DNA from: Candidatus Shapirobacteria bacterium | GTDB lineage: Bacteria > Patescibacteriota > Microgenomatia > UBA12405 | Assembly: GCA_022837635.1 (NCBI GenBank) | Contig: JALHFY010000001.1 | Span: 96,136 to 160,135, forward strand | Length of the DNA: 64,000 bases | Direction of reading: 5' to 3' | Shown here: in pieces, positions 1 through 64,000 of the stretch | Numbering within the stretch: position 1 is the first letter of the stretch | Layout of the letters: each line of letters opens with the position of its first letter | Notes under the pieces: model-generated | What the model saw: only the letters and a program-made list of their open reading frames with translations | Told to the model about the DNA's origin: nothing | Databases searched by the model: none | Position numbers and translations under genes: made by a program

Positions 1-156
1 ATCCGGAAAAGGTCCATTTTCCAATTCCGGTCAATGATGACAATGTTAAAAGTATTGCGGTAGTGGTGGAAGAAATTGGTAGAGCCATTAAAGCGGCGGG
101 GGTGAAATAAGATAATTAGATAAGTAGTCATTAGTTATTAGTAATTAGTAAAAAAA

Positions 157-615
157 ATGGATAATAAAAAAATAATTGAACTAGTTAAAAAAATTAGAGC
201 AGAAACGGGTTTGGGAATTATAGAAATCAAGGCGGCTTTGGAAGAAGCCAAGGGTGATGAAAAAAAAGCTAAAGAAATTTTAAAAGAACAGGGTTTTGCT
301 AAAGCGGAAAAAAGAGCCGAAAAGGAAACTCATCAGGGAATAGTGGCTACGTATACCCATAGTACCGGTAAAATCGGAGTGATGGTGGAACTGTTGTGTG
401 AGACTGATTTTGTGGCTAAAAATGAAGAATTTGTGGCGGTGGCTAAGGATTTTTGTTTACAAATTGCGGCCATGGCACCAAAAGACAGCAAGGAGTTGTT
501 GGCACAGGAATTTGTGAAAGATCCGAGTCTAAAAATGAAAGATTTGGTAGTCGCTCTCAACTCCAAGTTTGGTGAGAATATCAAACTAGGTAGATTTGAA
601 AGGTTTGAAATATAA
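157..615 (+). CDS. tsf: Elongation factor Ts, minimal 152-aa form
   Basis: N-terminal UBA-like motif IKAALEEAKGDEKKAKEILKEQG and core TDFVAKNEEF are typical of EF-Ts. Lies next to frr. Confidence 0.85.
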   Translation: MDNKKIIELVKKIRAETGLGIIEIKAALEEAKGDEKKAKEILKEQGFAKAEKRAEKETHQGIVATYTHSTGKIGVMVELLCETDFVAKNEEFVAVAKDFCLQIAAMAPKDSKELLAQEFVKDPSLKMKDLVVALNSKFGENIKLGRFERFEI

Positions 616-653
616 ATAAGAAATAACCAATAACCAAATCTACAATTTCCAAA

Positions 654-685
654 CAAATTACAAATCTCAAACTATTTGTAATTTG
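654..685 (+). repeat. Perfect 12-bp stem hairpin (CAAATTACAAAT-8nt-ATTTGTAATTTG) downstream of tsf
   Basis: Inverted repeat read directly from the sequence. No clean U-tract follows, so only a weak intrinsic-terminator candidate. Confidence 0.5.
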
Positions 686-785
686 GAATTTGAAAAATTG
701 GATATTGTTTGTATCTTGTAGTTTTGGTTATTGAATTTTGTTTGTATCTTGTTTTTTTGGTGATTGGATTTTGTTAGAATAAAGC

Positions 786-1337
786 ATGATTGATTTTGCA
801 GAAGTCCGAGAGAGGATGGAAAAAATTTTGGCAATTTTTACTGAGGATATTGCTTCGATTAGAACCGGACGGGCGACAGCAGCCCTGATAGAGAATGTGA
901 CAGTGGAGGTGTATAACGGTCAAAAAATGAGATTAATGGAATTGGGTTCGATTACAGTGCCGGATGTGAGGAGTTTAGTCTTTGAACCTTGGGACAAGAC
1001 AGTATTGAGGGAAATCAATAATGGCATTCAGGCGGCCAATATTGGGATGATGCCGGTGGTTGATGGAGAAGTAATTAGACTGAGTTTACCAATGTTAACG
1101 GTAGAACAGAGAGAGGATTATGTAAAACTTTTAGGTCGGAAATTAGAGGGAGCCAGAGGGATGTTGCGAGACGCTAGAGCTGATTTTAGAAAAAAAATTA
1201 TGGATGCTAAAAACGATAAATTAATTTCGGAAGATGAATTCAAGAGAGATGAGGCGGAGTTGCAAAAAATAACTGATGAATTTATGAAGCGAATGGAAGA
1301 GTTGTCTCAAAAGAAAGAAGAGGAGATTAGGTCTTAG
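786..1337 (+). CDS. frr: Ribosome recycling factor
   Basis: Full-length similarity to RRF (VYNGQKMRLMELGSITVPDVRSLVFEPWDK, LSLPMLTVEQREDYVK). tsf-frr synteny supports the call. Confidence 0.9.
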   Translation: MIDFAEVRERMEKILAIFTEDIASIRTGRATAALIENVTVEVYNGQKMRLMELGSITVPDVRSLVFEPWDKTVLREINNGIQAANIGMMPVVDGEVIRLSLPMLTVEQREDYVKLLGRKLEGARGMLRDARADFRKKIMDAKNDKLISEDEFKRDEAELQKITDEFMKRMEELSQKKEEEIRS

Positions 1338-1340
1338 GCT

Positions 1341-2411
1341 ATGGATGTCTTAATTTTTATCATGGCTCTATCGGTATTGGTGTTGGTCCATGAATTTGGT
1401 CATTTTATGGCGGCAAAATTAACCGGGGTTAAAGTTGAAGAATTTGGATTGGGTTTACCACCACGATTGGTAGGTAAAAAAAAGTGGGGTACAGTTTGGA
1501 GCTTGAATTGGTTGCCGATAGGTGGTTTTTGTAAATTGTATGGTGAAGATTCGACTGAAAAAAAGGCAAAAAAATCAAACGAGTCTTTTTTAACTAAAAA
1601 TCCCTGGCAGAAGATGTTGATAGTTTTGGGAGGAGTGTTGATGAATGTGGTCTTGGCGGTGGTGATTTTTGCAGTCAGTTATACAGTCACCGGAATTCCG
1701 GAGGAGAGTGGTCGGGTGAAAATTTTGGAAATAGCTGCTGGAAGTCCAGCGGAGTCAGTTGCTTTGAAAGAAGGAGAGGTAATTTTGAAAATCAATGAAG
1801 AGGAATTAAAAAAAGGGGAGGAGTTGACAGCTAAAGTGGGCGAGAATAAAGGTCAAGAGGTAACTTTATTGGTTAAAAAAGAAAACAAAGATGAAGCGGT
1901 GCCAGTGAAAATAAAAATTAGAGAGAGTGCGCCGGAGGGACAGGGATTGATGGGGGTAGTGGTTTCTAGCGTGGAAATGAAAAAAATCCAGTTCTTTGAG
2001 TTTTATAAAGGAATTGGAGTTGGGTTCAAAGAGGCGATTTATTGGGGTAAATTAATCTTGGAAGGATTGTGGCAAATGATTAGCGGTTTGTTTCAAGGTC
2101 AGGTACCCAAAGATGTGACCGGACCATTGGGAATGTATAGGGCAACTTCAGCTATTAGAAGTGATCAGGGAATATGGGCGGTGATTCATTTTTTTGGAAT
2201 TATTTCGGTGAATTTAGCGATTGTGAATATTTTACCTTTTCCGGCTTTAGATGGAGGAAGGATTATTTTTGTACTTTATGAATTAGTATTTAGAAAACGA
2301 GCCAATGAGAAGTTTGAAATAATGGTGAACAATATTGGGATGGTAATTTTATTGGGATTGATTTTGTTGGTAACGATTGGAGATGTAAAAAATCTGTTAA
2401 TAAACAAATAG
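1341..2411 (+). CDS. rseP: Site-2 protease / M50 zinc metalloprotease with PDZ domain (RseP-like)
   Basis: HEFGH zinc motif in the first TM helix, an internal PDZ-like segment, and a C-terminal NILPFPALDGG (LDG) motif. Confidence 0.85.
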   Translation: MDVLIFIMALSVLVLVHEFGHFMAAKLTGVKVEEFGLGLPPRLVGKKKWGTVWSLNWLPIGGFCKLYGEDSTEKKAKKSNESFLTKNPWQKMLIVLGGVLMNVVLAVVIFAVSYTVTGIPEESGRVKILEIAAGSPAESVALKEGEVILKINEEELKKGEELTAKVGENKGQEVTLLVKKENKDEAVPVKIKIRESAPEGQGLMGVVVSSVEMKKIQFFEFYKGIGVGFKEAIYWGKLILEGLWQMISGLFQGQVPKDVTGPLGMYRATSAIRSDQGIWAVIHFFGIISVNLAIVNILPFPALDGGRIIFVLYELVFRKRANEKFEIMVNNIGMVILLGLILLVTIGDVKNLLINK

Positions 2412-2413
2412 AT

Positions 2414-3745
2414 TTATCTGGGGATTAATTCTAGAAAGTAGGCGGTGTTGGGGGACAGGTAAATATTTTCAGTGTGAGTTGAGGTAGTGACGGTGATAAT
2501 TTTTTGAGTACTTTTACCTAGATATTGGGTAGTTTTAAGAAGATAGTTTCCAGGAATGAGAGAAGTATAGGTTAGAGGGACGGTTTCACTGTGTCGATTT
2601 TTGGGGTCATAGTTGACTAAAAGAGTTTGAATAATAGTGCCTTTTTTGGCAGAGAGAGAACTTACCCAAGTACCATCACCTTCGTGGGCGACTTGGGTGC
2701 CATTAAGCTGATTCAGGAATTGCAAAGCCTGGTAGCGGGGTTTGATTTGACCGCTGTGTGTCAGGATACCCCAGCCGGTGGATTTGTGAGAGCGAGGAGA
2801 AGGTCCGTCAATAGCTTCAAAAGTAAAGAGACGATGAATTTTTCCATAAAGTTTAGTGGATAGAGAGATTAGATGAATCCCACTAAGAGAATTGTCATAG
2901 GCGGGATCGGGTTCGGAGTTGGGACCAATTTCAGTGATAAGTCTTTCAATATTGAAGTATTGAGGGTAATCGCTGAGAATAGAATTTAGATTTTCAAAAT
3001 CGCGTAAATAATCATCGAGATTAAAAGAATATTTATGCCAGGAGATGAAATCTAGGGGTAAATTGTTGGTGGCGGTGAATTTGAAGAGAGCAGTGATCCA
3101 GTTTGGGTAATAGGCGGTAATGGCGGGGCCACCGATTTTATAAAAGGTGTTACCGGCACCTTTTTTAACGGCTAAAGAGGTATTTTTATATAGAGTGAGA
3201 TAGTTAGGAGACTTGCCATAATGCCAACCACCAAAAAGATCGGGTTCGTTCCAAACTTCGTAATAGATACCGGAGATATTTTTTTCGACTGAGTAATGGC
3301 GAGCGGTGGCTTCGACCAAGCGATTCCATTGATTCCAATCGTTGGGTTCTTTGGAGTCGGGGGTATAGGAAAGAGAAAGCATGGGTTTGGCACCAGTGGC
3401 CAAGATACTGTTTACGGCTTGGTCAAGTCGGGAAAAATCATATTGACCGTTACCTTGGTCAACTTGATAATAATCAAAGAGATGATCAATGCGGATAAGT
3501 TGGAGATCTAAGGCTTTGAGAGGGGAGATAACTGGAGCAATCATATCCTTGGTTTCTTCACCACCTTGAGAAATGTTTTTCCAGAGACTGCCGGTGATGG
3601 TGGTACCTAGAGATTGAGTATGAATGGTGATATTAGCGGGGATACCGGAGGCGGATTTACGAAGATCGAGAATGGTTTTAAGAGAAAACAGGAGAAAAGG
3701 GAGAAGAAGAAGCAGAATTAGGGTTTTAATATTTTTTGATTTCAT
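2414..3745 (-). CDS. Membrane-anchored glycoside hydrolase, clan GH-A (GH39-like)
   Basis: N-terminal signal/TM (KTLILLLLLPFLLFSL). WNEPD acid/base motif (YYEVWNEPDLFGGW) and a downstream ITEIG nucleophile-like motif. Confidence 0.55.
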   Translation of the reverse strand: MKSKNIKTLILLLLLPFLLFSLKTILDLRKSASGIPANITIHTQSLGTTITGSLWKNISQGGEETKDMIAPVISPLKALDLQLIRIDHLFDYYQVDQGNGQYDFSRLDQAVNSILATGAKPMLSLSYTPDSKEPNDWNQWNRLVEATARHYSVEKNISGIYYEVWNEPDLFGGWHYGKSPNYLTLYKNTSLAVKKGAGNTFYKIGGPAITAYYPNWITALFKFTATNNLPLDFISWHKYSFNLDDYLRDFENLNSILSDYPQYFNIERLITEIGPNSEPDPAYDNSLSGIHLISLSTKLYGKIHRLFTFEAIDGPSPRSHKSTGWGILTHSGQIKPRYQALQFLNQLNGTQVAHEGDGTWVSSLSAKKGTIIQTLLVNYDPKNRHSETVPLTYTSLIPGNYLLKTTQYLGKSTQKIITVTTSTHTENIYLSPNTAYFLELIPR

Positions 3746-3842
3746 GAGTCTCCAGAATCAGTATACTATATATGGTATAAGGATTTGACTATTGACCTCG
3801 TTTGATAAACATGTAAAACTGGAAGCAGAAGCAATTGAAAAT

Positions 3843-5165
3843 ATGATAATGAAAAGAAAAGGTTTAGCTCAAATTCCATTGATTTTAGGTCTATTGGTAA
3901 TGGCGGTTGCTATTCCAGTAGCAACAAAATTGGTCCAAGAGAATCAAGATAGTAGAAACCAGGCTGCTGGGTGTGCTGGTATTAATCAGGGTTGTTCTAC
4001 TAGACCATGTTGTGCTGGTTTGACTTGTGCAGACGAAAGTTCAGGTTTTAGTTATCCGAGGTGTATTGGTGCTGGTAGTTGTCCTCAAGGGCATAGAAAA
4101 TGTGAAGGAAATAATCAGTACTATTGTAATGCAGGAAACTGGGTTTTAGAGAAAGCCTGTGGAAGTTTAGGGTGTGATGGTGATGGTTGTCGGGTGCCAG
4201 CATGTTCAGGTACAGAAACAAAATGTAATGATAGTGGTAATCAGGTTTTGCAGTGTAATAACGGTGTGTGGAAGTTGCTGAGTAATTGTTCTTATGGTTG
4301 TAGTAATGGAGCCTGTAAAAACCCCCCACCCACAGCAACTCCGACCAAAAAACCTACGGCAACTCCAGCTCCTTGTGCGAAGTCCGGTCAGGCTTGTTCT
4401 ACTAGGTCTTGCTGTAATGCAACAGATGTGTGTACGAATGAGGGTTTATCGTATCCTAAGTGTGTGCCTAGGGCTGAAATTCCCACTTATATCCCTGTTC
4501 CTACAGAAGTATGTGTTGGTCCTGGTAAGCCTTGTTCGACTCGATCTTGTTGTGCAGGTTTAACTTGTACAGCTGAAGCTTTGGCTTATCCTCAATGTGT
4601 AGAAAATTGTAGTTTGTTGACTAACAGGCCAGATAATTGTAAATGTACTAATAATACTCATTGTAAGAGTAAAAACTGTTCGGGAGGAGTTTGTAAGCCA
4701 TCAGGTAGGGTGTCACAGCCGCCGATATCTGATAAATGTCCTGGAGCACAGGCATGTCCTGACAGTACGGGTAACGTATTGCGTGATTGTAAGAACCCTG
4801 ACTCTGACGGAACTTCCAGAGATAGTATTTGTTCGGCTGCAGGTGGGGTAGAAACTTGTGATGGTAGGAATTTTTGTTGCCCGAATGCTGGTGGAAAATG
4901 GACTACTGATATGACACAATGTCCGACAGCAGCTACGTGTGCTAAATGTGCCGATGCTTCAGCTAAAGGAAAGGGTGATGCTAATTGTAATGGGGTAGTG
5001 GATTTAGTGGATTATTCTATTTGGAGAGAGGAATTCAATATAGCTAAATGTGGTACGGATACGGCTACTAGAAATAATTGGAAGGCTGACTTTGATTGTA
5101 ATGGTCTGGTCAATATGGCTGACTACAATATTTGGAGAAATAATTATATTACTATGTTCAAATAA
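3843..5165 (+). CDS. Secreted Cys-rich protein with triplicated CSTRxCC...YPxC modules, a PT linker and a C-terminal dockerin pair
   Basis: Signal peptide MIMKRKGLAQIPLILGLLVMAVA; start at an internal Met of ORF 3792. Three copies of C-S-T-R-P/S-C-C-x-G/A-x-x-C...YPxC, a PPPTATPTKKPTATPAP linker, and C-terminal Ca-binding dockerin loops DANCNGVVDLVD and DFDCNGLVNMAD. Confidence 0.6.
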   Translation: MIMKRKGLAQIPLILGLLVMAVAIPVATKLVQENQDSRNQAAGCAGINQGCSTRPCCAGLTCADESSGFSYPRCIGAGSCPQGHRKCEGNNQYYCNAGNWVLEKACGSLGCDGDGCRVPACSGTETKCNDSGNQVLQCNNGVWKLLSNCSYGCSNGACKNPPPTATPTKKPTATPAPCAKSGQACSTRSCCNATDVCTNEGLSYPKCVPRAEIPTYIPVPTEVCVGPGKPCSTRSCCAGLTCTAEALAYPQCVENCSLLTNRPDNCKCTNNTHCKSKNCSGGVCKPSGRVSQPPISDKCPGAQACPDSTGNVLRDCKNPDSDGTSRDSICSAAGGVETCDGRNFCCPNAGGKWTTDMTQCPTAATCAKCADASAKGKGDANCNGVVDLVDYSIWREEFNIAKCGTDTATRNNWKADFDCNGLVNMADYNIWRNNYITMFK

Positions 5166-5169
5166 GAGA

Positions 5170-6489
5170 ATGAAGTTAGGCAAAATTTTATTAACATTTT
5201 TATTACTAACAGCTGCTGGTGGAGCTTTGCTTTTAGTCAAACAAAATCAGGATGTTAGAAGAGGGGCAGCGGCTGGGATTTTGAATTTGTCATTATCTCC
5301 GGGAACGCGAGTGACTAAAAAGGTTGGAGAAAAATTAACTTACACTATCAATTATTCTGGGCCTGCTGGTTCTAAAGTGGAAACAGTTCAGAGTAAAGTT
5401 TGTTATGGTCCAGAGATTGTTTTTAAGAGTGCTACTGGTAATACTGCTAATGGGTTTAAGAGTGAAGTGTTGAGTAAAACTTTAGCGGCGAATTCAGCAG
5501 GTTTGACTTGTACTTTTGTAACGGTAGTAGCAGATGATACAGCGACAACTTGTACAACTAAGTTAGCGAATGCGGGGCAGGCAATGACTTTGAATTTTGA
5601 AGCAGTAAGGAAAGGCGGTCCGAGAGCGATAACTTTAGTAGAAGCGGACACCAAAGGGACGATTTATGTTCCAGGGAGTGCAGAAAAGCTTTTGAATGGG
5701 AAAATTGGTGGAAATGGGGAGTATGAAATTATAGATGGAGCTTCAGATTGTAGGCCTCTGTGGGGGATAGTAAATAGCGAGCCAGATGGTGACGGTACGA
5801 CTGAGAGAGAAGTGGAGAAGTATTGTAAGGAGTTTAGTAGTTGCGATAATCAGATTACGATAATTGGTCAAGCTTATGAAACGAAAGAAGAGTGTGAAGC
5901 GGCTCTAAATGGTGATACACCGATATTAAATTATAAAGTGTCTTTTGCCTATGTTAATGCAACAGCCAGTGAGTGCGCTGAGAATTGGCCGGTACAAGTG
6001 ATTGCTTTACATGGAGAAACCAAGAAGGTGTATACAAATGTGATTATGAAAAATAAAAAGATTGTAGGAGATAAAGTGACTTTTGAAGGAAGTCTACCAT
6101 TGGTTGGATTTCCTTACAAGAAAGATGTAGCAGTTTTCTTTAAGGGTCCAAAGCATTTGCAAATGAAATATGCTGTTCAAAATCAGACAACCTCTTATGG
6201 TAAGGCGGGAGGAGAATTAGTTTTGACCAGTGATCCAGCTACAAGTATTCAGTATGATTTTAGTGGCTATCCTATGTTACCTGGCGATTTAGTTGGTAAT
6301 GACTCCGACACTCCTGATGGTTGGATTAATGGCCGTGATTTTTCATATATTAAGAACCATGCTGATCATACTACGGTTAAGCACGGTGAGTACTTGCATA
6401 CTGATTTGAATGGTGATTGTCAGGCTAATTCGGGAGATGTTAATGCCTTAAAGAAGTCTCTTGAATTTAAGCAAGATCAACTTTATTAA
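5170..6489 (+). CDS. Secreted protein with C-terminal dockerin-like repeats
   Basis: Signal peptide MKLGKILLTFLLLTAAGGALLLV; the ORF-track start 5050 overlaps the previous gene, so internal ATG 5170 is used. C-terminal DLNGDCQANSGD matches the dockerin D-x-N-x-D-x-x-x-N-x-x-D loop. Confidence 0.5.
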   Translation: MKLGKILLTFLLLTAAGGALLLVKQNQDVRRGAAAGILNLSLSPGTRVTKKVGEKLTYTINYSGPAGSKVETVQSKVCYGPEIVFKSATGNTANGFKSEVLSKTLAANSAGLTCTFVTVVADDTATTCTTKLANAGQAMTLNFEAVRKGGPRAITLVEADTKGTIYVPGSAEKLLNGKIGGNGEYEIIDGASDCRPLWGIVNSEPDGDGTTEREVEKYCKEFSSCDNQITIIGQAYETKEECEAALNGDTPILNYKVSFAYVNATASECAENWPVQVIALHGETKKVYTNVIMKNKKIVGDKVTFEGSLPLVGFPYKKDVAVFFKGPKHLQMKYAVQNQTTSYGKAGGELVLTSDPATSIQYDFSGYPMLPGDLVGNDSDTPDGWINGRDFSYIKNHADHTTVKHGEYLHTDLNGDCQANSGDVNALKKSLEFKQDQLY

Positions 6490-7034
6490 TGAAACAAAAT
6501 ATGAAAAATAAACTTTTTTGGCCAATGGTTGTTTTATCATTAGTTGTTTTGGTGGAAAGCGTGCTTTTCTTGTCGAAGACTAATAATAAAACAGAGAATA
6601 ATGTAGAACAAGTTTCTCCGACGGTAACAGTTAGTGAAACAGATTCGATTGTAGCAAAGGATAAGATAATAAATTTTTCTTGGCTTCAAAAAAGTAATAA
6701 TAAAATGACTTTGGTGTTGCAGAGTAGTGAAGATGTAGCGGTGGATGCTATTGATTTAGAGATGGCTTATGAAGGTGTCAAGGTTTTATCAGTGGTTAAT
6801 GCTGGTGTTTTACCTGAACCTTCAAAACCTATTATATCCCGCGATAAATCATTGATAGTGACTCATTATTTGATAGACGCGATGGGGGGTTTTAAGTTGA
6901 ATAAAAACGAGAAATATGAGTTGTTAGATATAAATTATTCTTTGATTGAAAGAAGTGAAGCGAAGTTTACTTTAGAAGAAAAGACTTTGGTGGTTGAAAG
7001 CGTTACTTCTAAAGTGTTACCTTATTCTATATGA
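6489..7034 (+). CDS. Small secreted cohesin-like domain protein
   Basis: N-terminal TM/signal segment. VDAIDLEMAYEGVKVLSVVNAGVL resembles the cohesin signature (fdlsYD.svLevvsv.aG). Confidence 0.4.
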   Translation: MKQNMKNKLFWPMVVLSLVVLVESVLFLSKTNNKTENNVEQVSPTVTVSETDSIVAKDKIINFSWLQKSNNKMTLVLQSSEDVAVDAIDLEMAYEGVKVLSVVNAGVLPEPSKPIISRDKSLIVTHYLIDAMGGFKLNKNEKYELLDINYSLIERSEAKFTLEEKTLVVESVTSKVLPYSI

Positions 7035-7696
7035 AAAGAGTAGTTCTCTTATTTTTGCTTGTTTTTTTGGTATCTGCCAGGGGTGTGGGTGCTGCTGGAC
7101 CGATGCTTAAGTTCGTGCCAACAAACACTACTTATGTGCCAGGACAGAATTTTGATGTAGTTTTGGGGGTGGATTCAGGTACTGAAAGGACGGCAGCGGT
7201 AGATGCTTGGGTGACTTTTGATCCGGCTCAGGCAGAAATTGTGTCAATAAGGGCAGCGACTAATCCAGCTTTTCCTTTTACAATAATGCAGAATGTTTAC
7301 AATGATACTGGTAAGTTTAATATTAGTTTTAATTCGACTGACAGCAGTAGCTTTGAAATGAAACCGTCAGTGGGTGACTTAGCGGTAATTACTGTTAAGC
7401 CTAAATCTAACGGAACTATAAATTTGAACTTTGTTTGTACTGATGGTTCACAAGTAGATTCAAATATTTTTAATTTTGATGGTAAAGAAGTGTTAGCTTG
7501 TTCTTTGAATCAAAATGGAGTTTATACGACTACAGGAGCTGCTCCGGTGGCAACAGCTGCTCCGACTTCTGCATCGGGAACAACAGTTCCGACTTCGACT
7601 GAGTTGCCGAAGACTGGAGCGGTGGAGAATACAATTGTGTTGATGGTCATGGGGATGATTGGAGTGTTATCTTCGCTAGCTTTGAGGAAATTATGA
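7031..7696 (+). CDS. Cohesin-domain surface protein with LPKTG sortase sorting signal
   Basis: Signal peptide. Cohesin-like core (AVDAWVTFDPAQAEIVSIRAATNP). C-terminal LPKTG, then a hydrophobic stretch (AVENTIVLMVMGMIGVLSSLAL) and an RKL tail: a canonical cell-wall sorting signal. Confidence 0.65.
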   Translation: MKRVVLLFLLVFLVSARGVGAAGPMLKFVPTNTTYVPGQNFDVVLGVDSGTERTAAVDAWVTFDPAQAEIVSIRAATNPAFPFTIMQNVYNDTGKFNISFNSTDSSSFEMKPSVGDLAVITVKPKSNGTINLNFVCTDGSQVDSNIFNFDGKEVLACSLNQNGVYTTTGAAPVATAAPTSASGTTVPTSTELPKTGAVENTIVLMVMGMIGVLSSLALRKL

Positions 7697-8364
7697 CCAA
7701 GAAACCGAATGTAAAAACGATTATTATTATCGTCATTATGCTTTTAGTGGGAGTTTTAGGAGTGTTGGGGATGACTACTGCCAAAACTTTTTTTAGTGGA
7801 GCATCGGCGGCGACTGAGCCTAAAAATGTATTGGCTAAGGCTAATGAGGATGGTAAGAGCGCGGTGGTTACTTGGGTGTCTGATAAAGCTAGTATGGGAA
7901 CTGTAGAATATGGAACGACTCCGGCGAGTCTACTTTTAAGAGCACCGGAAAGTGAATCTGTGACTAACCACTCAGTAACTTTAAGTTCACTTAAGGCTAA
8001 TACTAATTATTATTTCAGAATTAAGATAGGGGAAGAGGTTTTTGACAATAACGGAATTCCTTATTCTTTTAAGACTAAAGGGGCAACTCCTTCGGGAACA
8101 GTATTGCCAGTGATAACAGTAACACCGACGATGGTGGCTTCGACTGAAGCTAAACCAACTGTAGTCAGTGGGGTTTGTGATCGGACGACTGATTATAATA
8201 AAGACGGAGTGGTTAATAGCCTGGATTATTTGACCTGTCAAAGGGATCAGGGCGGAAAAGCAATTACACCAGTGCCAACAGGGAAATGTTCATCTCCTGG
8301 GGATTTGAATAATGATGGAGTAGTCAATAGTCTGGATGTACGCAAGTGTTTACAAAGTCAGTAA
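7693..8364 (+). CDS. Secreted FN3-like domain protein with two C-terminal dockerin repeats
   Basis: N-terminal TM/signal. FN3/PAP-like segment (TWVSDKASMGTVEYGTTP...NTNYYFRIK). Two near-perfect dockerin loops, DYNKDGVVNSLD and DLNNDGVVNSLD. Confidence 0.6.
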   Translation: MTKKPNVKTIIIIVIMLLVGVLGVLGMTTAKTFFSGASAATEPKNVLAKANEDGKSAVVTWVSDKASMGTVEYGTTPASLLLRAPESESVTNHSVTLSSLKANTNYYFRIKIGEEVFDNNGIPYSFKTKGATPSGTVLPVITVTPTMVASTEAKPTVVSGVCDRTTDYNKDGVVNSLDYLTCQRDQGGKAITPVPTGKCSSPGDLNNDGVVNSLDVRKCLQSQ

Positions 8365-8398
8365 AGACAGGTAAAATAGCAGAGTTTAAGGAGGTGAT

Positions 8399-8617
8399 TT
8401 GATGCCTATAATTGTCAAAAGAAAAAAAGGTGAATCAAAAGATGATATTATCGGTAAATTCCGGCGGTTGTGCATGGAAGAGGATATAACTGAAGAAGTG
8501 CGTAAAAGGGCGGCTTATGAAAAACCTTCTGAAGTCCGTTATGCCCAAAAGAAAGTAATTTTATGGCGAGAAAAATGCCGTAAGAGAGCTAAAAAATCTC
8601 GAAACTATGTTGCGTGA
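8399..8617 (+). CDS. rpsU: 30S ribosomal protein S21
   Basis: Small basic protein (KFRRLCMEEDITEEVRKRAAYEKPSEVR) with a preceding AAGGAGG Shine-Dalgarno. TGA stop. Confidence 0.85.
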   Translation: MMPIIVKRKKGESKDDIIGKFRRLCMEEDITEEVRKRAAYEKPSEVRYAQKKVILWREKCRKRAKKSRNYVA

Positions 8618-9041
8618 TCAAATTCAAAAACAAGCAGTTGAAGCCTTAAAGTCAGGCGAGAGTAAAAAAGCTAATGCCTTGAGGTTTTTAGTGTCTTTAA
8701 TTGATAAAAGAGCACTCCAATTGCCTCCTGGAGAGATGAGTGAAGCTGAGGAAATCCAGGTGTTGCGTAAGGAATTGAAAAATAAAGAGGAAGCTAAAGC
8801 GATGTTTGCACAGGGAGGACGAGAGGATTTGGTAGCTGAACAGGAGACAGAAATTGAGCTGGTAAAGACTTTTTTACCTCAGGAAATGAGTGAAGATAAG
8901 ATTAGAGAGATAGTAAAGAAGGTGGTGACTGAGAAAGGTAATAATTTTGGAGCGGTAATGGGAGAGACGATGAAATTAGTAGCCGGTCAAGCCGGTGGGG
9001 AATTGGTGTCCAAGATAGTCAAAGAAGAATTGTCTCAATGA
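8607..9041 (+). CDS. yqeY: GatB/YqeY domain protein
   Basis: Matches the YqeY family pattern (QIQKQAVEALKSGESKKANALRFLVSLI...). Follows rpsU as in many bacteria. Confidence 0.8.
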   Translation: MLRDQIQKQAVEALKSGESKKANALRFLVSLIDKRALQLPPGEMSEAEEIQVLRKELKNKEEAKAMFAQGGREDLVAEQETEIELVKTFLPQEMSEDKIREIVKKVVTEKGNNFGAVMGETMKLVAGQAGGELVSKIVKEELSQ

Positions 9042-9400
9042 AAAATAGAATTTTGATAAGGCATCCTAAAAATTGGGGTCTATCGGAACAAGAAGTAATT
9101 AAATATAGTTTGGAATGGCTGGATTTTTTTGGTTTCAAAACAGAGACGGAGTTAAGTTTGTATTTTGTGGGAGTGAAAAAAGCTAAAGAATTAAATCTTA
9201 AGTATCGGCAAAAAGATTATGTTCCCCAAGTGTTGGGGTTTCCTCTTAACAGAGAGATTGACAGTGATGGTTGGTTGAGATTGGGGGATATTGTCATTTG
9301 TACTCCAAAATTGAAATATGAAAGTAAATTTTTACAAAAAAAACAATCAGAAATTTTGTCAGCGTGGATTAAGCATGGTATAGAAAATCTTTTAAAATAA
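9038..9400 (+). CDS. ybeY: YbeY-like rRNA maturation factor with a degenerate metal-binding motif
   Basis: VLGFPLN...LGDIVICTP matches the YbeY core. The C-terminus reads KHGIENLLK, i.e. HxxxE, and the protein ends before the GYDH histidine instead of carrying HxxxHxxxxxH. Confidence 0.6.
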   Translation: MKNRILIRHPKNWGLSEQEVIKYSLEWLDFFGFKTETELSLYFVGVKKAKELNLKYRQKDYVPQVLGFPLNREIDSDGWLRLGDIVICTPKLKYESKFLQKKQSEILSAWIKHGIENLLK

Positions 9401-9411
9401 GCTAGAATGGG

Positions 9412-10857
9412 TTGATGGCTGTTTTTCATTTGAAATATCGACCGACCAAAACTACTGACCTGGATTTACCTGAAGTATCGGAAAAAATAAAAAAGTTAAT
9501 TAGTGAAAAAAGTAGTTTTCAAGCCTTGTTGTTGGCGGGACCCAAGGGTTCCGGCAAGACTTCGGCGGCGCGAATTTTAGCCAAGGCGGTGAATTGTTTG
9601 GATTTGGTCAAGGGAGAGGCTTGTGGAAAGTGTGTTAATTGTCGGGAAATAGAAAAAGGTAACAGTTTGGATATTATTGAAATTGATGCGGCTTCAAACC
9701 GAGGAATTGATGACGTTCGGGCCTTAAAAGAAAATGCTTATTTGGTGCCGGTAAGGCTTCAGAAAAAGGTGTTTATTATTGATGAAGTACATATGTTGAC
9801 CAAGGAGGCTTTTAATGCGCTTTTAAAGCTGATAGAAGAGCCGCCGGAGAGGACCTTGTTTGTATTGTGTACCACTGATCCACAAAAGATACCGGAAACA
9901 GTTTTATCCAGATTATTAAGAATTAATTTTAGAAAAGGGGGAGCGGAGGATTTGGAGAGATCTTTGGATAAAGTAATTAAAGGGGAAAAAATTGAAATTG
10001 AGGCAGGGGCTAAAAAAATAATTATTGATAATTCCGATGGTAGTTTTCGGAATCTGCAAAAGAGTTTTAATGAAATTGTGTTGGAATATGGAAAAAAGAT
10101 TAAGAAGTCTCAGGTGGAGGAATATTTTGCTAAAAATAAGGGAGAATATGAAGCAGAGGAGTTGGAAAAAGATATAGCTAAAGGTGAAACGCAAAAGATT
10201 ATTAATCGATTGGAAGAAATGGCCGCCAAGGGAATTGATTTTGGAGAGTTGCGTTTGAAATGGTTGAATTTTTTTCATCAAAAAATGTTGGCAAATTTAG
10301 ATGATGCGAGATTAAAAGAAATTGTAGAAAAATTGGTAATGGCGGGAGGATGGGAAAAAATTTCACCGATTGAACAATTACCATTGGAAATGGTGATGAT
10401 TGAAATAACCAATAACCAAATTCCAATTTCCAAACAAATTACAAATCACAAAAAACAAATTACAAAGGAGGAGCCCGTCTCCGCCCCGCCGCTGCGGGGC
10501 TCCGACGTGGTGAAAATAGAAGAAATTGAAAATAGGTGGGGGGAAATATTAGCGGCGGTTAAACCCTTTAATCATTCAGTGGAGGCCTTTTTGAGGGCGG
10601 CTAGGCCTCAGAAGATGAATAAGGAGGAGTTGGTGATTGAGGTATTTTATAAATTTCATAAAGATAAACTGGAAGAGGCCAAGCATCGACAAATAGTTGA
10701 GAAGGGTTTAGATAAGGTTTTTGGTGAAGGGATGAGTTTTAGATGTGTGTTGGCGGAGAAAAAACAAGAAACAAGAGACAAGAAATTAGAAACTAGAATA
10801 GAAGATAAAAAAGAAGAGAAGGCGATAGAGGATGTGGCTAAAGAAATCTTTGGTTAA
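9412..10857 (+). CDS. dnaX: DNA polymerase III subunit gamma/tau
   Basis: Walker A GPKGSGKTS, a zinc module CGKCVNCREIEKG, and EIDAASNRGIDDVR. dnaX-ybaB-recR synteny supports the call. Confidence 0.9.
   Translation: MMAVFHLKYRPTKTTDLDLPEVSEKIKKLISEKSSFQALLLAGPKGSGKTSAARILAKAVNCLDLVKGEACGKCVNCREIEKGNSLDIIEIDAASNRGIDDVRALKENAYLVPVRLQKKVFIIDEVHMLTKEAFNALLKLIEEPPERTLFVLCTTDPQKIPETVLSRLLRINFRKGGAEDLERSLDKVIKGEKIEIEAGAKKIIIDNSDGSFRNLQKSFNEIVLEYGKKIKKSQVEEYFAKNKGEYEAEELEKDIAKGETQKIINRLEEMAAKGIDFGELRLKWLNFFHQKMLANLDDARLKEIVEKLVMAGGWEKISPIEQLPLEMVMIEITNNQIPISKQITNHKKQITKEEPVSAPPLRGSDVVKIEEIENRWGEILAAVKPFNHSVEAFLRAARPQKMNKEELVIEVFYKFHKDKLEEAKHRQIVEKGLDKVFGEGMSFRCVLAEKKQETRDKKLETRIEDKKEEKAIEDVAKEIFG
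10402..10448 (+). repeat. Intragenic copy of a ~47-nt AT-rich repeat also found at 620-667
   Basis: GAAATAACCAATAACCAAAT..CAATTTCCAAACAAATTACAAATC is about 94% identical to the tsf-frr intergenic copy. Here it is in-frame inside dnaX. Confidence 0.7.
10467..10507 (+). repeat. GC-rich imperfect palindrome inside dnaX (GCCCCGC-CGCT-GCGGGGC core)
   Basis: A 40-nt GC-rich block in an AT-rich gene. It encodes the PVSAPPLRGSD linker. Confidence 0.6.
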
Positions 10858-10890
10858 TGGTAGAATTAAGAGTTAATAATTTTTATAAAT

Positions 10891-11142
10891 ATGTTTGATA
10901 AAGCAAAATTAATGGCTCAGGCTTTTAAGTTAAAAAAGGCTTTAGAATCGGAAATAACCGAGGTTGAAGATGGAGGAATTGTGATTAAAGTGTCTGGAGA
11001 TCAAAAGGTTAAATATCTGTCTATTAACGGGGAAGAAAATAAATTGTTGGTAGAAGTCATCAATAAAGCCATGAAAAAGTCTCAGGAAACGGCGGCTAAA
11101 AAAATGCAGGAAATGGGTGGCTTGGAAGGATTGATGAAATAA
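10891..11142 (+). CDS. ybaB: Nucleoid-associated protein YbaB/EbfC
   Basis: Family pattern (MAQAFKLKKALESEITEVEDGGIVIKVSGDQKV) and position between dnaX and recR. Confidence 0.85.
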   Translation: MFDKAKLMAQAFKLKKALESEITEVEDGGIVIKVSGDQKVKYLSINGEENKLLVEVINKAMKKSQETAAKKMQEMGGLEGLMK

Positions 11143-11147
11143 AAACT

Positions 11148-11759
11148 ATGAAAAAAATTCCGGTTGCTATGCAGGAGGTCATCGATAATTTCGAGAGACT
11201 GCCGGGGATTGGTCCGAAAAGTGCGCAAAGATTAGCTTTTTATCTATTATCAGTGCCGGAGGCGGTAACTGATAATATGGGAGAGGCGATTAAAAATCTG
11301 AAAAAGAGGATAAAAATTTGTCGAGAATGTTTTGGAGTCGGAGAGGAGGATTTGTGTGAGATTTGTAGTGACAGCAGTCGAGACAGGAAAATAATATGTG
11401 TGGTTGAGAGGGCTGATGAGGTGATGGCGATTGAGGCGGTGGGAAATTTTAAGGGTGTATATCATGTATTAGGAGGGGTGATTAATCCCTTGGAACATAT
11501 TGGTCCGGAGGATTTGAAAATTAAGGAATTAATGAAGAGAATAGAGATGGGTGGTGTGGAAGAGGTGATTTTGGCGACTAATCCGACCATTGAAGGAGAG
11601 GGGACGGCACTTTATATTAAGAAAAAGTTAGAAGAGGGTGATTTTAAGGGAAAAATTAGTCGAATAGGTAGTGGTTTACCAATGGGAGCTGAATTGGGTT
11701 TTGCGGATCAGGTGACATTGAGTCGGGCTTTTGAAGGTAGAAGGGAGATGAATGTATAA
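11148..11759 (+). CDS. recR: Recombination protein RecR
   Basis: LPGIGPKSAQRLAFYLL helix-hairpin-helix, a C4 zinc finger (CRECFGV...CEICSD) and a Toprim region. Confidence 0.9.
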   Translation: MKKIPVAMQEVIDNFERLPGIGPKSAQRLAFYLLSVPEAVTDNMGEAIKNLKKRIKICRECFGVGEEDLCEICSDSSRDRKIICVVERADEVMAIEAVGNFKGVYHVLGGVINPLEHIGPEDLKIKELMKRIEMGGVEEVILATNPTIEGEGTALYIKKKLEEGDFKGKISRIGSGLPMGAELGFADQVTLSRAFEGRREMNV

Positions 11760-12258
11760 TAAAAATATGATGAAAAAATTGGTAGTGTTGATATTGATAG
11801 TAATTTTGTGGGGAGGCGGATTTTATTTTTTTAAGCAAAAAGAAATTAAAAAAGAAGAAGTATGGTTAAATAATAAGGAGCAGATAAGTCCGACACAGGT
11901 GAGTAAGAAGGGGACTGTAGAGGGAAAGATATGTTATCCTTCGAGTTTTATTCCTGATGGACAAATTTTGGCTAAAAATGTGCAAACAAAGGAAATTTTT
12001 TCCCAGGTTTTTAAGATGGAAGGTAACAACCAAGAGTTTGAGATGGAGTTGGTTGAGGGTAAATATGTCTTTGCTTATAAACCGGATGAGGCAGGGGGAA
12101 TGATGGGTTTTTATAGTCCTTGTGCGGTGGAAATGGAAACTTGTGCGACTGATGAGTCCCATGAATTGATAGAAGTGGAAGTTAAAGCTGGGGAGAGACT
12201 TAAAAATATAGATATTTGTGATTATTATTATGAGACTGAAAAAGAGCGGTGGGATTAA
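11752..12258 (+). CDS. Hypothetical membrane-anchored protein
   Basis: N-terminal TM helix (LVVLILIVILWGGGFYFF). No recognisable domain. Confidence 0.35.
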   Translation: MYNKNMMKKLVVLILIVILWGGGFYFFKQKEIKKEEVWLNNKEQISPTQVSKKGTVEGKICYPSSFIPDGQILAKNVQTKEIFSQVFKMEGNNQEFEMELVEGKYVFAYKPDEAGGMMGFYSPCAVEMETCATDESHELIEVEVKAGERLKNIDICDYYYETEKERWD

Positions 12259-12267
12259 GATAGATTT

Positions 12268-12768
12268 ATGGCAGACCAGAGTATCTTAAAACAAGTAGTT
12301 AAAGGGATTGGAGAAATTGGAGAAAAAACGGTAGAAACTGGAGTTAAGGAAGGAGTGAATATAACTCAGAGTGTTATTTCCGGGCAGGAATTATTAAAAG
12401 GGGTTAAAAAATTGGATGAAAGAGAAGAACAACAATTGAAAGATGAAGAAAAGATAAAAAAAGAAGAGGAAATGAATCGCCTACGTGAAACTTCGGCGTA
12501 TCCAGGGAGAGATGTGGAGGGAGAAATTAAAGAGATTCGGGATAAAAAAACAGCCGAAGAGGAGGAGGAACAGAAGCAGTTTTTAGAACAAATAAGATTA
12601 CAAAGAGAGGCGGAAGCACAAGAAAGAGAGGAATTACTAGAAGCTCCGGGTAATGCTAAAAGAGAGGCGGCAAAAACTCAATTTGCGCCGGGAAAAAGGA
12701 AAAAACAGGCGCCGGATGCTGCACAAATGTCACAGACGAGTGAGTTTAAAGGTGGTAAAATAGACTAG
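12268..12768 (+). CDS. Hypothetical charged, low-complexity protein
   Basis: E/K-rich coiled-coil-like composition. No recognisable domain. Confidence 0.3.
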   Translation: MADQSILKQVVKGIGEIGEKTVETGVKEGVNITQSVISGQELLKGVKKLDEREEQQLKDEEKIKKEEEMNRLRETSAYPGRDVEGEIKEIRDKKTAEEEEEQKQFLEQIRLQREAEAQEREELLEAPGNAKREAAKTQFAPGKRKKQAPDAAQMSQTSEFKGGKID

Positions 12769-12770
12769 AA

Positions 12771-14135
12771 ATGAAAGTTTACAATACCTTGACACGAAAA
12801 AAGGAAGAATTGAAAACCATCAAGAAAAATGAAGTGGGGATTTATTCTTGCGGACCGACAGTATATTGGAATCAACATATTGGTCATATGTATGCTTATG
12901 TGCAATGGGATACTTTGGTGAGATTATTGCGTTATTTGGGTAATAAAGTGACTTGGGTGATGAATATTACTGATGTGGGGCATATGACTTCAGACGAGGA
13001 TGCAGGTGAAGATAAGATGGAAAAAGGGGCTAAGAGAGAAGGATTGAGTGTTTGGGAAGTAGCTAAAAAATATGAAAAGCAGTTTTTGGAAAGTTTAAGA
13101 TTGTTAAATATTTCTACACCTGACGTGTTATGTCGGGCGACAGAACATATTGAGGAGCAGGTTAATTTAGCTAAAAAAATAGAAGCAAGAGGTTTTACTT
13201 ATCAAACTAAAACAGGTTTGGTGTATGATACTTCCAAGTTTCCTGAATATGCCAATTTTGCTAACTTGAAATTAACGGAAATGGAGGCGGGAGCCAGAGT
13301 GGAAGTAGATGAAGAAAAGAAAAAACCCTGGGATTTTTTGTTGTGGGTGACTAATCAACCTAATCATGTGATGAAATGGCCCAGTCCTTGGGGAGAAGGT
13401 TTTCCCGGCTGGCATTTGGAGTGTACGGCGATGTCAACGCGATATTTGGGAAATAAATTTGATATCCATACCGGTGGCAAAGAACATATTGGAGTGCATC
13501 ATACCAATGAGATAGCTCAAGGATACGGGGCTTTTGGTCATCAGACGGCTAATTATTGGTTGCATAATGGTTGGCTGACTTTTGAAGGGGCAAAAATGTC
13601 AAAAAGTTTGGGTAATGTAGTACTAGCAACTGATCTTAAAGAAAAAGGTTTTGATCCATTAGCTTTGAGATATTTAATTTTAAGTTCTAATTATAAACAG
13701 GGTTTGGATTTTAACTTTAGAAATTTGTCGGTGGCAGCGGAGGCTTTAGCTAAATTAAAGGCAGCGGCTGGGGTGCCTGGAGAAGGTAAGGTGATTGAAT
13801 CGGTAAAAAAGGAGTTTTTAGAAAAAATGGAAGATGATTTGTCCACACCTGAGGCGATAGCAGTGATTTGGAAAATGATCAAAGGAGAGTATAAAAAGGA
13901 GGATATCAAGGCAACTCTGTTAGAACTAGATAAGATCTTAGGGTTGAAATTGGCAGAAAAAGAAGAAGTCAGGGTACCGGAAACAGTGATAAAACTGGTT
14001 GAAGAGAGAAATAAGGCCAAGAAAGAGAAAAATTGGGTAGAGGCGGATAGACTAAGAGAGGAGATTAAGAAAAAGGGATATTTAGTGGAAGATACGAAAG
14101 ATGATTGTAAAATTAAAAAAATCATGTTAAGCTAA
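12771..14135 (+). CDS. cysS: Cysteinyl-tRNA synthetase
   Basis: Class I HIGH-type motif (NQHIGHM), KMSKS motif (KMSKSLGN), and a zinc-binding Cys near the N-terminus (YSCGPTVY). Confidence 0.9.
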
Positions 14136-14141
14136 ACTTCG

Positions 14142-14441
14142 ATGAAAGACAGTCTAAATTACCGTTACGAGGTGGTGGTGGTGCTTAACCCCAAAGCCGA
14201 GTTAAAGGAAAAAGAAAAAAGCCTTAAGCTAATTGAAGAAGAGATTGGCAAGTTGGGTTATGAATTGGAGAAAAGAGAAGACTTGGGGACCAAAACTTTG
14301 GCTTATGAGATAGCCGGTAGCCAGAAAGGGGATTTTTGGGTATTTACGATTGGTGGTCGGGAAGCTATCAAGTCTAAAGATTTCACTTTGTTCTTAAATC
14401 GAGAAAAAAATATTATCCGTTATTTAATTTTAAAAATTTAA
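14142..14441 (+). CDS. rpsF: 30S ribosomal protein S6
   Basis: YEVVVVLNPKAELKEKEKSLKLIEEEIGKLGYEL is typical of S6. rpsF-ssb-rpsR operon. Confidence 0.85.
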   Translation: MKDSLNYRYEVVVVLNPKAELKEKEKSLKLIEEEIGKLGYELEKREDLGTKTLAYEIAGSQKGDFWVFTIGGREAIKSKDFTLFLNREKNIIRYLILKI

Positions 14442-14458
14442 AGTAAGAAAGGAGAAAA

Positions 14459-15043
14459 ATGCCTAGTCGCTGTCTTAATAAAGTTATATTAATTGGTAAC
14501 CTAACCCGTGATCCGGAGTTAAGGTACACCCCAGGAGGAATGGCTGTAGTTTCTTTTGGAGTAGCCACCAACAGAGTTTGGGTGACGAAACAAGGTGAAA
14601 AGAAAGAAGATGCTCAATTTCATCGGATTGTAGCGTGGAATAAATTGGCTGAACTTTGTTCTCAATTATTATCTAAAGGTCGCCGGGTTTATGTAGAGGG
14701 TCGAATTCAATATAGAGATATTACCGATTCAGCCGGAGTGCAAAAACAAATATCGGAGATTGTAATTGAGGATATGATTGTTTTGGATAATAAAGGTTCA
14801 GGAAATTATGCTCCCAAAGAGGAAGAGGAAGCTAATTTAGAGTTAAATAACGGGGCAATTGAGGATATTGTTATTCCTGATGATATTGGTTTGGAGACAG
14901 AGACCACTGAGACAGATATTGCGGAGACATCTGCAACCGAGACTCCTGTGGCAGAAGAAACTCCGGTGACTCAGGAAGAAAGTCCGGCTGTTGAAGAAGC
15001 ACCGGTAGTTGAGGAAACTCCAACTCAGGAAGAAAATCAATAA
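14459..15043 (+). CDS. ssb: Single-stranded DNA-binding protein
   Basis: OB-fold N-terminus (LNKVILIGNLTRDPELRYTPGGMAVVSFGVATNR) and an acidic C-terminal tail. Confidence 0.85.
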   Translation: MPSRCLNKVILIGNLTRDPELRYTPGGMAVVSFGVATNRVWVTKQGEKKEDAQFHRIVAWNKLAELCSQLLSKGRRVYVEGRIQYRDITDSAGVQKQISEIVIEDMIVLDNKGSGNYAPKEEEEANLELNNGAIEDIVIPDDIGLETETTETDIAETSATETPVAEETPVTQEESPAVEEAPVVEETPTQEENQ

Positions 15044-15048
15044 AAAAT

Positions 15049-15303
15049 ATGAAAAAAGGACGTAAAGATAGAAATAGACTAGTTAGACTCAAAGGTCGAG
15101 GGACTGATTGTGCCTTTTGTAAGGCCAAGAAGTCGCCTAATTGGCGTGATTATGAAAAACTGAGTGAATTTTTATCAACCAGAAAGAGAATTTTATCGGC
15201 GCAAAACACGGGGGTGTGTATGAAGCATCAACGGGAAATGGCTAGAGTCATCAAAGAGGCTAGAGAATTAGCTTTGTTGCCTTATACCGCTTCAACAGAG
15301 TAA
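15049..15303 (+). CDS. rpsR: 30S ribosomal protein S18
   Basis: CAFCKAKKSPNWRDYEKLSEFLSTRKRIL is typical of S18. Confidence 0.9.
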   Translation: MKKGRKDRNRLVRLKGRGTDCAFCKAKKSPNWRDYEKLSEFLSTRKRILSAQNTGVCMKHQREMARVIKEARELALLPYTASTE

Positions 15304-15313
15304 AATGGTATAG

Positions 15314-15529
15314 ATGAAGCAGAAAATCAAGCTAGTAGTAGCTTTGCGAGAGCTTAATATGGACTCAAAAGGAGGAGTAATTAAGACTTGGACTTTGGAT
15401 GAAGTATTGTTGACCAAGGCGGAGGTGATTGGAGTTAAGAAGATTATTTGTGTAGAAGATTTAAGTGGTCGAGATGGGGAGGTGGAAGTTAAGAAAATAA
15501 GTGAAAGTGAATGGAAAAAATTAAGGTAG
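15314..15529 (+). CDS. Hypothetical small protein
   Basis: ORF only. Sits where rplI (L9) usually lies but does not resemble L9. Confidence 0.3.
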   Translation: MKQKIKLVVALRELNMDSKGGVIKTWTLDEVLLTKAEVIGVKKIICVEDLSGRDGEVEVKKISESEWKKLR

Positions 15530-15538
15530 AATAGAAAC

Positions 15539-16762
15539 ATGGGTAAAGCTTTAAGAAATACCAGTGTAGTCTTGGCTCTAATGGCGCTAAGCGCTTTGAT
15601 TGCTTTTAGAGCAGGTAGAATTAGTCAACAAAAAGTATTAGGAACAGGAATTGAGGAAAAATTGGATTTAAGTTTAATGTCTAAGGTACGGGCAAAATTG
15701 GAAGAGAGTTTTTTGGAAAAGACAAAAATTAATGATAAGGAAATGAGCTATGGAGCTATTGAAGGCATGGTAGCAGCTTTAGATGATCCTTATACTGTTT
15801 TTTTACCACCGAAAGAAAATAAAAGCAGTAATGATGATTTAGCAGGGGAATTTGGAGGGGTGGGGATTCAGTTGGGTTATAAAGAAGAGACTTTGGCAGT
15901 GGTGGCACCATTAGCTAAGACTCCGGCAGAAAAGGCGGGAATAGAAGCAGGGGATTTGATTTTGAAGATTGTAGATAAAGAGAATAATGTCAACAAGGAT
16001 ACAGTTGGTATCAGCCTAAATGAAGCGATGACATTGATTCGAGGTAAGGTTGGTAGCGAGGTGATTTTGACTCTTTATAGAGAAGGAAAAGCAGAAACAT
16101 TTGATGTAACTTTAACTAGAGACACAATTGTGGTGGCCAGTACTGAGTGGGAATGGGTAGAATTTGAGGGTAAGCAAGTGGCTTGGGTCAGATTGTATAA
16201 ATTTAGTGAACAAACGTTCAAAGATTGGCCTGAGGTAGTGAATAAAATAAATGAAGAAAAAGTTAAATTTGGGGCGAAATATGGAGGAATTGTGTTGGAT
16301 TTGAGGAATAATCCGGGCGGTTATTTAGATGCCAGTGTATTGGTGGCCTCTGATTTTTTGGAAAAAGGAGTGGTGGTGACTCAAGAGAGCAGTAATGGTA
16401 GAAAGGAGAATTACGAAGTAGATATAAAGAGAAGAAACTTGTTAAAGGATAAATTGGTGGTATTGATTAATGCTGGTTCGGCTTCGGCGGCAGAAATTTT
16501 GGCAGGATCTTTGCGGGATCATAGTCGGGCGAAATTGGTAGGGGATAAAAGTTTTGGCAAGGGAACGGTTCAGGAGCCAATAGATTTTGTTGATGGTTCA
16601 GGTTTGCATGTAACTGTGGCCAAATGGTTGTTGCCTTCGGGGAAAAATATTCATCATGATGGGGTGAAACCTGATGTAGAGATTAAATATGAAGCTGAAA
16701 AAGAAGAAGTAAAGATTGATAATCAGTTGAAAAAGGCCTTAGAGGTGTTACTCGGAGTCTAA
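15539..16762 (+). CDS. ctpA: Carboxyl-terminal processing protease (S41 family)
   Basis: N-terminal TM, PDZ region, and S41 catalytic region ([27 protein letters not shown]). Confidence 0.85.
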
Positions 16763-17455
16763 AACACTTAGTTCCAAGAGAAGATCACTCATATCACCGT
16801 CTAGAATCTTTTGCAGAGGAAAGTCTTTATCAATGCGATGGTCCTTGACTTGATTGCGGGGATAATTATAGGAGCGAATTTTATCAGCACGCATAGCCAA
16901 ACCGACTTTTTCGCGAGTGGTACCTAGTTTCTGAATGCGTTTATCTTCTTCCAATTGCCATAATTTACCCCGTAACAGGTCCATGGCAATAGCCCGATTT
17001 TGCTCTTGAGAGCGTTCCTGACGAACGGAAAAGGTGAGACCGGTGGGTTTGTGAAGAATACGAACGGCGGTTGACACTTTATTAACGTTTTGGCCACCAT
17101 GACCACCAGCACGAGAGGCGGTCATTTCGATATCGTCGGGATTAATAACAACGTCTTGAGCGGTAACTTGGGGATAAACAGCAATAGCAGCGGTAGAGGT
17201 TTGGAGACGACCACGTTTTTCAGTAGCAGGGATTCTTTGGACTCGATGAGTGCCGGTTTCCCATTTAAGTTGAGGAAAGGCATCGATACCTGAGACTTGC
17301 AAGATATTACTGTCAAGATACTTAACTTTCCAGCCGACTTTTTCGGCATAGCGAATGTACATACGCATGAGGTCTTCAAGCCAAAGTTCAGCTTCTTGAC
17401 CACCAGGGCCGACACGGAATTCTAAAATAGCAATGTTAGGATTAATAGCAGGCAT
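16748..17455 (-). CDS. prfA: Peptide chain release factor 1-type protein lacking N-terminal domain 1
   Basis: GGQ motif ([13 protein letters not shown]). PAT tripeptide ([18 protein letters not shown]) identifies RF1 rather than RF2. Begins at the equivalent of E. coli RF1 residue ~107 ([15 protein letters not shown]). Only 9 nt separate its start from rpmE. Confidence 0.8.
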
Positions 17456-17464
17456 AGAAAGAAG

Positions 17465-17710
17465 CTATTTTTTGCTTTTTTTAGCCTTTTTGGCTTCTTT
17501 GTAAGCAGTACCTTTAGCTTCTTTTTCTTTGAATTTTTCAATTCTACCCTTGGTATCGACAAATTTTTGTTGCCCAGTAAAGAAGGGATGACATTGACTG
17601 CAGACTTCAACTTCAATTTTTTCCAAAGTGGAACCGGTGGTAAATTTATTACCACAGGCACAGGTGACCTGACAGTTAGAGTAATATGTAGGATGAATCG
17701 CTGATTTCAT
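17465..17710 (-). CDS. rpmE: 50S ribosomal protein L31
   Basis: [28 protein letters not shown] is an L31 zinc-ribbon type. Confidence 0.9.
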
Positions 17711-17759
17711 AGCCAGTTATTATAACAGAAGTGGTGAAAATTGAATAGTCAGATATATT

Positions 17760-17795
17760 ATTGACAATAACTAAATTATGTATTAGAATTAAATT
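17760..17795 (+). promoter_or_regulatory. Sigma-70-like promoter (TTGACA-17nt-TAGAAT) with two TAAATTATGTAT direct repeats
   Basis: TTGACAATAACTAAATTATGTATTAGAAT read directly from the sequence. The direct repeats overlap the -10 element, as expected for an autoregulated toxin-antitoxin operator. Confidence 0.55.
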
Positions 17796-18035
17796 ATGTA
17801 TACAGTATCCATTTCCAGTCGAGGTTTAATGTATCTACCTTTGGCTTTACAAAAGGAACTTAATATTGAAAAAGAGTCTAAGGTTAGGTTAAAAGTGGTA
17901 GGTAAAGGTAAATTACAGGTGAGTCCTTTACAAGATATTTTTTCAATGGCAGGTAGTCTAAAATCGCCTAAAAACGAAGAATTTGATTTAAGTAAGTGGA
18001 GACAAGAACAAGAAAAAGAATATGCCAGGTTATAA
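17796..18035 (+). CDS. AbrB/MazE/SpoVT-type antitoxin (VapB-like)
   Basis: Small protein with swapped-hairpin-like N-terminus (VSISSRGLMYLPLALQKELNIEKESKVRLKV). Overlaps the downstream PIN gene by 14 nt. Confidence 0.6.
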   Translation: MYTVSISSRGLMYLPLALQKELNIEKESKVRLKVVGKGKLQVSPLQDIFSMAGSLKSPKNEEFDLSKWRQEQEKEYARL

Positions 18036-18423
18036 GTATATAGATACTAATGTTTTGATTAGGGTTGGGGAAGGGAAGGAAGAATATATAAAGTGGTTAC
18101 AGGCTAAGGAAGAAAAAGATGAAAAAATGATGGTGGCTTCGATAGTAATGGCGGAGGTAATTTGGGTACTAAAGAGTTTTTATAAGAAAAATAGGGAAGA
18201 AATAAATCAGTTTATGGACAGTATTGTGGCAACTCGTTGTCTGCAGTTGAGAAGTAAGCATGATATTAAAAAAGCCTTGGAATTATATAAAAAGAGTGGA
18301 ATTAAATTTACAGACTGCTTAATTGCTAGTTACATGAAAGCGGAGGATGTGATCTATAGTGATGACTTGGATTTTGAGAAATTGGGGGTTAAGAGACGAG
18401 AGATAAGAGCTGATCAGGACTAA
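18022..18423 (+). CDS. vapC: PIN-domain toxin (VapC-like)
   Basis: PIN acidic residues: IDTNVLI (N-terminal Asp), FTDCLIA and YSDDLDF. Confidence 0.75.
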   Translation: MPGYKYIDTNVLIRVGEGKEEYIKWLQAKEEKDEKMMVASIVMAEVIWVLKSFYKKNREEINQFMDSIVATRCLQLRSKHDIKKALELYKKSGIKFTDCLIASYMKAEDVIYSDDLDFEKLGVKRREIRADQD

Positions 18424-19654
18424 TTAATTTTTGTTCGCCGGTATCGAGGTTTTTGAGACTGACTTGGTTGTTATCAATTTCTTCTGGTCCCAAGACGATG
18501 ACATATTGAAAATTGTTTTTGGAGGCGTACTTAAATTGTTGACCTAATTTTAGATTGGGATCAAGATTGAGGGTAGCATTAACTTGATTTTTCCGTAAAA
18601 AGTTGACTAAATCTAGAGAATTTTGATAGGTATCTGGGGAAAAGGTGGTGACAAAAATTGAGCTGGGATTGGAGTTAATAGAGGGGAGTTTGTTTAATTC
18701 TTTGAAGAATTCAAAGATAGCCATGTCACCGATAGCGAAACCAACTCCGGGAAGATTTTTTTGACCACCAATCTGTTGGGTGAGGTTATTGTAACGACCG
18801 CCGCCAAAAAGAGCTCGTTTGAGAGTGGAAGTGGTGGCCCAGGCTTCAAAAACCAAGCCGGTATAGTAATCAAGGCCACGGACAATTTTAAGATCAATAG
18901 TAAAAAAGTCTTTAAGGTCGTTGGGAATAAGAGAGAGGGTGGTGTTGAGGCGAGGAGAAAAGTTGGCGGGAGGCTTGGCGAGAAGAGAGGGGAGTTGAGA
19001 AATTTGTTTTTGAGAAAAACCTAGATCTTGGAGCCATTCTGCAAAGACTTTTGTGTCCATTTTATCGATTTTATCGATAGCTTGGAGTAATGTTTTGTAT
19101 TGATTTTGGTCAAGAGATAATTTTTCAGAGAGGTATTTTTGAAGAGCTTGGCGATCACTGAGTCGGATTTGAACGTCAGAGGGAGATATACCCAGAGTTT
19201 GAAAAACAGTCGCGGCAATGGTAAGAATTTCAGCGTCAGCTTCAGGAGAATCGATACCAATCAGATCAATATTCCATTGGAAAAATTCTCGACCACGACC
19301 ACGCTGAGGTTGTTCATAACGCCAAAAACGGCCCCAAGATTGCCAGCGAAGAGGAAAAGAGAGTTCATTCTCTTGGGCGACGATGAGTCGAGCCAAAGAA
19401 GGAGTCAGTTCGGGGCGGAGGACTAGGCGATCACCACCGCGATCATTGACAATAAAGGTCTGTTTTTCCAATAATTCTTGACTGCTTTTATCGAGATAAA
19501 GATTGATATTTTCTAAAACGGGGGCCTCATATTCGCTGTAACCAAAAAGACGACCGGTGTTTAGAAAAATATTGGAAAGCCAAAGTTGAGTTGTCCAAAT
19601 CTCAGGATAAAAATCCCGCATGCCTTTGACAGTTTTATAGGTATTTTTAGCCAT
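18389..19654 (-). CDS. hisS: Histidyl-tRNA synthetase
   Basis: N-terminus MAKNTYKTVKGMRDF matches HisRS (E. coli MAKNIQAIRGMND). Class II motifs and an anticodon-binding C-terminus. Start set at the MAKN Met, not the longer ORF-track start. Confidence 0.85.
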   Translation of the reverse strand: MAKNTYKTVKGMRDFYPEIWTTQLWLSNIFLNTGRLFGYSEYEAPVLENINLYLDKSSQELLEKQTFIVNDRGGDRLVLRPELTPSLARLIVAQENELSFPLRWQSWGRFWRYEQPQRGRGREFFQWNIDLIGIDSPEADAEILTIAATVFQTLGISPSDVQIRLSDRQALQKYLSEKLSLDQNQYKTLLQAIDKIDKMDTKVFAEWLQDLGFSQKQISQLPSLLAKPPANFSPRLNTTLSLIPNDLKDFFTIDLKIVRGLDYYTGLVFEAWATTSTLKRALFGGGRYNNLTQQIGGQKNLPGVGFAIGDMAIFEFFKELNKLPSINSNPSSIFVTTFSPDTYQNSLDLVNFLRKNQVNATLNLDPNLKLGQQFKYASKNNFQYVIVLGPEEIDNNQVSLKNLDTGEQKLISPDQLLSLVS

Positions 19655-19691
19655 AAGTGATTTTACCATTTGCTTTGGGATAAAATACATT

Positions 19692-20405
19692 ATGAAATTA
19701 ATAGAATTCAAAAACAAAAATTGGATACTAAAAATAGATTTGGAAGGAGGTCGGATTTATGAGTTGTCTAAAGATGGAGAAAAGATTTTAGGGACTTATG
19801 AAAGAATTGATGGAAAAATAGGTAATACTCATGTTTGTACACCGAATTTTGCGAGGGAGGGAGTGGATAGTTTGGGGATGGTGGCTCATGGACCCTTTAG
19901 AAATCAGAGATGGAAATTAGAAACTAGAAACAAGAAACTAGAAAGGAGAATAAAAGCGGAAGTGGAGGGCTTGGAGGTGGAGCAGGTGTTTAGTTTAGAA
20001 GAGGGTTTCAGTCAAAAGATAATTATTAAAAATAATTTTTCGGCAGCTAAAAGAGTTAATGTGGCGGTACATAATTATTGGGATACGCCTTTGAGTTGGC
20101 ATGGATTAAAATTAAACGGAAAGGGTATTACCGAGGCAGTTAAAGAGAATCCAGAAATAAAAATAAAGAAAGAAAATATTTTGGAAATACCGGGTAAAAA
20201 GACTATTAAATGGCAACTTTTGGGTTTTAATTTTGTTAAAGTGTGGACAGCTTTTAAGGAAGAAGGGAAGATTAAAATATATGATCCCGGTTATGTATGT
20301 TTGGAACCGTTGAGGCAAAAAGAGGGTTTTGTAGAATCTAAAGCCAGTTTATTATCACCAGAAGGAGAAATTGTGGTGGAACAGAGGATAGAAAATATTT
20401 TATGA
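19692..20405 (+). CDS. Aldose 1-epimerase family protein (glucose-6-phosphate 1-epimerase/YeaD-like)
   Basis: HGPFRNQRW resembles the HGFAR motif of YeaD-type mutarotases. Confidence 0.5.
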   Translation: MKLIEFKNKNWILKIDLEGGRIYELSKDGEKILGTYERIDGKIGNTHVCTPNFAREGVDSLGMVAHGPFRNQRWKLETRNKKLERRIKAEVEGLEVEQVFSLEEGFSQKIIIKNNFSAAKRVNVAVHNYWDTPLSWHGLKLNGKGITEAVKENPEIKIKKENILEIPGKKTIKWQLLGFNFVKVWTAFKEEGKIKIYDPGYVCLEPLRQKEGFVESKASLLSPEGEIVVEQRIENIL

Positions 20406-20425
20406 TATCGTAAAGGTGACGAAAA

Positions 20426-21634
20426 ATGACTAAGAAACAAGTACGGTTATCAAAAAAATATTTAATTTATAAATTACTCACAAACCTTTGGTTTCTGACG
20501 GCAATTTGGTTGTATTTTTATCGGATATATATTACAGATAAGGAAATAGGGATTTTAGACGGAATAGCTTTTGCTATTGGTTTATTAGCAGAGGTACCAT
20601 CAGGTGCATTGGCAGATAAGTTTGGTAGAGACAAGATAGTTAAATTGGGACAATTTTTAGCAGGTAGTGGATTTATGATTCAAGCTTTTGGTTCTCGATT
20701 TTTTCATTTTTTGTTAGGTCAAACAATTATGGTGATAGGAACAGCGTTTGTCTCTGGAGCTGATGAAGCCTTATTTTTTCAGCAATTAAAATTTAAAAAA
20801 GAATCGGCGGAGTGGAAAAGATTGGTGATAAGAGGAACCCAAGTTGCTTTAGTAGGTGTAACCTCAGCTGTAATTTTAGGGGGGTGGTTGTATGGTATAA
20901 ATGAAAGACTGCCTTGGATTTTAACGAGTTTACCATTTTTTGCTTCTGTTATTCTTTTATGGAATATCAAAGACACAAGGTTATTAAAAAGTGGACAATC
21001 ATTGCTATTTGAAGTCAAAAAACAATGGAAGGAAATTAAACTGGGATTTAAGGAATTTTTAACACCAAAATTATTTTTTTATGTGCCAATTATAATGATT
21101 ATTCAAGGTTTATTTTATGCGGTTGAATGGGGTTTATTAAGAGTGGTTTTGTTGGATAGATTCCATTTTAGTCCACTTATGGGTTCGATAGTAGTATCAT
21201 CATGTAGTTTATTAACAGTAGGAATATTATTTGTGTTGCATAGGTATGCGGGTAAAGTAAGTGAAAAGAGGATAATAACGACAATATCGGTATTATCTGG
21301 AATGAGTTTATTGGTTTCAATATTTGATATAGGTGTATGGGGTTATTTTGTAATTTTGATTTTTTGTCTAGGGGAGAATATCTTGTATCCTTTTATGAGT
21401 GAGGTGTTAAATTACAGAACATCAGAAAATAATCGAGCGACAGTGTTATCTGTATCTTCTTTTTTAAGAACATTGCCATATGTGTTGTTGGCACCAATAA
21501 TAGGTTCACTTAATGCGATGGGTAAATTGGAGTATTTTTTAGTAGGTTGGGCGATTATGATAGTAGTGGCGGTATCGGTGTATTTGTTACACAAAAAGAA
21601 AGATATCCAGATTACATTAACAGAAAGTGATTGA
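20426..21634 (+). CDS. MFS transporter
   Basis: About 12 predicted TM helices. MFS loop motif GALADKFGRDKIV between TM2 and TM3. Confidence 0.8.
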   Translation: MTKKQVRLSKKYLIYKLLTNLWFLTAIWLYFYRIYITDKEIGILDGIAFAIGLLAEVPSGALADKFGRDKIVKLGQFLAGSGFMIQAFGSRFFHFLLGQTIMVIGTAFVSGADEALFFQQLKFKKESAEWKRLVIRGTQVALVGVTSAVILGGWLYGINERLPWILTSLPFFASVILLWNIKDTRLLKSGQSLLFEVKKQWKEIKLGFKEFLTPKLFFYVPIIMIIQGLFYAVEWGLLRVVLLDRFHFSPLMGSIVVSSCSLLTVGILFVLHRYAGKVSEKRIITTISVLSGMSLLVSIFDIGVWGYFVILIFCLGENILYPFMSEVLNYRTSENNRATVLSVSSFLRTLPYVLLAPIIGSLNAMGKLEYFLVGWAIMIVVAVSVYLLHKKKDIQITLTESD

Positions 21635-21644
21635 TAATAAGTTG

Positions 21645-21719
21645 GGTGAGATACCGGACTTGAACCGGCAACCTTCTGCTCCACAGGCAGACGCTCTAAC
21701 CAATTGAGCTAATCCCACC
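21645..21719 (-). tRNA. tRNA-His (GTG) with genomically encoded G-1
   Basis: Cloverleaf folded by hand. Anticodon loop CTGTGGA, T-loop TTCAAGT. An extra 5' G (21719) pairs with discriminator C73. CCA is not encoded. Confidence 0.8.
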
Positions 21720-21756
21720 ATAATATAGGCATAGGAATTATAACAATTTTTGCTGA

Positions 21757-22416
21757 TTATAGGGTGATGAGGCGGAGAGCGGGATAGGATTGTTTATCTA
21801 AGGGTCCAGAAATACAAATAATTTTTTGATCTTTTTTCAAATCGGAAACTTTAAGGACTTTATTGTCTTTGCTTCTGATTTCAGTCTTGGAATCTAATTT
21901 GATTTGCAGCTTTTCGTTTTGATTATTGACACTGACCAGAGTGAGGACAGAACCGGCAGTGGAGATGTCAGCAATGCTGCCAAAGGTAGTTTTTTTGTTG
22001 TTTTCGAGATCTTTGGGTTCAACCAATAAAATTCTTTTGGCATAATTAATAGTGTCTTGGTTGAGACTGAGAAGAAGAACATTTTGGTCTTTTTTTAAGT
22101 CCTCTCGTTTAATTGTGCGTTGTTTTTGATTGAGATAGGCAGTGTCGGAGGCGAGAGTAAATTCCATTTCCTGAGTTTGAGTTTTAATTTTAATTTTATC
22201 TTCACTCAATTCCACAATAGTACCAGGATAGGCTTTTCTAGGATTGAGGGGGGTAGTATCGGTGATTTCAGCCAATTTTTCGCGAACTTTTTGTTGGAGA
22301 TTTTCACGCAGATCGCCGATATTTTCACCTAAAGTTTGGGTGGGGCTTTGAGCTTGAAGGGGAGTAGTTAGAAAGAAATAAACAGTGGTTAAAAAAATCA
22401 AGAGAAATTTTTTCAT
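21757..22416 (-). CDS. Hypothetical secreted protein with internally duplicated domain
   Basis: Signal peptide (MKKFLLIFLTTVYFFLTTPLQAQS). Two similar halves (..REDLKKDQNVLL.. and ..VSDLKKDQKIIC..). Confidence 0.4.
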   Translation of the reverse strand: MKKFLLIFLTTVYFFLTTPLQAQSPTQTLGENIGDLRENLQQKVREKLAEITDTTPLNPRKAYPGTIVELSEDKIKIKTQTQEMEFTLASDTAYLNQKQRTIKREDLKKDQNVLLLSLNQDTINYAKRILLVEPKDLENNKKTTFGSIADISTAGSVLTLVSVNNQNEKLQIKLDSKTEIRSKDNKVLKVSDLKKDQKIICISGPLDKQSYPALRLITL

Positions 22417-22895
22417 TAGATTTTAGCGGTAGAAAAAGTTAAATAATAAGTGAGCTCGGTTTCCTGATTATCAGGACTGATAGCTTTGAGGTGTAAGGTG
22501 TTAAAACCGGAGTCCAAGGTGATAGCTTGAGAAAATTTACCGGTATCATCGGCAGAAAAATTATAATTTTGACTGGGGGTAGTCAAAACTAGAATACTAT
22601 TGGGGGTGGTAGTGCCAGTAAGGGTGATTTTAGCAGTAGAGACCAGGTCATAATTTTGGTGGGAGGTGATGGTGAGAGATAGAGGTAGAGTCGAGTTGGG
22701 TTGGTCAGGAGTGTTGGTGGGAGAGAGATTGTCAGTTTGAGGATTAAGAGTGGGAACAACTGTTGATAGACTTTGACGGCTTTTTTGATTCTGTTTGATA
22801 TAGTAGACAGTACCGCTGAGGCCTAGACCCAAAATGAGCGCAAAAAAGGCGGTCACAAGCAAGGTCTTAATCATAGATTGCTTTAATGTTATCAT
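22416..22895 (-). CDS. Hypothetical membrane-anchored T/N/S-rich protein
   Basis: N-terminal TM, low-complexity linker, beta-rich C-terminus. No recognisable domain. Confidence 0.35.
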   Translation of the reverse strand: MITLKQSMIKTLLVTAFFALILGLGLSGTVYYIKQNQKSRQSLSTVVPTLNPQTDNLSPTNTPDQPNSTLPLSLTITSHQNYDLVSTAKITLTGTTTPNSILVLTTPSQNYNFSADDTGKFSQAITLDSGFNTLHLKAISPDNQETELTYYLTFSTAKI

Positions 22896-22901
22896 AGGGT
22901 T

Positions 22902-23453
22902 ATGGAAATTAGATACTTTGGACGTAACAAAATATACCTACAAGGTAAGAAAGAAGGGGTGTGGATTAACCCTGAAAAAAGTGATTTAGAACAAAAACAG
23001 AGGCCAGCTAGAATTGTAATTTTTACCAGAAAAGAGGCTAATTTTATTACTTTAGGAGAAGAAGGAGAGAAGGTGATAATCACCGGGGCAGGGGAGTATG
23101 AAATCGGTGGAGTGGAAATAAATGGTATTAATGGGATGTATTCTTTAATGATAGATAAGGTTAAAGTATTGTTAACTGGTCGACAGGAAGGGGAGTTGAG
23201 TGAAAAGAAAAAAGAGAAACTGGAGGAGGCGGATGTTCTGTTGGTGTTTATGAATGAAAAAGCCATAGAATTGGCTAAAGGTACGGCAGCTAACTATATC
23301 ATTCCGGTTGATTTTGAGGAAAATGAGACAGAATTTCATAAGTTTATGGATGAATTTGATAAGGAAGATTTGGCGGCGATAGATTCTCTAAAAGTAGATT
23401 CAGATAATTTACCCGAAGGGAAGGAGGTAATCCTATTAAAGAGTCAAGCATAA
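22902..23453 (+). CDS. Hypothetical protein
   Basis: ORF only. Weak resemblance to MBL-fold UPF0173 N-termini, but no HxHxDH motif. Confidence 0.35.
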   Translation: MEIRYFGRNKIYLQGKKEGVWINPEKSDLEQKQRPARIVIFTRKEANFITLGEEGEKVIITGAGEYEIGGVEINGINGMYSLMIDKVKVLLTGRQEGELSEKKKEKLEEADVLLVFMNEKAIELAKGTAANYIIPVDFEENETEFHKFMDEFDKEDLAAIDSLKVDSDNLPEGKEVILLKSQA

Positions 23454-23524
23454 AATTACCACCTGCCTTTGAAGAGGCAGAAATCTCGGTTTTAGGATCA
23501 ATTCTAATTGACAATGATGCCATA

Positions 23525-24721
23525 TTGGGAGTGTCGGAGTTTTTAAGGCCGGAGCATTTTTATAACCGAAACTATGGCCTGATTTACGAATCGATGATGG
23601 AACTTTATGAGAGCAGAAGTCCGATTGATATGGTGACGGTGGCAGGGAAGCTGAAGGAAAAAAAACTATTAAAAACAATTGGAGGTAAGGCTTTTTTGTC
23701 AAAATTGGCGGCGGAGGTACCGACCTCGGCCAATGTGGAAAGTTATGGCAGAATTATCAAGGCGCTATCGGCTAAAAGAGAATTAATTACGGCGGCGGGA
23801 CGGATTGCCGAAAAGGCTTTTGATGAGGCGATACCGGCAGATGAGTTGTTGGATATGGCAGAACAGGAGGTTTACGCCCTATCACAACGGCACATGAAAT
23901 CAGTACCCTCGTCGATTAGAGAAGTATTGACAGCGTCTTTTGACCGCTTAGATGAATTACAAAAGAGGGGGAGTGGTTTACGAGGTTTACCGACCGGATT
24001 TAAGCAAATGGACTCAATGTTGGCAGGGATGCAGGATAGTAATTTATTGATTTTGGCGGCGCGGCCAGGGGTGGGAAAAACGGCATTTTTGCTTAATATT
24101 GCCCGGCATGTAGCGGTGGAAGAAAAGTTACCAACAGTGATATTTTCCCTGGAAATGAGCAAGGAAGAGTTGGTAGACAGGTTGTTGGTTAGACAAGGTT
24201 TAATTGATGCTTGGAAATTGAAAACAGGGCAATTATCAGATGATGATTTTACCTCTTTATCGGAAGCGATGGGAATTTTGGCAGAGGCACCACTTTATAT
24301 TGATGATACCCCCGGTTTAACGGTGACGGAGTTACGGACCAAGGCGCGCCGACTGCAGTCGGATAAAGGCATTAAATTTGTAGTGGTGGATTATTTGCAA
24401 CTGATGCATGGTTATACTCGGGATAATCGAGTCCAAGAAGTTTCGGAAATTTCTCAGGGTTTGAAAAATTTAGCCAGAGAATTGAAGGTGCCGGTGATTG
24501 CGGCAGCTCAGTTGAACAGGCAAATGGAGAGTCGGGGAGGGAAGCCGAGATTGTCGGATTTACGGGAATCGGGTAGTATTGAACAAGATGCGGATGTGGT
24601 TATGTTTTTGCATCGGGAGGATGAGGAGGTAAAAGAGATTGTGACTTGCGCTATTGAAAAACATCGTAATGGTCCGACAGGACAATTTAATCTCTACTTT
24701 AACGCAGGTCAGTTTTTTTGA
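23525..24721 (+). CDS. dnaB: Replicative DNA helicase DnaB (N-terminus probably extends upstream)
   Basis: Walker A GVGKTAF, Walker B VVVDYLQL, and a DnaB N-terminal domain. Conserved N-terminal residues (PPAFEEAEISVLGSILIDNDA) are encoded in-frame upstream of the TTG at 23525, behind a perfect AGGAGG Shine-Dalgarno (23422-23427). Confidence 0.85.
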   Translation: MGVSEFLRPEHFYNRNYGLIYESMMELYESRSPIDMVTVAGKLKEKKLLKTIGGKAFLSKLAAEVPTSANVESYGRIIKALSAKRELITAAGRIAEKAFDEAIPADELLDMAEQEVYALSQRHMKSVPSSIREVLTASFDRLDELQKRGSGLRGLPTGFKQMDSMLAGMQDSNLLILAARPGVGKTAFLLNIARHVAVEEKLPTVIFSLEMSKEELVDRLLVRQGLIDAWKLKTGQLSDDDFTSLSEAMGILAEAPLYIDDTPGLTVTELRTKARRLQSDKGIKFVVVDYLQLMHGYTRDNRVQEVSEISQGLKNLARELKVPVIAAAQLNRQMESRGGKPRLSDLRESGSIEQDADVVMFLHREDEEVKEIVTCAIEKHRNGPTGQFNLYFNAGQFF

Positions 24722-24740
24722 TGTAGAGAAAAAGAACTAA

Positions 24741-25469
24741 ATGTCTTTTAGTATAAGTAAAATCAGATCAGAACTAAGAACTTTGTCTAAAGGTAATGAG
24801 GAATATGCCAAATTTAACAAGAGAATTGTTAACACCCAAAAAAGTGTTTTGGGGGTGCGGGTGCCGGATTTAAGAAAATTGGCGAAAAAGATAGTAAAGA
24901 ATAGTAGTGTTAAGGATATGATGAATTACCTGTCTAAGCTAGACAGTCATGCTTTTGAACAGGTATTGTTATTTGGACTAATGATAGTAAATAGTACGGG
25001 TGTGATAGAGGATGAAGATTTGATTGACTTGGTTTCAAAATATTTAGATTTAGCTGATAGTTGGGCAGAAGTAGATATTTTTGCCTCAAAAAGAAAAAGA
25101 AAAAATAAAAATTCATGGTGGAATTTTGCTTTAGATTGTTTAGATTCAGAAGATGAATTTGTGGTTCGCTATGGACTAGTAGATATTATGGGAAATTATT
25201 TAACGGAGGAGTATATTGAAGATATTTTTACTAAACTTCGTCTCATAAAACATAAGGGTTATTATGTCAAAATGGCGATGGCATGGCTTTATGCGACAGC
25301 TGCTGTTAATTTTTATCAGCAGACATTAGAGGAAATTAAAAACTCGAATATAGATTTGTGGGTTAAAAAGAAGGCATTGCAAAAGATGCTGGAATCGCGT
25401 CAGCTTAGTTTGGAACAAAAAGAGGAAATAAAGAAGTTAAGGGATAAGTTGGTATTGAAGAGATATTAA
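24741..25469 (+). CDS. DNA alkylation repair protein (AlkD/AlkC-like HEAT-repeat glycosylase family)
   Basis: N-terminal pattern (EEYAKFNKRI...VLGVRVPDLRKLAKKIVKN) matches the DNA_alkylation family. Confidence 0.65.
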   Translation: MSFSISKIRSELRTLSKGNEEYAKFNKRIVNTQKSVLGVRVPDLRKLAKKIVKNSSVKDMMNYLSKLDSHAFEQVLLFGLMIVNSTGVIEDEDLIDLVSKYLDLADSWAEVDIFASKRKRKNKNSWWNFALDCLDSEDEFVVRYGLVDIMGNYLTEEYIEDIFTKLRLIKHKGYYVKMAMAWLYATAAVNFYQQTLEEIKNSNIDLWVKKKALQKMLESRQLSLEQKEEIKKLRDKLVLKRY

Positions 25470-25825
25470 CTCATTTGATTGAGTTTATTGACAGTAATAA
25501 GGATTGCTCCCTTGGGATTATTGTCAGGAGTGGTAAAAAGTTTGACTATCTGTTCAAAGTATGGGCCGTTATTAAAATATTCAGCTTTACCATAAATTCT
25601 GATGCCTTGCCAGTCCTGATTAAAAGAAGTAATGCAAATTTTTTCCTGATTTTTAATATTGGTAATGGTTTTAATCATTTCATTATGAGCAATCAAAAGT
25701 TGGTTTTCACTAATAACTTTGACATCAGCAGCAACCGCTAAATTTGGTTGACCATTATCATTAACTGTGGCGATAGTTAAAGGATTTTTTTCTAAAAGAT
25801 CTGTAAATTGATAAAGATTTAACAT
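25466..25825 (-). CDS. Pyridoxamine 5'-phosphate oxidase-like FMN-binding family protein
   Basis: Split-barrel-like pattern (PLTIATVNDNGQPNLAVAADVKVI...). Weak. Confidence 0.45.
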   Translation of the reverse strand: MLNLYQFTDLLEKNPLTIATVNDNGQPNLAVAADVKVISENQLLIAHNEMIKTITNIKNQEKICITSFNQDWQGIRIYGKAEYFNNGPYFEQIVKLFTTPDNNPKGAILITVNKLNQMS

Positions 25826-27177
25826 TAAGATTTCTGTTCGCTGTCTAAATAAGCTTGAATAACTTTTGGTTGATTAACAAATTTTAACATTTCTTTAGTT
25901 CTATCAAGTAAACTTTGATGGCGACTGATTTTTTCTTGTTGTTGTAAGGTGTGTAAATAATTTTGATATTCTGATGTTTGATGAATTTTAACTAATTCAT
26001 CTTGAAAACTAGTAATATCACGATCATGACGTAGGCGATAGATTAATGATCGTAGATAATTATTGGTTTCTTGACTGCTAGCGACATCATGACGATTAAG
26101 AAAAATATTAAAAACTGGATCTGGTGGACCACCAACAGGATCAGGAATCAGCCAATTACTGTCTGGATTATGAGTAGTAATTAGATTTAGCATGTCTCCA
26201 ATAGTGTCAATGACAGTAAAGGGTTCAAGCATTTTATAACGACCATTTTTTCGTAAAACATCAGTGATAGTATTTGGTTGAATATTAGCAAACATTAAGA
26301 CAGGAAAAATATTTTTTTGTAATAAATATTGAATGGTTTTAAGAGCATCATTTTTAGCTTCTAGATCTGTCATTAGGGCTAAACCACTGAAGACAAAAGC
26401 TCCAACTGACAATTTTTGTTTCTGTAATTCTTGACTGGCTGTTTCAAAATCTTTAAGTGATAAATTTTTGTTATAAAGACCATTACGTACAAAATCGTTT
26501 TGAGATTCAAAACCTAAAAGAACTTGTGCATGTAGTGCTCGAAGTAAATTTATTTCTTCTTTGCCTAGCGGGGAGGAAAAATAACCTGATTGTGTTTTTT
26601 TAACAATATCACGAGCATGGGCCTCGACTGTCAAAACTAAATTGACTTGATAAGCTTGGGCTGTTTCTAAAACTTTTTGTAAAATTTGCACACGATTTTC
26701 AGCAGGTAATTCATTTTCAGCAAAAAAAGAACCGGTGGGACTTAAAGTTAAACCAAGGGGATTATCTACATCTGGTCGCAGTATTTTTCCATATTGTTTA
26801 TCAATTACATTTTTTTGAAAATTGTTTAGAAATTTATCGGTTTGATTCATAATGGAATCAACAATTTCTTTTTTAGAAATGTCCGGACGCAAAACGGTAT
26901 AGCCACATACTGAACATTGACCACACTTGCTATTGATGCAACGTGAAGGCGCCCATGGTCCAGGAGATTCTGCTTCACTTAAGGGCTCTATAGGTTCATT
27001 TTTGTTGGGTAAATTTTCAGTCAAAGAATTTACGCGTAAAATTTTGGTGATTTCTTTGGTTTTTTTAGCGATTTGAACAATATCTAAAGCAGGTATTTCT
27101 TGTTGATGGTTTACATCATAGGACTTAGTGTCTAGTGTGTGAGAGGAGGTAGTCGAAGCCAATTGTTCTGTACTCAT
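25825..27177 (-). CDS. Hypothetical protein with CX4CX2CX2C motif (possible Fe-S / radical-SAM-like enzyme)
   Basis: Cys cluster CINSKCGQCSVCGY near the N-terminus, followed by a ~300-aa alpha/beta-like region. Confidence 0.3.
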   Translation of the reverse strand: MSTEQLASTTSSHTLDTKSYDVNHQQEIPALDIVQIAKKTKEITKILRVNSLTENLPNKNEPIEPLSEAESPGPWAPSRCINSKCGQCSVCGYTVLRPDISKKEIVDSIMNQTDKFLNNFQKNVIDKQYGKILRPDVDNPLGLTLSPTGSFFAENELPAENRVQILQKVLETAQAYQVNLVLTVEAHARDIVKKTQSGYFSSPLGKEEINLLRALHAQVLLGFESQNDFVRNGLYNKNLSLKDFETASQELQKQKLSVGAFVFSGLALMTDLEAKNDALKTIQYLLQKNIFPVLMFANIQPNTITDVLRKNGRYKMLEPFTVIDTIGDMLNLITTHNPDSNWLIPDPVGGPPDPVFNIFLNRHDVASSQETNNYLRSLIYRLRHDRDITSFQDELVKIHQTSEYQNYLHTLQQQEKISRHQSLLDRTKEMLKFVNQPKVIQAYLDSEQKS

Positions 27178-27211
27178 CTTATAAATGTATTATAGTAAAA
27201 AAAGATAAAAA

Positions 27212-27298
27212 TGGTGCCGAGGGTGGGAATCGAACCCACATGATGTTGCCACCACACGATTTTGAGTCGTGCGCGTCTACCAATTCCGCCACATCGGC
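27212..27298 (-). tRNA. tRNA-Leu (CAA), type II with long variable arm, CCA encoded
   Basis: GCCGATGTGGCGGAATTGGTAGACGCG..CTCAAAA (anticodon CAA)..long variable arm..GGTTCGATTCC..CACCA. Folded by hand. Confidence 0.8.
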
Positions 27299-27363
27299 AA
27301 TAAACTCTTTTGTATTATCTCACGAAAGAGAGTAATTATGGAGAAACTAGGATAAAATAGGTT

Positions 27364-27954
27364 ATGAATTGGTTTTATTTGCTGTTGGCAACTTTTGGGT
27401 ATTTGTACATAAGTTGGCGGAGGTTAAAGGAAAATTATCCCAATGAAGACGTAGTGGCCTTTAACTGGGTGGGTTTATGTTTGTTTTTAATCGGAGCCAG
27501 GTTGAGTTTTGGTTTGGTAAATTGGGGTAAGTGGCAGGGGAATGCAGGGGCTTGGCTTGAATTTTGGAAGATAAATGAAGCCTTGATTTGGGGAGGATTA
27601 ATTTTGTGGATTCTGTTTGCGTTTTTGATTGCTAAGGACAAGGAATGGAAATTATGGTCTTTTTTAGAAGATGCTCTACCAGGATTGGCTTTTTTAGTGA
27701 CAGTGATGGCTTGGTCGCAACAGAATTGGCGGGTGCCGGTGACGATAGTGATAGCGGCGTTATTAACCTTACCAGTTAGGCAGAAATATCGGTCTTTTTT
27801 ATGGTTCAAAAGTGGTCGAAAAGGATTTTTATTTTTTTGGTTTATGATTTGTTTGTGCCTATTTTTAGGGATATTTTATCGGAGTTGGTGGGGAGCAGTG
27901 AGTTTGCTTTTTGTGGGCGGATTGTTTATGCTGGGATATGATAAATTTTCCTAA
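27364..27954 (+). CDS. Hypothetical integral membrane protein
   Basis: Five to six hydrophobic helices, W-rich. No motif recognised. Confidence 0.4.
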   Translation: MNWFYLLLATFGYLYISWRRLKENYPNEDVVAFNWVGLCLFLIGARLSFGLVNWGKWQGNAGAWLEFWKINEALIWGGLILWILFAFLIAKDKEWKLWSFLEDALPGLAFLVTVMAWSQQNWRVPVTIVIAALLTLPVRQKYRSFLWFKSGRKGFLFFWFMICLCLFLGIFYRSWWGAVSLLFVGGLFMLGYDKFS

Positions 27955-28264
27955 AAACCTGACAGTCGGTATTCAAAAATTTTTGGAAAAGAGATTGATG
28001 GAGTTGAAACGAAATGAGAAAGAATTAAAGGAAACTAAGGAAAGAGAAGGTGATGTGGATGATCAGGTGGAACATTTTGAAAATCAAGTTAAGGCTAATT
28101 TTATCCAGAAACAGGTGGTGCAGATTCGCAAAGCTTTAACTAGACTGAAATTGGGGAAGTATGGGATTTGTGAAAAATGCGGGCAAATGATTGATACGGA
28201 TCGTTTGGCGATAAATCCGGAAGCGACGATTTGTATGAAATGTGCTCAGGAAGATGAGAAATGA
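27938..28264 (+). CDS. DksA/TraR-family C4 zinc-finger protein
   Basis: Coiled-coil followed by CEKCGQ...CMKCAQ (CxxC-x17-CxxC), typical of DksA/TraR. Start uncertain (27911, 27938 or 27998). Confidence 0.55.
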   Translation: MINFPKNLTVGIQKFLEKRLMELKRNEKELKETKEREGDVDDQVEHFENQVKANFIQKQVVQIRKALTRLKLGKYGICEKCGQMIDTDRLAINPEATICMKCAQEDEK

Positions 28265-28560
28265 AAATTGTTAATCAAGGGGTTAGTTTTGGGTTGACTT
28301 TTAAGGGAGTAGAATGGCTGCAGATGATTTTATTAATAATTTGTGCTTGGGCTTGGTGGAAAGAAAAATCCGCTTGGGGGTGGTTGTTAATATGTATCGG
28401 TGGGATGTTAAATTATTACGAAAGAATGTTTTTGGGAGGGGTCAGAGATTATTGGCAGATACCAGGAACTAGGCTTTATAATAATGTAAATGATTACCTG
28501 ATAGTTGTTGGAGCGGGGCAGGTAATATGGTATTTATTATGGAAAGTAAGGCGAAAATAA
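28261..28560 (+). CDS. Truncated lipoprotein signal peptidase (LspA)-like membrane protein
   Basis: NQGVSFGL ~ NYGAAFSFL, GGMLNYYER ~ GGALGNLFDR (Asp to Glu), NNVND ~ FNLAD. Only 99 aa. An in-frame TGA lies immediately upstream. Precedes an rluD-like gene, as lspA does in Bacillus. Confidence 0.45.
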   Translation: MKIVNQGVSFGLTFKGVEWLQMILLIICAWAWWKEKSAWGWLLICIGGMLNYYERMFLGGVRDYWQIPGTRLYNNVNDYLIVVGAGQVIWYLLWKVRRK

Positions 28561-29192
28561 TTTATAAAAACAAGGAAATGTTGATTTTGAATAAGGCAGC
28601 GGGGGTGGTATGTACTGGTGAAGGTCGAGAGGTTAAAGGTACTCTAGAAGAGTGGTTGAAAAATAAATTGGGTGATAATAAATTACCACGGCAGGGGATT
28701 GTACATAGGTTAGACAAAGGTACTTCGGGATTGATGGTAGTGGCAAGAACAGCCGAATTTAGGACAAAAATAATGAAGTTATTTAAGGATAGGAAGGTTA
28801 AAAAAGAATATTGGGCTTTGGTGGAAGGGGATTTACCTCAAAATGGAGTGATAAAGGTGCCAATCAATAGATCGAAGTATCAGTTTGGTCGCTTTGCGGT
28901 AGGAGAGGATGGTAAGGAAGCAGAAACTCACTTTAAGTTATTGGAAAAATATAAGTTTGAAAATAGAATTTATAGTTTAGTGGAGGTGGATTTGAAAACA
29001 GGCCGGACTCATCAGATTAGGGTACATTTTAGTTATTTGGGGTGGCCTTTGGTGGGGGATACAATCTATGGAGGACATTCACTTTTAGGTCTACAAAGGC
29101 CATTTTTACATGCTAAAAAATTGGCATTTTTGGATAAAAATTATGAGTCAGAGTTAGCACCAGATTTGAAAAAAATTATTGCTCAATTATGA
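28527..29192 (+). CDS. rluD: RluA-family pseudouridine synthase (RluD-like, no S4 domain)
   Basis: Catalytic motif HRLDKGTSGLMVVART. Confidence 0.8.
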   Translation: MVFIMESKAKIIYKNKEMLILNKAAGVVCTGEGREVKGTLEEWLKNKLGDNKLPRQGIVHRLDKGTSGLMVVARTAEFRTKIMKLFKDRKVKKEYWALVEGDLPQNGVIKVPINRSKYQFGRFAVGEDGKEAETHFKLLEKYKFENRIYSLVEVDLKTGRTHQIRVHFSYLGWPLVGDTIYGGHSLLGLQRPFLHAKKLAFLDKNYESELAPDLKKIIAQL

Positions 29193-29998
29193 AAAAAATA
29201 TTAGTAGCATTGGTTATTTTTATATCTCTATTTTTACTGATTAAAAGAGCTTGGCGAGAGGGGGATAGAGTAGTGGGACTAGTAGCACCAGAGGGGGTGG
29301 GAGTGGTGTCGATATCACCTTTGAGAGGGATGGTGAATGTATTAAAAGTGGCTCCAGAAGTGGAATTGTGGTTTCCAGGAGGGATGGGTTGGTATGCGGC
29401 TGATAGGGTGGAAAAGATTTATGATCAAGGTAAACAAGAAAAGTTGGTTAAAGAGATGTTTTTTTATAATTTTGGAATTTATCCAGAAGTGATTATGCCG
29501 GTAGTTAAAATTGATGAGTGGAGAAATACAACAAGATTTTGGAAACATTTGGGTTTGATAGAAAGTGGTCGTTTTTGGTTAGAACAGAGTAATTGGCTGT
29601 TGAAAACGGAGTTGATAAACACTAATTTATTGGTAAAAAAGGAAGAACTTGATGATATTTTGGCTCGTGATTTTGCTAGAGCTGATCTCTTGGAAAAGAA
29701 TTTAAGAGTGACAGTTAAAAACAGTAGCGGTGAAAATGCCTTGGGGGCTTTTGTGGCGGATCGCTTGAATTGGTTGGGATATAACGTGGTGGCAGTGGAA
29801 AATGACATAGTTAAAGATGGTTGTGAAGTGGTCAGTCAAGGGGGTGATTTGACCAAAGATCATGCGGATTTTTTGGCAAAAATGTTTGGTTGTTCTCAGG
29901 TGAGTAATCAGACTTTATTGCCTGAGGAATTAATGCTTAATCCGGGTAAAAATTATGCCTCAATGATAAAATATAATAGTTATGTCAGGGCATTCTAA
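29189..29998 (+). CDS. Membrane-anchored LytR_C-domain protein
   Basis: N-terminal TM. C-terminal VTVKNSSGENALGAFVADRLNWLGYNVVAVEN matches the LytR C-terminal domain pattern. Confidence 0.5.
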   Translation: MKKILVALVIFISLFLLIKRAWREGDRVVGLVAPEGVGVVSISPLRGMVNVLKVAPEVELWFPGGMGWYAADRVEKIYDQGKQEKLVKEMFFYNFGIYPEVIMPVVKIDEWRNTTRFWKHLGLIESGRFWLEQSNWLLKTELINTNLLVKKEELDDILARDFARADLLEKNLRVTVKNSSGENALGAFVADRLNWLGYNVVAVENDIVKDGCEVVSQGGDLTKDHADFLAKMFGCSQVSNQTLLPEELMLNPGKNYASMIKYNSYVRAF

Positions 29999-30698
29999 AT
30001 GGGCTAATATTAAAAACCGAAAAGGGGCTCAGGATAAAAAGAGAAGTGAAGCTTTTACCAAAGTTTCCAAGGATATTTTAACGGCGATTCGAGAAGGAGG
30101 GGGTAATAGTAATCCAGACTCAAATTCAGCTTTACGGGTAGCGATTGAAAAATCCAGGGCAGTAAATATGCCCAAGGAAAATATTGACAGATTATTGAAA
30201 AGATTTGAAGAGAGAAAAAATAATTTGAGCAGTGGTTTATTGGAGGCCTTTGGTCCCTTTGGAGTACCAATGATGATTGAGTTTGAGACAGATAATAAAA
30301 ATCGGATTTTAGGGGAAGTGAAGTTAATTTTGCGAAATTTTGACGGAAACTTAGGGGAAAGTGGTAGTGTAGCTTTTATGTTTGAGAGGGTAGGGGAGAT
30401 AGAGACGGAAAAAGATTTGGATGAGGAGACAGAGTTATTTTTAATTGATACTGGAGTGATTGATATAGATAATCGAAAAATATTGACTAAAAGTGAGGAT
30501 TTAAGTCGAATTAAATCAGTGATGATGGAAAAGGGGATAGCTATAGAAAGTGCAGGTCTAATTTACCGAGTATTAAACCCGATTAAATTAAATTCTGAGG
30601 AAGAATTGGATAAAATTTTAGATTTAATTGAAGAACTGGAAGGAAATGAAGACATAGTTAATGTCTTTGCCGGTTTTGATTATGAACAAAAGACTTAA
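29982..30698 (+). CDS. yebC: YebC/PmpR-family probable transcriptional regulator
   Basis: MSGHSKWANIKNRKGAQDKKRSEAFTK is the hallmark N-terminus. Confidence 0.85.
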   Translation: MSGHSKWANIKNRKGAQDKKRSEAFTKVSKDILTAIREGGGNSNPDSNSALRVAIEKSRAVNMPKENIDRLLKRFEERKNNLSSGLLEAFGPFGVPMMIEFETDNKNRILGEVKLILRNFDGNLGESGSVAFMFERVGEIETEKDLDEETELFLIDTGVIDIDNRKILTKSEDLSRIKSVMMEKGIAIESAGLIYRVLNPIKLNSEEELDKILDLIEELEGNEDIVNVFAGFDYEQKT

Positions 30699-31470
30699 AC
30701 ATTTTATCGCTTCATTAATCGGTGCTGGGGCTTTTGCGATGTATTTATCATTACCAATAGAATCAAGTTATTATGGTTTGTTGGTATTGTTGGCGATGGT
30801 AGCTTTTTTGTTTTGGTTTGGTTTGGGGATAATTTTTGAAGGTAGTGTAGATACTAAGATTATGGTGATTCTGTTGCCAGGGCTGTGGACCATAGGTTTT
30901 GGTTTATTCGCTTCTCTATTACCAAATACGCCAGTATATATTACTGGTTCTAGCCTGTTTTTCGGTTTAATTTTATATACGCTGTTTTTAGTAAATAACG
31001 TGTTTTTAGTGGCGATTGGTTATAAAACAGTACCTTTGTATCGGGCAGCTTATACAGTGAGTCTGATTATTTTATTGTTGGCGGCTTTTTTCCTTTTTGA
31101 TTCTCTTTTTTCTTTTAAGTTGCCTTTTTGGGGAAACATGTTGGTGACTTTGGTGATAGCTTTAATGTTGTTTACCAATAATTACTGGAATATAGCGATA
31201 GAATTACCTGATGATGGTAAAGAGAAGGGGAGATGGCCTTATATTATAGTGCCCAGTGTAGTACTGTCTGAACTTATAGGAATACTGTCTTTTTGGCCTG
31301 TAGGAATTTTTAGAGGTTCTGTCTATCTGGTAGTGGTTATATACATAATTTCTGCCTTAATACAGGCAGAAATTAGAGATCGACTGTTTAAGGGAGTAGT
31401 ACGAACTTTTGTTTATATGACCATAGGAGCGCTACTGGCGATGATTTTAACTACCAGGTGGGGTGGATAA
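30661..31470 (+). CDS. Hypothetical polytopic membrane protein
   Basis: Seven to eight hydrophobic helices. No recognisable domain. Confidence 0.4.
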   Translation: MSLPVLIMNKRLKHFIASLIGAGAFAMYLSLPIESSYYGLLVLLAMVAFLFWFGLGIIFEGSVDTKIMVILLPGLWTIGFGLFASLLPNTPVYITGSSLFFGLILYTLFLVNNVFLVAIGYKTVPLYRAAYTVSLIILLLAAFFLFDSLFSFKLPFWGNMLVTLVIALMLFTNNYWNIAIELPDDGKEKGRWPYIIVPSVVLSELIGILSFWPVGIFRGSVYLVVVIYIISALIQAEIRDRLFKGVVRTFVYMTIGALLAMILTTRWGG

Positions 31471-31565
31471 AATAAGATAAATAAATAAAAAACATACCTG
31501 TCTTCGCAAAAAAAAAGCTATGGCATGGCGAAGTAGGGAAGTGGGGGAGGATTTTCACGATATAT

Positions 31566-31591
31566 CCTATAATTTTCATGAATATTATAGG
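31566..31591 (+). promoter_or_regulatory. 26-bp near-perfect palindrome CCTATAAT-T-TTCATGAA-T-ATTATAGG (dif-like Xer site candidate)
   Basis: Read directly from the sequence. Left arm ATCCTATAAT resembles the B. subtilis dif XerC arm TTCCTAGAAT. About 520 bp upstream of the only Xer recombinase gene. Confidence 0.45.
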
Positions 31592-32107
31592 ACAGGGTAG
31601 TGATATAGTATGATATAGTTTGTGTGGAAAACTCAAATTGGCAGCAATAGATCATTTTTGCCGATGAGAGTGGTCCGGGGAGAGGGCTATGAGTCAAGAT
31701 TATATTAAATGAAATAAAAAGACATTGGTGTAAGACAAGAGAGAAGATAAAAGACGGTTATCCCCCTGTGGAGGGGAAGTGAAAAATACTATGTCGCACA
31801 ATGTATCTTTTACGACGTTATGTAAAAGAGAAGTGGAGGGGAGTGGCTGGGATCCTGTGTTTTGGATTTTTTATTTTTTATCTTTATTATTGGTGATTTT
31901 ATTGAGAGCTTATTAAATAAAGGCACTTTTACTCTCCTATTAGCTGTCTGTTGCCTGAGAAAAGTTTAGGCTTAAAAGCTCCTCTTGACTCCCCCAGCCT
32001 CTTTTTTTTTGGATTTATTTTAATACGTGATAAATTTTGCCTATTTATAGGTAAAATTTATATATGACTTCACCAGAGGCCCGTAAACGAACGTTTATGA
32101 CTTTTCT

Positions 32108-33067
32108 GTGCTAGGATTAACTATGGATTTGGATTTGAACACAGCTATTAGGCGTTTTTTGGAACATTTGGAAATAGAAAAGAACTGCTCAAAGCTGACA
32201 GTGAGAAATTATCAACATTATCTGTCGGTGTTAGAAAGGTACTTTCAAAGTAAAGGAATGGAAAAACCGAATGTTTCCGATATAAATCCAGAGACAGTGC
32301 GAGATTTCAGATTGTATTTATCAAGATTACCGGGAACTCACGGTGAAATGAAAGTAGTGACTCAAGGTTATTATGTGATTGCATTGAGGTCTTTTTTGAA
32401 GTGGTTGATTAAAAACGATTATGAAGTAATGCAGCCGGAAAAGATTGATGTGCCTAGAAATAAGGATCATTCTTTGAAATTTTTGAATGCTGAGCAATTA
32501 GAAAGATTACTAAATCAACCCTTACTTTCCACTAAAACTGGCTTGAGAGACAGGGCAATTTTGGAAATGCTGTTTTCCACTGGATTGCGGGTATCTGAAC
32601 TGGTGAGATTGAATCGTGAGCAAATTAACCTAAAGACACGTGAATTTGGTATTATCGGCAAAGGTGGTAAGGCTCGAGTGGTGTTTATATCCCAAAGAGC
32701 AGCGGAATATATTGATAGATACTTAAAAAGTCGGACTGATCATGATGAGGCGATGTTTATCCGTTATGGTGGAAAAAAGGAATTGACTGGTAGTTTAAGG
32801 TTGTCGGCTCGATCGGTGGAGAGGATGGTGAAGCATTATGTCAGATTAGCCAAGTTACCGATTGAGGCTACTCCCCACACCTTACGTCACTCGATGGCCA
32901 CAGACCTATTGAGAGCTGGAGCTGATTTGCGTTCGGTGCAAGAAATTTTGGGACATAAAAATATTGCTACCACTCAAATCTATACTCACGTGACTGATGC
33001 TAGATTACGTGAAGTTCATGAAAAATATCATTTAGGTAATGTGGTTGATTCAAACAAAAAAGATTAA
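32108..33067 (+). CDS. Tyrosine site-specific recombinase, XerC/XerD family
   Basis: N-terminal SAM-like domain (FLEHLEIEKNCSKLTVRNYQHYLS). Catalytic R..HxxR..Y region (HTLRHSMATDLLRAGADLRSVQEILGHKNIATTQIYTHV). Confidence 0.85.
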   Translation: MLGLTMDLDLNTAIRRFLEHLEIEKNCSKLTVRNYQHYLSVLERYFQSKGMEKPNVSDINPETVRDFRLYLSRLPGTHGEMKVVTQGYYVIALRSFLKWLIKNDYEVMQPEKIDVPRNKDHSLKFLNAEQLERLLNQPLLSTKTGLRDRAILEMLFSTGLRVSELVRLNREQINLKTREFGIIGKGGKARVVFISQRAAEYIDRYLKSRTDHDEAMFIRYGGKKELTGSLRLSARSVERMVKHYVRLAKLPIEATPHTLRHSMATDLLRAGADLRSVQEILGHKNIATTQIYTHVTDARLREVHEKYHLGNVVDSNKKD

Positions 33068-33230
33068 TAGCCTATAGTCAGACCCTTTTAGCGAATCTAT
33101 GGGCAAAATTAGTTAAAATGACTCCCCTAGCCTGAATAATGGTCGATTTTTCCCTATTTTAGGTCTTTTTTGAATTTTTGAAGCTGCTTAGCAGTCACTC
33201 CCCTACTCTGCTAATAATGGAAAATATTAT

Positions 33231-33273
33231 ACGAATATCCTATAATTTTGATATAGAAATATCCTATATTTTT
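33231..33273 (+). repeat. Two direct copies of ATATCCTATA(A/T)TTTT, matching the upstream copy at 31563-31577
   Basis: ACGAATATCCTATAATTTTG..ATATCCTATATTTTT downstream of xer, versus ACGATATATCCTATAATTTTC upstream. The second copy overlaps the gyrA stop codon. Confidence 0.5.
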
Positions 33274-35933
33274 TTAGGGTTAGAGTCGGACTCAGGGTTG
33301 ACAGGTAATACAGTTAAAGTACTGACTTTATCATCGCTTTTAAGTCTCATGAGAATCACTCCTTTAGTGTTTCTGGATAAGGTAGGAATGTTTTTAAGAG
33401 GTAGTTTAATAGTAGCGGCCTTGCGACTGACAAAAAGGACTTGATCGTCATTTTCAGTGACAATAGCGGCGCCGGAGATATTGCCAGTTTTTTCAGTAAG
33501 ATGGGAAACTTTAACACCTACTCCACCGCGTTTTTGGAGAGGATAAAGATAGGCATCAGAACGTTTACCAATACCATTTTCAGTAATAGTTAAGAGATGA
33601 CGGAAAAACTTTTTACTGGTTTTTTCGGCTTTGGCAGCGGTGACACTTTGAGGCAGAACATCCAAGCCAACTAAATAATCATTTTCTTTAAGGTTAATAC
33701 CTCGAACGCCGCGGGTGTGTCGACCCATAGGACGAGCATCAGTTTCATTGAAGCGAATACATTTACCTTGATAGGTAACCATAAAAATTTGGTCATTGCC
33801 GGAGCTGAGTTTGGCCCAAATTAATTCATCGTGAGGATCAAGTTTGATGGCGGCTAGGCCGGATTGGCGAACATTTTTGAACTTATCAATAGCAGTTTTT
33901 TTGATGACACCTTTTTTAGTAGCCAGGATAATATAATTAGCGGAATGTCCCTTACTGACGGGTAAAATAGCTTGAACAGTTTCTCCTTGAATAATATTGA
34001 TTAGGTTAATAACGGCTTGACCTTTGGACTGACGACTAGATTCATTGATGTCCCAAACTTTGATTTTGAAACAGCGACCTTTGTTGGTAAAAATCAATAA
34101 ATCATCATGGGTATCGACAAAGAGCATGTTTTCGACTTCGTCTTCGGCTTTGGTAGTCATACCACTGACACCGATACCGCCACGACGTTGAGTCCGGTAG
34201 GTACCCATAGCCACTCGTTTGATATAACCACCGCGGGTAAGAGTTACTAGCGTGGCTTCATTGGGAATAAGGTCTTCGTCAGTGAAGTCTTCAAGAGATT
34301 TGGCGTAAATTTTGGTTTTACGGTCGTCACCATATTTGTTAGTAATTTCCTGGTTTTCAGCTTTTAATACAGCAATCATTTTTTCAGGTACGGTTATAAT
34401 GGCGGTGAGATTGGCAATACTTTGTTGGATATTTTGGTATTCTTCGTCAATTTTTTGACGTTCCAAACCTGAGAGCTTACGCAATTGCATATCTAAAATA
34501 GCTTGGGATTGAAGATCAGTAAAGCCGAATTTCTCCATTAATTTTAATTTAGGATCTTCATCGGCTTTAGTGGCTCTGATGGTTTTAATAACCTCGTCGA
34601 TGATATCCAAGGCTTTTTTGAAGCCTTCCAAAATATGGTTACGAAGATAAGCACTTTTAAGTTCAAAAATAGAGCGACGGCGGATGATACTTTCGCGGTG
34701 TCTAAGGAATAAAAGGAGAATTTGTCTGAGGTTGAGAGTTTGAGGAATGCCGTTGACTAAGGCTAAAATGTTGGCTGAATAGGAAGATTGAAGAGGTGTA
34801 TATTTGTAAAGTTTATTGAGAACAGCTTTAGGTTTGCCGTGCTTTTTAATTTCGGCAACAACTCGGATACCATGTCGATCGGATTCGTCTCGAAGATCGG
34901 AAATACCGATAATTTTTTTATCAGTGACCAATTGGGCGATTTTCCGAATCATTTCGGATTTATTAACTTGATATGGGATTTCGGTAATAACAATTCTGAT
35001 TTTGCCGGATTTAGTTTCTTCGATAGTGGCTTTACCGCGGAGAACAAACTTACCTCGGCCGGTGTTGTACATCTCTAAAATACCGGTTTTTCCGTAAATT
35101 TCTCCGGCGGTGGGAAAATCAGGACCGGTGACAAATTGGGCTAAATCTTCACTGGTAACAGCAGTCTCCACGTTAAAAGAAAGTCTTTCTAGATCTTTGA
35201 CCGGTTTTAAGACTATTTCCTGAGTAGTTAAGTTTTTTTCTAAGATGGGATTGATTTCTAGAGGAGCCTCTTCTTTTTCCAGAGTGCAATTATTGAGAAG
35301 ATGGTCAATTCCGGCACAAAGTTCCTTGAGATTGTGAGGTGGAATTCTGGTGGCCATACCGACAGCAATGCCATCAGCTCCGTTTAAGAGTAGATTGGGA
35401 ATGCGGGCCGGGAGAACTTCTGGTTCCTGGAGAGTAGCGTCAAAATTGTCTTTCATGGGAATAGTGTCTTTATCCAGGTCGGCAATCATTTCCGGAGCAA
35501 TTTTACTCATTTTGACCTCGGTGTAACGCATGGCAGCCGGAGGATCGCCATCAACAGAGCCAAAATTTCCTTGACCGTTAATCAGGGGATAACGCAAAGA
35601 AAAGTTTTGAGCTAAACGGACTAGGGAGCCGTAAACGGCGGCATCACCATGGGGATGGTATTTACCCAAGACTTCACCGACCACTTTAGCTGATTTAGTA
35701 AAGCGGCCGCTAGGTCCCAGATTCATTTGTTCCATGGCATAGAGAATACGACGATGAACTGGCTTAAGACCGTCTCGGATATCAGGTAAAGCTCTTTCAA
35801 CAATGACAGACATGGCATAATCCAGATAGGATTTTTCCATTTCTGGGATAATATCTACCGGAATGATTTTACCGATATTTCCAGTTGAATTGGTTTTATT
35901 AGGAGTATTGTCAGTCATATTTTTAGACATCAA
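33264..35933 (-). CDS. gyrA: DNA gyrase subunit A
   Basis: Active-site region [28 protein letters not shown] and a C-terminal beta-pinwheel. Confidence 0.95.
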
Positions 35934-37863
35934 TATTGGCTAAATGAGCATGAGTAACGATGAATTTTTTACGGGGGGGAACTTCTTCTCCCATCAAGAC
36001 TCTGAAGACTTCGTCGGCTTTAACAGCGTCTTCAATATTGACCTGTTTTAGTTGGCGAGTTTCTGGATTCATAGTAGTTTCCCAAAGTTGTTGAGGATTC
36101 ATTTCTCCCAGACCTTTGTAACGTTGAATGTCATAACTTTTACTAGTGTCAATGCTTTGAAGATAAGCTTCTTTTTCTTCGTCAGTATAGACGTAGTGGA
36201 CGTTTTTACCTTGTTTAATGCGATAAAGTGGTGGCATGGCAATGTAGATATGGCCATTTTCAATTAAACCAGGCAGATGGCGAAAAATAAAGGTCAGAAG
36301 CAGAGTAGCGATATGGGAACCGTCAACGTCGGCGTCAGACATCAAAATCACTCGATGATAACGTAACTTTTCTAAATTAAAGGTATCCCCTATTCCGGTA
36401 CCTAAGGCAATAATAAAGTCTTTGAGTTTATCGGAGTTAACGACTTTATCCAGTCGAGCCCCTTCGGTATTTAAGGCTTTACCCCAGAGAGGTAAAATAG
36501 CTTGAAATTTACGATCACGACCTTGTTTAGCGGAACCACCGGCAGAATCCCCTTCGACAATATAGATTTCACATTCAGCCGGGTTTTTACTCTGACAATC
36601 AGCTAATTTTCCGGGAAGACCCATAGAATCAAAGGCACCTTTACGCATAATAGCGTCTTTGGCGGCTTTAGCGGCTTTACGGATTTGAATAGTTAAAAGA
36701 GCCTTACCAACAATGGTTTTGGCAGTATCAGGATGTTCCTCAAAATAAGTATCAAGTTGCTCTCTGACGATTTTAGCGACAATAGGTTGAACTTCGGAAT
36801 TACCTAGTTTACCCTTGGTCTGACCTTCAAATTGAAGATCTTTACTGCCCATTTTAATGGAAATAACAGCGGTGAGACCTTCACGAACATCGTCACCAGT
36901 GATAGTGTCATTTTTGTTTTTAATTAATTCCTTTCTTTCGGCATAATCTTTAATAGATTTGGTGAGGGCAGTCTTAAAACCAGTCAGATGGGTACCGCCT
37001 TCATGGGTGTTGATAATATTGACAAAGGAAGGAGTATTTTCTTGGAAAGAATCGTTGTATTGGATGGCAATTTCAACGTCGACACCATCACTTTCACCAT
37101 GGAGATAAATCGGCTCATGAAGGACAACTTTATTTTTATTAACTTCTCTCAGTAATGATAAAATGCCACCTTCAAAGTAATAATGATGTTCACTGTCGTG
37201 GCGTTCATCATAATAATGGAAATAAATTTTACTGGTTAAATAGGCTCGATCTTTAAGAGATTTAATAATGGTCTTGTTGTCAAAATTCAGAGTTTCCTTA
37301 AAAATTTGAGAATCGGGATAAAAGGTGGTGGTAGTGCCACTAATGGTTTTAGGAATGAGTTCGTTGATTTTGTCGATATGGGACTGATCAATAGTTTTTA
37401 GAGGTGATTTGACCTTGCCTCTGGAGAATTCTATAGATTGGATTTTACCTTCACGACGAATTTCGACTCGGAAAGTGGAAGAAAGAGCGTTGACACAAGC
37501 AGCACCGACGCCATGAAGACCACCGGAAACTTTGTAAGCAGCGCCTTCAAACTTACCACCAGAGTGGAGAGTGGTCATAATGACTTCGACGGCAGGTTTG
37601 TTGTATTTAGGCATGATATCCACTGGAATTCCCCGACCGTCATCAGCAATAGTGACGGAGTTGTCTTTATGGACAATAACCCAAACATTTTTAGCAAAAC
37701 CAGCCAGGGCCTCGTCGATAGAGTTGTCAATAATTTCTGTTAAACAGTGATGAAGTCCCCGAGTGTCAGTGGAGCCAATGTACATGGCCGGTCGTTTTCG
37801 GACCGGTTCCAGACCTTCAAGAACGATGATTTGATCAGAAGTATATTTTTGAGTATCAGACAT
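35923..37863 (-). CDS. gyrB: DNA gyrase subunit B
   Basis: GHKL ATPase N-terminus ([18 protein letters not shown]), Toprim EGDSAGG, PLRGKILN-like motifs. Confidence 0.95.
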
Positions 37864-38012
37864 AAAAAAGCCTCATTATAGAGGTAATTTCATTCTAACA
37901 GATTAAATTAGCTTTACAAGTGGCAAATTAGACGTAAAGATAGGCAAAATTTTAGTGAAAAACTGTATCAAATTATATCAAAAAATACCTTAAAATTTGG
38001 CCTAAACTTAGG

Positions 38013-38546
38013 TTATTTTTTAACTTTTTCCAAGGACTTGAAGGCGATAAGGGCGGTGGCTAGAAGAACATTGAGGGAAATATTGACACCATACATTGGG
38101 ATTTCAATAATTTGATTACAGAGTTTGAGATTATCGGCAGAGATGCCGGCGACTTCACTACCGGCGACGATAGCCAAAGGAAAAGGATAGTGGTAATGAC
38201 GATAGTCAACAGTGTTTGGACCTTGCTCACAGGCAATAATATGGAAGCCATCTTTTTTAAGTTGTTTGAGACAGTCGGTGGTGGAATTAAAATGTTGCCA
38301 AGGTACCCATTTCCAGGTGCCGACAGAAGCGCGATGAATTTTGAGATTGGGAGGGGTGACAGTGGGGCCACAAAGGTAGATTTTTTGGGCACCTATGGCA
38401 TCGGCTAAACGAAAAAAGGAACCGATATTGTAGGTATCTAAAACATTATCTAAAACTAAGACTAAAGGTTGGCGCGGGATTAGACGTTGTTGTTTTTGCG
38501 ACTTCCCTACCCTGCTCTGACGTAATTGGTGGGAATTGAGTTTCAT
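38013..38546 (-). CDS. SpoU/TrmH-family RNA 2'-O-methyltransferase with basic N-terminal extension
   Basis: SPOUT motifs (LVLDNVLDTYNIGSFFRLADAIGA; IVAGSEVAGIS). The first ~30 codons overlap a GC-rich repeat copy. Confidence 0.75.
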   Translation of the reverse strand: MKLNSHQLRQSRVGKSQKQQRLIPRQPLVLVLDNVLDTYNIGSFFRLADAIGAQKIYLCGPTVTPPNLKIHRASVGTWKWVPWQHFNSTTDCLKQLKKDGFHIIACEQGPNTVDYRHYHYPFPLAIVAGSEVAGISADNLKLCNQIIEIPMYGVNISLNVLLATALIAFKSLEKVKK

Positions 38547-39253
38547 AATTTTTTACCTACAAATCTAATTAGATTGTCATTATCATCGTGGTATATTTTG
38601 CCATTTTCGTCAAAAATGATTATTTGATACTTATTTTCTATTAGTTGACGAAAAGATGATAGTGAGAAAAATCTTTTCTTAATACCAACAGGACTCAGAA
38701 AAAACTCTGTTTCGATTGATTTTGATTGAAGTACTTCGGGATCATTGATGGTATTTACCAGAGCAGCAAAGATACCACCTGTTTTTAGAATACGATTAAT
38801 TTCATCGAATAATTTTTTGGTGGTGGTATTGTCAAAATAATGAAGAGCTAGATGAGAATAAACAATATCAAATGAGGAGTTATTAAAAGGTAATTTTTTA
38901 CTTAAATCTACAATTTGAAAATCAATGTTTTTATCTTTTAAGTTTCTTTTAGAAAAATCCAAAGCATTGACAGCAAAATCGGTACTGGTAACTTGAAAAC
39001 CATTATCCGCAAAAAAACAACTATCTTGACTTTGGCCTGCACCAAGATCAATCAGTTTTCCTTTTTTTGGTAGTAAATTAATGATTTGTTCAGCAAAAAT
39101 AGTTGGTTTAGTTATCCAATATTTTTTATTGTATTCCCGGTGTCTTTGTTCCCAGTAATCAATTGCTTTCATAGTATATTTTACATTAAAAAAGCCCCGC
39201 AATGACGGGGCTTTGATAGTTTTTAATCTAGCAACCGCCGGCTGAAGCGGCAC
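38543..39253 (-). CDS. Class I SAM-dependent methyltransferase
   Basis: Motif I LIDLGAGQSQDSCFFADNGFQVTSTDF. Confidence 0.7.
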   Translation of the reverse strand: MPLQPAVARLKTIKAPSLRGFFNVKYTMKAIDYWEQRHREYNKKYWITKPTIFAEQIINLLPKKGKLIDLGAGQSQDSCFFADNGFQVTSTDFAVNALDFSKRNLKDKNIDFQIVDLSKKLPFNNSSFDIVYSHLALHYFDNTTTKKLFDEINRILKTGGIFAALVNTINDPEVLQSKSIETEFFLSPVGIKKRFFSLSSFRQLIENKYQIIIFDENGKIYHDDNDNLIRFVGKKL

Positions 39254-40223
39254 CTTGAACTTGGTCGGTGGGAGTGTCCAGAGTGGTTTTACATTCCTTG
39301 GGAGATCGATTGAAAGAAGCGCAGACGGCCTCTTTGATAATATTTGGAGTCAATATAGGGGTATAAAGATTTTCCGTAAATATCTCTTTTCCAATTTTAA
39401 GACTGCCTGTGCCATCTTGGGTATAAGCTGATTTTGGCGGAAAGGAGACGTCATTAATGAAAACAGTAGGTGATCCAGAGACATCATTTTGAGTAGTCAG
39501 AGCAATTTCTTTTTCGATTAAACTAATCCCCTCTTTATTGAAGCATTCGGTAATTTTTTGAGTATCAAGACCAGCGGTTTTAGCTTGGGCTTCCCAGCAA
39601 ACATCAGCATTTTCATAATTGCAATTTTGGTTGATATTATCAATAAAGGTCCACCATTGATCTTTATTTTCAAGCATATTCCAGGCGCAAATTTCTCGGA
39701 TATTTTGGTTGGCTTCTTGGCGACCATGGAGAGCCGAGTACATGGTACCATTTTCAGCTTTAACGTAGTTGTTGGTATCCATACATTTGTTATAAGCGTC
39801 GGTAATAGTTTTCTTGCAGTCAGCTTCGTTTTTGAAGTAACCGTTTTGGATGTAAATAGAGCACTGATTAACATCACCGAAATTTTTACAGTAAGCTTGA
39901 AGATTATCGATTTTATTAAAAATATAGCGGGGGACAAAATCGGCTTTATCTTTGAGCAAGTCATAAACTGGGCGGAGAGAATCCTCAATTCGGTTACCCC
40001 AAGGGCAAAAGCTCATGACATAAAAGTCTAATTGGGGTTGATTAGTTTTTTTGGCAGCGAAAACTATGCTTTTACTTTTATCAATAGTGTTGGTGGTACT
40101 ATTCTTTTTCCAGGAATAACCCGAATAAAAGGAGGTGACCAATAGTAACAAAGATAAAATAGCAGCTATAGGAGTGGGAACAAAGATTCCAGATTGATTT
40201 TTAGAAGAAATATTTTTTGCCAT
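39228..40223 (-). CDS. Secreted Cys-rich thioredoxin-fold (DsbA-like) protein with CPWG variant motif
   Basis: N-terminal TM. FYVMSFCPWGNRI resembles the DsbA/Thioredoxin_4 CPxC site with the second Cys replaced by Gly. About 12 additional Cys. Confidence 0.35.
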   Translation of the reverse strand: MAKNISSKNQSGIFVPTPIAAILSLLLLVTSFYSGYSWKKNSTTNTIDKSKSIVFAAKKTNQPQLDFYVMSFCPWGNRIEDSLRPVYDLLKDKADFVPRYIFNKIDNLQAYCKNFGDVNQCSIYIQNGYFKNEADCKKTITDAYNKCMDTNNYVKAENGTMYSALHGRQEANQNIREICAWNMLENKDQWWTFIDNINQNCNYENADVCWEAQAKTAGLDTQKITECFNKEGISLIEKEIALTTQNDVSGSPTVFINDVSFPPKSAYTQDGTGSLKIGKEIFTENLYTPILTPNIIKEAVCASFNRSPKECKTTLDTPTDQVQGAASAGGC

Positions 40224-40241
40224 GTAGACATTAAAGCACAG

Positions 40242-40454
40242 TTATTTAGTCTCTTCAACAATGGAAATAGCACCCACCGGACAGGAACTCACTGCTGATT
40301 GAATACTTTCAGTGATAGTACTGGGTTGTTTTTTAACTTTGGCTTTATAGATAGTAGTATCCATTTCAAAGGTATCGGAATCGATTAAAGGACAAGTGTT
40401 ACAACCGATACAAAGGTCTTGATTGAGAAGTATTTTTGGTGCCATAGAGCTCAT
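40242..40454 (-). CDS. 4Fe-4S ferredoxin
   Basis: CIGCNTCP...CPVGAI cluster-binding motifs in a 70-aa protein. Confidence 0.7.
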   Translation of the reverse strand: MSSMAPKILLNQDLCIGCNTCPLIDSDTFEMDTTIYKAKVKKQPSTITESIQSAVSSCPVGAISIVEETK

Positions 40455-40954
40455 TATAGCAGAGTGCCGTTGATGTAATCTTGGTAGAATTTGCCGGAGT
40501 CTTTGATGGCGGAGAGGAGCATAGTAATCCGGTCCAGAGCATCTTGACGGGAGAGAAATTTGAGTTTATTGGGAAAAAAGTGGAAAATTTCGTTGCGGCC
40601 ATATTTCCAAGCGTTCCAGAGTTTTTCAGCCATTTCCTCCCCACTTCGACTGAGGTCGGCCAGTTTTTGGTAAATAGAAAAACGTTTGTAACGAAGAGAA
40701 GGGTTGAGAGTTTTACCAACTCGAAAACGATCACTTTGATAATTATAATTATCAATAATCCCTAATTTAAGGAAAAAATCCTTCAAATAACCTTCATAAG
40801 CCTTGGACACTGGAGCGACTAAAAAAGAATAGTCATTAACATGGTTTTTTTTAAGATTATCAAGAACCATCAAAGCATCGTCAATCAATGCTAATTGGGA
40901 AGGGGCGAGATGTTTTTTAGCCTGTTTAATTAGGCTGGGAGAAATATCGTTCAT
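40454..40954 (-). CDS. Hypothetical protein, possible HEPN-like (Rx4H motif)
   Basis: GRNEIFH near the C-terminus fits the HEPN Rx4-6H motif. Otherwise unassigned. Confidence 0.3.
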   Translation of the reverse strand: MNDISPSLIKQAKKHLAPSQLALIDDALMVLDNLKKNHVNDYSFLVAPVSKAYEGYLKDFFLKLGIIDNYNYQSDRFRVGKTLNPSLRYKRFSIYQKLADLSRSGEEMAEKLWNAWKYGRNEIFHFFPNKLKFLSRQDALDRITMLLSAIKDSGKFYQDYINGTLL

Positions 40955-41511
40955 TGTGAAAAAATAAGTAATAAGGTAAAAAGAAGATTAAAGGTGGCAA
41001 AGATATAGAGATAGTATTGAAGAGAAGAAGTTGGAAGTTGTTTCTTTTCTCGAGCAAAAAGCCAACTTTTTAAGAATTCAGGATTTTCCCGATAATCATA
41101 ATATTCTTTAAGCAAGAGATGAAGTCCGGTGGCCAAAGTAAAAGCTTTGATAAAAATATTGGGAGTAGAGGTGAAGATAAAAAAAGAAATGAGAGTTAAG
41201 ATGATTTGGAAGAAATAATGGTGGAAAATTAGGCTGGTATGTTGATGGTGAGTTGATTGAAATAACTTAAAAAGTGATTTGAAATCTTTCTTTTTCCAGG
41301 CAGTTAGAGCCAATTGACTTTCTTCAAGTTCAGGATGAAGGAAGAACCAGTAGATGAGATGATCAACTTCGATAAAAACGGAACCTATAAAAAGACCTAA
41401 AAATAGGAAAAAGAATTGATACCAAGCGACACGGTTAAAAATCCAAATAGGTAAGGTAACAGCAAAGACAATAATTGAAGGTAGAAAATAACGTCGAATA
41501 TCGTATTTCAC
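40951..41511 (-). CDS. Hypothetical membrane protein
   Basis: Four to five hydrophobic helices, His-rich loop. ORF only. Confidence 0.35.
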   Translation of the reverse strand: MKYDIRRYFLPSIIVFAVTLPIWIFNRVAWYQFFFLFLGLFIGSVFIEVDHLIYWFFLHPELEESQLALTAWKKKDFKSLFKLFQSTHHQHTSLIFHHYFFQIILTLISFFIFTSTPNIFIKAFTLATGLHLLLKEYYDYRENPEFLKSWLFAREKKQLPTSSLQYYLYIFATFNLLFTLLLIFSQ

Positions 41512-41528
41512 TAATTTATATTAGCAGA

Positions 41529-41843
41529 TTATTTAAGTGTACTTTTAGCTTTTTCCAAACGGAGTTGTTTGAGCTTCCACATGAAGAGAGCGGCTTTGTT
41601 TTTAACAGTGCCGGGACTATGGTCTTTAATATAGTAGAGAGCGGTTTCCAAAAGTTGACGATCTTCGGTTTTGGCCAGACGGATATAAAGAGATTTATGG
41701 TCCCAGTCATCAAGTTCATCGGCTAATTCCAGACCATAGGCTTGATATTCGTTTTTGACATATTTTTTACGTTTATCAAAGTTTTCTTTGAAAAGAGACA
41801 GAGTTTCAGAAATAGGTGTCGGTGCGGATTGTCTTTTGCTCAT
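41529..41843 (-). CDS. Hypothetical protein
   Basis: ORF immediately downstream of tRNA-Ala. No recognisable domain. Confidence 0.35.
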   Translation of the reverse strand: MSKRQSAPTPISETLSLFKENFDKRKKYVKNEYQAYGLELADELDDWDHKSLYIRLAKTEDRQLLETALYYIKDHSPGTVKNKAALFMWKLKQLRLEKAKSTLK

Positions 41844-41917
41844 GGTGGACCTTGGCGGACTCGAACCGCCCTCTTAGCAATGCGAATGCTATGCTCTACC
41901 AGATAAGCTAAAGGCCC
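41844..41917 (-). tRNA. tRNA-Ala (CGC), CCA encoded
   Basis: GGGCCTTTAGCTTATCTGGTAGAGCATAGCATTCGCATTGCTAAGAGGGCGGTTCGAGTCCGCCAAGGTCCACCA. G3:U70 identity pair present. Anticodon loop TTCGCAT. Confidence 0.8.
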
Positions 41918-42435
41918 TATTTTGACAGTTGCTCTATTTTATCAAGAATTTCGGGAACAATGGACTCGATTTGGATTTTTTCGGTGGCTGGTAGAGGTTG
42001 AAGAACATAGTCTTCGGCGAGAATGTTATGATTTATTGGCTTACCGATACCAACACGGATTCGCCAAAAGCCTTGGGTGCCTAAATGATCAATGATGGAT
42101 TTGATACCGTTGTGGCCGGCGGAACCTCGGTCAAATTGGAGTCGCCACTCCCCTATCGGGAGGTCCAAATCATCATGAATGACATAGATATTGTCGGGAG
42201 AAATTTTATAGAAACGGGCGACTAAACTGAGGGGTATACCCGACTCGTTCATGAAGCCGGTAGAGTGGGCAAAAATATTTTTAGATGACTCCCCCACTCT
42301 ACTTTTCAGCTTACTTTTTTCAGAGAGTCGGAGATGATATTTTTGGGCAAATTGCAGGAGAATATTTTGACCTAAATTATGACGAGTGGACTGATATTTG
42401 GTGCCGGGATTACCAAGACCAAAAAATAATTTCAT
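41917..42435 (-). CDS. pth: Peptidyl-tRNA hydrolase
   Basis: MKLFFGLGNPGTKYQSTRHNLG N-terminus and catalytic His region. Confidence 0.9.
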   Translation of the reverse strand: MKLFFGLGNPGTKYQSTRHNLGQNILLQFAQKYHLRLSEKSKLKSRVGESSKNIFAHSTGFMNESGIPLSLVARFYKISPDNIYVIHDDLDLPIGEWRLQFDRGSAGHNGIKSIIDHLGTQGFWRIRVGIGKPINHNILAEDYVLQPLPATEKIQIESIVPEILDKIEQLSK

Positions 42436-42531
42436 TTTGATATACTTTGTATTTAATTTATATATAAGTTTTGTCTAAAGATAGGTTTTATTTAATTTGA
42501 TATATTTATTAGCAGTCTGATACGGAGAGTG

Positions 42532-42933
42532 CTAAAAATTTGCTTGTTCATAAAATTGATTAAGACTGAAAAAGAGGGCTTCACTGTGAAGATAAATTAG
42601 ACTATCACAAAGAGATTGTAAGTGAGCTTTTTGAGACTCAGCAATGACGGGTATGGCGACAATAATTTTGAGTCGAGGGTAAAGTTTGCGGAGGGCTAAA
42701 ATTGGTTTTTCAAAATCAGTAGATTGACTGAGTCCGAGGTCACTGATGATCAATAAATTGGAGTCAACAGGAGCCTGTCGTTGTTCATCTAAAAAGTCTG
42801 ATAATTTTTGTCGGTATTGGTCCAGGTGAGGGTGGGAGGAATTGAGACAAACAACAGTTTTAGCACCAGGAAAATTATCCAAAATTTTTTTAGCCAAAAT
42901 TTGGGCGGAGTCAGAGTAGTTTTTGAAAATCAT
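42532..42933 (-). CDS. Hypothetical protein
   Basis: ORF only. Alpha/beta-like composition. Confidence 0.3.
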   Translation of the reverse strand: MIFKNYSDSAQILAKKILDNFPGAKTVVCLNSSHPHLDQYRQKLSDFLDEQRQAPVDSNLLIISDLGLSQSTDFEKPILALRKLYPRLKIIVAIPVIAESQKAHLQSLCDSLIYLHSEALFFSLNQFYEQANF

Positions 42934-44896
42934 TTTCGGTGATAATTTTAACGCCTAATTTTTTGGCGGCAATTAATTTAGCAGAGTTGGAGCTAGGGTC
43001 ATTGGTGATGAGGTAATTGGTGTGTCGGGTGACAGTGGAGTGAAATTTACCGCCGGAATTTTCAATTTGTTGAACCAAGTCAGCACGGGGTTGAGAGAGA
43101 GTGCCGGTGATGGCAAAGTTGAGACCAGAGAGGGATTTTTTTTGGGCTGAAGGAGTGCTTAAAGTCGTATTGACAAGTATCGATATAATCCATTCTTGCC
43201 TGAAATTTATACCATCAATAATTTTTTGAGCCAAGGTTTTTTGAAAACCTTTTTGAGATAATAAATCTTCAAGAGTTAAATTTAATAGCTTGTCTGGAGT
43301 GTCAAAACCGACCAAAATTAATTGTTGAATGCGGGCAGCAGAGAAATTGGGAATGGCGGCAGCATTGAAAACTTCTTTGAGACTGAGACTTCTTTTGGAA
43401 TCGATTTGGGCCAGGATATTTTTGGCAGATTTTTCGCCGAGATTATCTAAATTGGCAATGTCGTGAAGTTGGAGTTTATAAAAATCGCCCGGTTGTTTAA
43501 CTTTGCCGGAGTGGTAGAGTTTTTCAATAGTTTTATCTGAGAGACCAAGGATATTCAGCCGATCACAGAAAAGTTTGAGAGAACCCAGGATTTGGGGTAA
43601 ACAATGATGGCCATTGGGACACTCTAAGTTTTTGTCAGCACGGTGTAAAGGAGTTTGACAGGCGGGACAATGGGTGGGAATAGTAACGTGGCCGGGGGTA
43701 ACCTTGGTAACCACACTTTCAATATGAGGAATGACATCACCACGACGAGATATTTCAATAATGTCACCCAGATTAAGATTTTTTTTGATGACTAAATCAT
43801 AGTTACCCAGAGAAGCAAAGTTGATGACCGCGCCGGAGATTTCCACTGGTTCAATTTCGGCAACGGGGGTGACGGAGCCCAAAGGGCCGACTTGCCAGAT
43901 AATTTTTTGAATTACACTTTGGTTGGAGTCAGCTGGGAATTTATAAGCCACTTGGTATTTAGGGCGGCCATTTTTTTCACCCAGACTTTGGGCAATATTC
44001 AGATTATTGATTTTGACGACTAAACCATCGATGTCAAAGGGGTAGTCTCCCCTATCTCGGCGTAAAAAATTTTGATAAATTGTTTCCACTTCTTCAAAAC
44101 TGTGACAGAGATGTGATTCCACCGGAGTAAAGCCCAGGTTTTTAAGCAAGTTTATTTTTTCTAGTTCAGTGTCAAGTGTGGGAGTGTTGACAGAAATGTC
44201 GGTAGCGTATAAAGAGCAAAGTTCAGAATACATACCATCCAGGCGTTGAGATAGACCGGAGGCGGCATTGCGAGGATTGGAATAAAATCCCTCCGGTCCC
44301 GATAAAATTGTTTTTTTTACGAGTTGATTTAATTTAATAAAGTCTTTTTTAGTCACCAAGATTTCACAGCGAACGGAACCGGTAAATTTTTTGGCAGTGC
44401 TTAAAACTACTTGTTTCATTTTGACTACATTTTGAGTAATGACATCGCCGGTGTGACCGTCACCTCTGGTAATGGCGTCTACAAGTTGGCCATTTTGATA
44501 TTCGATTTCCAGAGAAATACCGTCACATTTGGGCTGGACCAGAAAATCTTCCCCAATTTCCCTCTTATCCCCTTTTGACAAAGGGGAGGATAAAATTTTC
44601 TTTTTAAGTTCAAAGTAATGGACCAGATCGGAGTAGGTACTGACTTTGTTTTGAGAACCCATAGTGAGAGAGTGGGCTTTTTTCTCCCAGCCGGTGTCGA
44701 AATTGTCATGACCGACTTTGGAAAAGAGCCGATGATAGGGTGCTTTTTTCTTTAAGACAGCCTCAAGAGTATCGTAGGTGTGGTCGTCCATAATGGGCCG
44801 ACCGGTAGTGTAATAAGCTTTTTTGGCGTCGACTAAAATTTCACCTAGTTTTTGAGGAGAAATGCTTTCCAAGTCAAAATCAGCAAGAGAGTACAT
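42911..44896 (-). CDS. ligA: NAD-dependent DNA ligase
   Basis: Adenylation KxDG (QPKCDGISLEIEY), Zn-finger Cys4 (CPACQ...CPNGHHC), HhH and C-terminal BRCT. Confidence 0.9.
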   Translation of the reverse strand: MYSLADFDLESISPQKLGEILVDAKKAYYTTGRPIMDDHTYDTLEAVLKKKAPYHRLFSKVGHDNFDTGWEKKAHSLTMGSQNKVSTYSDLVHYFELKKKILSSPLSKGDKREIGEDFLVQPKCDGISLEIEYQNGQLVDAITRGDGHTGDVITQNVVKMKQVVLSTAKKFTGSVRCEILVTKKDFIKLNQLVKKTILSGPEGFYSNPRNAASGLSQRLDGMYSELCSLYATDISVNTPTLDTELEKINLLKNLGFTPVESHLCHSFEEVETIYQNFLRRDRGDYPFDIDGLVVKINNLNIAQSLGEKNGRPKYQVAYKFPADSNQSVIQKIIWQVGPLGSVTPVAEIEPVEISGAVINFASLGNYDLVIKKNLNLGDIIEISRRGDVIPHIESVVTKVTPGHVTIPTHCPACQTPLHRADKNLECPNGHHCLPQILGSLKLFCDRLNILGLSDKTIEKLYHSGKVKQPGDFYKLQLHDIANLDNLGEKSAKNILAQIDSKRSLSLKEVFNAAAIPNFSAARIQQLILVGFDTPDKLLNLTLEDLLSQKGFQKTLAQKIIDGINFRQEWIISILVNTTLSTPSAQKKSLSGLNFAITGTLSQPRADLVQQIENSGGKFHSTVTRHTNYLITNDPSSNSAKLIAAKKLGVKIITENDFQKLL

Positions 44897-44920
44897 GGGA
44901 TTATTATACTGGAAAATCTA

Positions 44921-44992
44921 CCCCTTAATCCCCTCCTTTGATGAAAGGAGGGGAACATTTGAATATAAAACCCCTCTTTATTCAAAGAGGGG
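44921..44992 (+). repeat. Two GC-rich hairpins (CCCCTCCTTT-GATG-AAAGGAGGGG and CCCCTCTTT-ATTC-AAAGAGGGG)
   Basis: Perfect 10- and 9-bp stems read from the sequence. The first is preceded by CCCCTTAATC, identical to the element at 52031-52064. Confidence 0.7.
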
Positions 44993-45002
44993 TAGGGGTG
45001 AT

Positions 45003-46133
45003 TTAGACATTACTTAGGCAATAATAAGCACCCTTGGTGGAGCCACGTTTTTGGACGACTTTATCATCAATCAGTTTTTTGAGGTCACGCCAAATAGTGT
45101 CATCACTGACCATGGGTAAAAGGGATTTGGCGTCGGGCATGCGGAGACCACCGAATTGTTGCATGTATTCGACTAATTTAATTTGTCTTTCACTAAGATG
45201 AATTTGTTTACCACCTAGTTTTTGTTTGAATTTAAGGTCCCGAGAGAGGGTTTGAACTTTGTCTTTGACCCGAGACAATTCAATGGCTAGGACTTCGGTG
45301 TAATAGGTTACCCAATCAGTAAGGTCGCGTTCAAAGATATCGCTGTCTTTTTCGTGGGTTGATTGAAGAGTGTTGTAATAGGTTTCAGCGTTACGATCAA
45401 AATATTCCTCAATAGAGAAAAGACGGCGAATGTCATAACCTTCAACATAAAGAGGTAAAATACCGAAAGCTCGGGAAACACGGCCATTACCTTCGACAAA
45501 AGGGTGGATGGCGACTAAAATGTATTGGGTAATAGCGGCACGGATAGCGGGATGAATCTCTCTGGATTTGGGCTCGTTGAGCCAGGCAACAAAGTCAGAC
45601 ATTAAATATGGGACTTCAATGGCTGGAGGTGGTCGATGAGCAATTTCTCCGGTTTGGGTATTTTTTAAGACGACTTGTTGGCGACGATATTTACCAATAT
45701 CGGCTTCGTCGATGATTTTGGTAGTAGTTAGTTCGTGGATTTTTTTAATAATGCTTTCGCTATAAAAAAAAGGTCGGTTTTTAGGATCGACTCCCTCTTT
45801 ATATTTTTCCTCAGGTAAGGGTAAACCAGCATCAAAGGTGGCCCAGATTTCTTCAAGGTAATTAATAACATTGCGGTAGTTGATGACTTCCTGAATATCC
45901 CGATCGGCAGCGGTAACTTGGCGGCCTTCGACCAATTTGGCCACGTCTTGGTAAGTTAGGTCATTACCTTCGATACGAGTACCATAGTGAACAGTCCGGA
46001 TGACAGCTTCCTGTTGAAATTGTTTTTCATAGGCAGGAATTAAGGGAGCCTCATCGATAACCGCTTTAGCGGCTTCGAGAGTACCGATGTTTTTTAGAAT
46101 CTGGTTATTAATGGTAAATATCGGAGAAAACAT
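45003..46133 (-). CDS. Fic/DOC-family protein with C-terminal wHTH
   Basis: Canonical Fic motif HPFVEGNGRVSRAF. TRIEGN segment near the N-terminus resembles the auto-inhibitory (S/T)xxxE(G/N) helix. Confidence 0.8.
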   Translation of the reverse strand: MFSPIFTINNQILKNIGTLEAAKAVIDEAPLIPAYEKQFQQEAVIRTVHYGTRIEGNDLTYQDVAKLVEGRQVTAADRDIQEVINYRNVINYLEEIWATFDAGLPLPEEKYKEGVDPKNRPFFYSESIIKKIHELTTTKIIDEADIGKYRRQQVVLKNTQTGEIAHRPPPAIEVPYLMSDFVAWLNEPKSREIHPAIRAAITQYILVAIHPFVEGNGRVSRAFGILPLYVEGYDIRRLFSIEEYFDRNAETYYNTLQSTHEKDSDIFERDLTDWVTYYTEVLAIELSRVKDKVQTLSRDLKFKQKLGGKQIHLSERQIKLVEYMQQFGGLRMPDAKSLLPMVSDDTIWRDLKKLIDDKVVQKRGSTKGAYYCLSNV

Positions 46134-46190
46134 GGTGGCCTTATTATAGCAGTTTTTTTTAAGATGTGAGGAAAAAATGCGGTTAATGGT

Positions 46191-46683
46191 AAAACCCTAT
46201 CCCCTCCCCCTTTCCCTTGACAGGGCAAGGGGTTTATATTTAATGTAATATAAAATACACATGAAAAATGGAATTGTAGTTGAATTAAAAACAAGAAAAT
46301 TTCATGTTCGATATTTGGAAAAATTAACTAGAGAATCCAGATTGCATCGTCGAAATCAAACGGAAGCAGAAAAAATAGTTTGGGAACAATTATTGCGACG
46401 AAAACAATTAGGAGTTAAGTTTGTACGTCAAAAAGCTGTTGATAGGTTTATATTAGATTTTTATTGTGCTGATTTATGTTTGGCAATAGAAATTGATGGA
46501 GATTATCACTTAAAGATTAAAGATAAAGATGATTATCGAGACAAGTTTTTACAAGCTTGTGGGATTCGAACTCTAAGATTTACTAACACGGAAGTATTAA
46601 CTGATTTAAATAAAGTTAAATCTACAATTTTGGAATTTATTCACCCTGCCCTGTCAAGGGAAGGGATGGGGAAGGGTTTTTAA
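46191..46683 (+). mobile_element. DUF559 endonuclease ORF bracketed by ~44-bp imperfect inverted repeats
   Basis: Left IR 46191-46234 (AAAACCCTATCCCCTCCCCCTTTCCCTTGACAGGGCAAGGGGTTT). Right IR 46641-46683 (reverse complement AAAAACCCTTCCCCATCCCTTCCCTTGACAGGGCAGGGTG). The right IR encodes the ORF C-terminus and stop. Confidence 0.5.
46261..46683 (+). CDS. DUF559 (Vsr-like restriction-endonuclease-fold) domain protein
   Basis: Pattern QTEAEKIVWEQLLRRKQLGVKFVRQKAVDRFILDFYCADLCLAIEIDGDYH...IRTLRFTNTEV is typical of DUF559. Confidence 0.7.
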   Translation: MKNGIVVELKTRKFHVRYLEKLTRESRLHRRNQTEAEKIVWEQLLRRKQLGVKFVRQKAVDRFILDFYCADLCLAIEIDGDYHLKIKDKDDYRDKFLQACGIRTLRFTNTEVLTDLNKVKSTILEFIHPALSREGMGKGF

Positions 46684-47306
46684 CTCAACAAAAACCAATC
46701 TAGGGCGCTTTTGGGGTCAACATTGGCTTCAATTAGTTCAAGAGAATGAATGAGGGCGGAGAGTTTTTTGGCGCTTTGAGCTGAGGGTTGTTGAATTAAT
46801 TCGATTTGCCAGGCAGTTATTTGTTCTAGAAGTAGATCTTTAATTTCACTTTTGTCGGTGTAAAGAGTTGGGGCTAAATTTAGATCTTTTTTAACTTGGC
46901 CACTGGTTTTAATGGGAGTGACCGATTTTGTCGGTTGAGTTTCAACGACTTTGATTTGGTGACAACGAGAGATGATAGTAGGTAGCAGTCGAGCGGGATG
47001 GGTAGATGTCAGAATAATATAGTTGTTTTCACCGGGATCTTCGAGGGTTTTTAAGAGAGTATTTTGAGATTCTAAATTAAGCTGGTGAGCTTCAGGGATA
47101 AAAATAATTTTACTGGGATGGTTGTAGGCTTTTTGAGAGAGAAATTTTTTGAGTTTACGGACGGCTTCGATACTATAATCAGTGAGTTCAAAAAGATCGG
47201 GGTTATTGTCAGGAAGATGGTTTAATTTGGAAAAAATTTCCAGTGCTTTTTGACGTGAAGATTGGGGGGAAGAGCTGATAATTAGGCTTGAAGGAAAGGG
47301 TGTCAT
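46680..47306 (-). CDS. holB: DNA polymerase III delta-prime subunit, short form lacking Walker A region
   Basis: LLKTLEDPGENNYIILTSTHPARLLPTIISRCHQIKV matches the delta-prime sensor/SRC region. Confidence 0.6.
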   Translation of the reverse strand: MTPFPSSLIISSSPQSSRQKALEIFSKLNHLPDNNPDLFELTDYSIEAVRKLKKFLSQKAYNHPSKIIFIPEAHQLNLESQNTLLKTLEDPGENNYIILTSTHPARLLPTIISRCHQIKVVETQPTKSVTPIKTSGQVKKDLNLAPTLYTDKSEIKDLLLEQITAWQIELIQQPSAQSAKKLSALIHSLELIEANVDPKSALDWFLLS

Positions 47307-47328
47307 AGTTTACTATAGATTATAGTGT

Positions 47329-49068
47329 ATGCCTGCCGAATTAAAAAATTATAAAAAACTGTCAGAACTCCTTTTAGATAAGGGGGTGATTACCAAGGCT
47401 CAGGCTGAAGAAATCAGCTTGAAGATGGTCAAGAGTGGTGAAAGTGAAGAGGCGATTATTCGGTCAATGAGATTATTTCCGGAAGAAGATTTCCTGAGAT
47501 ATAAGGCAGAATTCTTAAAAATTCCCTTTGTAGATTTGGATGAGGTTGGTTTTTCACCGGAGGCTTTGTCATTAGTGGCCCAGAGTGTGGCGGAAAAGTA
47601 TCATTTGGTCCCCTATCGCATGGATCCCAAGAACAAAATTCTTGAAGTGGCGATGGCTAATCCTCTGGATTTGGAGACAATCGAATTTTTGGAAAAGAAG
47701 ACTGGTCTGCGGATTAAAGCAGTGATGGCGTTGGAGTCAAAAATTGACGCTTTTATCCAAGAAAAATATGAGAGAGAAAAAGGAATTACCTCCGAGGTGA
47801 GCAAGGCTTTGGATGAAAGAAAGGCTGATGAGGCTAAGATTGAAGAGGAAAGCGCTAAAGCGGTTACAACAGAAGCTCCAATTGCCAAAATTGTGAATAC
47901 GATTTTGGCATACGCAGTTCGTTCTCGGGCTTCTGATGTACATATTGAACCGTTAGAAGAAAATGTTAGAGTTAGATATAGAATTGATGGTATTTTACAG
48001 GAAAAATATGTGTTACCTCGAAATGTGCTGGAGGCGGTGGTTTCCCGGATTAAGATTTTAGCTAACTTAAAAATTGATGAAAAAAGAATCCCTCAAGATG
48101 GACGTTTTAATATCAATGTTGATGGTAATGAAGTGGATTTGCGGGTATCAACTTTACCTGTGTCTTATGGTGAAAAGGTGGTAATGCGCTTACTGCGGAA
48201 ATCTTCAAAGGTGCCGTCTTTACCTGATTTAGGCTTAAGAGGTTTAGCTTTGAAGAATTTGATTGAGTCAATTGAGAGACCACACGGAATTATTATTGTT
48301 TGTGGACCAACAGGTTCAGGTAAAACCACGACCCTCTATTCAATTTTAGACAAGGTGGCGACACCAAAAGTCAATGTAGTTACGATTGAAGATCCGGTGG
48401 AGTATCAAATGAAGGGAGTTAATCAGGTTCAAGTGAATGTCCAAGCAGGTTTAACTTTTGCCTCGGCTTTGAGGTCATTTTTACGGCAGGATCCAAATAT
48501 CATGATGGTAGGAGAAATTCGGGATACAGAAACGGCGGAGCTAGCAATTAATGCGGCTTTAACTGGGCATTTAGTGTTTTCAACTTTACACACCAATGAT
48601 GCAGCGGGAGCACCACCGCGGATGTTGGATATGGGGGTGGAGCCATTTTTGTTAATTTCAGCTTTGACTTGCGTGGTGGCTCAGCGGGTACTGAGGAGAC
48701 TATGCACTGAATGTCGTCAATTTGTAGAAATTGATCCAGGAACATTGAGTGAGCTCAAAGAAACTTTGGGACCGATTTATGGGATGCTTGAAGAGAAGGC
48801 TAAAAAAGAAGGTAAGGTGTTAAAACTGCCTAAGGCAGTAGGGTGTCCAAAATGTAATAATACCGGTTATATGGGGAGAATTGCTATTTATGAAGTAATG
48901 CCGATTACAGAAAAAATTAGTAAAATGATAGTAGAGCATGCGGCGGCATCGGCGATTCAAAAACAGGCAATTGAAGAAGGGATGTTGACCATGAAACAAG
49001 ATGGTTACGTTAAAGTTTTAGAAGGAATTACTACCGTAGATGAAGTGCTACGGGTAGCACAATATTAA
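47329..49068 (+). CDS. pilB: Type IV pilus assembly ATPase PilB (GspE family)
   Basis: GspE N-terminal domain, Walker A GPTGSGKTTTLYS, Asp/His boxes, tetracysteine (CTECRQ...CPKCNNTG). Confidence 0.9.
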   Translation: MPAELKNYKKLSELLLDKGVITKAQAEEISLKMVKSGESEEAIIRSMRLFPEEDFLRYKAEFLKIPFVDLDEVGFSPEALSLVAQSVAEKYHLVPYRMDPKNKILEVAMANPLDLETIEFLEKKTGLRIKAVMALESKIDAFIQEKYEREKGITSEVSKALDERKADEAKIEEESAKAVTTEAPIAKIVNTILAYAVRSRASDVHIEPLEENVRVRYRIDGILQEKYVLPRNVLEAVVSRIKILANLKIDEKRIPQDGRFNINVDGNEVDLRVSTLPVSYGEKVVMRLLRKSSKVPSLPDLGLRGLALKNLIESIERPHGIIIVCGPTGSGKTTTLYSILDKVATPKVNVVTIEDPVEYQMKGVNQVQVNVQAGLTFASALRSFLRQDPNIMMVGEIRDTETAELAINAALTGHLVFSTLHTNDAAGAPPRMLDMGVEPFLLISALTCVVAQRVLRRLCTECRQFVEIDPGTLSELKETLGPIYGMLEEKAKKEGKVLKLPKAVGCPKCNNTGYMGRIAIYEVMPITEKISKMIVEHAAASAIQKQAIEEGMLTMKQDGYVKVLEGITTVDEVLRVAQY

Positions 49069-50133
49069 ATGCATTCAAAAACAGAAGAAATTTGTAAATT
49101 AGCGATTGCTAATGGGGCTTCAGACATTCATTTACAAATGGGTCAAGTACCCAAGATGAGAGTCCATGGTTCACTTATTGATATTGGTACCTTTGGAGTT
49201 ATTGATGATCCGGAGTTAATTTTATCCTTGCTTTCGGAAAAACAAAGAGAAGAATTTATAGTAGAAAAGGAAATGGATTTGTCAGTAACTTTAGATGATT
49301 ACCGCTTTCGGGCTAATGTTTTTCACCAAAAAGGTCAATTAGCCTCTGCCCTGAGAGTGATTGTTGATCAGATTCCGGAACTTGGTAGTTTAGGATTACC
49401 AGAAGTGGTTAAAAGTTTTACCAAGTTAAGACAAGGTTTTGTTTTAGTTACTGGTCCGACAGGTCAAGGAAAATCGACTACTGTGGCTTCAATCTTGAAT
49501 GAAATTAACAAGGAAAACTCGGTAAGTATTGTAACAATTGAGGATCCGATTGAGTATGTGATTAGACCAATTAAATCCTTGGTTTCACAACGTGAATTAG
49601 GGGAAGATACTTTGAGTTTTGATAGGGCCTTAAAATCTTCATTAAGACAGGATCCGAATGTGGTTTTTGTGGGGGAAATGCGAGATTTAGAAACGATACA
49701 GTTGGCTTTGACAGTGGCGGAAACCGGACATTTGGTCTTTTCGACTTTACATACTAATTCAGCAGCTCAGTCGATTGATAGAATTATTGACGTTTTTCCT
49801 GAAGGGAGTAAACCCCAAATTAGAATGCAGTTAGCATCGGTATTGTCGGCAGTAGTGTCACAGCGGTTGATACCGACCACTGATGGTCAGCGAACAGTGG
49901 CAGCTGAAATATTGATAACTAATCCGGCTTTGGCTAACACTATCCGAGAAGGAAAAACTTTTATGATTGATAATATTATTCAAACTGGGGCCGATCAGGG
50001 AATGGTGGGGTTGGAAATGTCACTGGCGAGATTGGTTAAGAGTGGTAAAGTTGAAGAGCGTTTGGCGGCAAGTTTTGCCTTGAGACCGGAAGAATTTCTT
50101 AATAGTTTAAGACTTCTAAAGAAAAATGGCTAA
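49069..50133 (+). CDS. pilT: Type IV pilus retraction ATPase PilT
   Basis: Walker A GPTGQGKSTT. PilT-type core without an N-terminal GspE domain. Confidence 0.85.
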   Translation: MHSKTEEICKLAIANGASDIHLQMGQVPKMRVHGSLIDIGTFGVIDDPELILSLLSEKQREEFIVEKEMDLSVTLDDYRFRANVFHQKGQLASALRVIVDQIPELGSLGLPEVVKSFTKLRQGFVLVTGPTGQGKSTTVASILNEINKENSVSIVTIEDPIEYVIRPIKSLVSQRELGEDTLSFDRALKSSLRQDPNVVFVGEMRDLETIQLALTVAETGHLVFSTLHTNSAAQSIDRIIDVFPEGSKPQIRMQLASVLSAVVSQRLIPTTDGQRTVAAEILITNPALANTIREGKTFMIDNIIQTGADQGMVGLEMSLARLVKSGKVEERLAASFALRPEEFLNSLRLLKKNG

Positions 50134-51340
50134 ATTTATTTATAAAGCCAGGGATTGGAGTGGAAAATTAGTCAAAGGTGAGTTGGATTTACCGAGTCAA
50201 AAAGAAGTAGTGGAGTCAATTAAAGATAGTGGCTTGATTCCTTTGTCAGTGAAAGCCAAATCTGGAGGAATGTTTTCGGAATTAACCAAGGCGCTTAAAG
50301 GTAGAGTTAACTTAAAACAAGTCAGTACTTTTACTCGTCAATTATCAACGATGTTGACGGCCGGATTGGCACTGACGGATGCTTTGGCACTGTTAAAAAA
50401 TCAATATGATGAAGGTAGCGGTTTAGGACAAATTGTAGGTAAGGCTTTGGATGAGGTTCGAGGAGGGATGCCTTTGGGAAAATCACTTTCAGGATCTCAA
50501 AAAGTTTTTGGAGAGGCATATATCGCCTCGATTTCAGCTGGAGAAGAGGCGGGAGTATTGGATGAGGTGATGAGTAAATTGGCTGATACGACGGAGAATC
50601 AAAGTGAGTTTCAGGGTAAGGTCAAAGGAGCGATGATTTATCCGATTATCGTGATTGTGGCCATGATAGTTGTGGCTTTTGTAATGATGATTTTTGTGAT
50701 TCCGAAAATGACGGCTATGTATGCGGATTTTGGAACGGCCCAAATGCCCAAAATTACTCAGGCTTTGATGAGTATTTCCAGTTTTGTGTCTAAGGTGTGG
50801 TTTATGTTTCCTTTAATGGGAGTGATTTTGTTCATGGTTTATAGAGTGGCTATGAAAAGTCAGGATTTTCATATGCGTCGGGATAGATATATTTTGAAAA
50901 TTCCGATTATCGGGGTATTAAACGAAAAATCGGTTTTGGCCAATACTACTAGGACTTTGTCTATGTTGTTAACGGCAGGAATTACTTTAGTGGAGGCCTT
51001 AAAGATTGTAGCGACAGTTTCGGGAAATAAAGTTTATGAAAAAGCTTTTTTGGAAATTGCGGAAAAGGTGCAAAAAGGTTTTTCAGTGGCGGTATCTTTT
51101 GAAAATACCGGTATTTTTCCACCGATTGTTAATCAAATGATTTCGACTGGTGAGGCGACAGGAAAACTGGATGAGGTATTAATGAAAGTTTCAGATTACT
51201 TTACCAAAGAGGCGGAAGAAGCGGTGAAAGCTTTGACGGCGGCGATAGAGCCGTTGATTATGGTAATTTTAGGTATTGGAGTGGGTTTTTTGGTAGTAGC
51301 GGTGATCATGCCTATTTATACCTTGACATCTTCCGTCTAA
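50126..51340 (+). CDS. pilC: Type IV pilus platform protein PilC (GspF family)
   Basis: Two GspF repeats with three TM segments. Confidence 0.85.
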   Translation: MAKFIYKARDWSGKLVKGELDLPSQKEVVESIKDSGLIPLSVKAKSGGMFSELTKALKGRVNLKQVSTFTRQLSTMLTAGLALTDALALLKNQYDEGSGLGQIVGKALDEVRGGMPLGKSLSGSQKVFGEAYIASISAGEEAGVLDEVMSKLADTTENQSEFQGKVKGAMIYPIIVIVAMIVVAFVMMIFVIPKMTAMYADFGTAQMPKITQALMSISSFVSKVWFMFPLMGVILFMVYRVAMKSQDFHMRRDRYILKIPIIGVLNEKSVLANTTRTLSMLLTAGITLVEALKIVATVSGNKVYEKAFLEIAEKVQKGFSVAVSFENTGIFPPIVNQMISTGEATGKLDEVLMKVSDYFTKEAEEAVKALTAAIEPLIMVILGIGVGFLVVAVIMPIYTLTSSV

Positions 51341-51385
51341 AAATGCCACAATGGTATCAAGTTAGTTAAAAATTTCTTAAAAAGA

Positions 51386-52018
51386 ATGACAATGAGAAAA
51401 GCTTTTACATTGGTGGAACTATTGATAGTTATCACCTTGATTGCCATATTGTCGGTCGCAGTGTTGGCAACTTTGAATCCTATTGAACAGACCAATAAGG
51501 CTCGCGATGCTCAGTTTAAGAATGATGCGGCGGAAGTCTTGAGTGCTCATGAACGTTACTTTGCCTCCCAGAACGCTTATGCTTGGAATTCTGGCACTGG
51601 TCAAACTGTTGCTGTAGGAGTTGCTGCAGTAATGCCTGGAAATGTTCCTATGTTTGGAGTAGTAGGTAGCAATTGGGATGGTAATGGGGTCGGGTCTACA
51701 GATTCGCCTTTAATCCAGACATCAGAAATTAAAACCTCTTTTCTGAATAAGGCTCCTTTTAGAGAGGAACCTAAACCAATTGATATGTTTTATGCTTATA
51801 CTGATGGAGCGGACACTAATTATGTCTGTTTCTTTCCTAAAGCTAAGGCTAACAGAACTGGAGAGCAAGGAGCCAAGTTAAAATGTATGGATCCGGTTGA
51901 TACTGCAGATGCTCAAATATATTCACAAGGAGTGGGTTGTACATTAGCCACTTCTTGGACAAATGCTGATTTGACACCTCAAAGTGGGATAGCTAATTTG
52001 ATGTGTGTACCGGAATAA
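51386..52018 (+). CDS. Type IV (pseudo)pilin, likely major pilin
   Basis: Class III signal MTMRKA|FTLVELLIVITLIAILSVAV with Glu at +5. First pilin gene, followed by a strong terminator. Confidence 0.75.
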   Translation: MTMRKAFTLVELLIVITLIAILSVAVLATLNPIEQTNKARDAQFKNDAAEVLSAHERYFASQNAYAWNSGTGQTVAVGVAAVMPGNVPMFGVVGSNWDGNGVGSTDSPLIQTSEIKTSFLNKAPFREEPKPIDMFYAYTDGADTNYVCFFPKAKANRTGEQGAKLKCMDPVDTADAQIYSQGVGCTLATSWTNADLTPQSGIANLMCVPE

Positions 52019-52040
52019 GGTACTAAATCCACCCCTTAAT

Positions 52041-52075
52041 CCCCTCCTTTGAGTAAAGGAGGGGAGTTTTTTTTG
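52041..52075 (+). terminator. Intrinsic terminator: CCCCTCCTTT-GAGT-AAAGGAGGGG followed by T8
   Basis: Perfect 10-bp GC-rich stem plus a U-tract, read directly, just downstream of the major pilin. Same element as 44921-44954. Confidence 0.75.
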
Positions 52076-52086
52076 TACAATAGGCT

Positions 52087-52839
52087 ATGAATTTAGTTTG
52101 CTTTCTTTTGGGATTGGCGGTGGGGAGTTTTGTCAATATGGCAATATGGCGGGTGGAGCATAGGCAGTCGATTCTTAAAAAACAGCGAAGTTTTTGTGAT
52201 TTTTGTAAAAAGCCACTGAGATTTTATGACAACATTCCCCTACTCTCTTTTTTAGTATATAGAGGAAAAAGCCGATGTTGTGGTAAAAAATTGCCAGGAT
52301 ATTATCCGGTGGTGGAAATGTTGATGGGAATATTGTTTGCTTTAAAATCACCCCCTAGCCCCCTCTTTGAGGAAAGAGGGGGAATTGTGCTCTTAGTTTT
52401 ATGGAGTATATGGGTTTTGTTGGTTTTTGAGGCGGTGTTTGATGTCAAAAAAATGATGATTCCGGATGCGACGGCCATACCTTTAATGGTGTTGGCTGAA
52501 TTAAGGAGAAGATTGTTAGGTTTGCCGGTAAGTGAATGGTGGAGTGCTTTGGGAGCAGGTCTGTTTATCTGGTTATTAACTAAAATTAAAATTAAGGGGA
52601 AGCAAGCAATGGGCGAGGGTGATGCTTTGTTGGCGGTATTTATGGGACTATTTTTGAGTTTTCCTAAAATTATAGTGGCTTTTTATGTGGCTTTTATCAG
52701 CGGGGCGGTGATTGGTTTGATATTAATAGCGAAGAAAAAAAAGAAGCAACTCTCCCCTATTCCCTTTGGCCCCTTTTTAATTTTTGGAACAATAATTGCC
52801 TATTTTTGGGGAGAAAAAATTATTAGTTTATTTTTTTGA
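52087..52839 (+). CDS. pilD: Prepilin peptidase PilD (A24 family)
   Basis: N-terminal Zn-binding CxxC pairs (CDFCKK...CCGKK), polytopic membrane protein with the conserved Asp-containing loop. Contains an in-frame GC-rich repeat insertion (SPPSPLFEERGG). Confidence 0.85.
   Translation: MNLVCFLLGLAVGSFVNMAIWRVEHRQSILKKQRSFCDFCKKPLRFYDNIPLLSFLVYRGKSRCCGKKLPGYYPVVEMLMGILFALKSPPSPLFEERGGIVLLVLWSIWVLLVFEAVFDVKKMMIPDATAIPLMVLAELRRRLLGLPVSEWWSALGAGLFIWLLTKIKIKGKQAMGEGDALLAVFMGLFLSFPKIIVAFYVAFISGAVIGLILIAKKKKKQLSPIPFGPFLIFGTIIAYFWGEKIISLFF
52349..52383 (+). repeat. GC-rich palindromic element (ACCCCCTAGCC-CCCTCTTT-GAGG-AAAGAGGGGG) inside pilD coding sequence
   Basis: Same architecture as the intergenic elements at 44921 and 52031. 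Perfect 10-bp stem, read directly. Confidence 0.7.
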
Positions 52840-52860
52840 GAAAAGGTTACAATAGTTTAT

Positions 52861-53406
52861 ATGAAAAAACAGAAAGCAATAAGTTTAGTGGAGATAATAA
52901 TCGTGATAGCGATTTTGATGATTTTACTGGTAATTGCTTTGGGGATATTTAAGCCAGCGGCAATGGTTAATCGGGCTCAAGATGCCGAAAGAAAGGCAGA
53001 TTTGGATAGAATTAAAATTGCTTTTGAGGATTATTACAACGACAAAGGATGTTATCCAAATTACAACGAATATTTACATAAAATGTTTGATGAAGCTTAT
53101 TGTGATAAGGATTTTTTTAAGCCTTGGATGAACAAGTGGCCTTGTGATCCTGACGGTAAGCCCTATCCGATAATTGTGGGGGTTGGAAGTGAGACTGAAA
53201 TTTGTCCAAAGTTTTTTAAGATTATGGCTAAGTTGGAAAATAAAGGTGATCCTCATCTTTATAATCAAGGACCGATAGAGGAGGAGTTTGCCAACGTCGC
53301 CAACTACTCAGTTTCCAGTCCTAATTATCCAAATATTCCACCAACGATAATTGTGGATGCGACCAGTACTCCAATGTTGACCGATATCAGAACTCAAGGG
53401 GGCTAA
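52861..53406 (+). CDS. Type IV pilin-like protein (minor pilin 1)
   Basis: MKKQKA|ISLVEIIIVIAILMILLV class III signal with Glu at +5. Confidence 0.65.
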   Translation: MKKQKAISLVEIIIVIAILMILLVIALGIFKPAAMVNRAQDAERKADLDRIKIAFEDYYNDKGCYPNYNEYLHKMFDEAYCDKDFFKPWMNKWPCDPDGKPYPIIVGVGSETEICPKFFKIMAKLENKGDPHLYNQGPIEEEFANVANYSVSSPNYPNIPPTIIVDATSTPMLTDIRTQGG

Positions 53407-53408
53407 GT

Positions 53409-53930
53409 ATGATATCTTTAATTATGAAGAGAGCTTTCACTTTGGTAGAACTGTTAGTAGTGATAGCAATTATGGGAATTTTGACGACGATTGCGGTTGG
53501 ACAATTTCAGACTGCTAAAAGAAAGGCCAATGATGTGGCTCGTAAAGGTGATTTGGATGCTGTTTCCAAAGCTTTGCAACTTTATTATGCGGATTATAAG
53601 AGGTTTCCGGAGGCGACCAGTGATGGAAGAATGGTGATTGGGACGGGGACAACTGTGGAATGGGGTGATGAGTTTGTGGATGAGGGTTATATTTATATGA
53701 AAAAAATGCCTCAAGAGAATGTGGTGAGTTCCCCTCAGTATTGTTATAAGAGCAGTGCTGACGGTAAAAATTATGCTCTTTTTGCTAAATTGGAAAATAA
53801 AGAAGATAAGCAGTGTAAATTAGATGAAAATAAAAAAATGACCTATGATTGTGGAGGGATAACTGATAATTATTGTTTTGTTTATCTCAGTCCCAACGTG
53901 GAGGTAGATAGTGATGGAAATTTTATCTAA
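53409..53930 (+). CDS. Type IV pilin-like protein (minor pilin 2)
   Basis: ...MKRA|FTLVELLVVIAIMGILTTIAV. Alternative start at 53424. Confidence 0.7.
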   Translation: MISLIMKRAFTLVELLVVIAIMGILTTIAVGQFQTAKRKANDVARKGDLDAVSKALQLYYADYKRFPEATSDGRMVIGTGTTVEWGDEFVDEGYIYMKKMPQENVVSSPQYCYKSSADGKNYALFAKLENKEDKQCKLDENKKMTYDCGGITDNYCFVYLSPNVEVDSDGNFI

Positions 53931-53931
53931 T

Positions 53932-54324
53932 ATGAAAAAAGCTTTTACTTTAATTGAATTATTGGTAGTGATTTCGATTATTGGTGTTTTGACGGCGATA
54001 GTGGTGCCTAATTTTATGGGAGCCAGAGAAAGGGCTAGTGATAGCCAGAGAAAACAAGATATGGTGTCGATTAAAAATGCTTTGAGGACTTACTATAATG
54101 ACAATCAAAGATATCCGAGTATGGCCACTTGGACAGATGATATAGAAGACTATATTCCTTCAATTAAGGATTTTAGTGATTACAGTTATGTTTTAGTCAA
54201 TAGCGATGCTTTTACCTTGGGAGCGGAAATGGAGGCGACACGAGAACAGGAAATTAAGGATAGTCAAGACAGGTGTGGAATTACTGATGATAATGATACA
54301 AAATATTATGTATGTGCTAATTAA
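53932..54324 (+). CDS. Type IV pilin-like protein (minor pilin 3)
   Basis: MKKA|FTLIELLVVISIIGVLTAIVV. Start chosen after the upstream stop at 53930. Confidence 0.7.
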   Translation: MKKAFTLIELLVVISIIGVLTAIVVPNFMGARERASDSQRKQDMVSIKNALRTYYNDNQRYPSMATWTDDIEDYIPSIKDFSDYSYVLVNSDAFTLGAEMEATREQEIKDSQDRCGITDDNDTKYYVCAN

Positions 54325-54362
54325 AAATTAAAGCAATAAGTAAAATTACAAAATATAAATTT

Positions 54363-54770
54363 ATGAAGAAAGCGTTTACCCTTTTTGAACTATTGGTAGT
54401 GATTTCAATTATTGGGATTTTGATTGCGGTGGCGTCAATATCTTATAGTGGGGCTCAAAAAAAGTCTCGGGATGCTAGAAGGATTCAGGATATGAATGCG
54501 ATCCAGAAAGCAGCGGAGATGTATTACAGTCAGAACAATTATCTTTATCCAGGTAGCAGTCAATTGATTAGTTCAGGTTTGATGTCGGTGATGCCGACAG
54601 ATCCAAAGAATGCTTCTCCTTATGTTTATAGTTTTTCAGGGTTGACGAATGGGGCTAGTAATTATTGTCTTTGTGCCCTGTTGGAAAATGCTACAGGAGG
54701 TAATGCCAGTGATGGTAATTGCACTATGGCAAGTTCTGGTACTTATTATTGTGTTAGAAATCAACAATGA
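54363..54770 (+). CDS. Type IV pilin-like protein (minor pilin 4)
   Basis: MKKA|FTLFELLVVISIIGILIAVA. Confidence 0.7.
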   Translation: MKKAFTLFELLVVISIIGILIAVASISYSGAQKKSRDARRIQDMNAIQKAAEMYYSQNNYLYPGSSQLISSGLMSVMPTDPKNASPYVYSFSGLTNGASNYCLCALLENATGGNASDGNCTMASSGTYYCVRNQQ

Positions 54771-55138
54771 GAAAGGCTTTTACTTTGATCGAATTAATTG
54801 TGGTGATTACTATCATTGCGGTTTTAAGTGTAGTGGGAATGGTGAGTTTTTCAGGGATAAATATGAAATCTCGGGATGCTAGAAGGATTCAGGATTTACA
54901 AAAAATTGCGGCGGCTTTGGAGATATTTCGACAAGCTGATATTAGCAAGAGTTACCCAACAACAACAGCATCATTGGTACCTAATTATTTACAGGTTATG
55001 CCCACTGATCCCAAGACTAAAGCAAATTATCCTTATAATCGGGTGAATCCATATCGATATACTCTGACGGCAACTTTGGAAGATGCTCGAAATAATCCTA
55101 ACCAAGCTAGTACGACTTATACGCTAAATAGTCCTTGA
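54767..55138 (+). CDS. Type IV pilin-like protein (minor pilin 5)
   Basis: MRKA|FTLIELIVVITIIAVLSVV. ATGA overlap with the previous gene. Confidence 0.7.
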   Translation: MRKAFTLIELIVVITIIAVLSVVGMVSFSGINMKSRDARRIQDLQKIAAALEIFRQADISKSYPTTTASLVPNYLQVMPTDPKTKANYPYNRVNPYRYTLTATLEDARNNPNQASTTYTLNSP

Positions 55139-55158
55139 TTTGTGCTAAAGTTTTTATA

Positions 55159-55656
55159 GTGAAACGAGCTTTTACTTTAATTGAATTATTGGTAGCAGTA
55201 GGCATTATTTTGGTGTTGTCGGCGGGAGCTTTTGTCTATATAAATCAAGGTTTACAGAGGCAAAAATTGCTCAGGGCGGCAGGAGAAGTAATGTCAGGAT
55301 TCAGATTAGCTAATTCATTGGCAAAAACTAGACAAATGCCTCAAGGTAGCAGTGGTAATTTGGTGGTGGTGGAGAGTTATTTTAATAATAATAGATTGTA
55401 TGTAAATGCAATTTCATCGGTGGGGACAACAATTAATTTTTCTGAAGAGGTGGTAGAAATACCGATAAATAATAGTAACAGGTGGTTTTTTTATGCGGGA
55501 ACTGGATTTTTAGGGAAAAATGCGACTGGAACAATGTATGGTGCCGGGGAAACAGCCACCATTACCTTGAGTTTAAGTGAAAATTATAATATGTCGATTC
55601 CGATTTTTATTGACGCCATGGGTCAGGTGAGCCAAGGGGAGGTAGTGCAAAACTAA
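55159..55656 (+). CDS. Type IV pilin-like protein (minor pilin 6); start uncertain (GTG 55159 or TTG 55135)
   Basis: VKRA|FTLIELLVAVGIILVLSAGA. Confidence 0.6.
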   Translation: MKRAFTLIELLVAVGIILVLSAGAFVYINQGLQRQKLLRAAGEVMSGFRLANSLAKTRQMPQGSSGNLVVVESYFNNNRLYVNAISSVGTTINFSEEVVEIPINNSNRWFFYAGTGFLGKNATGTMYGAGETATITLSLSENYNMSIPIFIDAMGQVSQGEVVQN

Positions 55657-56060
55657 TGAAAAAAGGTCAAGCTTTAATTGAATCAGTGGTGGCAGTGGGA
55701 GTTTTGGCTTTGGTGATGACGGCGGCAATTGCTTTGATAGTGATGTCAACTGCCAATAGAAGGAGCAATTTTGACAGGAGAAAGGCCAATGAATTGGCTA
55801 ATAAAGTAGTAGAGACTTTTGTTAATGAGAGTCAGAATAATGTGGTTGTTTTTTGGAATAATTTGAGTGGAGGTGATTGCGGGGAATCCGCTTTTACTGG
55901 ATATACTTGTAACTATAATTTTACTATATTGACTCAACCGGCTCATGCTAATTGTGGCAATGGCTCACCACCCAGATGTGTTGAATTGACAGTAACAGTC
56001 AGCTGGCCCGGAAAAACACCGCAAAATTTAATTGTTAAGCGTTTTTTTAGTCAAGGATGA
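55656..56060 (+). CDS. Type IV pilin-like protein (minor pilin 7, Gly at -1)
   Basis: MKKG|QALIESVVAVGVLALVMTAAIALI with Glu at +5. Confidence 0.65.
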   Translation: MKKGQALIESVVAVGVLALVMTAAIALIVMSTANRRSNFDRRKANELANKVVETFVNESQNNVVVFWNNLSGGDCGESAFTGYTCNYNFTILTQPAHANCGNGSPPRCVELTVTVSWPGKTPQNLIVKRFFSQG

Positions 56061-56557
56061 AAAGGGCTTTTACTTTGATTGAAATTGTGGTGATGGTGGC
56101 TATTTTGGGGTTGATTATGACGATGTTGTCTGGATCTTTAGGAATTTCTTTTAAGCTTAAAAATTCAACTGAAACTAATGAGAAATTGACCAGTAAAGCT
56201 AATTTTGTTTTTAATGAATTGAAAAAAAATATTTTAGAGGCTAAACCGGAAACGATAGTTTGTAGTGGTGGTAATCAACTGCGTTACACGGCGACTAATG
56301 GTAAAGAGATTGTTTTAAGCTGTGATATAGTTGGAAGCCAGATTGCTTCCAGGTCAGCGACAACAGGAGAGGTTTTTTATTTATTAGATAAGGAAGTTTC
56401 ACCTAATAATTGCAGTAATTTTGTTACTTGTCATTTGAGAACAGGAAGTAGTGTGGTGGAGTCGGTAGATGTGGTTTTGGATTTAAGGACAGTAGTGGGG
56501 GCTGAGGGAGTGGGTAGTAGTGGTCGTTTTTACCAAACAATTTCGCCACGTCTCTAA
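56057..56557 (+). CDS. Type IV pilin-like protein (minor pilin 8)
   Basis: MKRA|FTLIEIVVMVAILGLIMTML. Confidence 0.7.
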   Translation: MKRAFTLIEIVVMVAILGLIMTMLSGSLGISFKLKNSTETNEKLTSKANFVFNELKKNILEAKPETIVCSGGNQLRYTATNGKEIVLSCDIVGSQIASRSATTGEVFYLLDKEVSPNNCSNFVTCHLRTGSSVVESVDVVLDLRTVVGAEGVGSSGRFYQTISPRL

Positions 56558-56603
56558 AAAAGTGTTATAATATCTTGTACGTACATTATAGGTTATACCT
56601 AAA

Positions 56604-57779
56604 ATGACACCTGAAAAAGTTCCGATTCGGGCTACTAAAGCAGAAGTAGTCCCTAAAAATTCTCAAAAATATTTGAGAAAGTGGTTTAATGGTTTGGTGG
56701 CTGGGATGATTGTTGGTGGCCATCTTACTGCCTGTATGCCTACTGAAGCTCGATCTGTAATTCCCACAGATACTGATAGAGTGGTGGCTACTTCAACTTA
56801 CCTCCCTCCTCAAAAAACACTAGAATCATCCACTCCCACTCTCGCCCAAACCACCTCTACCACCGTTGAAGCTCAGGTTACAACCACCACTGCCACCCCA
56901 GAATCAATAGTTGACCCCGATATTGAAGCCGTTGATGAGGTATTGGCTGAACAAATTAGGAATTCTATGCCCTCAATGTGGGTTTACGATCGAGAACAAA
57001 AACAATTTGTAATTAGATCCAACGATGACTTTGTTTTTTCAATTTACAAAAGAACTACTTTAAGAATTACTAATAGCAATGGCGAAGAAATTGGTTATGC
57101 TAGATATTTTAACAAGAATCGTCCAGACAGCGATGCTTCTGAATACTTTTCTCTTACCGATAAATCAGAAAATACCATAATTCCTTTCAAACTCTACTCA
57201 CAGATGGGTGAGTTTAAAACCGACAATTTAACAACCATTGGGAAATACAACACTAAACAATGTCTATTTGCTTTCACTAATGATTTACATGTAGTTAAGT
57301 ATAATTTTCAGTTTCCACAAATTAATATGGACTGGACAAATAAATATGCTTCTGACACGCTTGATATAGTGAATGGAGACGAATTGGTTCAAGCAGGTAT
57401 TGTTAGAACTGTCTCTATAATCAAATCAGAAAGCGAAGAAAAGATATACGAAGATTTAAAAAATAATATTCCAGTTATTGTGAATATAGGTGAAAAAGAA
57501 TGGGTGGTTAACAAAGGTATTAATTATATTTGGGATGACTCTCGGGATAGAGATTATGAAGTTATTGATGGTCACTTGATTTTATTCAACGGAGTTGCTG
57601 ATGATCAAAATGCTTGTATGTCTCTTCAATGGGATGAAGCTTTTCCAGCATTAATACTTTGGGAACATTACGAAAAACGGTTCCCAGAAATTACAAGGAT
57701 ATATGACGTTGTTACTCAACCTTTTATTGATTTGAGTACAATTAGAACCCCAGTAATCAGTTTTCTTCGAGAAAAATAA
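56604..57779 (+). CDS. Hypothetical lipoprotein within pilus locus
   Basis: Signal peptide ending in lipobox LTAC (KWFNGLVAGMIVGGHLTAC), T-rich linker, globular C-terminus. Confidence 0.4.
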   Translation: MTPEKVPIRATKAEVVPKNSQKYLRKWFNGLVAGMIVGGHLTACMPTEARSVIPTDTDRVVATSTYLPPQKTLESSTPTLAQTTSTTVEAQVTTTTATPESIVDPDIEAVDEVLAEQIRNSMPSMWVYDREQKQFVIRSNDDFVFSIYKRTTLRITNSNGEEIGYARYFNKNRPDSDASEYFSLTDKSENTIIPFKLYSQMGEFKTDNLTTIGKYNTKQCLFAFTNDLHVVKYNFQFPQINMDWTNKYASDTLDIVNGDELVQAGIVRTVSIIKSESEEKIYEDLKNNIPVIVNIGEKEWVVNKGINYIWDDSRDRDYEVIDGHLILFNGVADDQNACMSLQWDEAFPALILWEHYEKRFPEITRIYDVVTQPFIDLSTIRTPVISFLREK

Positions 57780-57826
57780 TATAGTTCCTTTACTTAAGAC
57801 ATCTTTGTCTTGTATAATCTTTAAGT

Positions 57827-58342
57827 ATGAGAATAAGGTTAGTGCGCGTATTGATACTTCTTAATCTCTTTCTCCTGGTAGGAATAGTTTTTCTGCCAAA
57901 TATTACCAAAATAAAGCCTAAACCAGCTACATCACTAGGTTTTTTATGGGTAAACAGGTTTAAATTAGCTATGGATTTACGTAATGTTTCTAAAGTATTT
58001 AATAAAACAAATACTAATCGCAATAATTTTTTTAAACATATTGGTGAGGATCTTAAATTTGCCGAGCTGGATAATCAAGGCATTAGAATGGGTGAAACTG
58101 GAATTACATATAAATGTGAAAGATACAGTGATACCAGTCGCGTCATTATTTCACTTGACAAAAACAAGATAAACCATGACAAAAGTTTATTAGCTAAAAG
58201 AATTTATCTTACCTTGCTTGAATGTAAACTAAGCAAAGTTAACTTAACTGATAGTTCTATTCAACAAGATGAAAGTATAATCAATTACATAATCAATCTT
58301 GTTCTTAAACAGAATAAATTAAGTCCAATTGTCATTTTCTAA
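57827..58342 (+). CDS. Hypothetical membrane-anchored protein within pilus locus
   Basis: N-terminal TM (LVRVLILLNLFLLVGIVFL). No recognisable domain. Confidence 0.35.
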   Translation: MRIRLVRVLILLNLFLLVGIVFLPNITKIKPKPATSLGFLWVNRFKLAMDLRNVSKVFNKTNTNRNNFFKHIGEDLKFAELDNQGIRMGETGITYKCERYSDTSRVIISLDKNKINHDKSLLAKRIYLTLLECKLSKVNLTDSSIQQDESIINYIINLVLKQNKLSPIVIF

Positions 58343-58344
58343 TT

Positions 58345-60333
58345 ATGAAGCGAATAATAACGACTCTTTTTGCTTTCGGACTATTTCTGAATGTAAATAT
58401 AACCAAAACTAATGCTGCTTGTACAGGTACATGCACAACTTGTGATTCTCTTTACAATATATATAGATGTCAATATACAGGAATTCCTTGTACAGGACCA
58501 GGAAGTTATTGCTCAGGAGGCGGTCAGTGCTTATACCAAGGATTAGGTTGTGATGGTAAGGACACTTGTTCTTGTGATACCATTACCTCAACTTGTGGTT
58601 GTACTGGTGGATGTAAACCTGGACAAGTTTATTATAGTGATACCTGTGAATATAGTTGTACTCCTAACTGTAGCTGCGCTAATAATCTCTGTAGTACTCA
58701 AACTTGTCCCAATGGTTGCGGTGGTACTTGTATTGGCCGGGTTACTTATGACTGTAGCTGTGCAAACAATTTATGTTCTGATCAGACTTGTCAAGGCTCT
58801 TGTGGTACCTGTACTGGTCAACTCAATTGTCCTCTGACCACCCTAACCACCTTTGAAATTAGGCGAGCTTCAGACTGGTCTTATACGGATCGAAACGATG
58901 GTGGTAAAGACATTACCGATGATCAAAATCGTCTCCATATTTGCGATCCTTACTTAAGTATTCAAGCTTCTCAACCCAGAAGTGTCATCTATGTTGCCTG
59001 GTTATCAAACACTCTCGGTTGTGACAATATTGATCCCGATTCAGTTAAGATGAGATGGTTGGGTAATAGTCAAGAAATTTCTATGAGCAAACTAACTGAT
59101 CATCAAAATCATCCTCACTGTGGCTATTCTGCCACTGTGACTTATCTTGATACTGTTAACATTCCTGATCCGGCCACCTTTCAAATCACTATGAAGAGTA
59201 TTCAAGGTAATAAGGTTACTCCTTGGACCAACGTTATTCCTGCCCTAAGACTTAAAGTCTGGGATTGTAATCTCTCGGTCACTGGTAACTTCTATGATTC
59301 CTCAGGTCAGACAATCTGTAGTTCAAATGCCTTTAATGACAGTCTACCCTCAAACTTAGTTGAAAATCTAAGTTACTATTCTTCATCCGGCAGTGCTGGG
59401 ATGAGTCTTGGGGCTAATAGCTACAATGGGACTATTCGTTGGGGGAGAAGCTACAATCCAGTCTTTAACAATGGTCTTTATCCTGCTAATCCTTATGGTT
59501 CTCTCCCAGTCACCTCTCATTGGACCAGAATCAATAACAGTAGTAGTTGTCTCACTGGTTCTACTATCACTACCTCTCAAGTTGATCCCTATGTCACCTC
59601 TCCCTCTCTGGATGTTGATTTTTCCTTTACTCGTATCATGGAGCCTTGGTATCAGGTGGTGGGGTCGGGAGTGAAGACTAGAGGTACCTTGACCAGTGGT
59701 GTGCCGGTGACGGCCAGTTTTGCGTACCTAACTCGAGGTACCTCTTCAGGTGGCTTTACAGAAATGCATGTACCCAATAATGGCGGGGTCTTTTTTAATG
59801 ACAGTTTTAATCGTAATGCCTATTATCCCAGTACTCCGCCTTATGGTTCACCAAATAACTGGTACAAGCAAAGAAAACTGGGTTTAGCCTCTATCTATGA
59901 TTATAATTACTTTTACAATCATCTCTACTTGAAACAAGGTGTTGGTACTACTGGAACTAGTTGGAATCAAAGACCAGAGTCAGGCCCCTTCTTTGTCAAT
60001 GGTGACTTAACTATTAATGCCAATAACCAAGCCTTTACCGGTCAACCTCTCTTAACCATTGTTAAAGGTAACTTAGAGATTGATCAAAACGTAACCACTC
60101 TTCATGGTCTCTTTGTCGTCAATGGTAATATTGGTATCGGTGGTAGCAATACCACTGCCCTTAATATTCATGGTTCAGTCTATGCTCGAGGTGATATCCG
60201 AGCCTCTCGTTCTCTAGTTCCTAAAATCAATAACAATACTTCTCCCTCAGTTATCTACAACTATCAACCCTCATATGTGTTAAATTTACCTATGGAAGTT
60301 GTTAGAGTTTTATCTGGATGGAGGATGGAATGA
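58345..60333 (+). CDS. Large secreted Cys-rich protein (candidate pilus-associated adhesin)
   Basis: Signal peptide. About 40 Cys in the first 170 aa with tandem CSCANNLCS(T/D)QTC repeats. Large beta-rich C-terminus (...FVVNGNIGIGGSNTTALNIHGSVYARGDI). Lies between the minor pilins and pilX/M/N/O. Confidence 0.45.
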   Translation: MKRIITTLFAFGLFLNVNITKTNAACTGTCTTCDSLYNIYRCQYTGIPCTGPGSYCSGGGQCLYQGLGCDGKDTCSCDTITSTCGCTGGCKPGQVYYSDTCEYSCTPNCSCANNLCSTQTCPNGCGGTCIGRVTYDCSCANNLCSDQTCQGSCGTCTGQLNCPLTTLTTFEIRRASDWSYTDRNDGGKDITDDQNRLHICDPYLSIQASQPRSVIYVAWLSNTLGCDNIDPDSVKMRWLGNSQEISMSKLTDHQNHPHCGYSATVTYLDTVNIPDPATFQITMKSIQGNKVTPWTNVIPALRLKVWDCNLSVTGNFYDSSGQTICSSNAFNDSLPSNLVENLSYYSSSGSAGMSLGANSYNGTIRWGRSYNPVFNNGLYPANPYGSLPVTSHWTRINNSSSCLTGSTITTSQVDPYVTSPSLDVDFSFTRIMEPWYQVVGSGVKTRGTLTSGVPVTASFAYLTRGTSSGGFTEMHVPNNGGVFFNDSFNRNAYYPSTPPYGSPNNWYKQRKLGLASIYDYNYFYNHLYLKQGVGTTGTSWNQRPESGPFFVNGDLTINANNQAFTGQPLLTIVKGNLEIDQNVTTLHGLFVVNGNIGIGGSNTTALNIHGSVYARGDIRASRSLVPKINNNTSPSVIYNYQPSYVLNLPMEVVRVLSGWRME

Positions 60334-61091
60334 AAAAAAGAAAGGCGCAAGTAGCCATTATTGCTCTGTTGATTTCAGCACTGGTGATGACAGTGGGTTT
60401 GACTTTGTCAAGGAAAACCACCATTGAGACTAGGTTAGATACTAATGAAGAGGCTCTTCGTGACGCTTTTAATGCGGCTGAGTCGGGAATAGATTATTAT
60501 CTAAAAACAGGGACAACTGCTTATACGGTGCCTGATTTAAGTGCCAAGGCGGATGTTAGTGTAAAAAATTTAGGGGGTGAAGCGACGTTGAATTTTGGGG
60601 AATATACCCCTGAGGGAGGTAGTGAATTTTATTGGTTGACTAATCGCAATAGTGATGGAAGTTTAGGGACAAGTTATTATTCTGGCAATCAGATTACAGT
60701 GGCTCATGGGGGAATGAACGGATCTTTGGCGATTAATATTTTTTACAGAAGTGGAAGCGGTTTTGGAGTGAGACGTTGGGGTTATAACTTTAGTAGTGAC
60801 AGTAATCGCCAAGTTTCAGGCTTTACTGCGGCTACCGGAGCGCAAAATGTAACTATTACTTCTTTACCTTCTTCGCCGGTTTTAATGACGGTGACACCGA
60901 TTTTTACTGGGGCTAATCTGTCGATTACTGGTAATAATAATTTTCCTGCCCAAGGTGAGGAAATCAGTTCTTTGGGAAAAGTAGGTGAGGTTAATACTAC
61001 TCAAGCCAATAAAAAAGTAGTGATACAAAGACGCTATAAATTGCCGACTTTCTGGTTGGATGCCTTGGTGGCTGAAGGAAATATTGAGTAA
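60330..61091 (+). CDS. PilX_N-domain protein (pilus assembly / minor component)
   Basis: KAQVAIIALLISALVMTVGLTLSRKTTIETRLDTNEEALRDAFNAAESGIDYY matches the PilX N-terminal pattern (hydrophobic helix + ..NE..R..AFqAAEaal). Confidence 0.55.
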   Translation: MKKRKAQVAIIALLISALVMTVGLTLSRKTTIETRLDTNEEALRDAFNAAESGIDYYLKTGTTAYTVPDLSAKADVSVKNLGGEATLNFGEYTPEGGSEFYWLTNRNSDGSLGTSYYSGNQITVAHGGMNGSLAINIFYRSGSGFGVRRWGYNFSSDSNRQVSGFTAATGAQNVTITSLPSSPVLMTVTPIFTGANLSITGNNNFPAQGEEISSLGKVGEVNTTQANKKVVIQRRYKLPTFWLDALVAEGNIE

Positions 61092-61118
61092 TTAAAAGAA
61101 AACACCTATACTGGATAT

Positions 61119-62147
61119 ATGAGTCAGATGATAGGGGTGGATATTGGCCTCAAAAGCATCAAAGTAGTAATTTTGGATAAAAATCAGGAGAATTATGTGT
61201 TGACAGGAATTGGAGAGGTTGCCAGTCCGGGAACTGATTGGATTAGTTCTCAGACCACATCAAAAAATATTGAGGAAGTTTCTCGATCTATTAAAGTTTT
61301 GCTTAAGGACCTTAAGGTAACGACTAAATTGGCTAGTACAGCTTTACCGGAACATGAAACTGTTTCCCGTTTGGTGTCTTTACCCCCTCTTAAAGAGACG
61401 GAGATTAGGGATGCACTTCGTTTTGAGGCAGAAACCTTTGTCCCCTACCCTCTCGATCAGGTATCAATTGATTATGAAGTGGTTGATGAAGATCAGGCGG
61501 GACGTTTGAGTGTTTTTACCATTGCGGCTAAGAATGATTTGATTGCTAATTTTGTCAAGATTTTTAGAGGTGCTGGTTTGGATTTGGTGGCAATTGAGTC
61601 ACCGGCAGTGGCGATGAAAAGATTATTGAGACAGATGGGGGTTTCCACCGAAGCTTCCATGGTGGTGGATATTGGTGAGAAATTTTCAAATATTATTACT
61701 TTAAGAAAGGATAATATTTATTTTTCCAGATCAATGCCGGTGGGAGGAGAGTCGTTGACGCGAGCAATTTCTGTTAATTTGGGATTGGATATGGCTAGCG
61801 CTGAGGAATATAAGAGAGCTTATGGTATCAGAGAGATGGAACTTGAGGGAAAAATCAAAAATGCGATTATGCCAGTTTTTAACAGCATGGCTGAAGAAAT
61901 CAGAAAAGCTATGGCTCTGTTTGCGGAAAATGGTGAGCAAAAAATTCAGTTGTTGATTTTATCCGGTGGAGGTTCCAAGATGCCGGGTATGGCTGAAGAA
62001 TTAACTAGAATTTTAGGAATTGAAGTGCAAGTAGTACAACCTTTTTTGAAAATTGATGCTACCAAGATTGTAGCTCCGATTGATTTGAATGCTGATGGTT
62101 ATCGTTTTGCGACTGCAGTTGGGTTGGCAATGAGGGAGGGGGCATGA
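61119..62147 (+). CDS. pilM: Type IV pilus assembly protein PilM (actin-like ATPase fold)
   Basis: IGVDIGLKSIKVVILD N-terminus and actin/FtsA-like fold motifs. Confidence 0.8.
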   Translation: MSQMIGVDIGLKSIKVVILDKNQENYVLTGIGEVASPGTDWISSQTTSKNIEEVSRSIKVLLKDLKVTTKLASTALPEHETVSRLVSLPPLKETEIRDALRFEAETFVPYPLDQVSIDYEVVDEDQAGRLSVFTIAAKNDLIANFVKIFRGAGLDLVAIESPAVAMKRLLRQMGVSTEASMVVDIGEKFSNIITLRKDNIYFSRSMPVGGESLTRAISVNLGLDMASAEEYKRAYGIREMELEGKIKNAIMPVFNSMAEEIRKAMALFAENGEQKIQLLILSGGGSKMPGMAEELTRILGIEVQVVQPFLKIDATKIVAPIDLNADGYRFATAVGLAMREGA

Positions 62148-62698
62148 AATTAGGTAGTAGTGCTAATTTGAATTTACTGCCAAGTCAGGCCAAATTCCAG
62201 GCTGATCGGATGAATTTACAGGCTAAATTAAGGCACTATATTTTAGTAGCTGTGGTTATTTGGTTGAGTTTGGGGATATTAACCTTGGCTTTGAATATAA
62301 CTTTTGATTTGAGATTAAAACAAGCGGAACGAAGATATCAACAAAGCTTGGAGGCTTTGAAAAGTATGGATCAGGAAATTGCTTTGAGTCAGTTGATTAA
62401 ATATCGGATTAAGGTTTTGGGAGAAGTGCTTAAAGAAAGGTTTGAATATTCAACGGCTTTTGAAACTATAACTAATTTGTTTGCCGAAAAAGCCTCTTTA
62501 GGCAAATTCAATATGGACGAAAATAAGAAATTTGAAATTGAAGTTTTGGCCAGTGATAAGGAAAGTTTGGATTATATTGAAGATCGGGTAAAAAGGATAA
62601 ATCAAGGAGAGGTTCCGGGAGTTAAAAATGTGACCATGAAGCAGGCAGTAGCGGAGGCTGAGCAATGGTCGGTAACAATGGAGGTAGACTTAGAATGA
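62144..62698 (+). CDS. pilN: PilN-like pilus assembly protein
   Basis: LNLLPSQAKFQADRMNLQ followed by a single TM and coiled coil, as in PilN. Confidence 0.7.
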   Translation: MKLGSSANLNLLPSQAKFQADRMNLQAKLRHYILVAVVIWLSLGILTLALNITFDLRLKQAERRYQQSLEALKSMDQEIALSQLIKYRIKVLGEVLKERFEYSTAFETITNLFAEKASLGKFNMDENKKFEIEVLASDKESLDYIEDRVKRINQGEVPGVKNVTMKQAVAEAEQWSVTMEVDLE

Positions 62699-63471
62699 AA
62701 TTAGATTTTAAGTTAGACTTAAAATTACCGGATAAGCTGTTTGGGCAGGATTCCAGATTAATTGTAGTTTGGATTGAACCTTTAGTGGTTGGATTAATTA
62801 TTTTAATGACGACTTTGGGATTAATTGTGCCTAAAATATCTTTGTTAGCTGAAAAGAATGATCAGGTGAAAGCGGTTGAAAATAAGGGCAGAGAGGCAAA
62901 TGAAAAAATAGCTTATTTACAAGCCATGGATAGCGAGGAGGTCAAAGGCAATACTGACAAGCTTGGTCAGGGATTATTGCCTCAAAGAAGTGCTTACTTG
63001 TTGTTGGGTGTAGTTAGACAGGTTTCAGGACAATTGGATTATTACATTGATGATTTTATGATTGCAATGATGGGTGATGCTAAACAACTTGAAGGTGAGG
63101 CACTAGATAAAAAGAGTCGTTTTGATATGTTGCCGATAAAAATGACTTTGATGGGGCCAAAAGAGAAATATGTTGATTTGATTAAGGCTTTGGAGAGAAC
63201 TTTGCCGATTATATCGATTGATAGTGTAGAAATGAAATCAACACTAGGTTCAGATGTGGCGAAGGTGGATTTGAATATGTCGGCTTATTATTTACCGGAA
63301 ATGAATGTGCCTAATGTGGAAAAATTAAATTTGGCGGATTTAACTCCCAATAAACAGGAATTAGATTTAATGGCTCAATTGGAAACATATCAGACCTTAG
63401 ACGTGGAAACATTAGAGACTGACAAGGTTTTCGTAGAATATCAAAGAGAAGATCCTTTCTTTATTCCTTGA
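62695..63471 (+). CDS. pilO: PilO-like pilus assembly protein
   Basis: Single TM after a short N-terminus, coiled coil, alpha/beta C-terminus. Follows pilM-pilN. Start at the ATGA overlap with the pilN stop. Confidence 0.6.
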   Translation: MKLDFKLDLKLPDKLFGQDSRLIVVWIEPLVVGLIILMTTLGLIVPKISLLAEKNDQVKAVENKGREANEKIAYLQAMDSEEVKGNTDKLGQGLLPQRSAYLLLGVVRQVSGQLDYYIDDFMIAMMGDAKQLEGEALDKKSRFDMLPIKMTLMGPKEKYVDLIKALERTLPIISIDSVEMKSTLGSDVAKVDLNMSAYYLPEMNVPNVEKLNLADLTPNKQELDLMAQLETYQTLDVETLETDKVFVEYQREDPFFIP

Positions 63472-63715
63472 TTTGGAGAAGATAACGAGTGTTGGGAAAA
63501 CTAAGATTAAGAAGGGTGCGGATTGATTTAATAATTTTGCCTTCTTTTCCAATAATTTGACCGACAATTTCGCTGGGAGCAACAATATCGAGGATAATCA
63601 TTCCATTTTCTTCTCGGGATTCGAGACTAACCTGAGAATCGTCATTGACAACTGCTTTGATAAGATATTCAGCCGAGTCTCTAATATCGGTCATATTATT
63701 TTTGACTGTCTTCAT
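63461..63715 (-). CDS. khpA: KH-domain RNA-binding protein (KhpA/YlqC family)
   Basis: GQIIGKEGKIIKSIRTLL (GxxG KH motif). Immediately downstream of rpsP. Confidence 0.8.
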   Translation of the reverse strand: MKTVKNNMTDIRDSAEYLIKAVVNDDSQVSLESREENGMIILDIVAPSEIVGQIIGKEGKIIKSIRTLLNLSFPNTRYLLQIKE

Positions 63716-64000
63716 TATTAACTACAGTTTCAGTTTGAGCTTGCTCTTCTGTGGGTTGTGCTTCTGGGACTGATTCTTCTTTTGGTGACTCTTTTTTAGG
63801 GGCAGTATCGGCAACCTTCTTTATTTTTTTCTTTTTGCGAGGATATTTATCGGGATGGAGAAGTTTATCGACACCTTCGGTGAGTTGGGCTCCATTTTTG
63901 AGCCATTTTTCCAATTCTTTTTTATCAAGATTAAGGGTATTGGTTTGAGGGGTGTAAAAACCTAAATCAGCAGTGATTTTGCCGTTATATTTACTGCGCA
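63696..64000 (-). CDS. rpsP: 30S ribosomal protein S16 (5' end beyond window edge)
   Basis: ...ADLGFYTPQTNTLNLDKKELEKWLKNGAQLTEGVDKLL matches S16 (RVGFFNP...WLSVGAQPS). The reading frame stays open to position 64000, so the N-terminus lies outside the window. C-terminal K/E-rich tail. Confidence 0.8.
   Translation of the reverse strand, partial: RSKYNGKITADLGFYTPQTNTLNLDKKELEKWLKNGAQLTEGVDKLLHPDKYPRKKKKIKKVADTAPKKESPKEESVPEAQPTEEQAQTETVVNNEDSQK

Follow-up and report, generated by a model that had tools for sequence, protein, structure and literature searches.

REP/REPIN elements and their RAYT transposases (PMC3116915, PMC2817692, PMC3733652) resemble in several respects the repeats found in the window, i.e. 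the whole 64-kb stretch of Shapirobacteria DNA that was analysed. Both are GC-rich imperfect palindromes of 20-45 nt with a short, non-palindromic tag at one end, both fall into distinct subfamilies dispersed mostly just downstream of genes, and both are often paired as inverted doublets with a larger hairpin fold. Copies occasionally lie within replication and repair genes, and in both systems repeats in inverted orientation bracket a single-copy small gene. The tag, however, is GTAG or CGTC in REP elements and AAATC(N)CCCC in Shapirobacteria, and the RAYT is an HUH tyrosine transposase, whereas the gene bracketed here encodes a DUF559/Vsr-like PD-(D/E)xK nuclease. Unlike in REP/REPIN systems, no RAYT was seen, and the host is an AT-rich candidate-phyla-radiation (CPR) genome. 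The Shapirobacteria elements (termed E-type), in which neither GTAG nor CGTC was found, are outside the classical tagged REP families. The enterobacterial REP-type mosaics called BIMEs (PMC2817692) likewise combine different hairpin modules in fixed relative orientation, but their sequences differ, and binding of IHF, gyrase or Pol I is not known for the Shapirobacteria repeats.

Like the Shapirobacteria repeats, the Rickettsia palindromic elements (RPE; PMC1779305, PMC3733652) and Coxiella MITEs (PMC5896051) add short peptides at tolerated positions and decay with time. The RPE-1 type is about 100-150 bp long and specific to Rickettsia (PMC1779305, PMC3733652), whereas the present units are about 40 nt long, are unrelated in sequence and probably double as terminators. 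Yeast mitochondrial GC clusters, also mobile, are likewise palindromes of ~40 nt whose GC content stands out from a very AT-rich genome; they come and go rapidly, their modules merge and shuffle, they pass between species, and no transposase encoded by them is known (PMC4478555). They are, however, organellar, of unrelated sequence and not described in association with a nuclease cassette. In the PD-(D/E)xK superfamily, DUF559 belongs to one group with Vsr and the Vsr-like homing enzyme I-Bth0305I (PMC3239194), the homing endonuclease in this group being given as PDB entry 3r3p (PMC3424549). Free-standing homing endonuclease genes are a further close parallel: presence at a fixed intergenic site in some lineages, absence from a syntenic outgroup and allele turnover, which together mark a homing gene, were observed for the DUF559 cassette of the window. 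I-Bth0305I is housed in a group I intron and carries an additional DNA-binding domain (PMC3239194), whereas the present cassettes are free-standing, have hairpin inverted repeats on either side and leave behind solo repeats.

A family of GC-rich hairpins in the window and in other genomes

The initial annotation had named three repeats, and their positions and sequences were both correct; a repeat search of the window grouped them as one family, D3. The total, however, is four strong copies, E1 to E4, as the 'related hairpin' at 44971-44992 proved to be complete too, lying on the minus strand as CACCCCTACCCCTCTTTGAATAAAGAGGGG. When a scoring profile built from 39 copies of other genomes was run on the window with nhmmer, it detected E1 at 44913-44955 (plus strand, E=1e-12), E2 at 52024-52066 (plus strand, E=5e-13), E3 at 52342-52384 (plus strand, E=5e-14) and E4 at 45005-44971 (minus strand, E=2e-10), and no further strong copy in the 64 kb. 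The core pattern, which was matched in the window, gave 0.00 matches in 100 shuffles, and the repeats are confirmed as a real family of GC-rich hairpins. Only seven perfect GC-rich hairpins were present in the whole window, four of them being E1-E4, which occur at ~0.06 copies per kb and all lie inside or beside the pilus gene cluster.

The family unit is palindromic, GC-rich and about 38-46 nt long. It begins at the 5' end with the non-palindromic tag AAATC(N)CCCC(T), followed by a spacer of 2-5 nt and a perfect stem of 9-11 bp with a C-rich 5' arm and a G-rich 3' arm; the GANN tetraloop is flanked by T3/A3 and the 3' edge is A-rich. Tag and stem co-vary in two subfamilies: A, with AAATC[CT]A.. 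and CC/GG in the stem (E1 and E2), and B, with AAATCA.. and C/G in the stem (E3 and E4). A 16-nt non-stem tag was identical or nearly so across loci and species. The tag, which was not part of the search pattern, was located 5' of the hairpin in 70 of the 119 matches listed and 3' of it in 11, compared with 1-2 of 119 at control offsets.

A search of a species-representative genome collection with the hairpin core yielded at least 120 loci, against an estimated chance expectation of about 4. Among the matches listed, roughly 54 loci came from CPR genomes, 34 of these labelled Shapirobacteria, and the copies adjoined unrelated genes. Further copies thus do exist, and the initial description as a dispersed repeat family holds. 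So does its proposal that coding sequence tolerates the repeat: 38 of 145 testable copies were within ORFs of at least 100 aa. The verified hosts, essential housekeeping genes among them, include RadA and a glycosyltransferase (each in two species at the same site), Rho, TrxB and an acetyl-CoA synthetase-like protein, the in-frame radA, rho and trxB copies belonging to other Shapirobacteria.

Short units of 12-13 nt had also been described as related. Their motif ACTCCCCYAVYCT was indeed enriched, with 7 matches in the window versus 1.1 expected and none of 100 shuffles reaching 7, but no E-type hairpin was present in the units, and kinship with the 35-nt element is putative. On the plus strand, one unit at 31988-32000 reads ACTCCCCCAGCCT followed by T9, and two units at 33121-33133 and 33197-33209, each followed by ..AATAATGG, lie downstream of the Xer-like recombinase gene. 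The unit at 38501-38513, ACTTCCCTACCCT with one mismatch, lies, as had been noted, at the 5' end of the SpoU methylase gene, in its first codons and on the opposite strand.

Copies at the fic/ligA and pilin/pilD loci

Between the stop codon of fic and the start of ligA, the subfamily A copy E1 (44913-44955, plus strand) consists of AAATCTACCCCTTAAT and CCCCTCCTTT-GATG-AAAGGAGGGG, with a predicted RNA fold of -20.2 kcal/mol (z=-4.7). The subfamily B copy E4 (44971-45005, minus strand) consists of AAATCACCCCTA and CCCCTCTTT-GAAT-AAAGAGGGG, followed by TTTTATATT, and has a fold of -15.2 kcal/mol (z=-3.3). Together they form an inverted doublet at 44904-45002 that can be compared with a MITE or with a REPIN, in which two REP elements are paired in opposite orientation; the doublet behaves as one 99-nt indel block and folds into a single nested three-way structure of -47.6 kcal/mol (z=-5.8). 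The block was present in the window and in UBA1420, where the orthologue of E1 carries two non-compensated stem mutations, and was cleanly absent from L121, L175 and L174; in L175 and L174 fic abuts ligA. A different, AT-rich element occupies this position in L034. A second clean presence/absence pair was observed in two other Shapirobacteria, L006 carrying a 46-nt copy that is missing from L109. The two comparisons support the REP/MITE-like mobile character initially proposed, and E1-E4 very probably belong to a mobile REP-like family of Shapirobacteria and related CPR bacteria.

Use of the repeats as terminators had likewise been proposed, and the ranking of terminator-like sites in 44000-53000 agrees with this, E2 on the plus strand being first and E4 on the minus strand second. 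E2, of subfamily A, lies upstream of pilD and extends with its T8 tail over 52024-52074 (plus strand). It is kept in UBA1420, L121, L122 and L034, while its position in L123 and L174 is taken by unrelated GC hairpins with a T-run. From their anatomy and position, E2 is likely the intrinsic terminator of the major pilin gene (51386-52018) and E4 likely that of fic; more generally, copies in the right orientation with a T-run would act as intrinsic terminators.

The subfamily B copy E3 (52342-52384, plus strand) lies inside the pilD ORF (52087-52839), whose product matches Pfam A24_N_bact and Peptidase_A24. It encodes SPPSPLFEERGG / KSPPSPLFEERGG in a loop between two hydrophobic segments, directly preceding the segment with the invariant D119; this loop is variable in the PilD alignment. 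At the DNA level, UBA1420 and L175 retain E3 intact, L121 and L122 have it eroded through C-to-A/T changes, and in L123 it can still be recognised. It is absent from the outgroup L174, the loop of which is about 17-21 nt shorter, and this speaks against ancestral sequence carried by all relatives. The initial annotation was right in placing a repeat in a coding loop of pilD. The copy does not, however, represent a clean insertion of 12 residues: in relatives whose PilD is 85-87% identical the loop differs in sequence but is nearly as long, and in the outgroup it is shorter by only those 17-21 nt. The pilD copy is ancient rather than recent.

DUF559 cassettes and other hairpin modules

A small cassette at 46192-46684, 1.2 kb from E1 and E4, contains a DUF559 gene of 140 aa (46261-46683, plus strand; Pfam PF04480, E=2e-28) flanked by the inverted repeat I4, the 32-nt arms of which are 81% complementary. 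The left inverted end (46192-46240, plus strand) comprises AAACCCTATCCCCTCC and CCCCTTtCCCT-TGAC-AGGGcAAGGGG and is a terminator-like site. The right inverted end (46634-46684, minus strand) overlaps both the 3' end of DUF559, where it encodes the C-terminal tail PALSREGMGKGF, and the stop codon of the convergent holB-like gene. The hairpin type of this cassette, CCCTTGACAGGG, differs from E1-E4. The protein is a Vsr-like PD-(D/E)xK endonuclease matching PDB 3hrl (E=2e-12) and is under purifying selection, with a dN/dS of 0.15 versus the L034 allele. In the syntenic outgroup L174 no DUF559 gene is found between fic and holB, and in UBA1420 and L121 the same site carries a different DUF559 allele with different ends, beside which a remnant of the left end seen in the window survives.

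Modular ends were common to DUF559 cassettes, while the neighbouring genes differed. The hairpins forming these inverted ends share their build with the E-type repeats, which resemble them. In 26 of 41 independent DUF559 loci, flanking inverted repeats scored above the 95th percentile of mismatched controls. Perfect GC hairpins occurred at 2.61 per kb beside DUF559 versus 0.25 per kb elsewhere in the same loci, a contrast inflated by a baseline of whole loci including coding DNA. Among the matches listed, DUF559 was the sole recurrent small gene beside E-type copies; it was bracketed directly by E-like hairpins in L117, L004 and L019, and flanked on one side only in L023 and L056. More than 90% of the E copies listed had no DUF559 in the locus examined, and the E-type profile matched in 1 of 50 DUF559 loci (L164), these loci having been found via protein similarity.

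Other hairpin modules were located within genes. An in-frame ligA hairpin (44543-44600, plus strand, antisense to ligA), AAAATCTTCCCC..TTTCCCTCTTAT-CCCCTTT-TGAC-AAAGGGG, encodes ILSSPLSKGDKREIGEDF. Four states could be observed at this site, including an empty one (L174) and an E-type copy (L034); the hairpin of the window takes the place of another palindrome, 43 nt long, which UBA1420, L121 and L175 carry. An alignment matched the element inside ligA to the inverted ends bounding the DUF559 allele in UBA1420 and L121, and solo copies of this ligA-type/DUF559-end module are scattered in other Shapirobacteria. A nested palindrome in the dnaX linker (10476-10507, plus strand), the perfect hairpin CGTC-TCC-GCCCCGC-CGCT-GCGGGGC-TCC-GACG, is in-frame and encodes 'PVSAPPLRGSD'. 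It is absent from the 87-88% identical DnaX proteins P0243, P0244 and P0246, and present, duplicated or decayed in P0242, P0245 and P0247. It counts as a further member of the wider set of hairpin modules, and its module GCCCCGCCGCTGCGGGGC also occurs inside the left end of the L131 DUF559 cassette. A BIME-like order, with a type-2 hairpin followed by a reversed E-type copy, was found in L023, L049 and L080.

Mobility of the repeats and rival explanations

By comparison between genomes, the repeats entered AT-rich spots where genes end, either singly or as inverted doublets, and landed in-frame in protein loops and linkers. The four states of the ligA site, the patchy presence of the dnaX element among close relatives and the varying state of the pilD copy from lineage to lineage likewise support mobility. 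Occupied sites were re-used and overwritten by other hairpin modules, and old copies decayed chiefly by loss of C on the C-poor strand. No target-site duplication was evident at the compared indels. The best explanation overall, which we consider probable, is a family of small mobile palindromes, with DUF559 cassettes as the proposed means of their spread. The hairpins would be modules of the terminal inverted repeats in small DUF559 (Vsr-like) cassettes, and the nuclease would nick or cut element ends or AT-rich targets. Repair templated by another copy could then spread the whole cassette or, far more often, the hairpin ends alone, in a parallel to REP/REPIN and RAYT transposase with a different enzyme. 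As to the mobilising enzyme itself, DUF559 can be proposed tentatively; this assignment is weakened by the differing hairpin type of the window cassette, by the rarity of E-type hits at DUF559 loci and of DUF559 near E copies, and by the lack of target-site duplications, and GC hairpins and horizontally acquired genes could simply accumulate in shared permissive intergenic spots. The Vsr-family enzymes characterised so far either nick mismatches or act in intron homing, and hairpin repeats are not known to be moved by any of them. A DUF559-domain protein is reported to trigger a DNA-damage response in Caulobacter (PMC12907096).

A rather unlikely alternative is that the repeats are non-autonomous MITE/REP transposons moved in trans by a RAYT, IS200/IS605 or other IS transposase elsewhere in the genome, DUF559 then being a passenger or a gene that shares their permissive neighbourhood. 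The inverted-end doublet does act as one indel, most copies are far from any DUF559, and E-type hits beside DUF559 were rare in the loci sampled by protein similarity; both RAYT-associated and intragenic REPs are well documented (PMC3733652, PMC3116915). However, no transposase family was matched among the 67 of 79 window ORFs scanned and the sole recombinase is Xer-like, although the genome view covers 64 kb and the enzyme may be encoded elsewhere. The lack of a GTAG or CGTC tag (PMC3733652) and of target-site duplications likewise speaks against it. Beside the listed copies (at least 120 loci) DUF559 recurs and no transposase-like family does, and DUF559 cassettes own matched inverted ends in many lineages.

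It is less probable still that no dedicated enzyme is involved, the hairpins spreading and replacing one another by recombination between palindromes, by gene conversion or by template switching during replication, as has been suggested for the yeast mitochondrial GC clusters, and DUF559 genes simply tending to be caught between them. Sites overwritten by unrelated palindromes of similar length, modules nested in each other or merged into mosaics and the missing target-site duplications would fit such a process, and the same merging and shuffling occurs in the AT-rich genome of the yeast GC clusters (PMC4478555). It would not explain, however, why the tag, which is not palindromic, keeps both sequence and orientation in different species and phyla, or why it is DUF559 rather than any other small gene that recurs between matched ends.

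Selected host motifs, i.e. uptake sequences for the adjacent type IV pilus/competence machinery, protein-binding sites or regulatory RNA, are already disfavoured and highly improbable. Uptake sequences of Neisseria are often inverted pairs doubling as terminators, and the position of all four copies in or beside the pilus cluster, with E2 and E4 resembling working terminators, is in line with this. The density in the window is, however, far below that of uptake sequences, neighbouring genes are unrelated in other genomes, no Rfam family matched the elements, orthologous copies decay without compensation, and presence or absence differs between close relatives. Independent intrinsic terminators or ancestral sequence alike by chance or convergence, to which the T-runs at gene ends of two of the four copies might point, are refuted by the 100 shuffles, the common 16-nt tag, the intragenic copies and the clean indels.

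Copies of the element in the window and their anatomy

Four strong copies of a GC-rich hairpin element, here called E1 to E4, are present in the window. Three of them had been named in the initial annotation and were confirmed in place, and the 'related hairpin' noted there at 44971-44992 proved to be a full fourth copy on the opposite strand. A profile HMM was built from 39 copies of other genomes (alignment A6) and then run on the window; it was preferred to a covariance model because MAFFT shifts the two stem lengths against each other. Exactly four strong matches were obtained in 64 kb: E3 (52342-52384, plus strand, E=5e-14), E2 (52024-52066, plus strand, E=5e-13), E1 (44913-44955, plus strand, E=1e-12) and E4 (45005-44971, minus strand, E=2e-10). 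A repeat search of the window grouped the three named copies as one 41-nt family, D3, and the hairpin core CCCCTCYTTTGANNAAARGAGGGG was not matched once when the window was shuffled 100 times with its dinucleotide composition preserved. Each copy has a perfect stem of 9-11 bp and a GANN tetraloop, with a folding energy of -15 to -20 kcal/mol, and together they represent four of the seven perfect GC-rich hairpins in 64 kb. They are conspicuous in part owing to the great scarcity of C on the plus strand (15,624 G vs 8,911 C; 61 CCCC vs 255 GGGG). The GC skew of the window is very strong and nearly uniformly positive (+0.1 to +0.5 in 2-kb windows), falling to about 0 only around 58-60 kb; the plus strand has few C-runs, and erosion of old elements begins in their C-rich arms.

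PilD homologues place the host as a Candidatus Shapirobacteria-like CPR genome. The gene order is ligA (-), fic (-), DUF559 (+), holB-like (-), pilB, pilT, pilC, major pilin, pilD and pilin-like genes, with E1 and E4 in the gap from the fic stop to the ligA start, E2 between the major pilin gene and pilD, and E3 within pilD. Eight consecutive pilin-like genes in the region 51391-56122 have a common 67-nt N-terminal repeat (prepilin leader plus hydrophobic helix; repeat D1), whose copies lie approximately 400-500 nt apart downstream of pilD.

The hairpins, 24-26 nt in length, lie inside units of 38-46 nt which carry a conserved tag, i.e. the non-palindromic motif AAATC(N)CCCC, 2-5 nt from the stem. 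The motif A[AC]TC(N0-2)CCC was outside the search pattern used to collect the 119 listed matches from other genomes; it precedes the hairpin by at most 22 nt in 70 of these 119, follows it in 11 and occurs at control offsets in 1-2, indicating an oriented unit that extends beyond the hairpin. Several non-CPR genomes have a mirrored tag 3′ of the hairpin, so that a nested palindrome results. The 5′ tag alone (AAATCNCCCCYNR) was not enriched in the window (7 hits vs 7.6 expected); the tag is informative only beside the hairpin. In an alignment of 39 copies, the CPR copies fell into two subfamilies in which tag and stem co-vary: subfamily A, with AAATC[CT]ACCCCT(T)A(AT) and a CC/GG stem, includes E1 and E2, and subfamily B, with AAATCACCCC(C)TAN and a C/G stem, includes E3 and E4. 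Single units show only a weak outer symmetry (AAAT..AWTT), and the 3′ flank consensus of the copies is AAWW.

Distribution, turnover and coding hot spots

Copies beyond the window, as expected of a repeat family, were sought by scanning a single genome for each of 185,579 species with the hairpin core, both optional stem bases being permitted. At least 120 loci across these species representatives match the core, the chance expectation being about 4 (20 specified bases, four length variants, 596 Gb, two strands). Among the matches listed, at least 34 loci carry the label Shapirobacteria and about 54 belong to CPR genomes, counting MAGs labelled 'uncultured Gammaproteobacteria'; the non-CPR matches listed derive from Cloacimonadota, Nitrospirota, Omnitrophota, Elusimicrobiota, Bacteroidota and one Pseudomonadota MAG. 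Up to three copies per 8-kb locus were found in other Shapirobacteria, the window having four per 64 kb. Only five core matches were obtained in viral contigs, with no sign of phage carriage; four of them (L176-L179) have identical flanks and look like one orthologous site in related contigs.

The 'uncultured Gammaproteobacteria' MAGs (loci L003, L015, L034, L051, L056, L061 and L087) appear to be mislabelled: L034 shares synteny with the window, and each of the seven contains an element with the CPR-type tag AAATC.ACCCC. The Pseudomonadota MAG P01_H01_bin.22 has at least 12 loci (L001, L040, L064, L066, L075, L078, L079, L085, L088, L090, L100 and L108) with near-identical TTGACAAATCTCCCCTAA-CCCCTCTTTTGAAAAAAGAGGGG copies, which are embedded in a longer repeat yielding a family of spurious ORFs. 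Other repeat families were also observed in the same genomes (L039, L034 at 7400-7470, L072 and L104). The Rho N-terminal extension of L039 contains two copies of a GC-rich coding repeat, KLPASPAGRQTS; AT-rich TCAATCTTCAG-type units are found at the fic/ligA junction of L034 and in long arrays in a Flavobacteriaceae genome.

The window was compared with six syntenic relatives, namely UBA1420 (L055/L073; 84-96% nucleotide identity in aligned blocks), L175, L121, L034 and L123 (PilD 90%, 85%, 73% and 58% identical to that of the window, respectively) and the outgroup L174 (PilD 58%). E1 and E4 form a 99-nt block (44904-45002) that the window shares with UBA1420 and that is cleanly missing from L121. 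In L175 and L174 fic and ligA abut and the block is likewise lacking; L034 carries a different AT-rich element at this position. The two copies are inverted, with a spacer of 17 nt, and their joint fold is a three-way nested structure (-47.6 kcal/mol, z=-5.8). Inverted doublets were also observed in L010, L059, L078, L092, L111 and L117. E1 of UBA1420 has two non-compensated stem mutations, indicating that the stem is not strongly constrained there.

E2 is common to the relatives down to L034, and L123 and L174 show unrelated GC hairpins with T-runs exactly at its position. E2 (plus strand) and E4 (minus strand) are the two best terminator-like sites in the region 44000-53000; both are hairpins that lead directly into a T-run and are oriented with the transcription of the gene that they follow, and E1 and E3 have no T-run. 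From this anatomy and position, E2 and E4 are predicted to terminate transcription, in agreement with the terminator use proposed in the initial annotation. The comparison of pilD orthologues likewise bore out that E3 is an insertion. UBA1420 and L175 have it intact, L123 retains a recognisable copy, and the outgroup L174, shorter by 17-21 nt, lacks it. L121 and L122 have kept the G-run, and their C-rich arm has been eroded to A/T, a loss of C that fits the strong strand bias. This pattern indicates an old, decaying insertion rather than a recent one.

A 46-nt copy in L006 is cleanly missing from L109. L051 and L101, tried as an empty/filled pair, were rejected as both loci contain the element. 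Neither the two clean pairs of empty and filled sites nor the flank statistics gave convincing evidence of a target-site duplication: the flanks of the E1/E4 site, TTATAC and TTAGAC, match imperfectly, and the empty form of the L006/L109 site reads AAAT|ATTT with no duplication evident. Comparison of the loci showed gains, losses and overwriting of elements, which occur singly or as inverted doublets and decay when old, with AT-rich gene boundaries and protein loops or linkers as their preferred places.

Tolerance of insertion into coding sequence, which had been suggested from the copy in pilD, extends to 38 of 145 testable copies (26%) that lie in ORFs of at least 100 aa. Host genes in relatives encode RadA (two species, same site), Rho, TrxB, an FkbM methyltransferase, a glycosyltransferase (two species, same site) and an acetyl-CoA synthetase-like protein, and the commonest encoded peptide is KSPPxPSLxKEG. 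In the window, in-frame elements are found in pilD, ligA and dnaX. A single position in ligA, between YFELKK and VQPKCDG, shows four states: it is empty in L174, occupied by an E-type copy (a hairpin of the E1-E4 kind) in L034, by an unrelated 32-nt palindrome in UBA1420, L121 and L175, and by a CCCCTTT-TGAC-AAAGGGG element in the window (44543-44600). The linker of dnaX (ORF 9412-10857) contains an in-frame nested palindrome at 10476-10507 (CGTC-TCC-GCCCCGC-CGCT-GCGGGGC-TCC-GACG), which encodes PVSAPPLRGSD; it is missing from proteins with 87-88% identity and is present, duplicated or decayed in others. Its hairpin module also occurs within the end of a DUF559 cassette of L131. The linker that joins the ATPase and Lon-like domains of RadA forms another hot spot in three Shapirobacteria (L109 395-545, L068 3280-3430 and L006 6420-6560), where L109 and L068 have an E-type hairpin and L006 has a different hairpin at the same site, the modules being E-type and TCTCTCCTT-AACA-AGGAGAGA. 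Such clear gain, loss and overwriting at hot spots within essential genes (pilD, ligA and dnaX; radA, rho and trxB in relatives) is new. As the elements create short Pro/Ser/Gly-rich inserts and spurious ORF extensions, they affect the annotation of CPR proteins; they are also fine-scale markers of strain-level evolution in metagenomes.

Relation to known repeats and to DUF559 cassettes

Gain and loss, doublets and dispersed copies support the REP/MITE-like reading of the initial annotation. The closest analogue is the REP/REPIN system with its RAYT (PMC3116915, PMC3733652). As in the tagged REP super-families, a small palindromic repeat is present in many copies (PMC3733652), and E1+E4 resemble a REPIN (PMC3116915) in that they are inverted, separated by a short spacer, form one long fold and are gained or lost as a unit. 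The published super-families are, however, defined by an unpaired GTAG or CGTC tag (PMC3733652), which the window elements lack: no unpaired GTAG/CGTC was found at the stem end, where the adjacent bases are TTAAT, CTAG, CTA or TAA; the GTAG complement, CTAC, is confined to the AAATCTACCCC variant, in which it does not adjoin the stem. A scan of 67 of the 79 window ORFs gave no hit to Y1_Tnp or any other transposase family, and no transposase family recurred beside the copies among the at least 120 loci listed. Terminal inverted repeats as in MITEs are present in the E1+E4 doublet and in the DUF559 cassette, but an origin from an autonomous IS was not found, the only gene-bearing units with matching ends encoding DUF559, which to our knowledge is no known transposase.

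Palindromic elements of Rickettsia, already described as in-frame insertions, share the placement within coding sequence; they differ from the present elements, which have a CPR host, units of about 40 nt and an unrelated consensus. Intragenic REPs, often in replication and repair genes, have also been described (PMC3733652), and the GC clusters of yeast mitochondria are mobile (PMC4478555). Small palindromes that double as terminators and are sometimes intragenic are known from proteobacteria, Rickettsia and yeast mitochondria; a well-defined repeat family with its own tag in tiny, AT-rich CPR genomes is new. DNA-uptake sequences were rejected because the copies are far too sparse, integron attC sites because there is no integrase and the structure differs, and CRISPR because no array is present. 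An Rfam gathering scan of the whole window gave only three tRNAs; in permissive scans of 44400-46800, 51900-52500 and 31400-33300 every hit stayed below threshold, as expected by chance, and no known RNA family matched.

The ORF at 46261-46683 encodes a DUF559 protein of 140 aa (Pfam E=2e-28), which matches PDB 3hrl (E=2e-12) with the DF..E.DG..H motif aligned. DUF559 has been grouped with Vsr and with the group I intron homing endonuclease of PDB 3r3p (PMC3424549, PMC3239194); in Caulobacter, a protein containing this domain causes DNA damage (PMC12907096). The gene is bracketed by a 32-nt inverted repeat with 81% complementarity. The arms of this cassette (46192-46684) are laid out like E1-E4, with AAACCCTATCCCCTCC preceding a GC hairpin whose loop is TGAC, and the right arm encodes the C-terminal tail of the protein, which is common to homologues (..PALSREG.G.GF). 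The fic-holB spacer of the outgroup L174 is 62 nt long and contains no cassette. The spacer is occupied by one DUF559 allele in the window and L034, and by another in UBA1420, L121 and L175. The L034 and window genes show a dN/dS of 0.15 (132 codons aligning without gaps), and the L034 allele has an N-terminal frameshift. The second allele is N-terminally truncated and has different ends, but keeps a remnant of the window-type left end. The ligA-internal element of the window aligns with the ends of this second allele, whose end module is dispersed as solo copies in other Shapirobacteria, once within trxB; the solo modules recur as a fixed mosaic with a reversed E-type copy. The Vsr-like PD-(D/E)xK nuclease domain, sporadic presence at a conserved site and the intact empty site in L174 are features shared with homing endonuclease genes of the Vsr-like/EDxHD family.

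Fifty DUF559 loci were collected from metagenomes by protein similarity. The best inverted repeat between upstream and downstream flanks exceeded the 95th percentile of mismatched-locus controls in 26 of the 41 testable loci. In a well-sampled CPR group, whose members differ in their neighbouring genes, the architecture is TTAAAACCCTCCGTC - variable small hairpin - CCACCTCCCTTGACAGGGAGG - gene - mirror image. Perfect GC hairpins were ten times denser beside DUF559 than elsewhere in the same loci (2.61 vs 0.25 per kb), a contrast inflated by the coding DNA included in the control. Among the at least 120 loci listed, DUF559 was the only recurrent small gene beside an E-type element, and E-like hairpins directly bracket DUF559 in genomes of Endomicrobiales, Cloacimonadales and Thermodesulfovibrionales. 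This recurrent bracketing is the most interesting aspect of the data. It suggests that the hairpins might be modules of the inverted ends of DUF559 cassettes, and that the nuclease might drive copying of the cassette or its ends through break repair. Against this, the hairpin type of the window cassette differs from that of E1-E4, E-type profile hits occurred in only one of the 50 protein-selected loci, most copies lie far from any DUF559, and target-site duplication was not seen. We propose only tentatively, and at somewhat less than even chances, that DUF559 proteins, a very widespread and uncharacterised Vsr-like branch, maintain and spread transposase-less REP-like hairpins across many phyla, each lineage with cognate ends, and seed solo and doublet copies, including in-frame ones in essential genes.

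Such a pairing, if true, would be a nuclease-based counterpart of the RAYT-REPIN partnership. In the literature searched on DUF559 and on repeats in CPR bacteria, neither a link between DUF559 and repeats nor an account of this family was found, and the consistent structural link to DUF559 nuclease cassettes, and not to any transposase, is new. The bracketing offers a concrete, testable hypothesis on the movement of transposase-less REP-like repeats and on the function of DUF559. If the link were causal, a function would be assigned to a very large 'domain of unknown function' family, with a testable answer as to how REP-like repeats move without a RAYT transposase.

Short units and other features of the window

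The shorter units that the initial annotation had counted as related, 13 nt in length (ACTCCCCYAVYCT; 31988-32000, 33121-33133, 33197-33209, 42288-42300 and others), are enriched in the window (7 hits vs 1.1 expected), but none forms a hairpin, and they could not be shown to be more than putative relatives of the E-type family. Three copies flank an Xer-like tyrosine recombinase gene (32108-33067; Pfam Phage_integrase, 6e-43), and the two downstream of it have ..CTG..AATAATGG in common. A G-rich spacer of 637 nt without ORF (31471-32107) ends in this short motif and T9. Its folding signal is modest (z=-1.9) and Rfam gave no hit; it may be an unannotated RNA or a decayed gene.

A release-factor-like ORF of only 235 aa (16748-17455, minus strand) follows immediately after the L31 gene. 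Its matches cover the second half of PCRF and the RF-1 domain, so that the customary N-terminal portion is apparently lacking or encoded in a different frame. Short direct repeats were also observed at 3986-4553 and 58659-58792 in unannotated ORFs without a Pfam hit, one being TCAGGNTTGTTCTACTAG..TGT in three copies and the other a 50-nt pair, TACTCCTAACTGTAGCTG..; these look like Cys-rich peptide repeats.

Follow-up and report, generated by a model that had tools for sequence, protein, structure and literature searches.

A DUF559 nuclease gene lies between inverted hairpin repeats at the holB-fic locus

The window analyzed here, a 64-kb stretch of a Candidatus Shapirobacteria genome, contains a DUF559 ORF (46261-46683, plus strand, 140 aa) flanked by imperfect inverted repeats at 46191-46232 and 46642-46681. 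The gene is intergenic and runs antisense between fic (45003-46133) and holB (46680-47306), which are both on the minus strand and arranged in tandem, holB then fic. The first-pass annotation had placed the unit between these two genes, as is the case, but had described them as divergent, which they are not. Its observation that a DUF559 nuclease ORF is bracketed by inverted repeats was borne out by Pfam, by a repeat search, and by shuffled controls. The repeat search returned two inverted matches (I1, 46209-46240 / 46634-46665, 32 nt, 81%; I4, 46191-46208 / 46663-46680, 18 nt, 83%), which gapped alignment merged into a left arm of ~42 nt and a right arm of ~40 nt. The 18-mer core of the arms was found at two sites only in the 64-kb window, both of them in the arms, and two or more matches were seen in 0 of 100 shuffles. 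An nhmmer search of the 64 kb for the unit subfamily cognate to the cassette recovered the two arms and nothing further. The whole cassette spans ~490 bp and consists of a leader and the DUF559 nuclease gene between one T2 and one T1 unit in inverted orientation (the T1 and T2 subtypes are described below).

The left arm (46191..46232, plus strand) is a T2 unit, AAAACCCTATCCCC TCCCCCT TTCCCTTGACAGGGCAAGGGG (nhmmer E = 8e-10), and the right arm (46642..46681, minus strand) is an inverted T1 unit that reads AAAAACCCTTCCCCATCCC TTCCCTTGACAGGGCAGGG TG on the minus strand (nhmmer E = 3e-13). Each arm was said earlier to form its own hairpin. Both do fold (46207-46232 on the left, 46644-46665 on the right), but the proposed CCCTTG/CAAGGG pairing fits the left arm only, and a nested stem with a 1x1 mismatch, CCCCTT.CCCT[TGAC]AGGG.AAGGGG, is the better description of both. 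The right arm also supplies the C-terminal codons and the stop of the ORF, as previously noted; by our count it encodes the final 13 codons (HPALSREGMGKGF followed by TAA). On the holB side the insertion is bounded by the holB stop codon, TAA (46680..46682, minus strand), which overlaps both the DUF559 stop and the outermost part of the right arm. On the fic side the boundary is the block CCGCATTTT in the fic 5′ region, which is conserved in all relatives; the fic promoter and 5′ region (46134..46190, minus strand; CTCACA-16-TATAAT at 46170-46143) lie outside the cassette.

Between the left arm and the ATG lies a 28-nt leader (46233..46260, plus strand; TTTATATTTAATGTAATATAAAATACAC). The loop region of the left-arm hairpin contains a −35-like TTGACA (46217-46222), and the leader probably holds the −10 element (TTTAAT, 16 nt after TTGACA) and the 5′ untranslated region of a putative promoter. 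The TTGACA/TTTAAT pair was not listed by the promoter scan, which demands an A at position 2 of the second hexamer. The leader is kept in L005, a homologous locus from another species, and similar leaders containing AATGTAAT were found in two further loci (L086 and L115). Rfam gave no match for the arms and no group I or II intron.

The cassette encodes a predicted Vsr-fold nuclease

The window protein matched the Pfam family DUF559 (PF04480) over residues 21-127 with an E value of 1.9e-28 and 99 bits (cut-off 20.6), and its weaker Pfam matches were to related restriction-type nuclease families. A profile built from 22 homologs and searched against solved structures matched 3HRL at E = 1e-33 (an "endonuclease-like protein") and 3R3P at E = 2.5e-4 (the I-Bth0305I catalytic domain). 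Homology to these two structures fixes the predicted fold as that of a PD-(D/E)xK nuclease of the Vsr type. The catalytic set D...E-x-D...H (D66, E77, D79, and H83) is intact in the window protein and invariant in the 22-sequence alignment. No transposase domain was detected in Pfam, NCBIfam, and PDB searches, which returned DUF559 and related restriction-type nuclease families only, and the PADLOC search for defense systems gave weak matches only, to restriction-type nucleases. JGI labels the homologs "very-short-patch-repair endonuclease." Tails resembling PPLSKGGKGGF are present on many DUF559 homologs. An identical protein is encoded on four contigs, with the same gene context in 4/4.

The arms belong to a dispersed hairpin unit

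The arms are members of a common dispersed repeat family. We scanned one genome per species for the invariant 19-mer core TTCCCTTGACAGGGCARGG and recovered at least 118 stretches, ~8 of which look like chance matches, as expected at such a pattern length. The remainder came mostly from metagenome-assembled genomes (MAGs) of Ca. Shapirobacteria; many Shapirobacteria MAGs that carry units are wrongly titled "uncultured Gammaproteobacteria." These loci were selected by pattern and are stretches rather than whole genomes, and the counts below describe a biased sample. The unit measures 36-42 nt and comprises an AAACCC head, a C-rich tract, and a GC hairpin, with a sharply defined 5′ end; among the matches listed, the head AAACCC(T) was present in 120 of 127 units. 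Two subtypes were distinguished. T1, AAACCCTTCCCnnnCCC-TTCCCTTGACAGGGCAGGG, has a modal length of 36 nt (12 codons), and T2, AAACCCTAACCCTnCCCT-TTCCCTTGACAGGGCAAGGG, has a modal length of 38 nt and contains TAA. Covariation in the outer stem was perfect among the matches listed (C with G in 78/78, T with A in 49/49). The additional T and A of T2 pair with each other, and as this association is without exception, the nested hairpin is supported as the selected form.

The two subtypes occupy different positions relative to genes. Among the matches listed, 41 of 78 T1 copies lie in-frame within ORFs encoding 150 aa or more, where both orientations and several reading frames are represented, whereas 6 of 49 T2 copies are intragenic and the majority sit exactly at gene 3′ ends. 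The genes that host in-frame T1 units include those for ribonucleotide reductase (RNR), a class I aminoacyl-tRNA synthetase (aaRS), and PheT, all confirmed by Pfam, and ligA, recognized from its translation. Two loops of ligA are hot spots that contain, depending on the genome, differing unit subfamilies, another miniature inverted-repeat element (MITE), a decayed remnant, or nothing; from this variation we conclude that units were inserted repeatedly and independently. With its occurrence at gene ends and in-frame within genes and with hot spots that differ between genomes, the unit behaves like a small mobile element.

Further units, of subfamilies other than that of the arms, are found elsewhere in the window. 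One is in-frame in ligA (44543..44590, plus strand; peptide SSPLSKGDKREIGED) and is absent from the ligA of L209, L210, L211, and L117. A solo unit directly follows the stop codon of a pilin gene (52025..52067, plus strand), and another, in-frame, separates the A24_N and Peptidase_A24 domains encoded by the prepilin peptidase gene (52343..52383, plus strand; SPPSPLFEERGG). Between the fic stop and the ligA start lies a gene-less composite of two inverted units of another subfamily with a 15-nt spacer (44914..45004; fold z = −7.2). The reverse complement of its spacer, TTTATATTCAAATGT, resembles the start of the DUF559 leader, and the composite and the leader have TTTATATT.AATGT in common. In structure, the composite resembles a REPIN or a deletion derivative of the MITE kind. 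A full-text literature search found no description of in-frame palindromic units in CPR bacteria.

Arm-gene-arm cassettes recur at other loci

Further DUF559 copies flanked by inverted repeats, for which the first-pass annotation had recommended a search, were found, and the arm-gene-arm layout with this hairpin is present at four loci besides the window. L005 is syntenic: it encodes a 76%-identical protein at the same holB-fic locus between the same arms. The other three are at unrelated sites. L009 encodes a 58%-identical protein among unrelated TPR genes, bracketed by arms with the same core; L100 is a second, frameshifted copy in the L009 genome; and L021 is a copy in another genome. When L009 and L100 were compared within their shared genome, similarity extended from AAACCC to GGGTTT and the flanks were unrelated. 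In the window, L005, L009, and L100, the ORF reads through the right arm and stops at its outer end. The orientation of the gene relative to its arms varies: the left arm is a T2 unit in the window, L005, and L021 but a T1 unit in L009 and L100. Other hairpins are found in the same architecture: L051, L055, and L115 each contain a DUF559 gene between arms that match within the cassette, and L104 and L117 are partial cases.

Facing inverted unit pairs were bimodal in spacing among the matches listed: five were ~400 nt apart, all with DUF559 between them, and four were 10-22 nt apart and gene-less. We considered a "...TTAAGT" junction at L083, L084, and L093 as a sign that gene-less composites are deletion derivatives of cassettes; the same junction also occurs on the solo unit L014 and is not evidence for this. 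We also discarded an apparent element boundary in the comparison of L009 with L010, since loss of a 2-kb TPR gene through recombination between two direct T2 units accounts better for the difference.

As judged by these comparisons, the cassette has moved between loci over evolutionary time, apparently without target-site duplication. No direct repeat was found beside the window, L009, or L100 copies, so the target-site duplications that had been sought at the outset were not seen; the empty sites described below are too diverged for base-exact boundaries. Several IS families likewise lack target-site duplications.

The insertion is old, and both gene and arms are under selection

Empty holB-fic junctions, also sought on the earlier recommendation, were found in L209, L210, and L211. 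These relatives, with holB 57-59% identical, keep the gene order pilB-holB-fic-ligA without DUF559. Only 10 nt (TAAAACCCTTTTT...) separate the holB stop from the fic promoter block in L211, whereas the same site holds a 160-nt gene-less composite of another subfamily in L210 and a different MITE in L209. The L211 junction, TAAAACCCTTTTTCCGC, is compatible with a footprint, with what is left of a unit head, or with the original target. Compared with L209, L210, and L211, the cassette is an insertion, and the holB-fic site itself is a hot spot. No clean filled/empty pair with the same subfamily was found among the loci compared. The scenario that the annotation had named as refuting, in which the similarity of the arms reflects two independent terminator hairpins, is ruled out by the repeat-flanked DUF559 units elsewhere and by the existence of empty sites.

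Synonymous divergence between the window and L005 is at saturation (dS 1.1-1.6). dN/dS for this pair was 0.13 for DUF559, compared to 0.11 for holB and 0.09 for ligA, and the arms were 48/50 and 47/50 identical (94-96%), synonymous positions of the final codons included. Since dN/dS is low and the arms are conserved far beyond neutral sites, both gene and arms are kept by selection, which in the case of the arms acts at the DNA or RNA level. The L005 DUF559 sequence has a 1-nt deletion in the conserved N-terminal region. Judging by this divergence, the cassette insertion at holB-fic is old, predating the split from the L005 species, and has been inherited vertically since. The best reading is that mobility of the cassette was historical, not recent.

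Inverted-repeat bracketing is enriched across the DUF559 family

We determined how often DUF559 genes are bracketed in a sample of 80 metagenomic loci (35-52% identity) chosen without regard to repeats, 70 of which had scorable flanks. For each locus, the 200 nt before the domain were compared with the 150 nt after it, and the best inverted match gave the score, with a threshold of ≥30. By this measure, 20 of the 70 DUF559 loci (29%) were bracketed by inverted repeats, compared to 5 of 418 control ORFs in the same loci (1.2%; ~24-fold enrichment, odds ratio 33, Fisher P = 3e-14). The arms across the family consist of a C-run hairpin and a repeated G-run ending in ATTT or TTT, in loci of 33-68% GC. 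Extra arm copies within 3 kb were seen for only 1 of 19 cassettes outside Shapirobacteria, indicating that dispersal is no general companion of bracketing. One table line of a published screen lists "DUF559 domain-containing protein" as 14-fold enriched among predicted programmed-inversion targets; the entry is not discussed there (PMC9881135). Inverted-repeat bracketing probably accounts both for this enrichment and for DUF559 tails such as PPLSKGGKGGF. In a full-text literature search, no account of cognate dispersed repeats on either side of DUF559 or Vsr-like genes was found, the nearest being the table line in PMC9881135.

E. coli ycjD as a lead

A possible parallel exists in Escherichia coli K-12, where ycjD is a DUF559 gene whose ORF ends inside a GC hairpin element. 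Downstream of ycjD lies a partial duplicate of its own 3′ end, and a related inverted element is found 154 nt downstream. No match to a left arm was seen upstream of the gene. The downstream element consists of a C-tract, ACCCTAACCCT, and a hairpin, with a median of 18 copies per E. coli genome. This copy number and the location suggest that the repeat may be BoxC, which Bergler is reported to have first described in 1992 in exactly this envM (fabI) region. BoxC has been catalogued as 22-32 copies of 50-56 bp (PMC2267715), to which the size and copy number of the ycjD-adjacent repeat fit. The gene is present in 3378 of 5426 complete genomes and alternates with the eefRABCD operon at the sapF-fabI site (PMC12817139). 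YcjD and the window protein match at the level of the family only (54 bits versus a 218-bit equivalog cut-off), and we treat the resemblance to a BoxC-type arrangement as a lead.

Discussion

The closest known counterparts of this arrangement are the REP-associated tyrosine transposases (RAYTs), reportedly described by Nunvar in 2010, by Bertels and Rainey in 2011, and by Ton-Hoang in 2012. As in REP/RAYT systems, two cognate hairpin repeats in inverted orientation, which are also dispersed, flank an enzyme gene (only one in this case); the dispersed repeats are found singly and as inverted doublets separated by a short spacer, like REPs and REPINs; different enzyme copies are paired with different hairpin sequences; and inheritance is vertical, with purifying selection and with no target-site duplication seen in the copies compared (for REP/REPIN-RAYT systems, see PMC3337134 and PMC8266576). 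Two features that define RAYT systems, the HUH transposase and the GTAG or CGTC tag, are absent. RAYT is an HUH Y1 transposase, whereas the cassette enzyme is a PD-(D/E)xK nuclease of the Vsr fold. REPs carry a GTAG or CGTC tetranucleotide and are extragenic, while the unit described here has a head of AAACCC plus a C-rich tract and in many cases is intragenic and in-frame. The DUF559 ORF, unlike its REP/RAYT counterpart, passes through the right arm.

The enzyme itself resembles the EDxHD or Vsr-like homing endonucleases, with which it shares a homologous catalytic fold and motif (I-Bth0305I, 3R3P) and, at the level of the gene, presence/absence polymorphism at a conserved locus. I-Bth0305I is a homodimeric Vsr-fold homing endonuclease that cuts a pseudopalindromic target (PMC3239194), and this arrangement fits a target made of two inverted units. 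In contrast to EDxHD homing genes, the cassette has no intron or intein and encodes a 140-aa protein without extra DNA-binding domains, and its gene is bracketed by repeats and vertically stable in this copy.

The dispersed units also recall the Rickettsia palindromic elements (RPEs), short palindromic repeats in-frame in genes, including essential ones, to which they add peptide segments. RPEs are roughly 100-150 bp long, whereas the units here are 36-42 nt, occur in the CPR phylum, and have a candidate partner gene; in-frame palindromic insertions and alleles without the insertion, by which RPE-type elements are recognized, were both found. Insertion sequences and MITEs offer a further comparison; the shared traits are inverted repeats at the termini, an ORF whose end falls in the right repeat, short gene-less derivatives, and several copies in some genomes. 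Unlike an IS, however, the cassette encodes no DDE, HUH, serine, or tyrosine transposase and showed no target-site duplication, and at ~490 bp it is shorter than any autonomous IS that we know of (IS200 is about 700 bp).

On balance, and by analogy with REP/RAYT systems and homing elements, we consider it probable that the locus is a repeat-associated nuclease cassette that entered the holB-fic site in the common ancestor with the L005 species. Entry would have occurred between the holB stop codon and the fic promoter before the two species split, after which selection would have kept the cassette. The nuclease, probably a dimer like I-Bth0305I, may recognize its own arms and cognate units and nick or cut them. 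The break could then be repaired by recombination with another copy, for which the ~40-bp arms would provide homology. Such repair would copy the gene into paired units, as homing into repeats, and would move or homogenize the units. The proposed role of the nuclease is that of RAYT for REP/REPIN, by a different chemistry; we know of no strand-transfer activity among PD-(D/E)xK nucleases. In this reading the locus is a repeat-plus-enzyme partnership built on an enzyme class other than that of REP/RAYT.

None of the rival readings that we considered explains the whole pattern. The arms might instead be programmed-inversion sites, or operators or structured RNA that control a toxic nuclease, in a cassette with no mobility. 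The enrichment of DUF559 among predicted inversion targets in PMC9881135, the variable orientation of the gene with respect to its T1 and T2 arms, the strong constraint on the arms, and the −35-like TTGACA in the hairpin loop are all compatible with this. We nevertheless regard it as unlikely, since no recombinase gene is adjacent, the leader and promoter invert along with the gene so that inversion would not switch expression, and the solo units, in-frame copies, and empty sites are left unexplained. Similar odds apply to the reading in which the cassette is purely selfish and still active, an IS-like or homing element that arrived between holB and fic only recently. Its inverted repeats are terminal, its ORF ends in the right arm, further copies are present at several loci (one of them, the frameshifted L100, decayed), and relatives have empty sites, all of which would be expected of such an element. 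Against a recent and selfish origin stand the same cassette at the same locus in a species at saturated synonymous divergence, a dN/dS like that of neighboring housekeeping genes together with arms conserved at 94-96%, a single shared context for the four contigs that encode the identical protein, and the fact that neither a target-site duplication nor a transposase-type catalytic domain was found. The first-pass label "compact selfish element" is partly supported by copies at other loci and empty sites but overstates the case here, given vertical inheritance, purifying selection, constrained arms, no target-site duplication seen, and a protein that is a nuclease and no known transposase.

It is a little harder still to credit the arms as common terminator or insulator repeats that happen to flank, or have captured, an unrelated housekeeping or defense nuclease gene. 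Units are frequent at gene 3′ ends, the left arm scores as terminator-like, holB and DUF559 converge on the right arm, and PADLOC gave its weak matches to restriction-type nucleases. Yet five loci show bracketing with this hairpin, and others show it with arms that are specific to the cassette and match each other; among the matches listed, bracketing at ~400 nt holds DUF559 only; bracketing is enriched ~24-fold across the family; the ORF stop falls at the outer end of the right arm in four loci (window, L005, L009, and L100); and copies in-frame within essential genes cannot act as terminators. Very improbable, in our judgment, is a Vsr-type very-short-patch mismatch-repair enzyme serving a cytosine methyltransferase. 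The Vsr-like fold and catalytic residues and the JGI annotation of homologs would suit such an enzyme, but no methyltransferase gene is adjacent (the neighbors are fic and holB), the Pfam match is to DUF559 (PF04480) with the Vsr family not among the matches, and the arms would go unexplained. The two options offered earlier, a mobile or homing-type cassette and a DUF559 gene captured by a repeat family, each contain part of the answer, since the arms do belong to a common dispersed family. The pattern as a whole fits a long-lived partnership of the REP/RAYT kind better than a recent selfish insertion.

A broader proposal, which we put forward tentatively and consider rather doubtful as it stands, is that DUF559 nucleases are the partners of widespread orphan repeats made of a C-tract and a GC hairpin, from CPR bacteria, with units in-frame in essential genes, to E. 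coli, with YcjD as the enzyme for BoxC-type repeats, and that they would spread or homogenize these repeats and their own genes via break-induced recombination. They would then form a second REP/RAYT-type system, distinct in mechanism and based on a Vsr-fold nuclease. DUF559 is a very large family, and to our knowledge its stand-alone members have no assigned function; nor do we know of any mobilizing or processing enzyme for several families of short bacterial palindromic repeats, among them BoxC. If true, a conserved coupling of DUF559 to repeats would give both a testable function, and the ycjD parallel would make the idea testable in the best-studied bacterium. The units give rise to peptide tails that are spurious (such as PPLSKGG and ALSREG) and to hot spots of recombination, which affect annotation and assembly. 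The coupling could also explain the presence of 12-codon repeats inside essential genes of streamlined CPR genomes and, if true, would extend the REP/RAYT paradigm of long-lived partnerships between repeats and enzymes to a second class of enzyme.

Units inserted in-frame within protein-coding genes

In the window, two GC-hairpin units lie in-frame inside genes: one in ligA (positions 44543 to 44590), encoding the peptide SSPLSKGDKREIGED, and one in a prepilin peptidase gene (positions 52343 to 52383), encoding SPPSPLFEERGG between two Pfam domains. The ligA insertion was absent from the ligA orthologues of four other genomes. The 36-nt T1 subtype of the dispersed repeat to which the cassette arms belong was likewise detected in-frame in genes at seven other Shapirobacteria loci (L051, L095, L096, L023, L117, L066, and L079). 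Hosts of such T1 units include genes for ribonucleotide reductase, a class I tRNA synthetase, and PheT, as well as ligA and VirB4-like genes, and the units encode the peptides KPFPNPSLDRAG, LPALSREGxGKG, and PCPVKGRVREGF. The placement of T1 units within Shapirobacteria protein genes resembles that of Rickettsia palindromic elements (RPE). We found no description of in-frame palindromic units in CPR bacteria in the literature searched.

Genes encoding type IV pilin-like proteins were also observed in the window. Eight tandem genes sharing a common type IV pilin-like N-terminal motif (positions 51391 to 56122; repeat family D1) lie downstream of pilB, pilT-like, and pilC genes and constitute a large pilin cluster.

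Hot spots for small elements near holB, fic, and ligA

Between fic and ligA, the window carries a composite of two inverted units separated by a 15-nt spacer (positions 44914 to 45004), which is strongly structured when folded as DNA (z = -7.2). At the corresponding position of L005, the locus of a related species with the DUF559 cassette at the same holB-fic site, we detected a tandem-octamer spacer unrelated to this composite. At L117, a complete DUF559 cassette is located directly 5′ of ligA. A different, MITE-like family with ends CGTCATTGCGAG...CTCGCAATGACG occupies the same two hot spots in L209, a locus with holB-fic synteny and no DUF559 gene: the holB-fic spacer (L209 positions 4128 to 4233) and the ligA loop. 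These sites are therefore insertion niches common to unrelated small elements. The L005 cassette is joined directly outside its left arm by an additional 89-nt two-hairpin unit (L005 positions 4795 to 4880), and thus units cluster side by side. The L005 DUF559 gene has a 1-nt deletion within its conserved N-terminal part, and this deletion is present on four independent contigs.

The genome containing L005, which is syntenic with the window, is among metagenome-assembled genomes (MAGs) titled “uncultured Gammaproteobacteria.” Shapirobacteria-type genes and repeats were observed in many MAGs so titled (TPA_asm; L012, L013, L015, and many others), and these titles look like taxonomic mislabels.

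The ycjD locus of Escherichia coli

In E. coli K-12, the DUF559 gene ycjD ends at its 3′ side in a GC hairpin. The ycjD-fabI spacer (L213 positions 4040 to 4430) contains a partial duplicate of the ycjD 3′ end and an inverted BoxC-like repeat, the latter present in a median of 18 copies per genome. Among E. coli phylogroups, ycjD alternates at its site with the eefRABCD efflux operon.

Sequence motifs and possible structures of the units

Every T1 and T2 unit carries the canonical G-quadruplex motif GGGAAGGGnnnGGGAAGGG on its G-rich strand; in the right arm of the window cassette (positions 46642 to 46681), the motif lies on the forward strand. The telomere-repeat-like sequence CCCTAACCCT is present in T2 and in the E. 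coli element. The C-tract has the same sequence as the hairpin's 5′ arm and may thus allow alternative hairpins or a triplex to form. Elsewhere in the window, an isolated GC-rich island, GGAGCCCGTCTCCGCCCCGCCGCTGCGGGGCTCCGACGTGG (positions 10465 to 10513), has its own hairpin and adjoins a 29-nt repeat with a second copy at positions 643 to 671. GC skew was positive in nearly every 1-kb bin across positions 1 to 64000, and cumulative skew rose near-monotonically over almost this entire span, within which neither a replication origin nor a terminus appears to lie by GC skew.

In the hairpin loop of the left cassette arm, TTGACA is a perfect match to the -35 hexamer, with TTTAAT 16 nt downstream (positions 46217 to 46244). 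Many other unit subfamilies carry TTGAC, TTGAT, or TTGAA in the hairpin loop. The units could be portable promoter halves, for which they are candidates.

Follow-up and report, generated by a model that had tools for sequence, protein, structure and literature searches.

Pili of CPR/Patescibacteria, as described for locus 1 of Nanosynbacter lyticus TM7x (PMC11623550), in a CPR-wide survey (PMC6744442) and for Microgenomates Ch65 (PMC7143001), are encoded by a single locus that combines PilB, PilT, PilC, PilD, PilM, PilN and PilO with several pilins bearing PilD-type signal peptides, and they are thought to serve host attachment, motility or DNA uptake. Absence of the PilQ secretin has already been described for CPR bacteria (PMC6744442; PMC7143001); the residue preceding the cleavage site (position -1) goes unmentioned in these three papers, and a literature search joining Patescibacteria, pilin, prepilin peptidase and alanine yielded no paper. 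The locus studied here, from the tiny bacterium Candidatus Shapirobacteria (Microgenomates/CPR), lies on the + strand at 47329-63471 of the window, i.e. the 64-kb stretch of DNA that was covered by our analysis of this genome. It follows the same plan, likewise without PilQ, but differs from the described CPR systems in having ten pilin-like genes in one operon, nine of them with Ala at -1, and a PilD that carries Glu115 and lacks the Lys after the GxGD motif. The Com pilus of S. pneumoniae is also a monoderm type IV filament with a PilD-processed major pilin carrying Ala(-1): ComGC is cleaved after Ala15 and its new N-terminus is N-methylated, as determined by mass spectrometry (PMC3694846). 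The comG operon, however, has five pilins only and lacks PilT and PilM/N/O, whereas the window has both and is type IVa-like. The Gram-negative type IVa pilus of P. aeruginosa (FimU-PilVWX-PilY1) and the T2S pseudopilus (GspG-K) share with the window the core machine, a bifunctional PilD containing two Asp and four Cys, and four minor pilins resembling H, I, J and K, the last of which has no Glu5; a large non-pilin protein gene stands among the minor pilins of the window, as does PilY1 in P. aeruginosa. Unlike the window, these systems have Gly at -1 (PMC3584216; PMC4471445), a secretin and an outer-membrane part. Some of the archaeal peptidases PibD, FlaK and EppA tolerate non-Gly residues near the cleavage site, PibD being called flexible, but, in contrast to the PilD of the window, these enzymes have no methyltransferase domain with four Cys, and a GxHyD motif is found in many of them (PMC4307647).

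ORFs and Pfam matches bore out the gene order of the original prediction: PilB, PilT, PilC, major pilin, PilD, eight further pilins, three unknown proteins, a PilX-like protein and PilM/N/O. Family profile searches gave zero secretin matches among the ORFs of the locus, as anticipated there for a monoderm-type locus without pilQ; this is a complete secretin-less type IV pilus locus of that type. The extension ATPase PilB (47329..49068; 579 aa; T2SSE, E=9.4e-133; MshEN N-domain, E=6e-17) is 98% identical to its orthologue in locus L001 and is followed by a PilT-type retraction ATPase (49069..50133; 354 aa; T2SSE, E=8.7e-46, without the MshEN N-domain), whose gene is flanked by pilB and pilC in every relative, and by the platform protein PilC (50126..51340; 404 aa; two T2SSF matches, E=2.5e-60). 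At the distal end, PilM (61119..62147; 342 aa; PilM_2, E=4.3e-53) precedes a 184-aa protein with one membrane helix (62144..62698) that has zero family matches in Pfam and NCBIfam and is probably PilN-like, judging from its position after pilM and its L001 orthologues. The last gene encodes a PilO/GspM-like protein of 268 aa (62665..63471; T2SSM_b, 21.8 bits, cutoff 21.7) in a conserved position. The locus type itself is ordinary. The eight tandem pilins behind PilD (52861-56557), a number that had been taken as high for a small genome, are not unusual in this group either, as some 60 species loci of Shapirobacteria-like type conserve the operon of major pilin, PilD and eight pilins. The novelty lies in how Ala(-1) is distributed among the pilins.

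Reading of the codons confirmed Ala at -1 in eight of nine pilins (GCT six times, GCA and GCG once each) and Gly in one; in all nine, Glu at +5 is followed by a hydrophobic stretch. The major pilin (51386..52018; 210 aa; N_methyl, 26.2 bits, cutoff 21.2) begins MTMRK-A/FTLVELLIVITLIAIL, the slash marking the cleavage site, with GCT at 51401. Behind PilD, pilin 2 (52861..53406; 181 aa; MKKQK-A/ISLVE, GCA at 52876) and pilin 3 (53409..53930; 173 aa; MISLIMKR-A/FTLVE, GCT at 53433) match both N_methyl and T2SSG. Pilin 4 (53914..54324; 136 aa; N_methyl, 30.5 bits; MEILSNMKK-A/FTLIE, GCT at 53941) is given here from ATG 53914, the ORF opening at GTG 53911; independent assemblies also call a 136-aa gene. 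N_methyl matches were likewise found for pilin 5 (54363..54770; 135 aa; MKK-A/FTLFE, GCG at 54372), pilin 6 (54767..55138; 123 aa; MRK-A/FTLIE, GCT at 54776) and pilin 7 (55159..55656; MKR-A/FTLIE, GCT at 55168). The latter is GspH/ComGD-like by weak, sub-threshold NCBIfam matches and likely starts at GTG 55159, where relatives have Met, its ORF opening at TTG 55135. Pilin 8 (55656..56060; 134 aa), GspI/PilV/ComGE-like by weak sub-threshold NCBIfam matches to ComGE, GspI and PilV, reads MKK-G/QALIE (GGT at 55665) and is the sole substrate that keeps Gly. Pilin 9 (56057..56557; 166 aa; MKR-A/FTLIE, GCT at 56066) is GspJ/ComGF-like, with a sub-cutoff N_methyl score of 18.1 bits and a weak ComGF match. 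The PilX_N-like (GspK/PilX-like) protein (60318..61091; 257 aa; PilX_N, 22.5 bits, below the cutoff of 25.5), which lacks Glu5, reads KKRK-A/QVAIIALL with its Ala codon at 60345, and Gly-type orthologues read G/QVA; it is likely a tenth PilD substrate, which would bring the count to nine Ala in ten precursors. Single Ala pilins are also seen beside ordinary PilDs, at ~4-5% among the pilins of 139 such loci; because this survey background amounts to 19 Ala versus 394 Gly, eight of nine far exceeds chance. The view that Ala(-1) is unusual for bacterial PilD substrates accordingly holds in so far as the residue is uncommon; it is not foreign, given ComGC (PMC3694846) and a 2023 review that names Gly or Ala as the final residue of prepilin leader peptides (PMC10191384).

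In a slot-by-slot orthologue table the nine pilins read, in order, AAAAAAAGA in the window, AAAAAAAGA in L001 and AAAAAAAAA in L065. The Ala reading thus stands against the proviso that relatives might uniformly carry Gly, as L001 and L065 are the closest ones. Across the three species-level genomes of the window's group, 25 of 27 pilin slots are Ala, and the PilX-like protein of L001 reads A/Q as in the window. In eleven loci with a PilD 53-58% identical to that of the window, each major pilin that was recovered has Ala and the minor pilins are mixed, with Gly, Ala and even Ser side by side under one PilD each. About 55 loci whose PilD falls below 49% identity are nearly all Gly; extra loci L168-L172 showed the same pattern. 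Taken together, loci with an E115-type PilD hold 78 Ala versus 38 Gly, and their major pilin is Ala in every case where it was recovered. The mature N-terminus of the window's major pilin is almost identical to those of Gly-type orthologues such as the one in L014 (G/FTLVELLIVIALIAIL), differing at -1 and at one further residue. Orthologues of pilin 2 have Gly in mixed and Gly-type loci, and those of pilin 8 read G/Q in most loci and A/Q in L065, L004, L006, L003 and L010. A second group (L021, L037, L016) has two to three Ala pilins per locus next to a PilD with Ser115 and an intact Lys181. Gly is thus ancestral in each of the pilin slots and Ala(-1) a derived, lineage-specific state; in one subclade the major pilin changed first and the minor pilins later, one at a time.

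PilD (52087..52839; 250 aa; A24_N_bact, E=6e-26; Peptidase_A24, E=3e-12), a prepilin peptidase and N-methyltransferase, has the catalytic residues D119 and D179 (GEGD) and four Cys (C37/C40/C64/C65). Each of 161 PilDs compared has D119 and D179, whereas D127 varies. An archaeal origin is unsupported for this standard bacterial two-domain GxGD enzyme, whose closest relatives are all Patescibacteria PilDs. Two of its residues are derived, namely E115 (nt 52429-52431) and L181 (nt 52627-52629). The AF2 model (pLDDT 83.9) places E115 and D119 on helix 98-122 and D179 and L181 on helix 177-190, with Glu115 one helical turn ahead of the catalytic Asp119. Throughout the Ala subclade, PilD has Glu115 and is without the Lys that usually follows GxGD (position 181). 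Glu115 occurs in 16/16 clade loci and in 77/120 of the closest database PilDs (Asp in one more), never together with Lys181 in either set. Loss of Lys181 alone goes with Gly, as in the sister grade L014, L015 and L165-L167 (1 Ala versus 28 Gly) and in the independent lineages L173-L175 (zero Ala), and is not predictive of Ala. An altered substrate pocket, as suggested in the original prediction, is thus plausible for the Ala clade in that Glu115 and the Lys loss are clade-wide; the association of Glu115 with Ala could nevertheless be coincidence, because one clade represents one evolutionary event, and the Lys loss by itself occurs without Ala. A second peptidase may be encoded elsewhere in the genome, beyond the 64 kb.

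Most likely, enzyme and substrates co-evolved, such that PilD came to accept, and probably to prefer, Ala at P1, with the substrates following suit. PilD would cut ten class III signal peptides behind a small residue, Ala in nine of them; polymerisation of the major pilin by PilB, PilC and PilM/N/O would proceed on a priming complex in which pil7, pil8, pil9 and the PilX-like protein act as the H/I/J/K-like minor pilins, and PilT would retract the fibre. Starting from an ancestor with Gly in all slots, PilD would have lost its usual Lys after GxGD before the Ala switch and gained Glu115, possibly the cause of the changed preference, as the major pilin turned to Ala in one subclade; the minor pilins would then have followed singly by separate GGN-to-GCN substitutions, until hardly any Gly was left in the window's group. 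As ComGC of S. pneumoniae is cleaved and methylated with Ala(-1), we counted it in favor of functional Ala(-1) processing here. For the account as a whole, a functional secretin-less type IVa-like pilus with Ala(-1) derived through co-evolution with PilD, we consider the chances evenly balanced. Against it count the mixed loci, where a single PilD serves Gly, Ala and even Ser precursors, and the Ala pilins that accompany ordinary PilDs or, in L021, L037 and L016, a PilD with Ser115 and Lys181. A lineage of this kind may help to reveal how the processing enzyme picks its cleavage site.

Neutral drift, with prepilin peptidases tolerating both of the smallest residues at -1, a PilD of unaltered preference, a relaxed constraint on Gly, Ala by chance and the changes at Glu115 and Lys181 as unrelated hitch-hikers, is a serious contender, to which we assign somewhat under an even chance. 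The leaders ending in either residue, the normal processing of Ala-bearing ComGC, the coexistence of Gly, Ala and Ser in mixed loci and the sporadic Ala beside ordinary PilDs would all be in line with it, as would the mosaic of pilin 8 (Gly in the window, Ala in L065 and several mixed loci) and the poor predictive value of the Lys loss. Drift would, however, leave unexplained why the end states resemble attractors, with ~95% Gly in most lineages versus 25/27 Ala plus an Ala in the PilX-like protein in the window's group, and why E115-type loci show zero reversions of the major pilin where it was recovered. Drift alone would likewise hardly produce nine or ten parallel substitutions in the absence of gene conversion, and their direction opposes the G enrichment of the strand. 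Mutation bias as the cause was rejected on the same grounds, since each GGN-to-GCN change costs a G on a coding strand that is strongly enriched in this base (skew +0.3).

We regard it as unlikely that Ala(-1) was selected to tune processing and not to suit a changed pocket, for instance through slower cleavage that would regulate the pool of prepilins or the minor-to-major pilin stoichiometry. Strom and Lory are said to have found in 1991 that a Gly-to-Ala change in P. aeruginosa PilA lowers cleavage without abolishing it, and the Gly-keeping pilin 8 (GspI/PilV-like), a predicted subunit of the tip complex, could need different kinetics. Yet it was the major pilin, needed in bulk, that switched first, and pilin 8 carries Ala in L065 and in a number of mixed loci. 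Concerted evolution, in which gene conversion between the similar 5' ends of the tandem paralogues would have spread a single Gly-to-Ala mutation, has very little probability left. The first ~25 pilin codons are indeed similar and the genes stand in tandem on one strand, but over 84 nt around the cleavage site the pilin 5' ends of the window resemble their L001/L065 orthologues (0.76-0.95) more than their paralogues in the window (0.42-0.71), so that the Ala codons arose separately and no gene conversion was seen in this comparison; the use of three Ala codons and the slot-by-slot mosaics in relatives argue against it as well. Sequencing error, a wrong frame or wrong starts, all raised in the original prediction, can be dismissed almost entirely and have no point in their favor, because each Ala codon abuts the Phe/Ile codon in frame, so that no alternative start gives Gly there, because four independent assemblies, each from another SRA run, match the window at 100% identity from pilC to pil6, Ala codons included, and because two further species-level genomes are in the same state.

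Three proteins are encoded between pilin 9 and the PilX-like protein. X3 (58345..60333; 662 aa), a secreted protein whose N-terminal part is rich in Cys and whose C-terminal part (residues ~300-660) is conserved and beta-rich, has zero matches in Pfam or NCBIfam and falls into a family of 18 proteins, all unannotated. Its AF2 model is poor (pLDDT 58) and gave zero significant matches in the PDB; neither Pfam profiles nor this comparison detected any similarity to PilY1. In about 18 loci an X3-like gene immediately precedes the one for the PilX-like protein, but L001 and L020 have none; by gene position X3 is a candidate for a putative pilus-tip-associated protein. X1 (56604..57779; 391 aa, one predicted membrane helix) and X2 (57827..58342; 171 aa) are specific to the window, with zero family matches in Pfam and NCBIfam and zero homologues among 80 related loci. 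X1 sits inside a block where the GC skew collapses.

Ala occupies position –1, the last leader residue, in eight of the nine pilins encoded by the pilus locus at 47329–63471 on the + strand (six GCT codons, one GCA and one GCG), which bears out the original prediction; the ninth pilin, pil8, keeps Gly (MKK-G/QALIE, the slash marking the cleavage bond). All nine display the features of class III signals, namely a short basic leader, Glu at +5 and a hydrophobic stretch of about 20 residues, the leaders being very short and mostly of the form M-(K or R)-(K or R)-A. Seven of the pilins scored above the N_methyl cutoff and pil9 just below it, and no N_methyl match was obtained for pil8. The PilX-like protein encoded further downstream lacks Glu5, as is the case for GspK/PilX-type proteins, and begins with KKRKA/QVAIIALL; since its orthologues elsewhere read G/QVA, it is, judging from sequence, a likely tenth PilD substrate that would carry Ala as well. 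Nine of the ten substrates would then end their leader in Ala and one in Gly, which fits the Gly-or-Ala leader rule (PMC10191384).

Although uncommon, Ala at –1 has precedents. An older review described the position as invariably Gly except in archaea (PMC4471445), and Gly or Ala is given as the leader end in a Gram-positive survey (PMC3244431) and in a 2023 review (PMC10191384). For S. pneumoniae ComGC, cleavage after Ala15 along with N-methylation was determined by mass spectrometry (PMC3694846). Our literature search returned no report of Ala(–1) in Patescibacteria pilins. Across loci with an ordinary PilD, the –1 residue was Ala in 19 pilins, Gly in 394 and another residue in 9 (combined sample of 139 loci); a metagenome scan, in which the matches listed were mostly distant PilDs and not further members of the clade discussed below, served as a background sample only. 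A few pilins carry Ser at –1 (S/FTLIE, S/FGLIE), at about 13799 in locus L004, about 14814 in L172 and within 12132–14229 in L175, these loci belonging both to the Ala clade and to a distant Patescibacteria lineage whose PilD reads GVGDIW. Because such Ser(–1) pilins occur, some of these PilDs appear, from the leader sequences, to accept Gly, Ala and Ser.

The genes surrounding the pilins form a single cluster of co-directional ORFs with the composition of a type IV pilus locus. PilB, the extension ATPase, was recognized by T2SSE (E = 9e-133, 442.8 bits) and an N-terminal MshEN domain (61.8 bits); it is followed by a 354-aa T2SSE protein in which this domain is missing, a retraction ATPase of the PilT type (PilT or PilU), and by the platform protein PilC (T2SSF, two repeats, 202 bits). 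The gene of the major pilin (210 aa) adjoins that of the two-domain prepilin peptidase PilD (52087–52839; Pfam A24_N_bact plus Peptidase_A24), 3' of which lie the eight further pilins pil2 to pil9, recognized by pilin family matches or the leader motif. Three ORFs without family match, X1 to X3 (56604–60333), separate pil9 from the gene of the PilX-like protein (Pfam PilX_N). The remainder consists of PilM (PilM_2, 180.9 bits), a PilO-like small membrane protein that scored 21.8 bits for T2SSM_b relative to a cutoff of 21.7, and a PilN-like small membrane protein placed by position only, without Pfam or NCBIfam match. The anticipated secretin-less, monoderm-type organization was confirmed, inasmuch as none of the 20 ORFs of the locus gave a Pfam secretin (PilQ) match; nor did the six ORFs scanned among the 12 with 400 aa or more in the rest of the 64-kb window, five of which are housekeeping genes (gyrA, gyrB, ligA, dnaX, cysS) and one of which lacks a family match. 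CPR pilus loci without PilQ have already been described (PMC6744442; PMC7143001; PMC11623550).

The locus differs from the monoderm ComG competence pilus, whose comGA-GG operon encodes one ATPase and lacks PilT and PilM/N/O, in having PilT and PilM, and its ComGD/E/F matches are weak and below threshold. Type II secretion systems comprise the secretin GspD, GspC/L/M and the pseudopilins GspG-K; here a secretin is lacking, the T2SSG matches of pil2 to pil4 are weak (21–24 bits), and the presence of PilT and PilM_2 points to a pilus rather than a secretion system. Weak sub-threshold matches of the H/I/J/K type suggest, at the level of sequence, that pil7, pil8, pil9 and the PilX-like protein may be counterparts of the minor pilins that prime assembly elsewhere. 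For comparison, we collected 80 species-representative loci around PilD homologues and assigned each of their pilins by best match to one of nine slots, slot 1 being the window's major pilin and slots 2–9 its pil2 to pil9. The major pilin, PilD and the eight pilins recur in the same architecture in about 60 of the 80 loci; the count of eight tandem pilins in the original prediction was therefore correct, but the large set, there rated high for a small genome, is the norm of the group and not a peculiarity of this genome. Neither the type of locus nor the existence of Ala(–1) is new, and we are not dealing with a new kind of system; what is new is that Gly has given way to Ala step by step and almost completely over ten substrates, together with unusual residues beside the catalytic Asp residues of PilD.

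This replacement can be followed across the related loci. Candidatus Shapirobacteria bacterium UBA1420 (locus L001) has the PilD most similar to the window's (92% identity), the next relatives being other Shapirobacteria and Woesebacteria (Microgenomates, CPR). Loci whose PilD shares less than 49% identity with the window's hold Gly in essentially every slot. In eleven loci with PilD at 53–58% identity, every major pilin recovered has Ala and the minor ones form a mosaic, for instance AGAAAGA-A, AGAGAGG-G or AGGGAAG-G for the nine slots in order (a dash marking a pilin not recovered). The window's own group has almost completed the switch, reading AAAAAAAGA in the window and L001 and AAAAAAAAA in L065. 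Five more loci found by exact protein look-up fit the overall pattern. Thus, relatives are not uniformly of the Gly type, a case that would have spoken against the original prediction: L001, L065 and the loci with Glu115 in PilD (see below) carry Ala. The –1 residue aside, major pilins of Gly-type and Ala-type genomes hardly differ in their mature N-terminus.

Turning to the enzyme, Asp119 and Asp179 (the latter in GEGD, which conforms to the GxGD motif) were invariant in all 161 PilDs aligned, as expected of A24 peptidases, while Asp127 of the 'PD' motif is replaced by Asn, Thr, Ser or Gly in 19 of them, which identifies 119 and 179 as the catalytic pair and rules out Asp127 as the first catalytic Asp. 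The methyltransferase domain (A24_N_bact, 90.7 bits) retains the invariant C37, C40, C64 and C65. This numbering refers to a 250-aa form starting at 52087; the public annotation (P0001, 233 aa) begins at Met18, and a conserved N-terminal helix (GLxVGSFxNM) upstream of this residue makes the longer form the better model. Two residues past Asp179, position 181 is Lys in 139 of the 161 PilDs; members of the Ala clade have Leu or Phe instead, the residue of the window being Leu. In a second survey, of Patescibacteria PilDs near a distant Lys-lacking example, Lys181 was present in 93 of 117, and about 15% lacked a basic residue here. GxGD-x-K is near-invariant in these surveys without being a formal family criterion; the window's PilD lacks it but stays in the A24 family, because other Patescibacteria PilDs are devoid of the Lys as well. 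Position 115 is Ser in other Shapirobacteria and Glu in 16 of 16 loci of the clade; among the 120 closest database PilDs, 77 have Glu115 and one more has Asp, and in neither set was Glu115 ever found together with Lys181. In the AlphaFold model (pLDDT 83.9), residues 115 and 119 lie four residues apart in one helix (98–122), and 179 and 181 share helix 177–190. A PDB sequence search with PilD gave chance matches only, and Foldseek searches with the AF2 model nothing significant (top match the presenilin homologue PSH, E = 1.7). Recognition and cutting by prepilin peptidases have been described as poorly understood, with the structure of a bacterial PilD not yet solved (PMC10191384).

Which of these residues accompanies Ala? 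Phe128 is ruled out as a specificity residue, since position 128 varies widely outside Shapirobacteria; moreover, the major pilin of L168 has Ala despite the Phe128 of its PilD. A first pooled contrast of Lys181-lacking versus other PilDs yielded 66 Ala and 34 Gly versus 19 and 402, a signal stemming mostly from one clade; the Lys-lacking loci outside this clade, when pooled, gave 4 Ala and 21 Gly versus 19 and 394 in ordinary loci, which is a weak difference (p = 0.035). In the sister grade with Ser115 but without the Lys (L014, L015, L165–L167), 1 Ala was counted to 28 Gly, and three independent Lys-lacking lineages are without Ala (5 Gly in L173; 7 Gly in L174; 3 Gly and 2 Ser in L175). This rules out Lys181 loss as the determinant: it came first and is not sufficient for Ala. 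Glu115, on the other hand, coincides exactly with the switch of the major pilin, which has Ala in every E115-type locus where it was recovered (78 Ala to 38 Gly over all pilins of these loci), but because this reflects a single evolutionary event, the link is not separable from shared ancestry. Two or three Ala pilins each in L021, L037 and L016, next to a PilD with Ser115 and Lys181, are evidence against either residue as a strict determinant. Of the altered PilD pocket in the original prediction, the unusual residues beside the catalytic Asp residues stand, but they trace back to one event and loss of the Lys is not predictive.

The reading we favor, to which we would give an even chance, is co-evolution of enzyme and substrates: a PilD with remodelled surroundings of the active site would accept, and probably prefer, Ala, and its substrates would then have followed. 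A stricter version, a natural P1 specificity switch from Gly to Ala in which Glu115, a helical turn ahead of Asp119 and on a Lys-lacking background, reshaped the S1 pocket and all ten substrates co-evolved, appears doubtful to us. The main rival supposes neutral drift, with an enzyme to which any very small residue at –1 is acceptable; it has a realistic chance of being correct, although we think it will rather turn out wrong. Mixed Gly/Ala loci and the Ser(–1) cases speak for drift; the near-fixation of Ala in the window's group and the lack of major-pilin reversion in E115-type loci where this pilin was recovered argue against it. The change also runs contrary to strand composition: each GGN-to-GCN change costs a strongly G-rich coding strand one G (skew about +0.3), so that mutation bias is no explanation. 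As a minor alternative, Ala(–1) might tune the processing rate. An artefact is excluded, as the Ala codon directly precedes the +1 codon (Phe) in frame, leaving no alternative start or frame that would yield the Gly that a misassigned start might have hidden, and four sequencing runs, each assembled independently, yielded contigs with 100% identity to the window from pilC to pil6. Gene conversion among paralogues is likewise excluded: pilin 5' regions share 0.76–0.95 identity with orthologues of other species versus 0.42–0.71 with paralogues of the same genome, so the Ala codons represent separate substitutions.

If the change is neutral, it is only a lineage curiosity within an otherwise standard CPR pilus locus. 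The related loci constitute a natural series in which the same ten substrates pass from all Gly via mixtures to almost all Ala, while PilD changes in a few places next to its catalytic residues, providing 115 and 181 as concrete, testable residues. Should the specificity switch prove true, the all-Gly, mixed and all-Ala Shapirobacteria would provide the first map of PilD residues governing cleavage-site choice. The near-complete replacement combined with the unusual PilD residues merits a biochemical test. Pili are thought central to host attachment by CPR bacteria. There is also a bearing on annotation, as motif-based pilin finders that expect Gly, e.g., models named after GFxxxE, score Ala-type pilins weakly.

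Another observation concerns the X1-X2-X3 block. Nothing lies between pil9 and the PilX-like gene in L001 and L020 (gaps of 46 and 23 bp), and most other loci have 3.6–5.6 kb there, including an X3-like gene with a conserved C-terminal part of about 360 residues; none of the 80 related loci contains a homologue of X1 or X2. X3 carries a signal peptide, is rich in Cys in its N-terminal part and gave no Pfam or NCBIfam match; it belongs to a family of 18 proteins, all unannotated. Its AF2 model is poor (pLDDT 58) and gave no significant Foldseek match (best, an S. sanguinis pili protein, E = 2.9e-3, TM 0.16); by position, X3 is a candidate tip-associated adhesin. Over exactly this block (56500–60300), GC skew falls from about +0.3 to about 0, recovering at the PilX-like gene. 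This drop, the absence from L001 and the lack of X1/X2 homologues in the 80 loci suggest that the pilus operon harbors a cassette of recent acquisition or rapid turnover, with a possible contribution of amino-acid composition to the drop. The window as a whole (1–64000, most strongly 1–32000) shows a very strong excess of G over C on the + strand (skew +0.25 to +0.5 in 2-kb windows), and cumulative skew climbs monotonically across it. A similar strand disparity has been described for Microgenomates of order UBA1400 (PMC7143001).

Several minor observations relate to the surroundings of the locus and to its relatives. Upstream it is flanked by holB, a DUF559 gene and a Fic gene and downstream by a KH-domain gene, the order holB-pilB being kept in relatives. 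The endonuclease-like DUF559 gene (46261–46683, +) lies between the Fic gene and holB, which follow each other directly in L170, L171 and L172; it looks like a small window-specific insertion. Among divergent Patescibacteria PilDs (L073, L069, L074, L173–L175), several lack the 'PD' Asp (127) and the Lys after GxGD, and in some Pfam finds only the N-terminal domain; the group seems to allow unusual plasticity in the peptidase domain. In L174, a distant Patescibacteria pilus locus, the genes of the major pilin and PilD are separated by one for a 681-aa TMEM260/PMT_2-like glycosyltransferase (7959–10004), a candidate for pilin O-glycosylation that the window lacks. Finally, GC-rich palindromes, of which none was found in the window, occur in several relatives within the leader-coding part of pilin genes, immediately ahead of the –1 codon (L021 at 10843, 11595, 12112, 12570 and 13044; L010 at 11539 and 13438; L171 at 11547; L170 at 12387, 12904 and 14343), examples being GGTTCCCGCG..CGCGGGAAT and GCCTGCCGGCAGGC. 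They extend the leader, as in MKKKWMGSRVRGNN preceding AFTL, and may be small mobile hairpins, tolerated as the leader gets cleaved off, or translational regulators.
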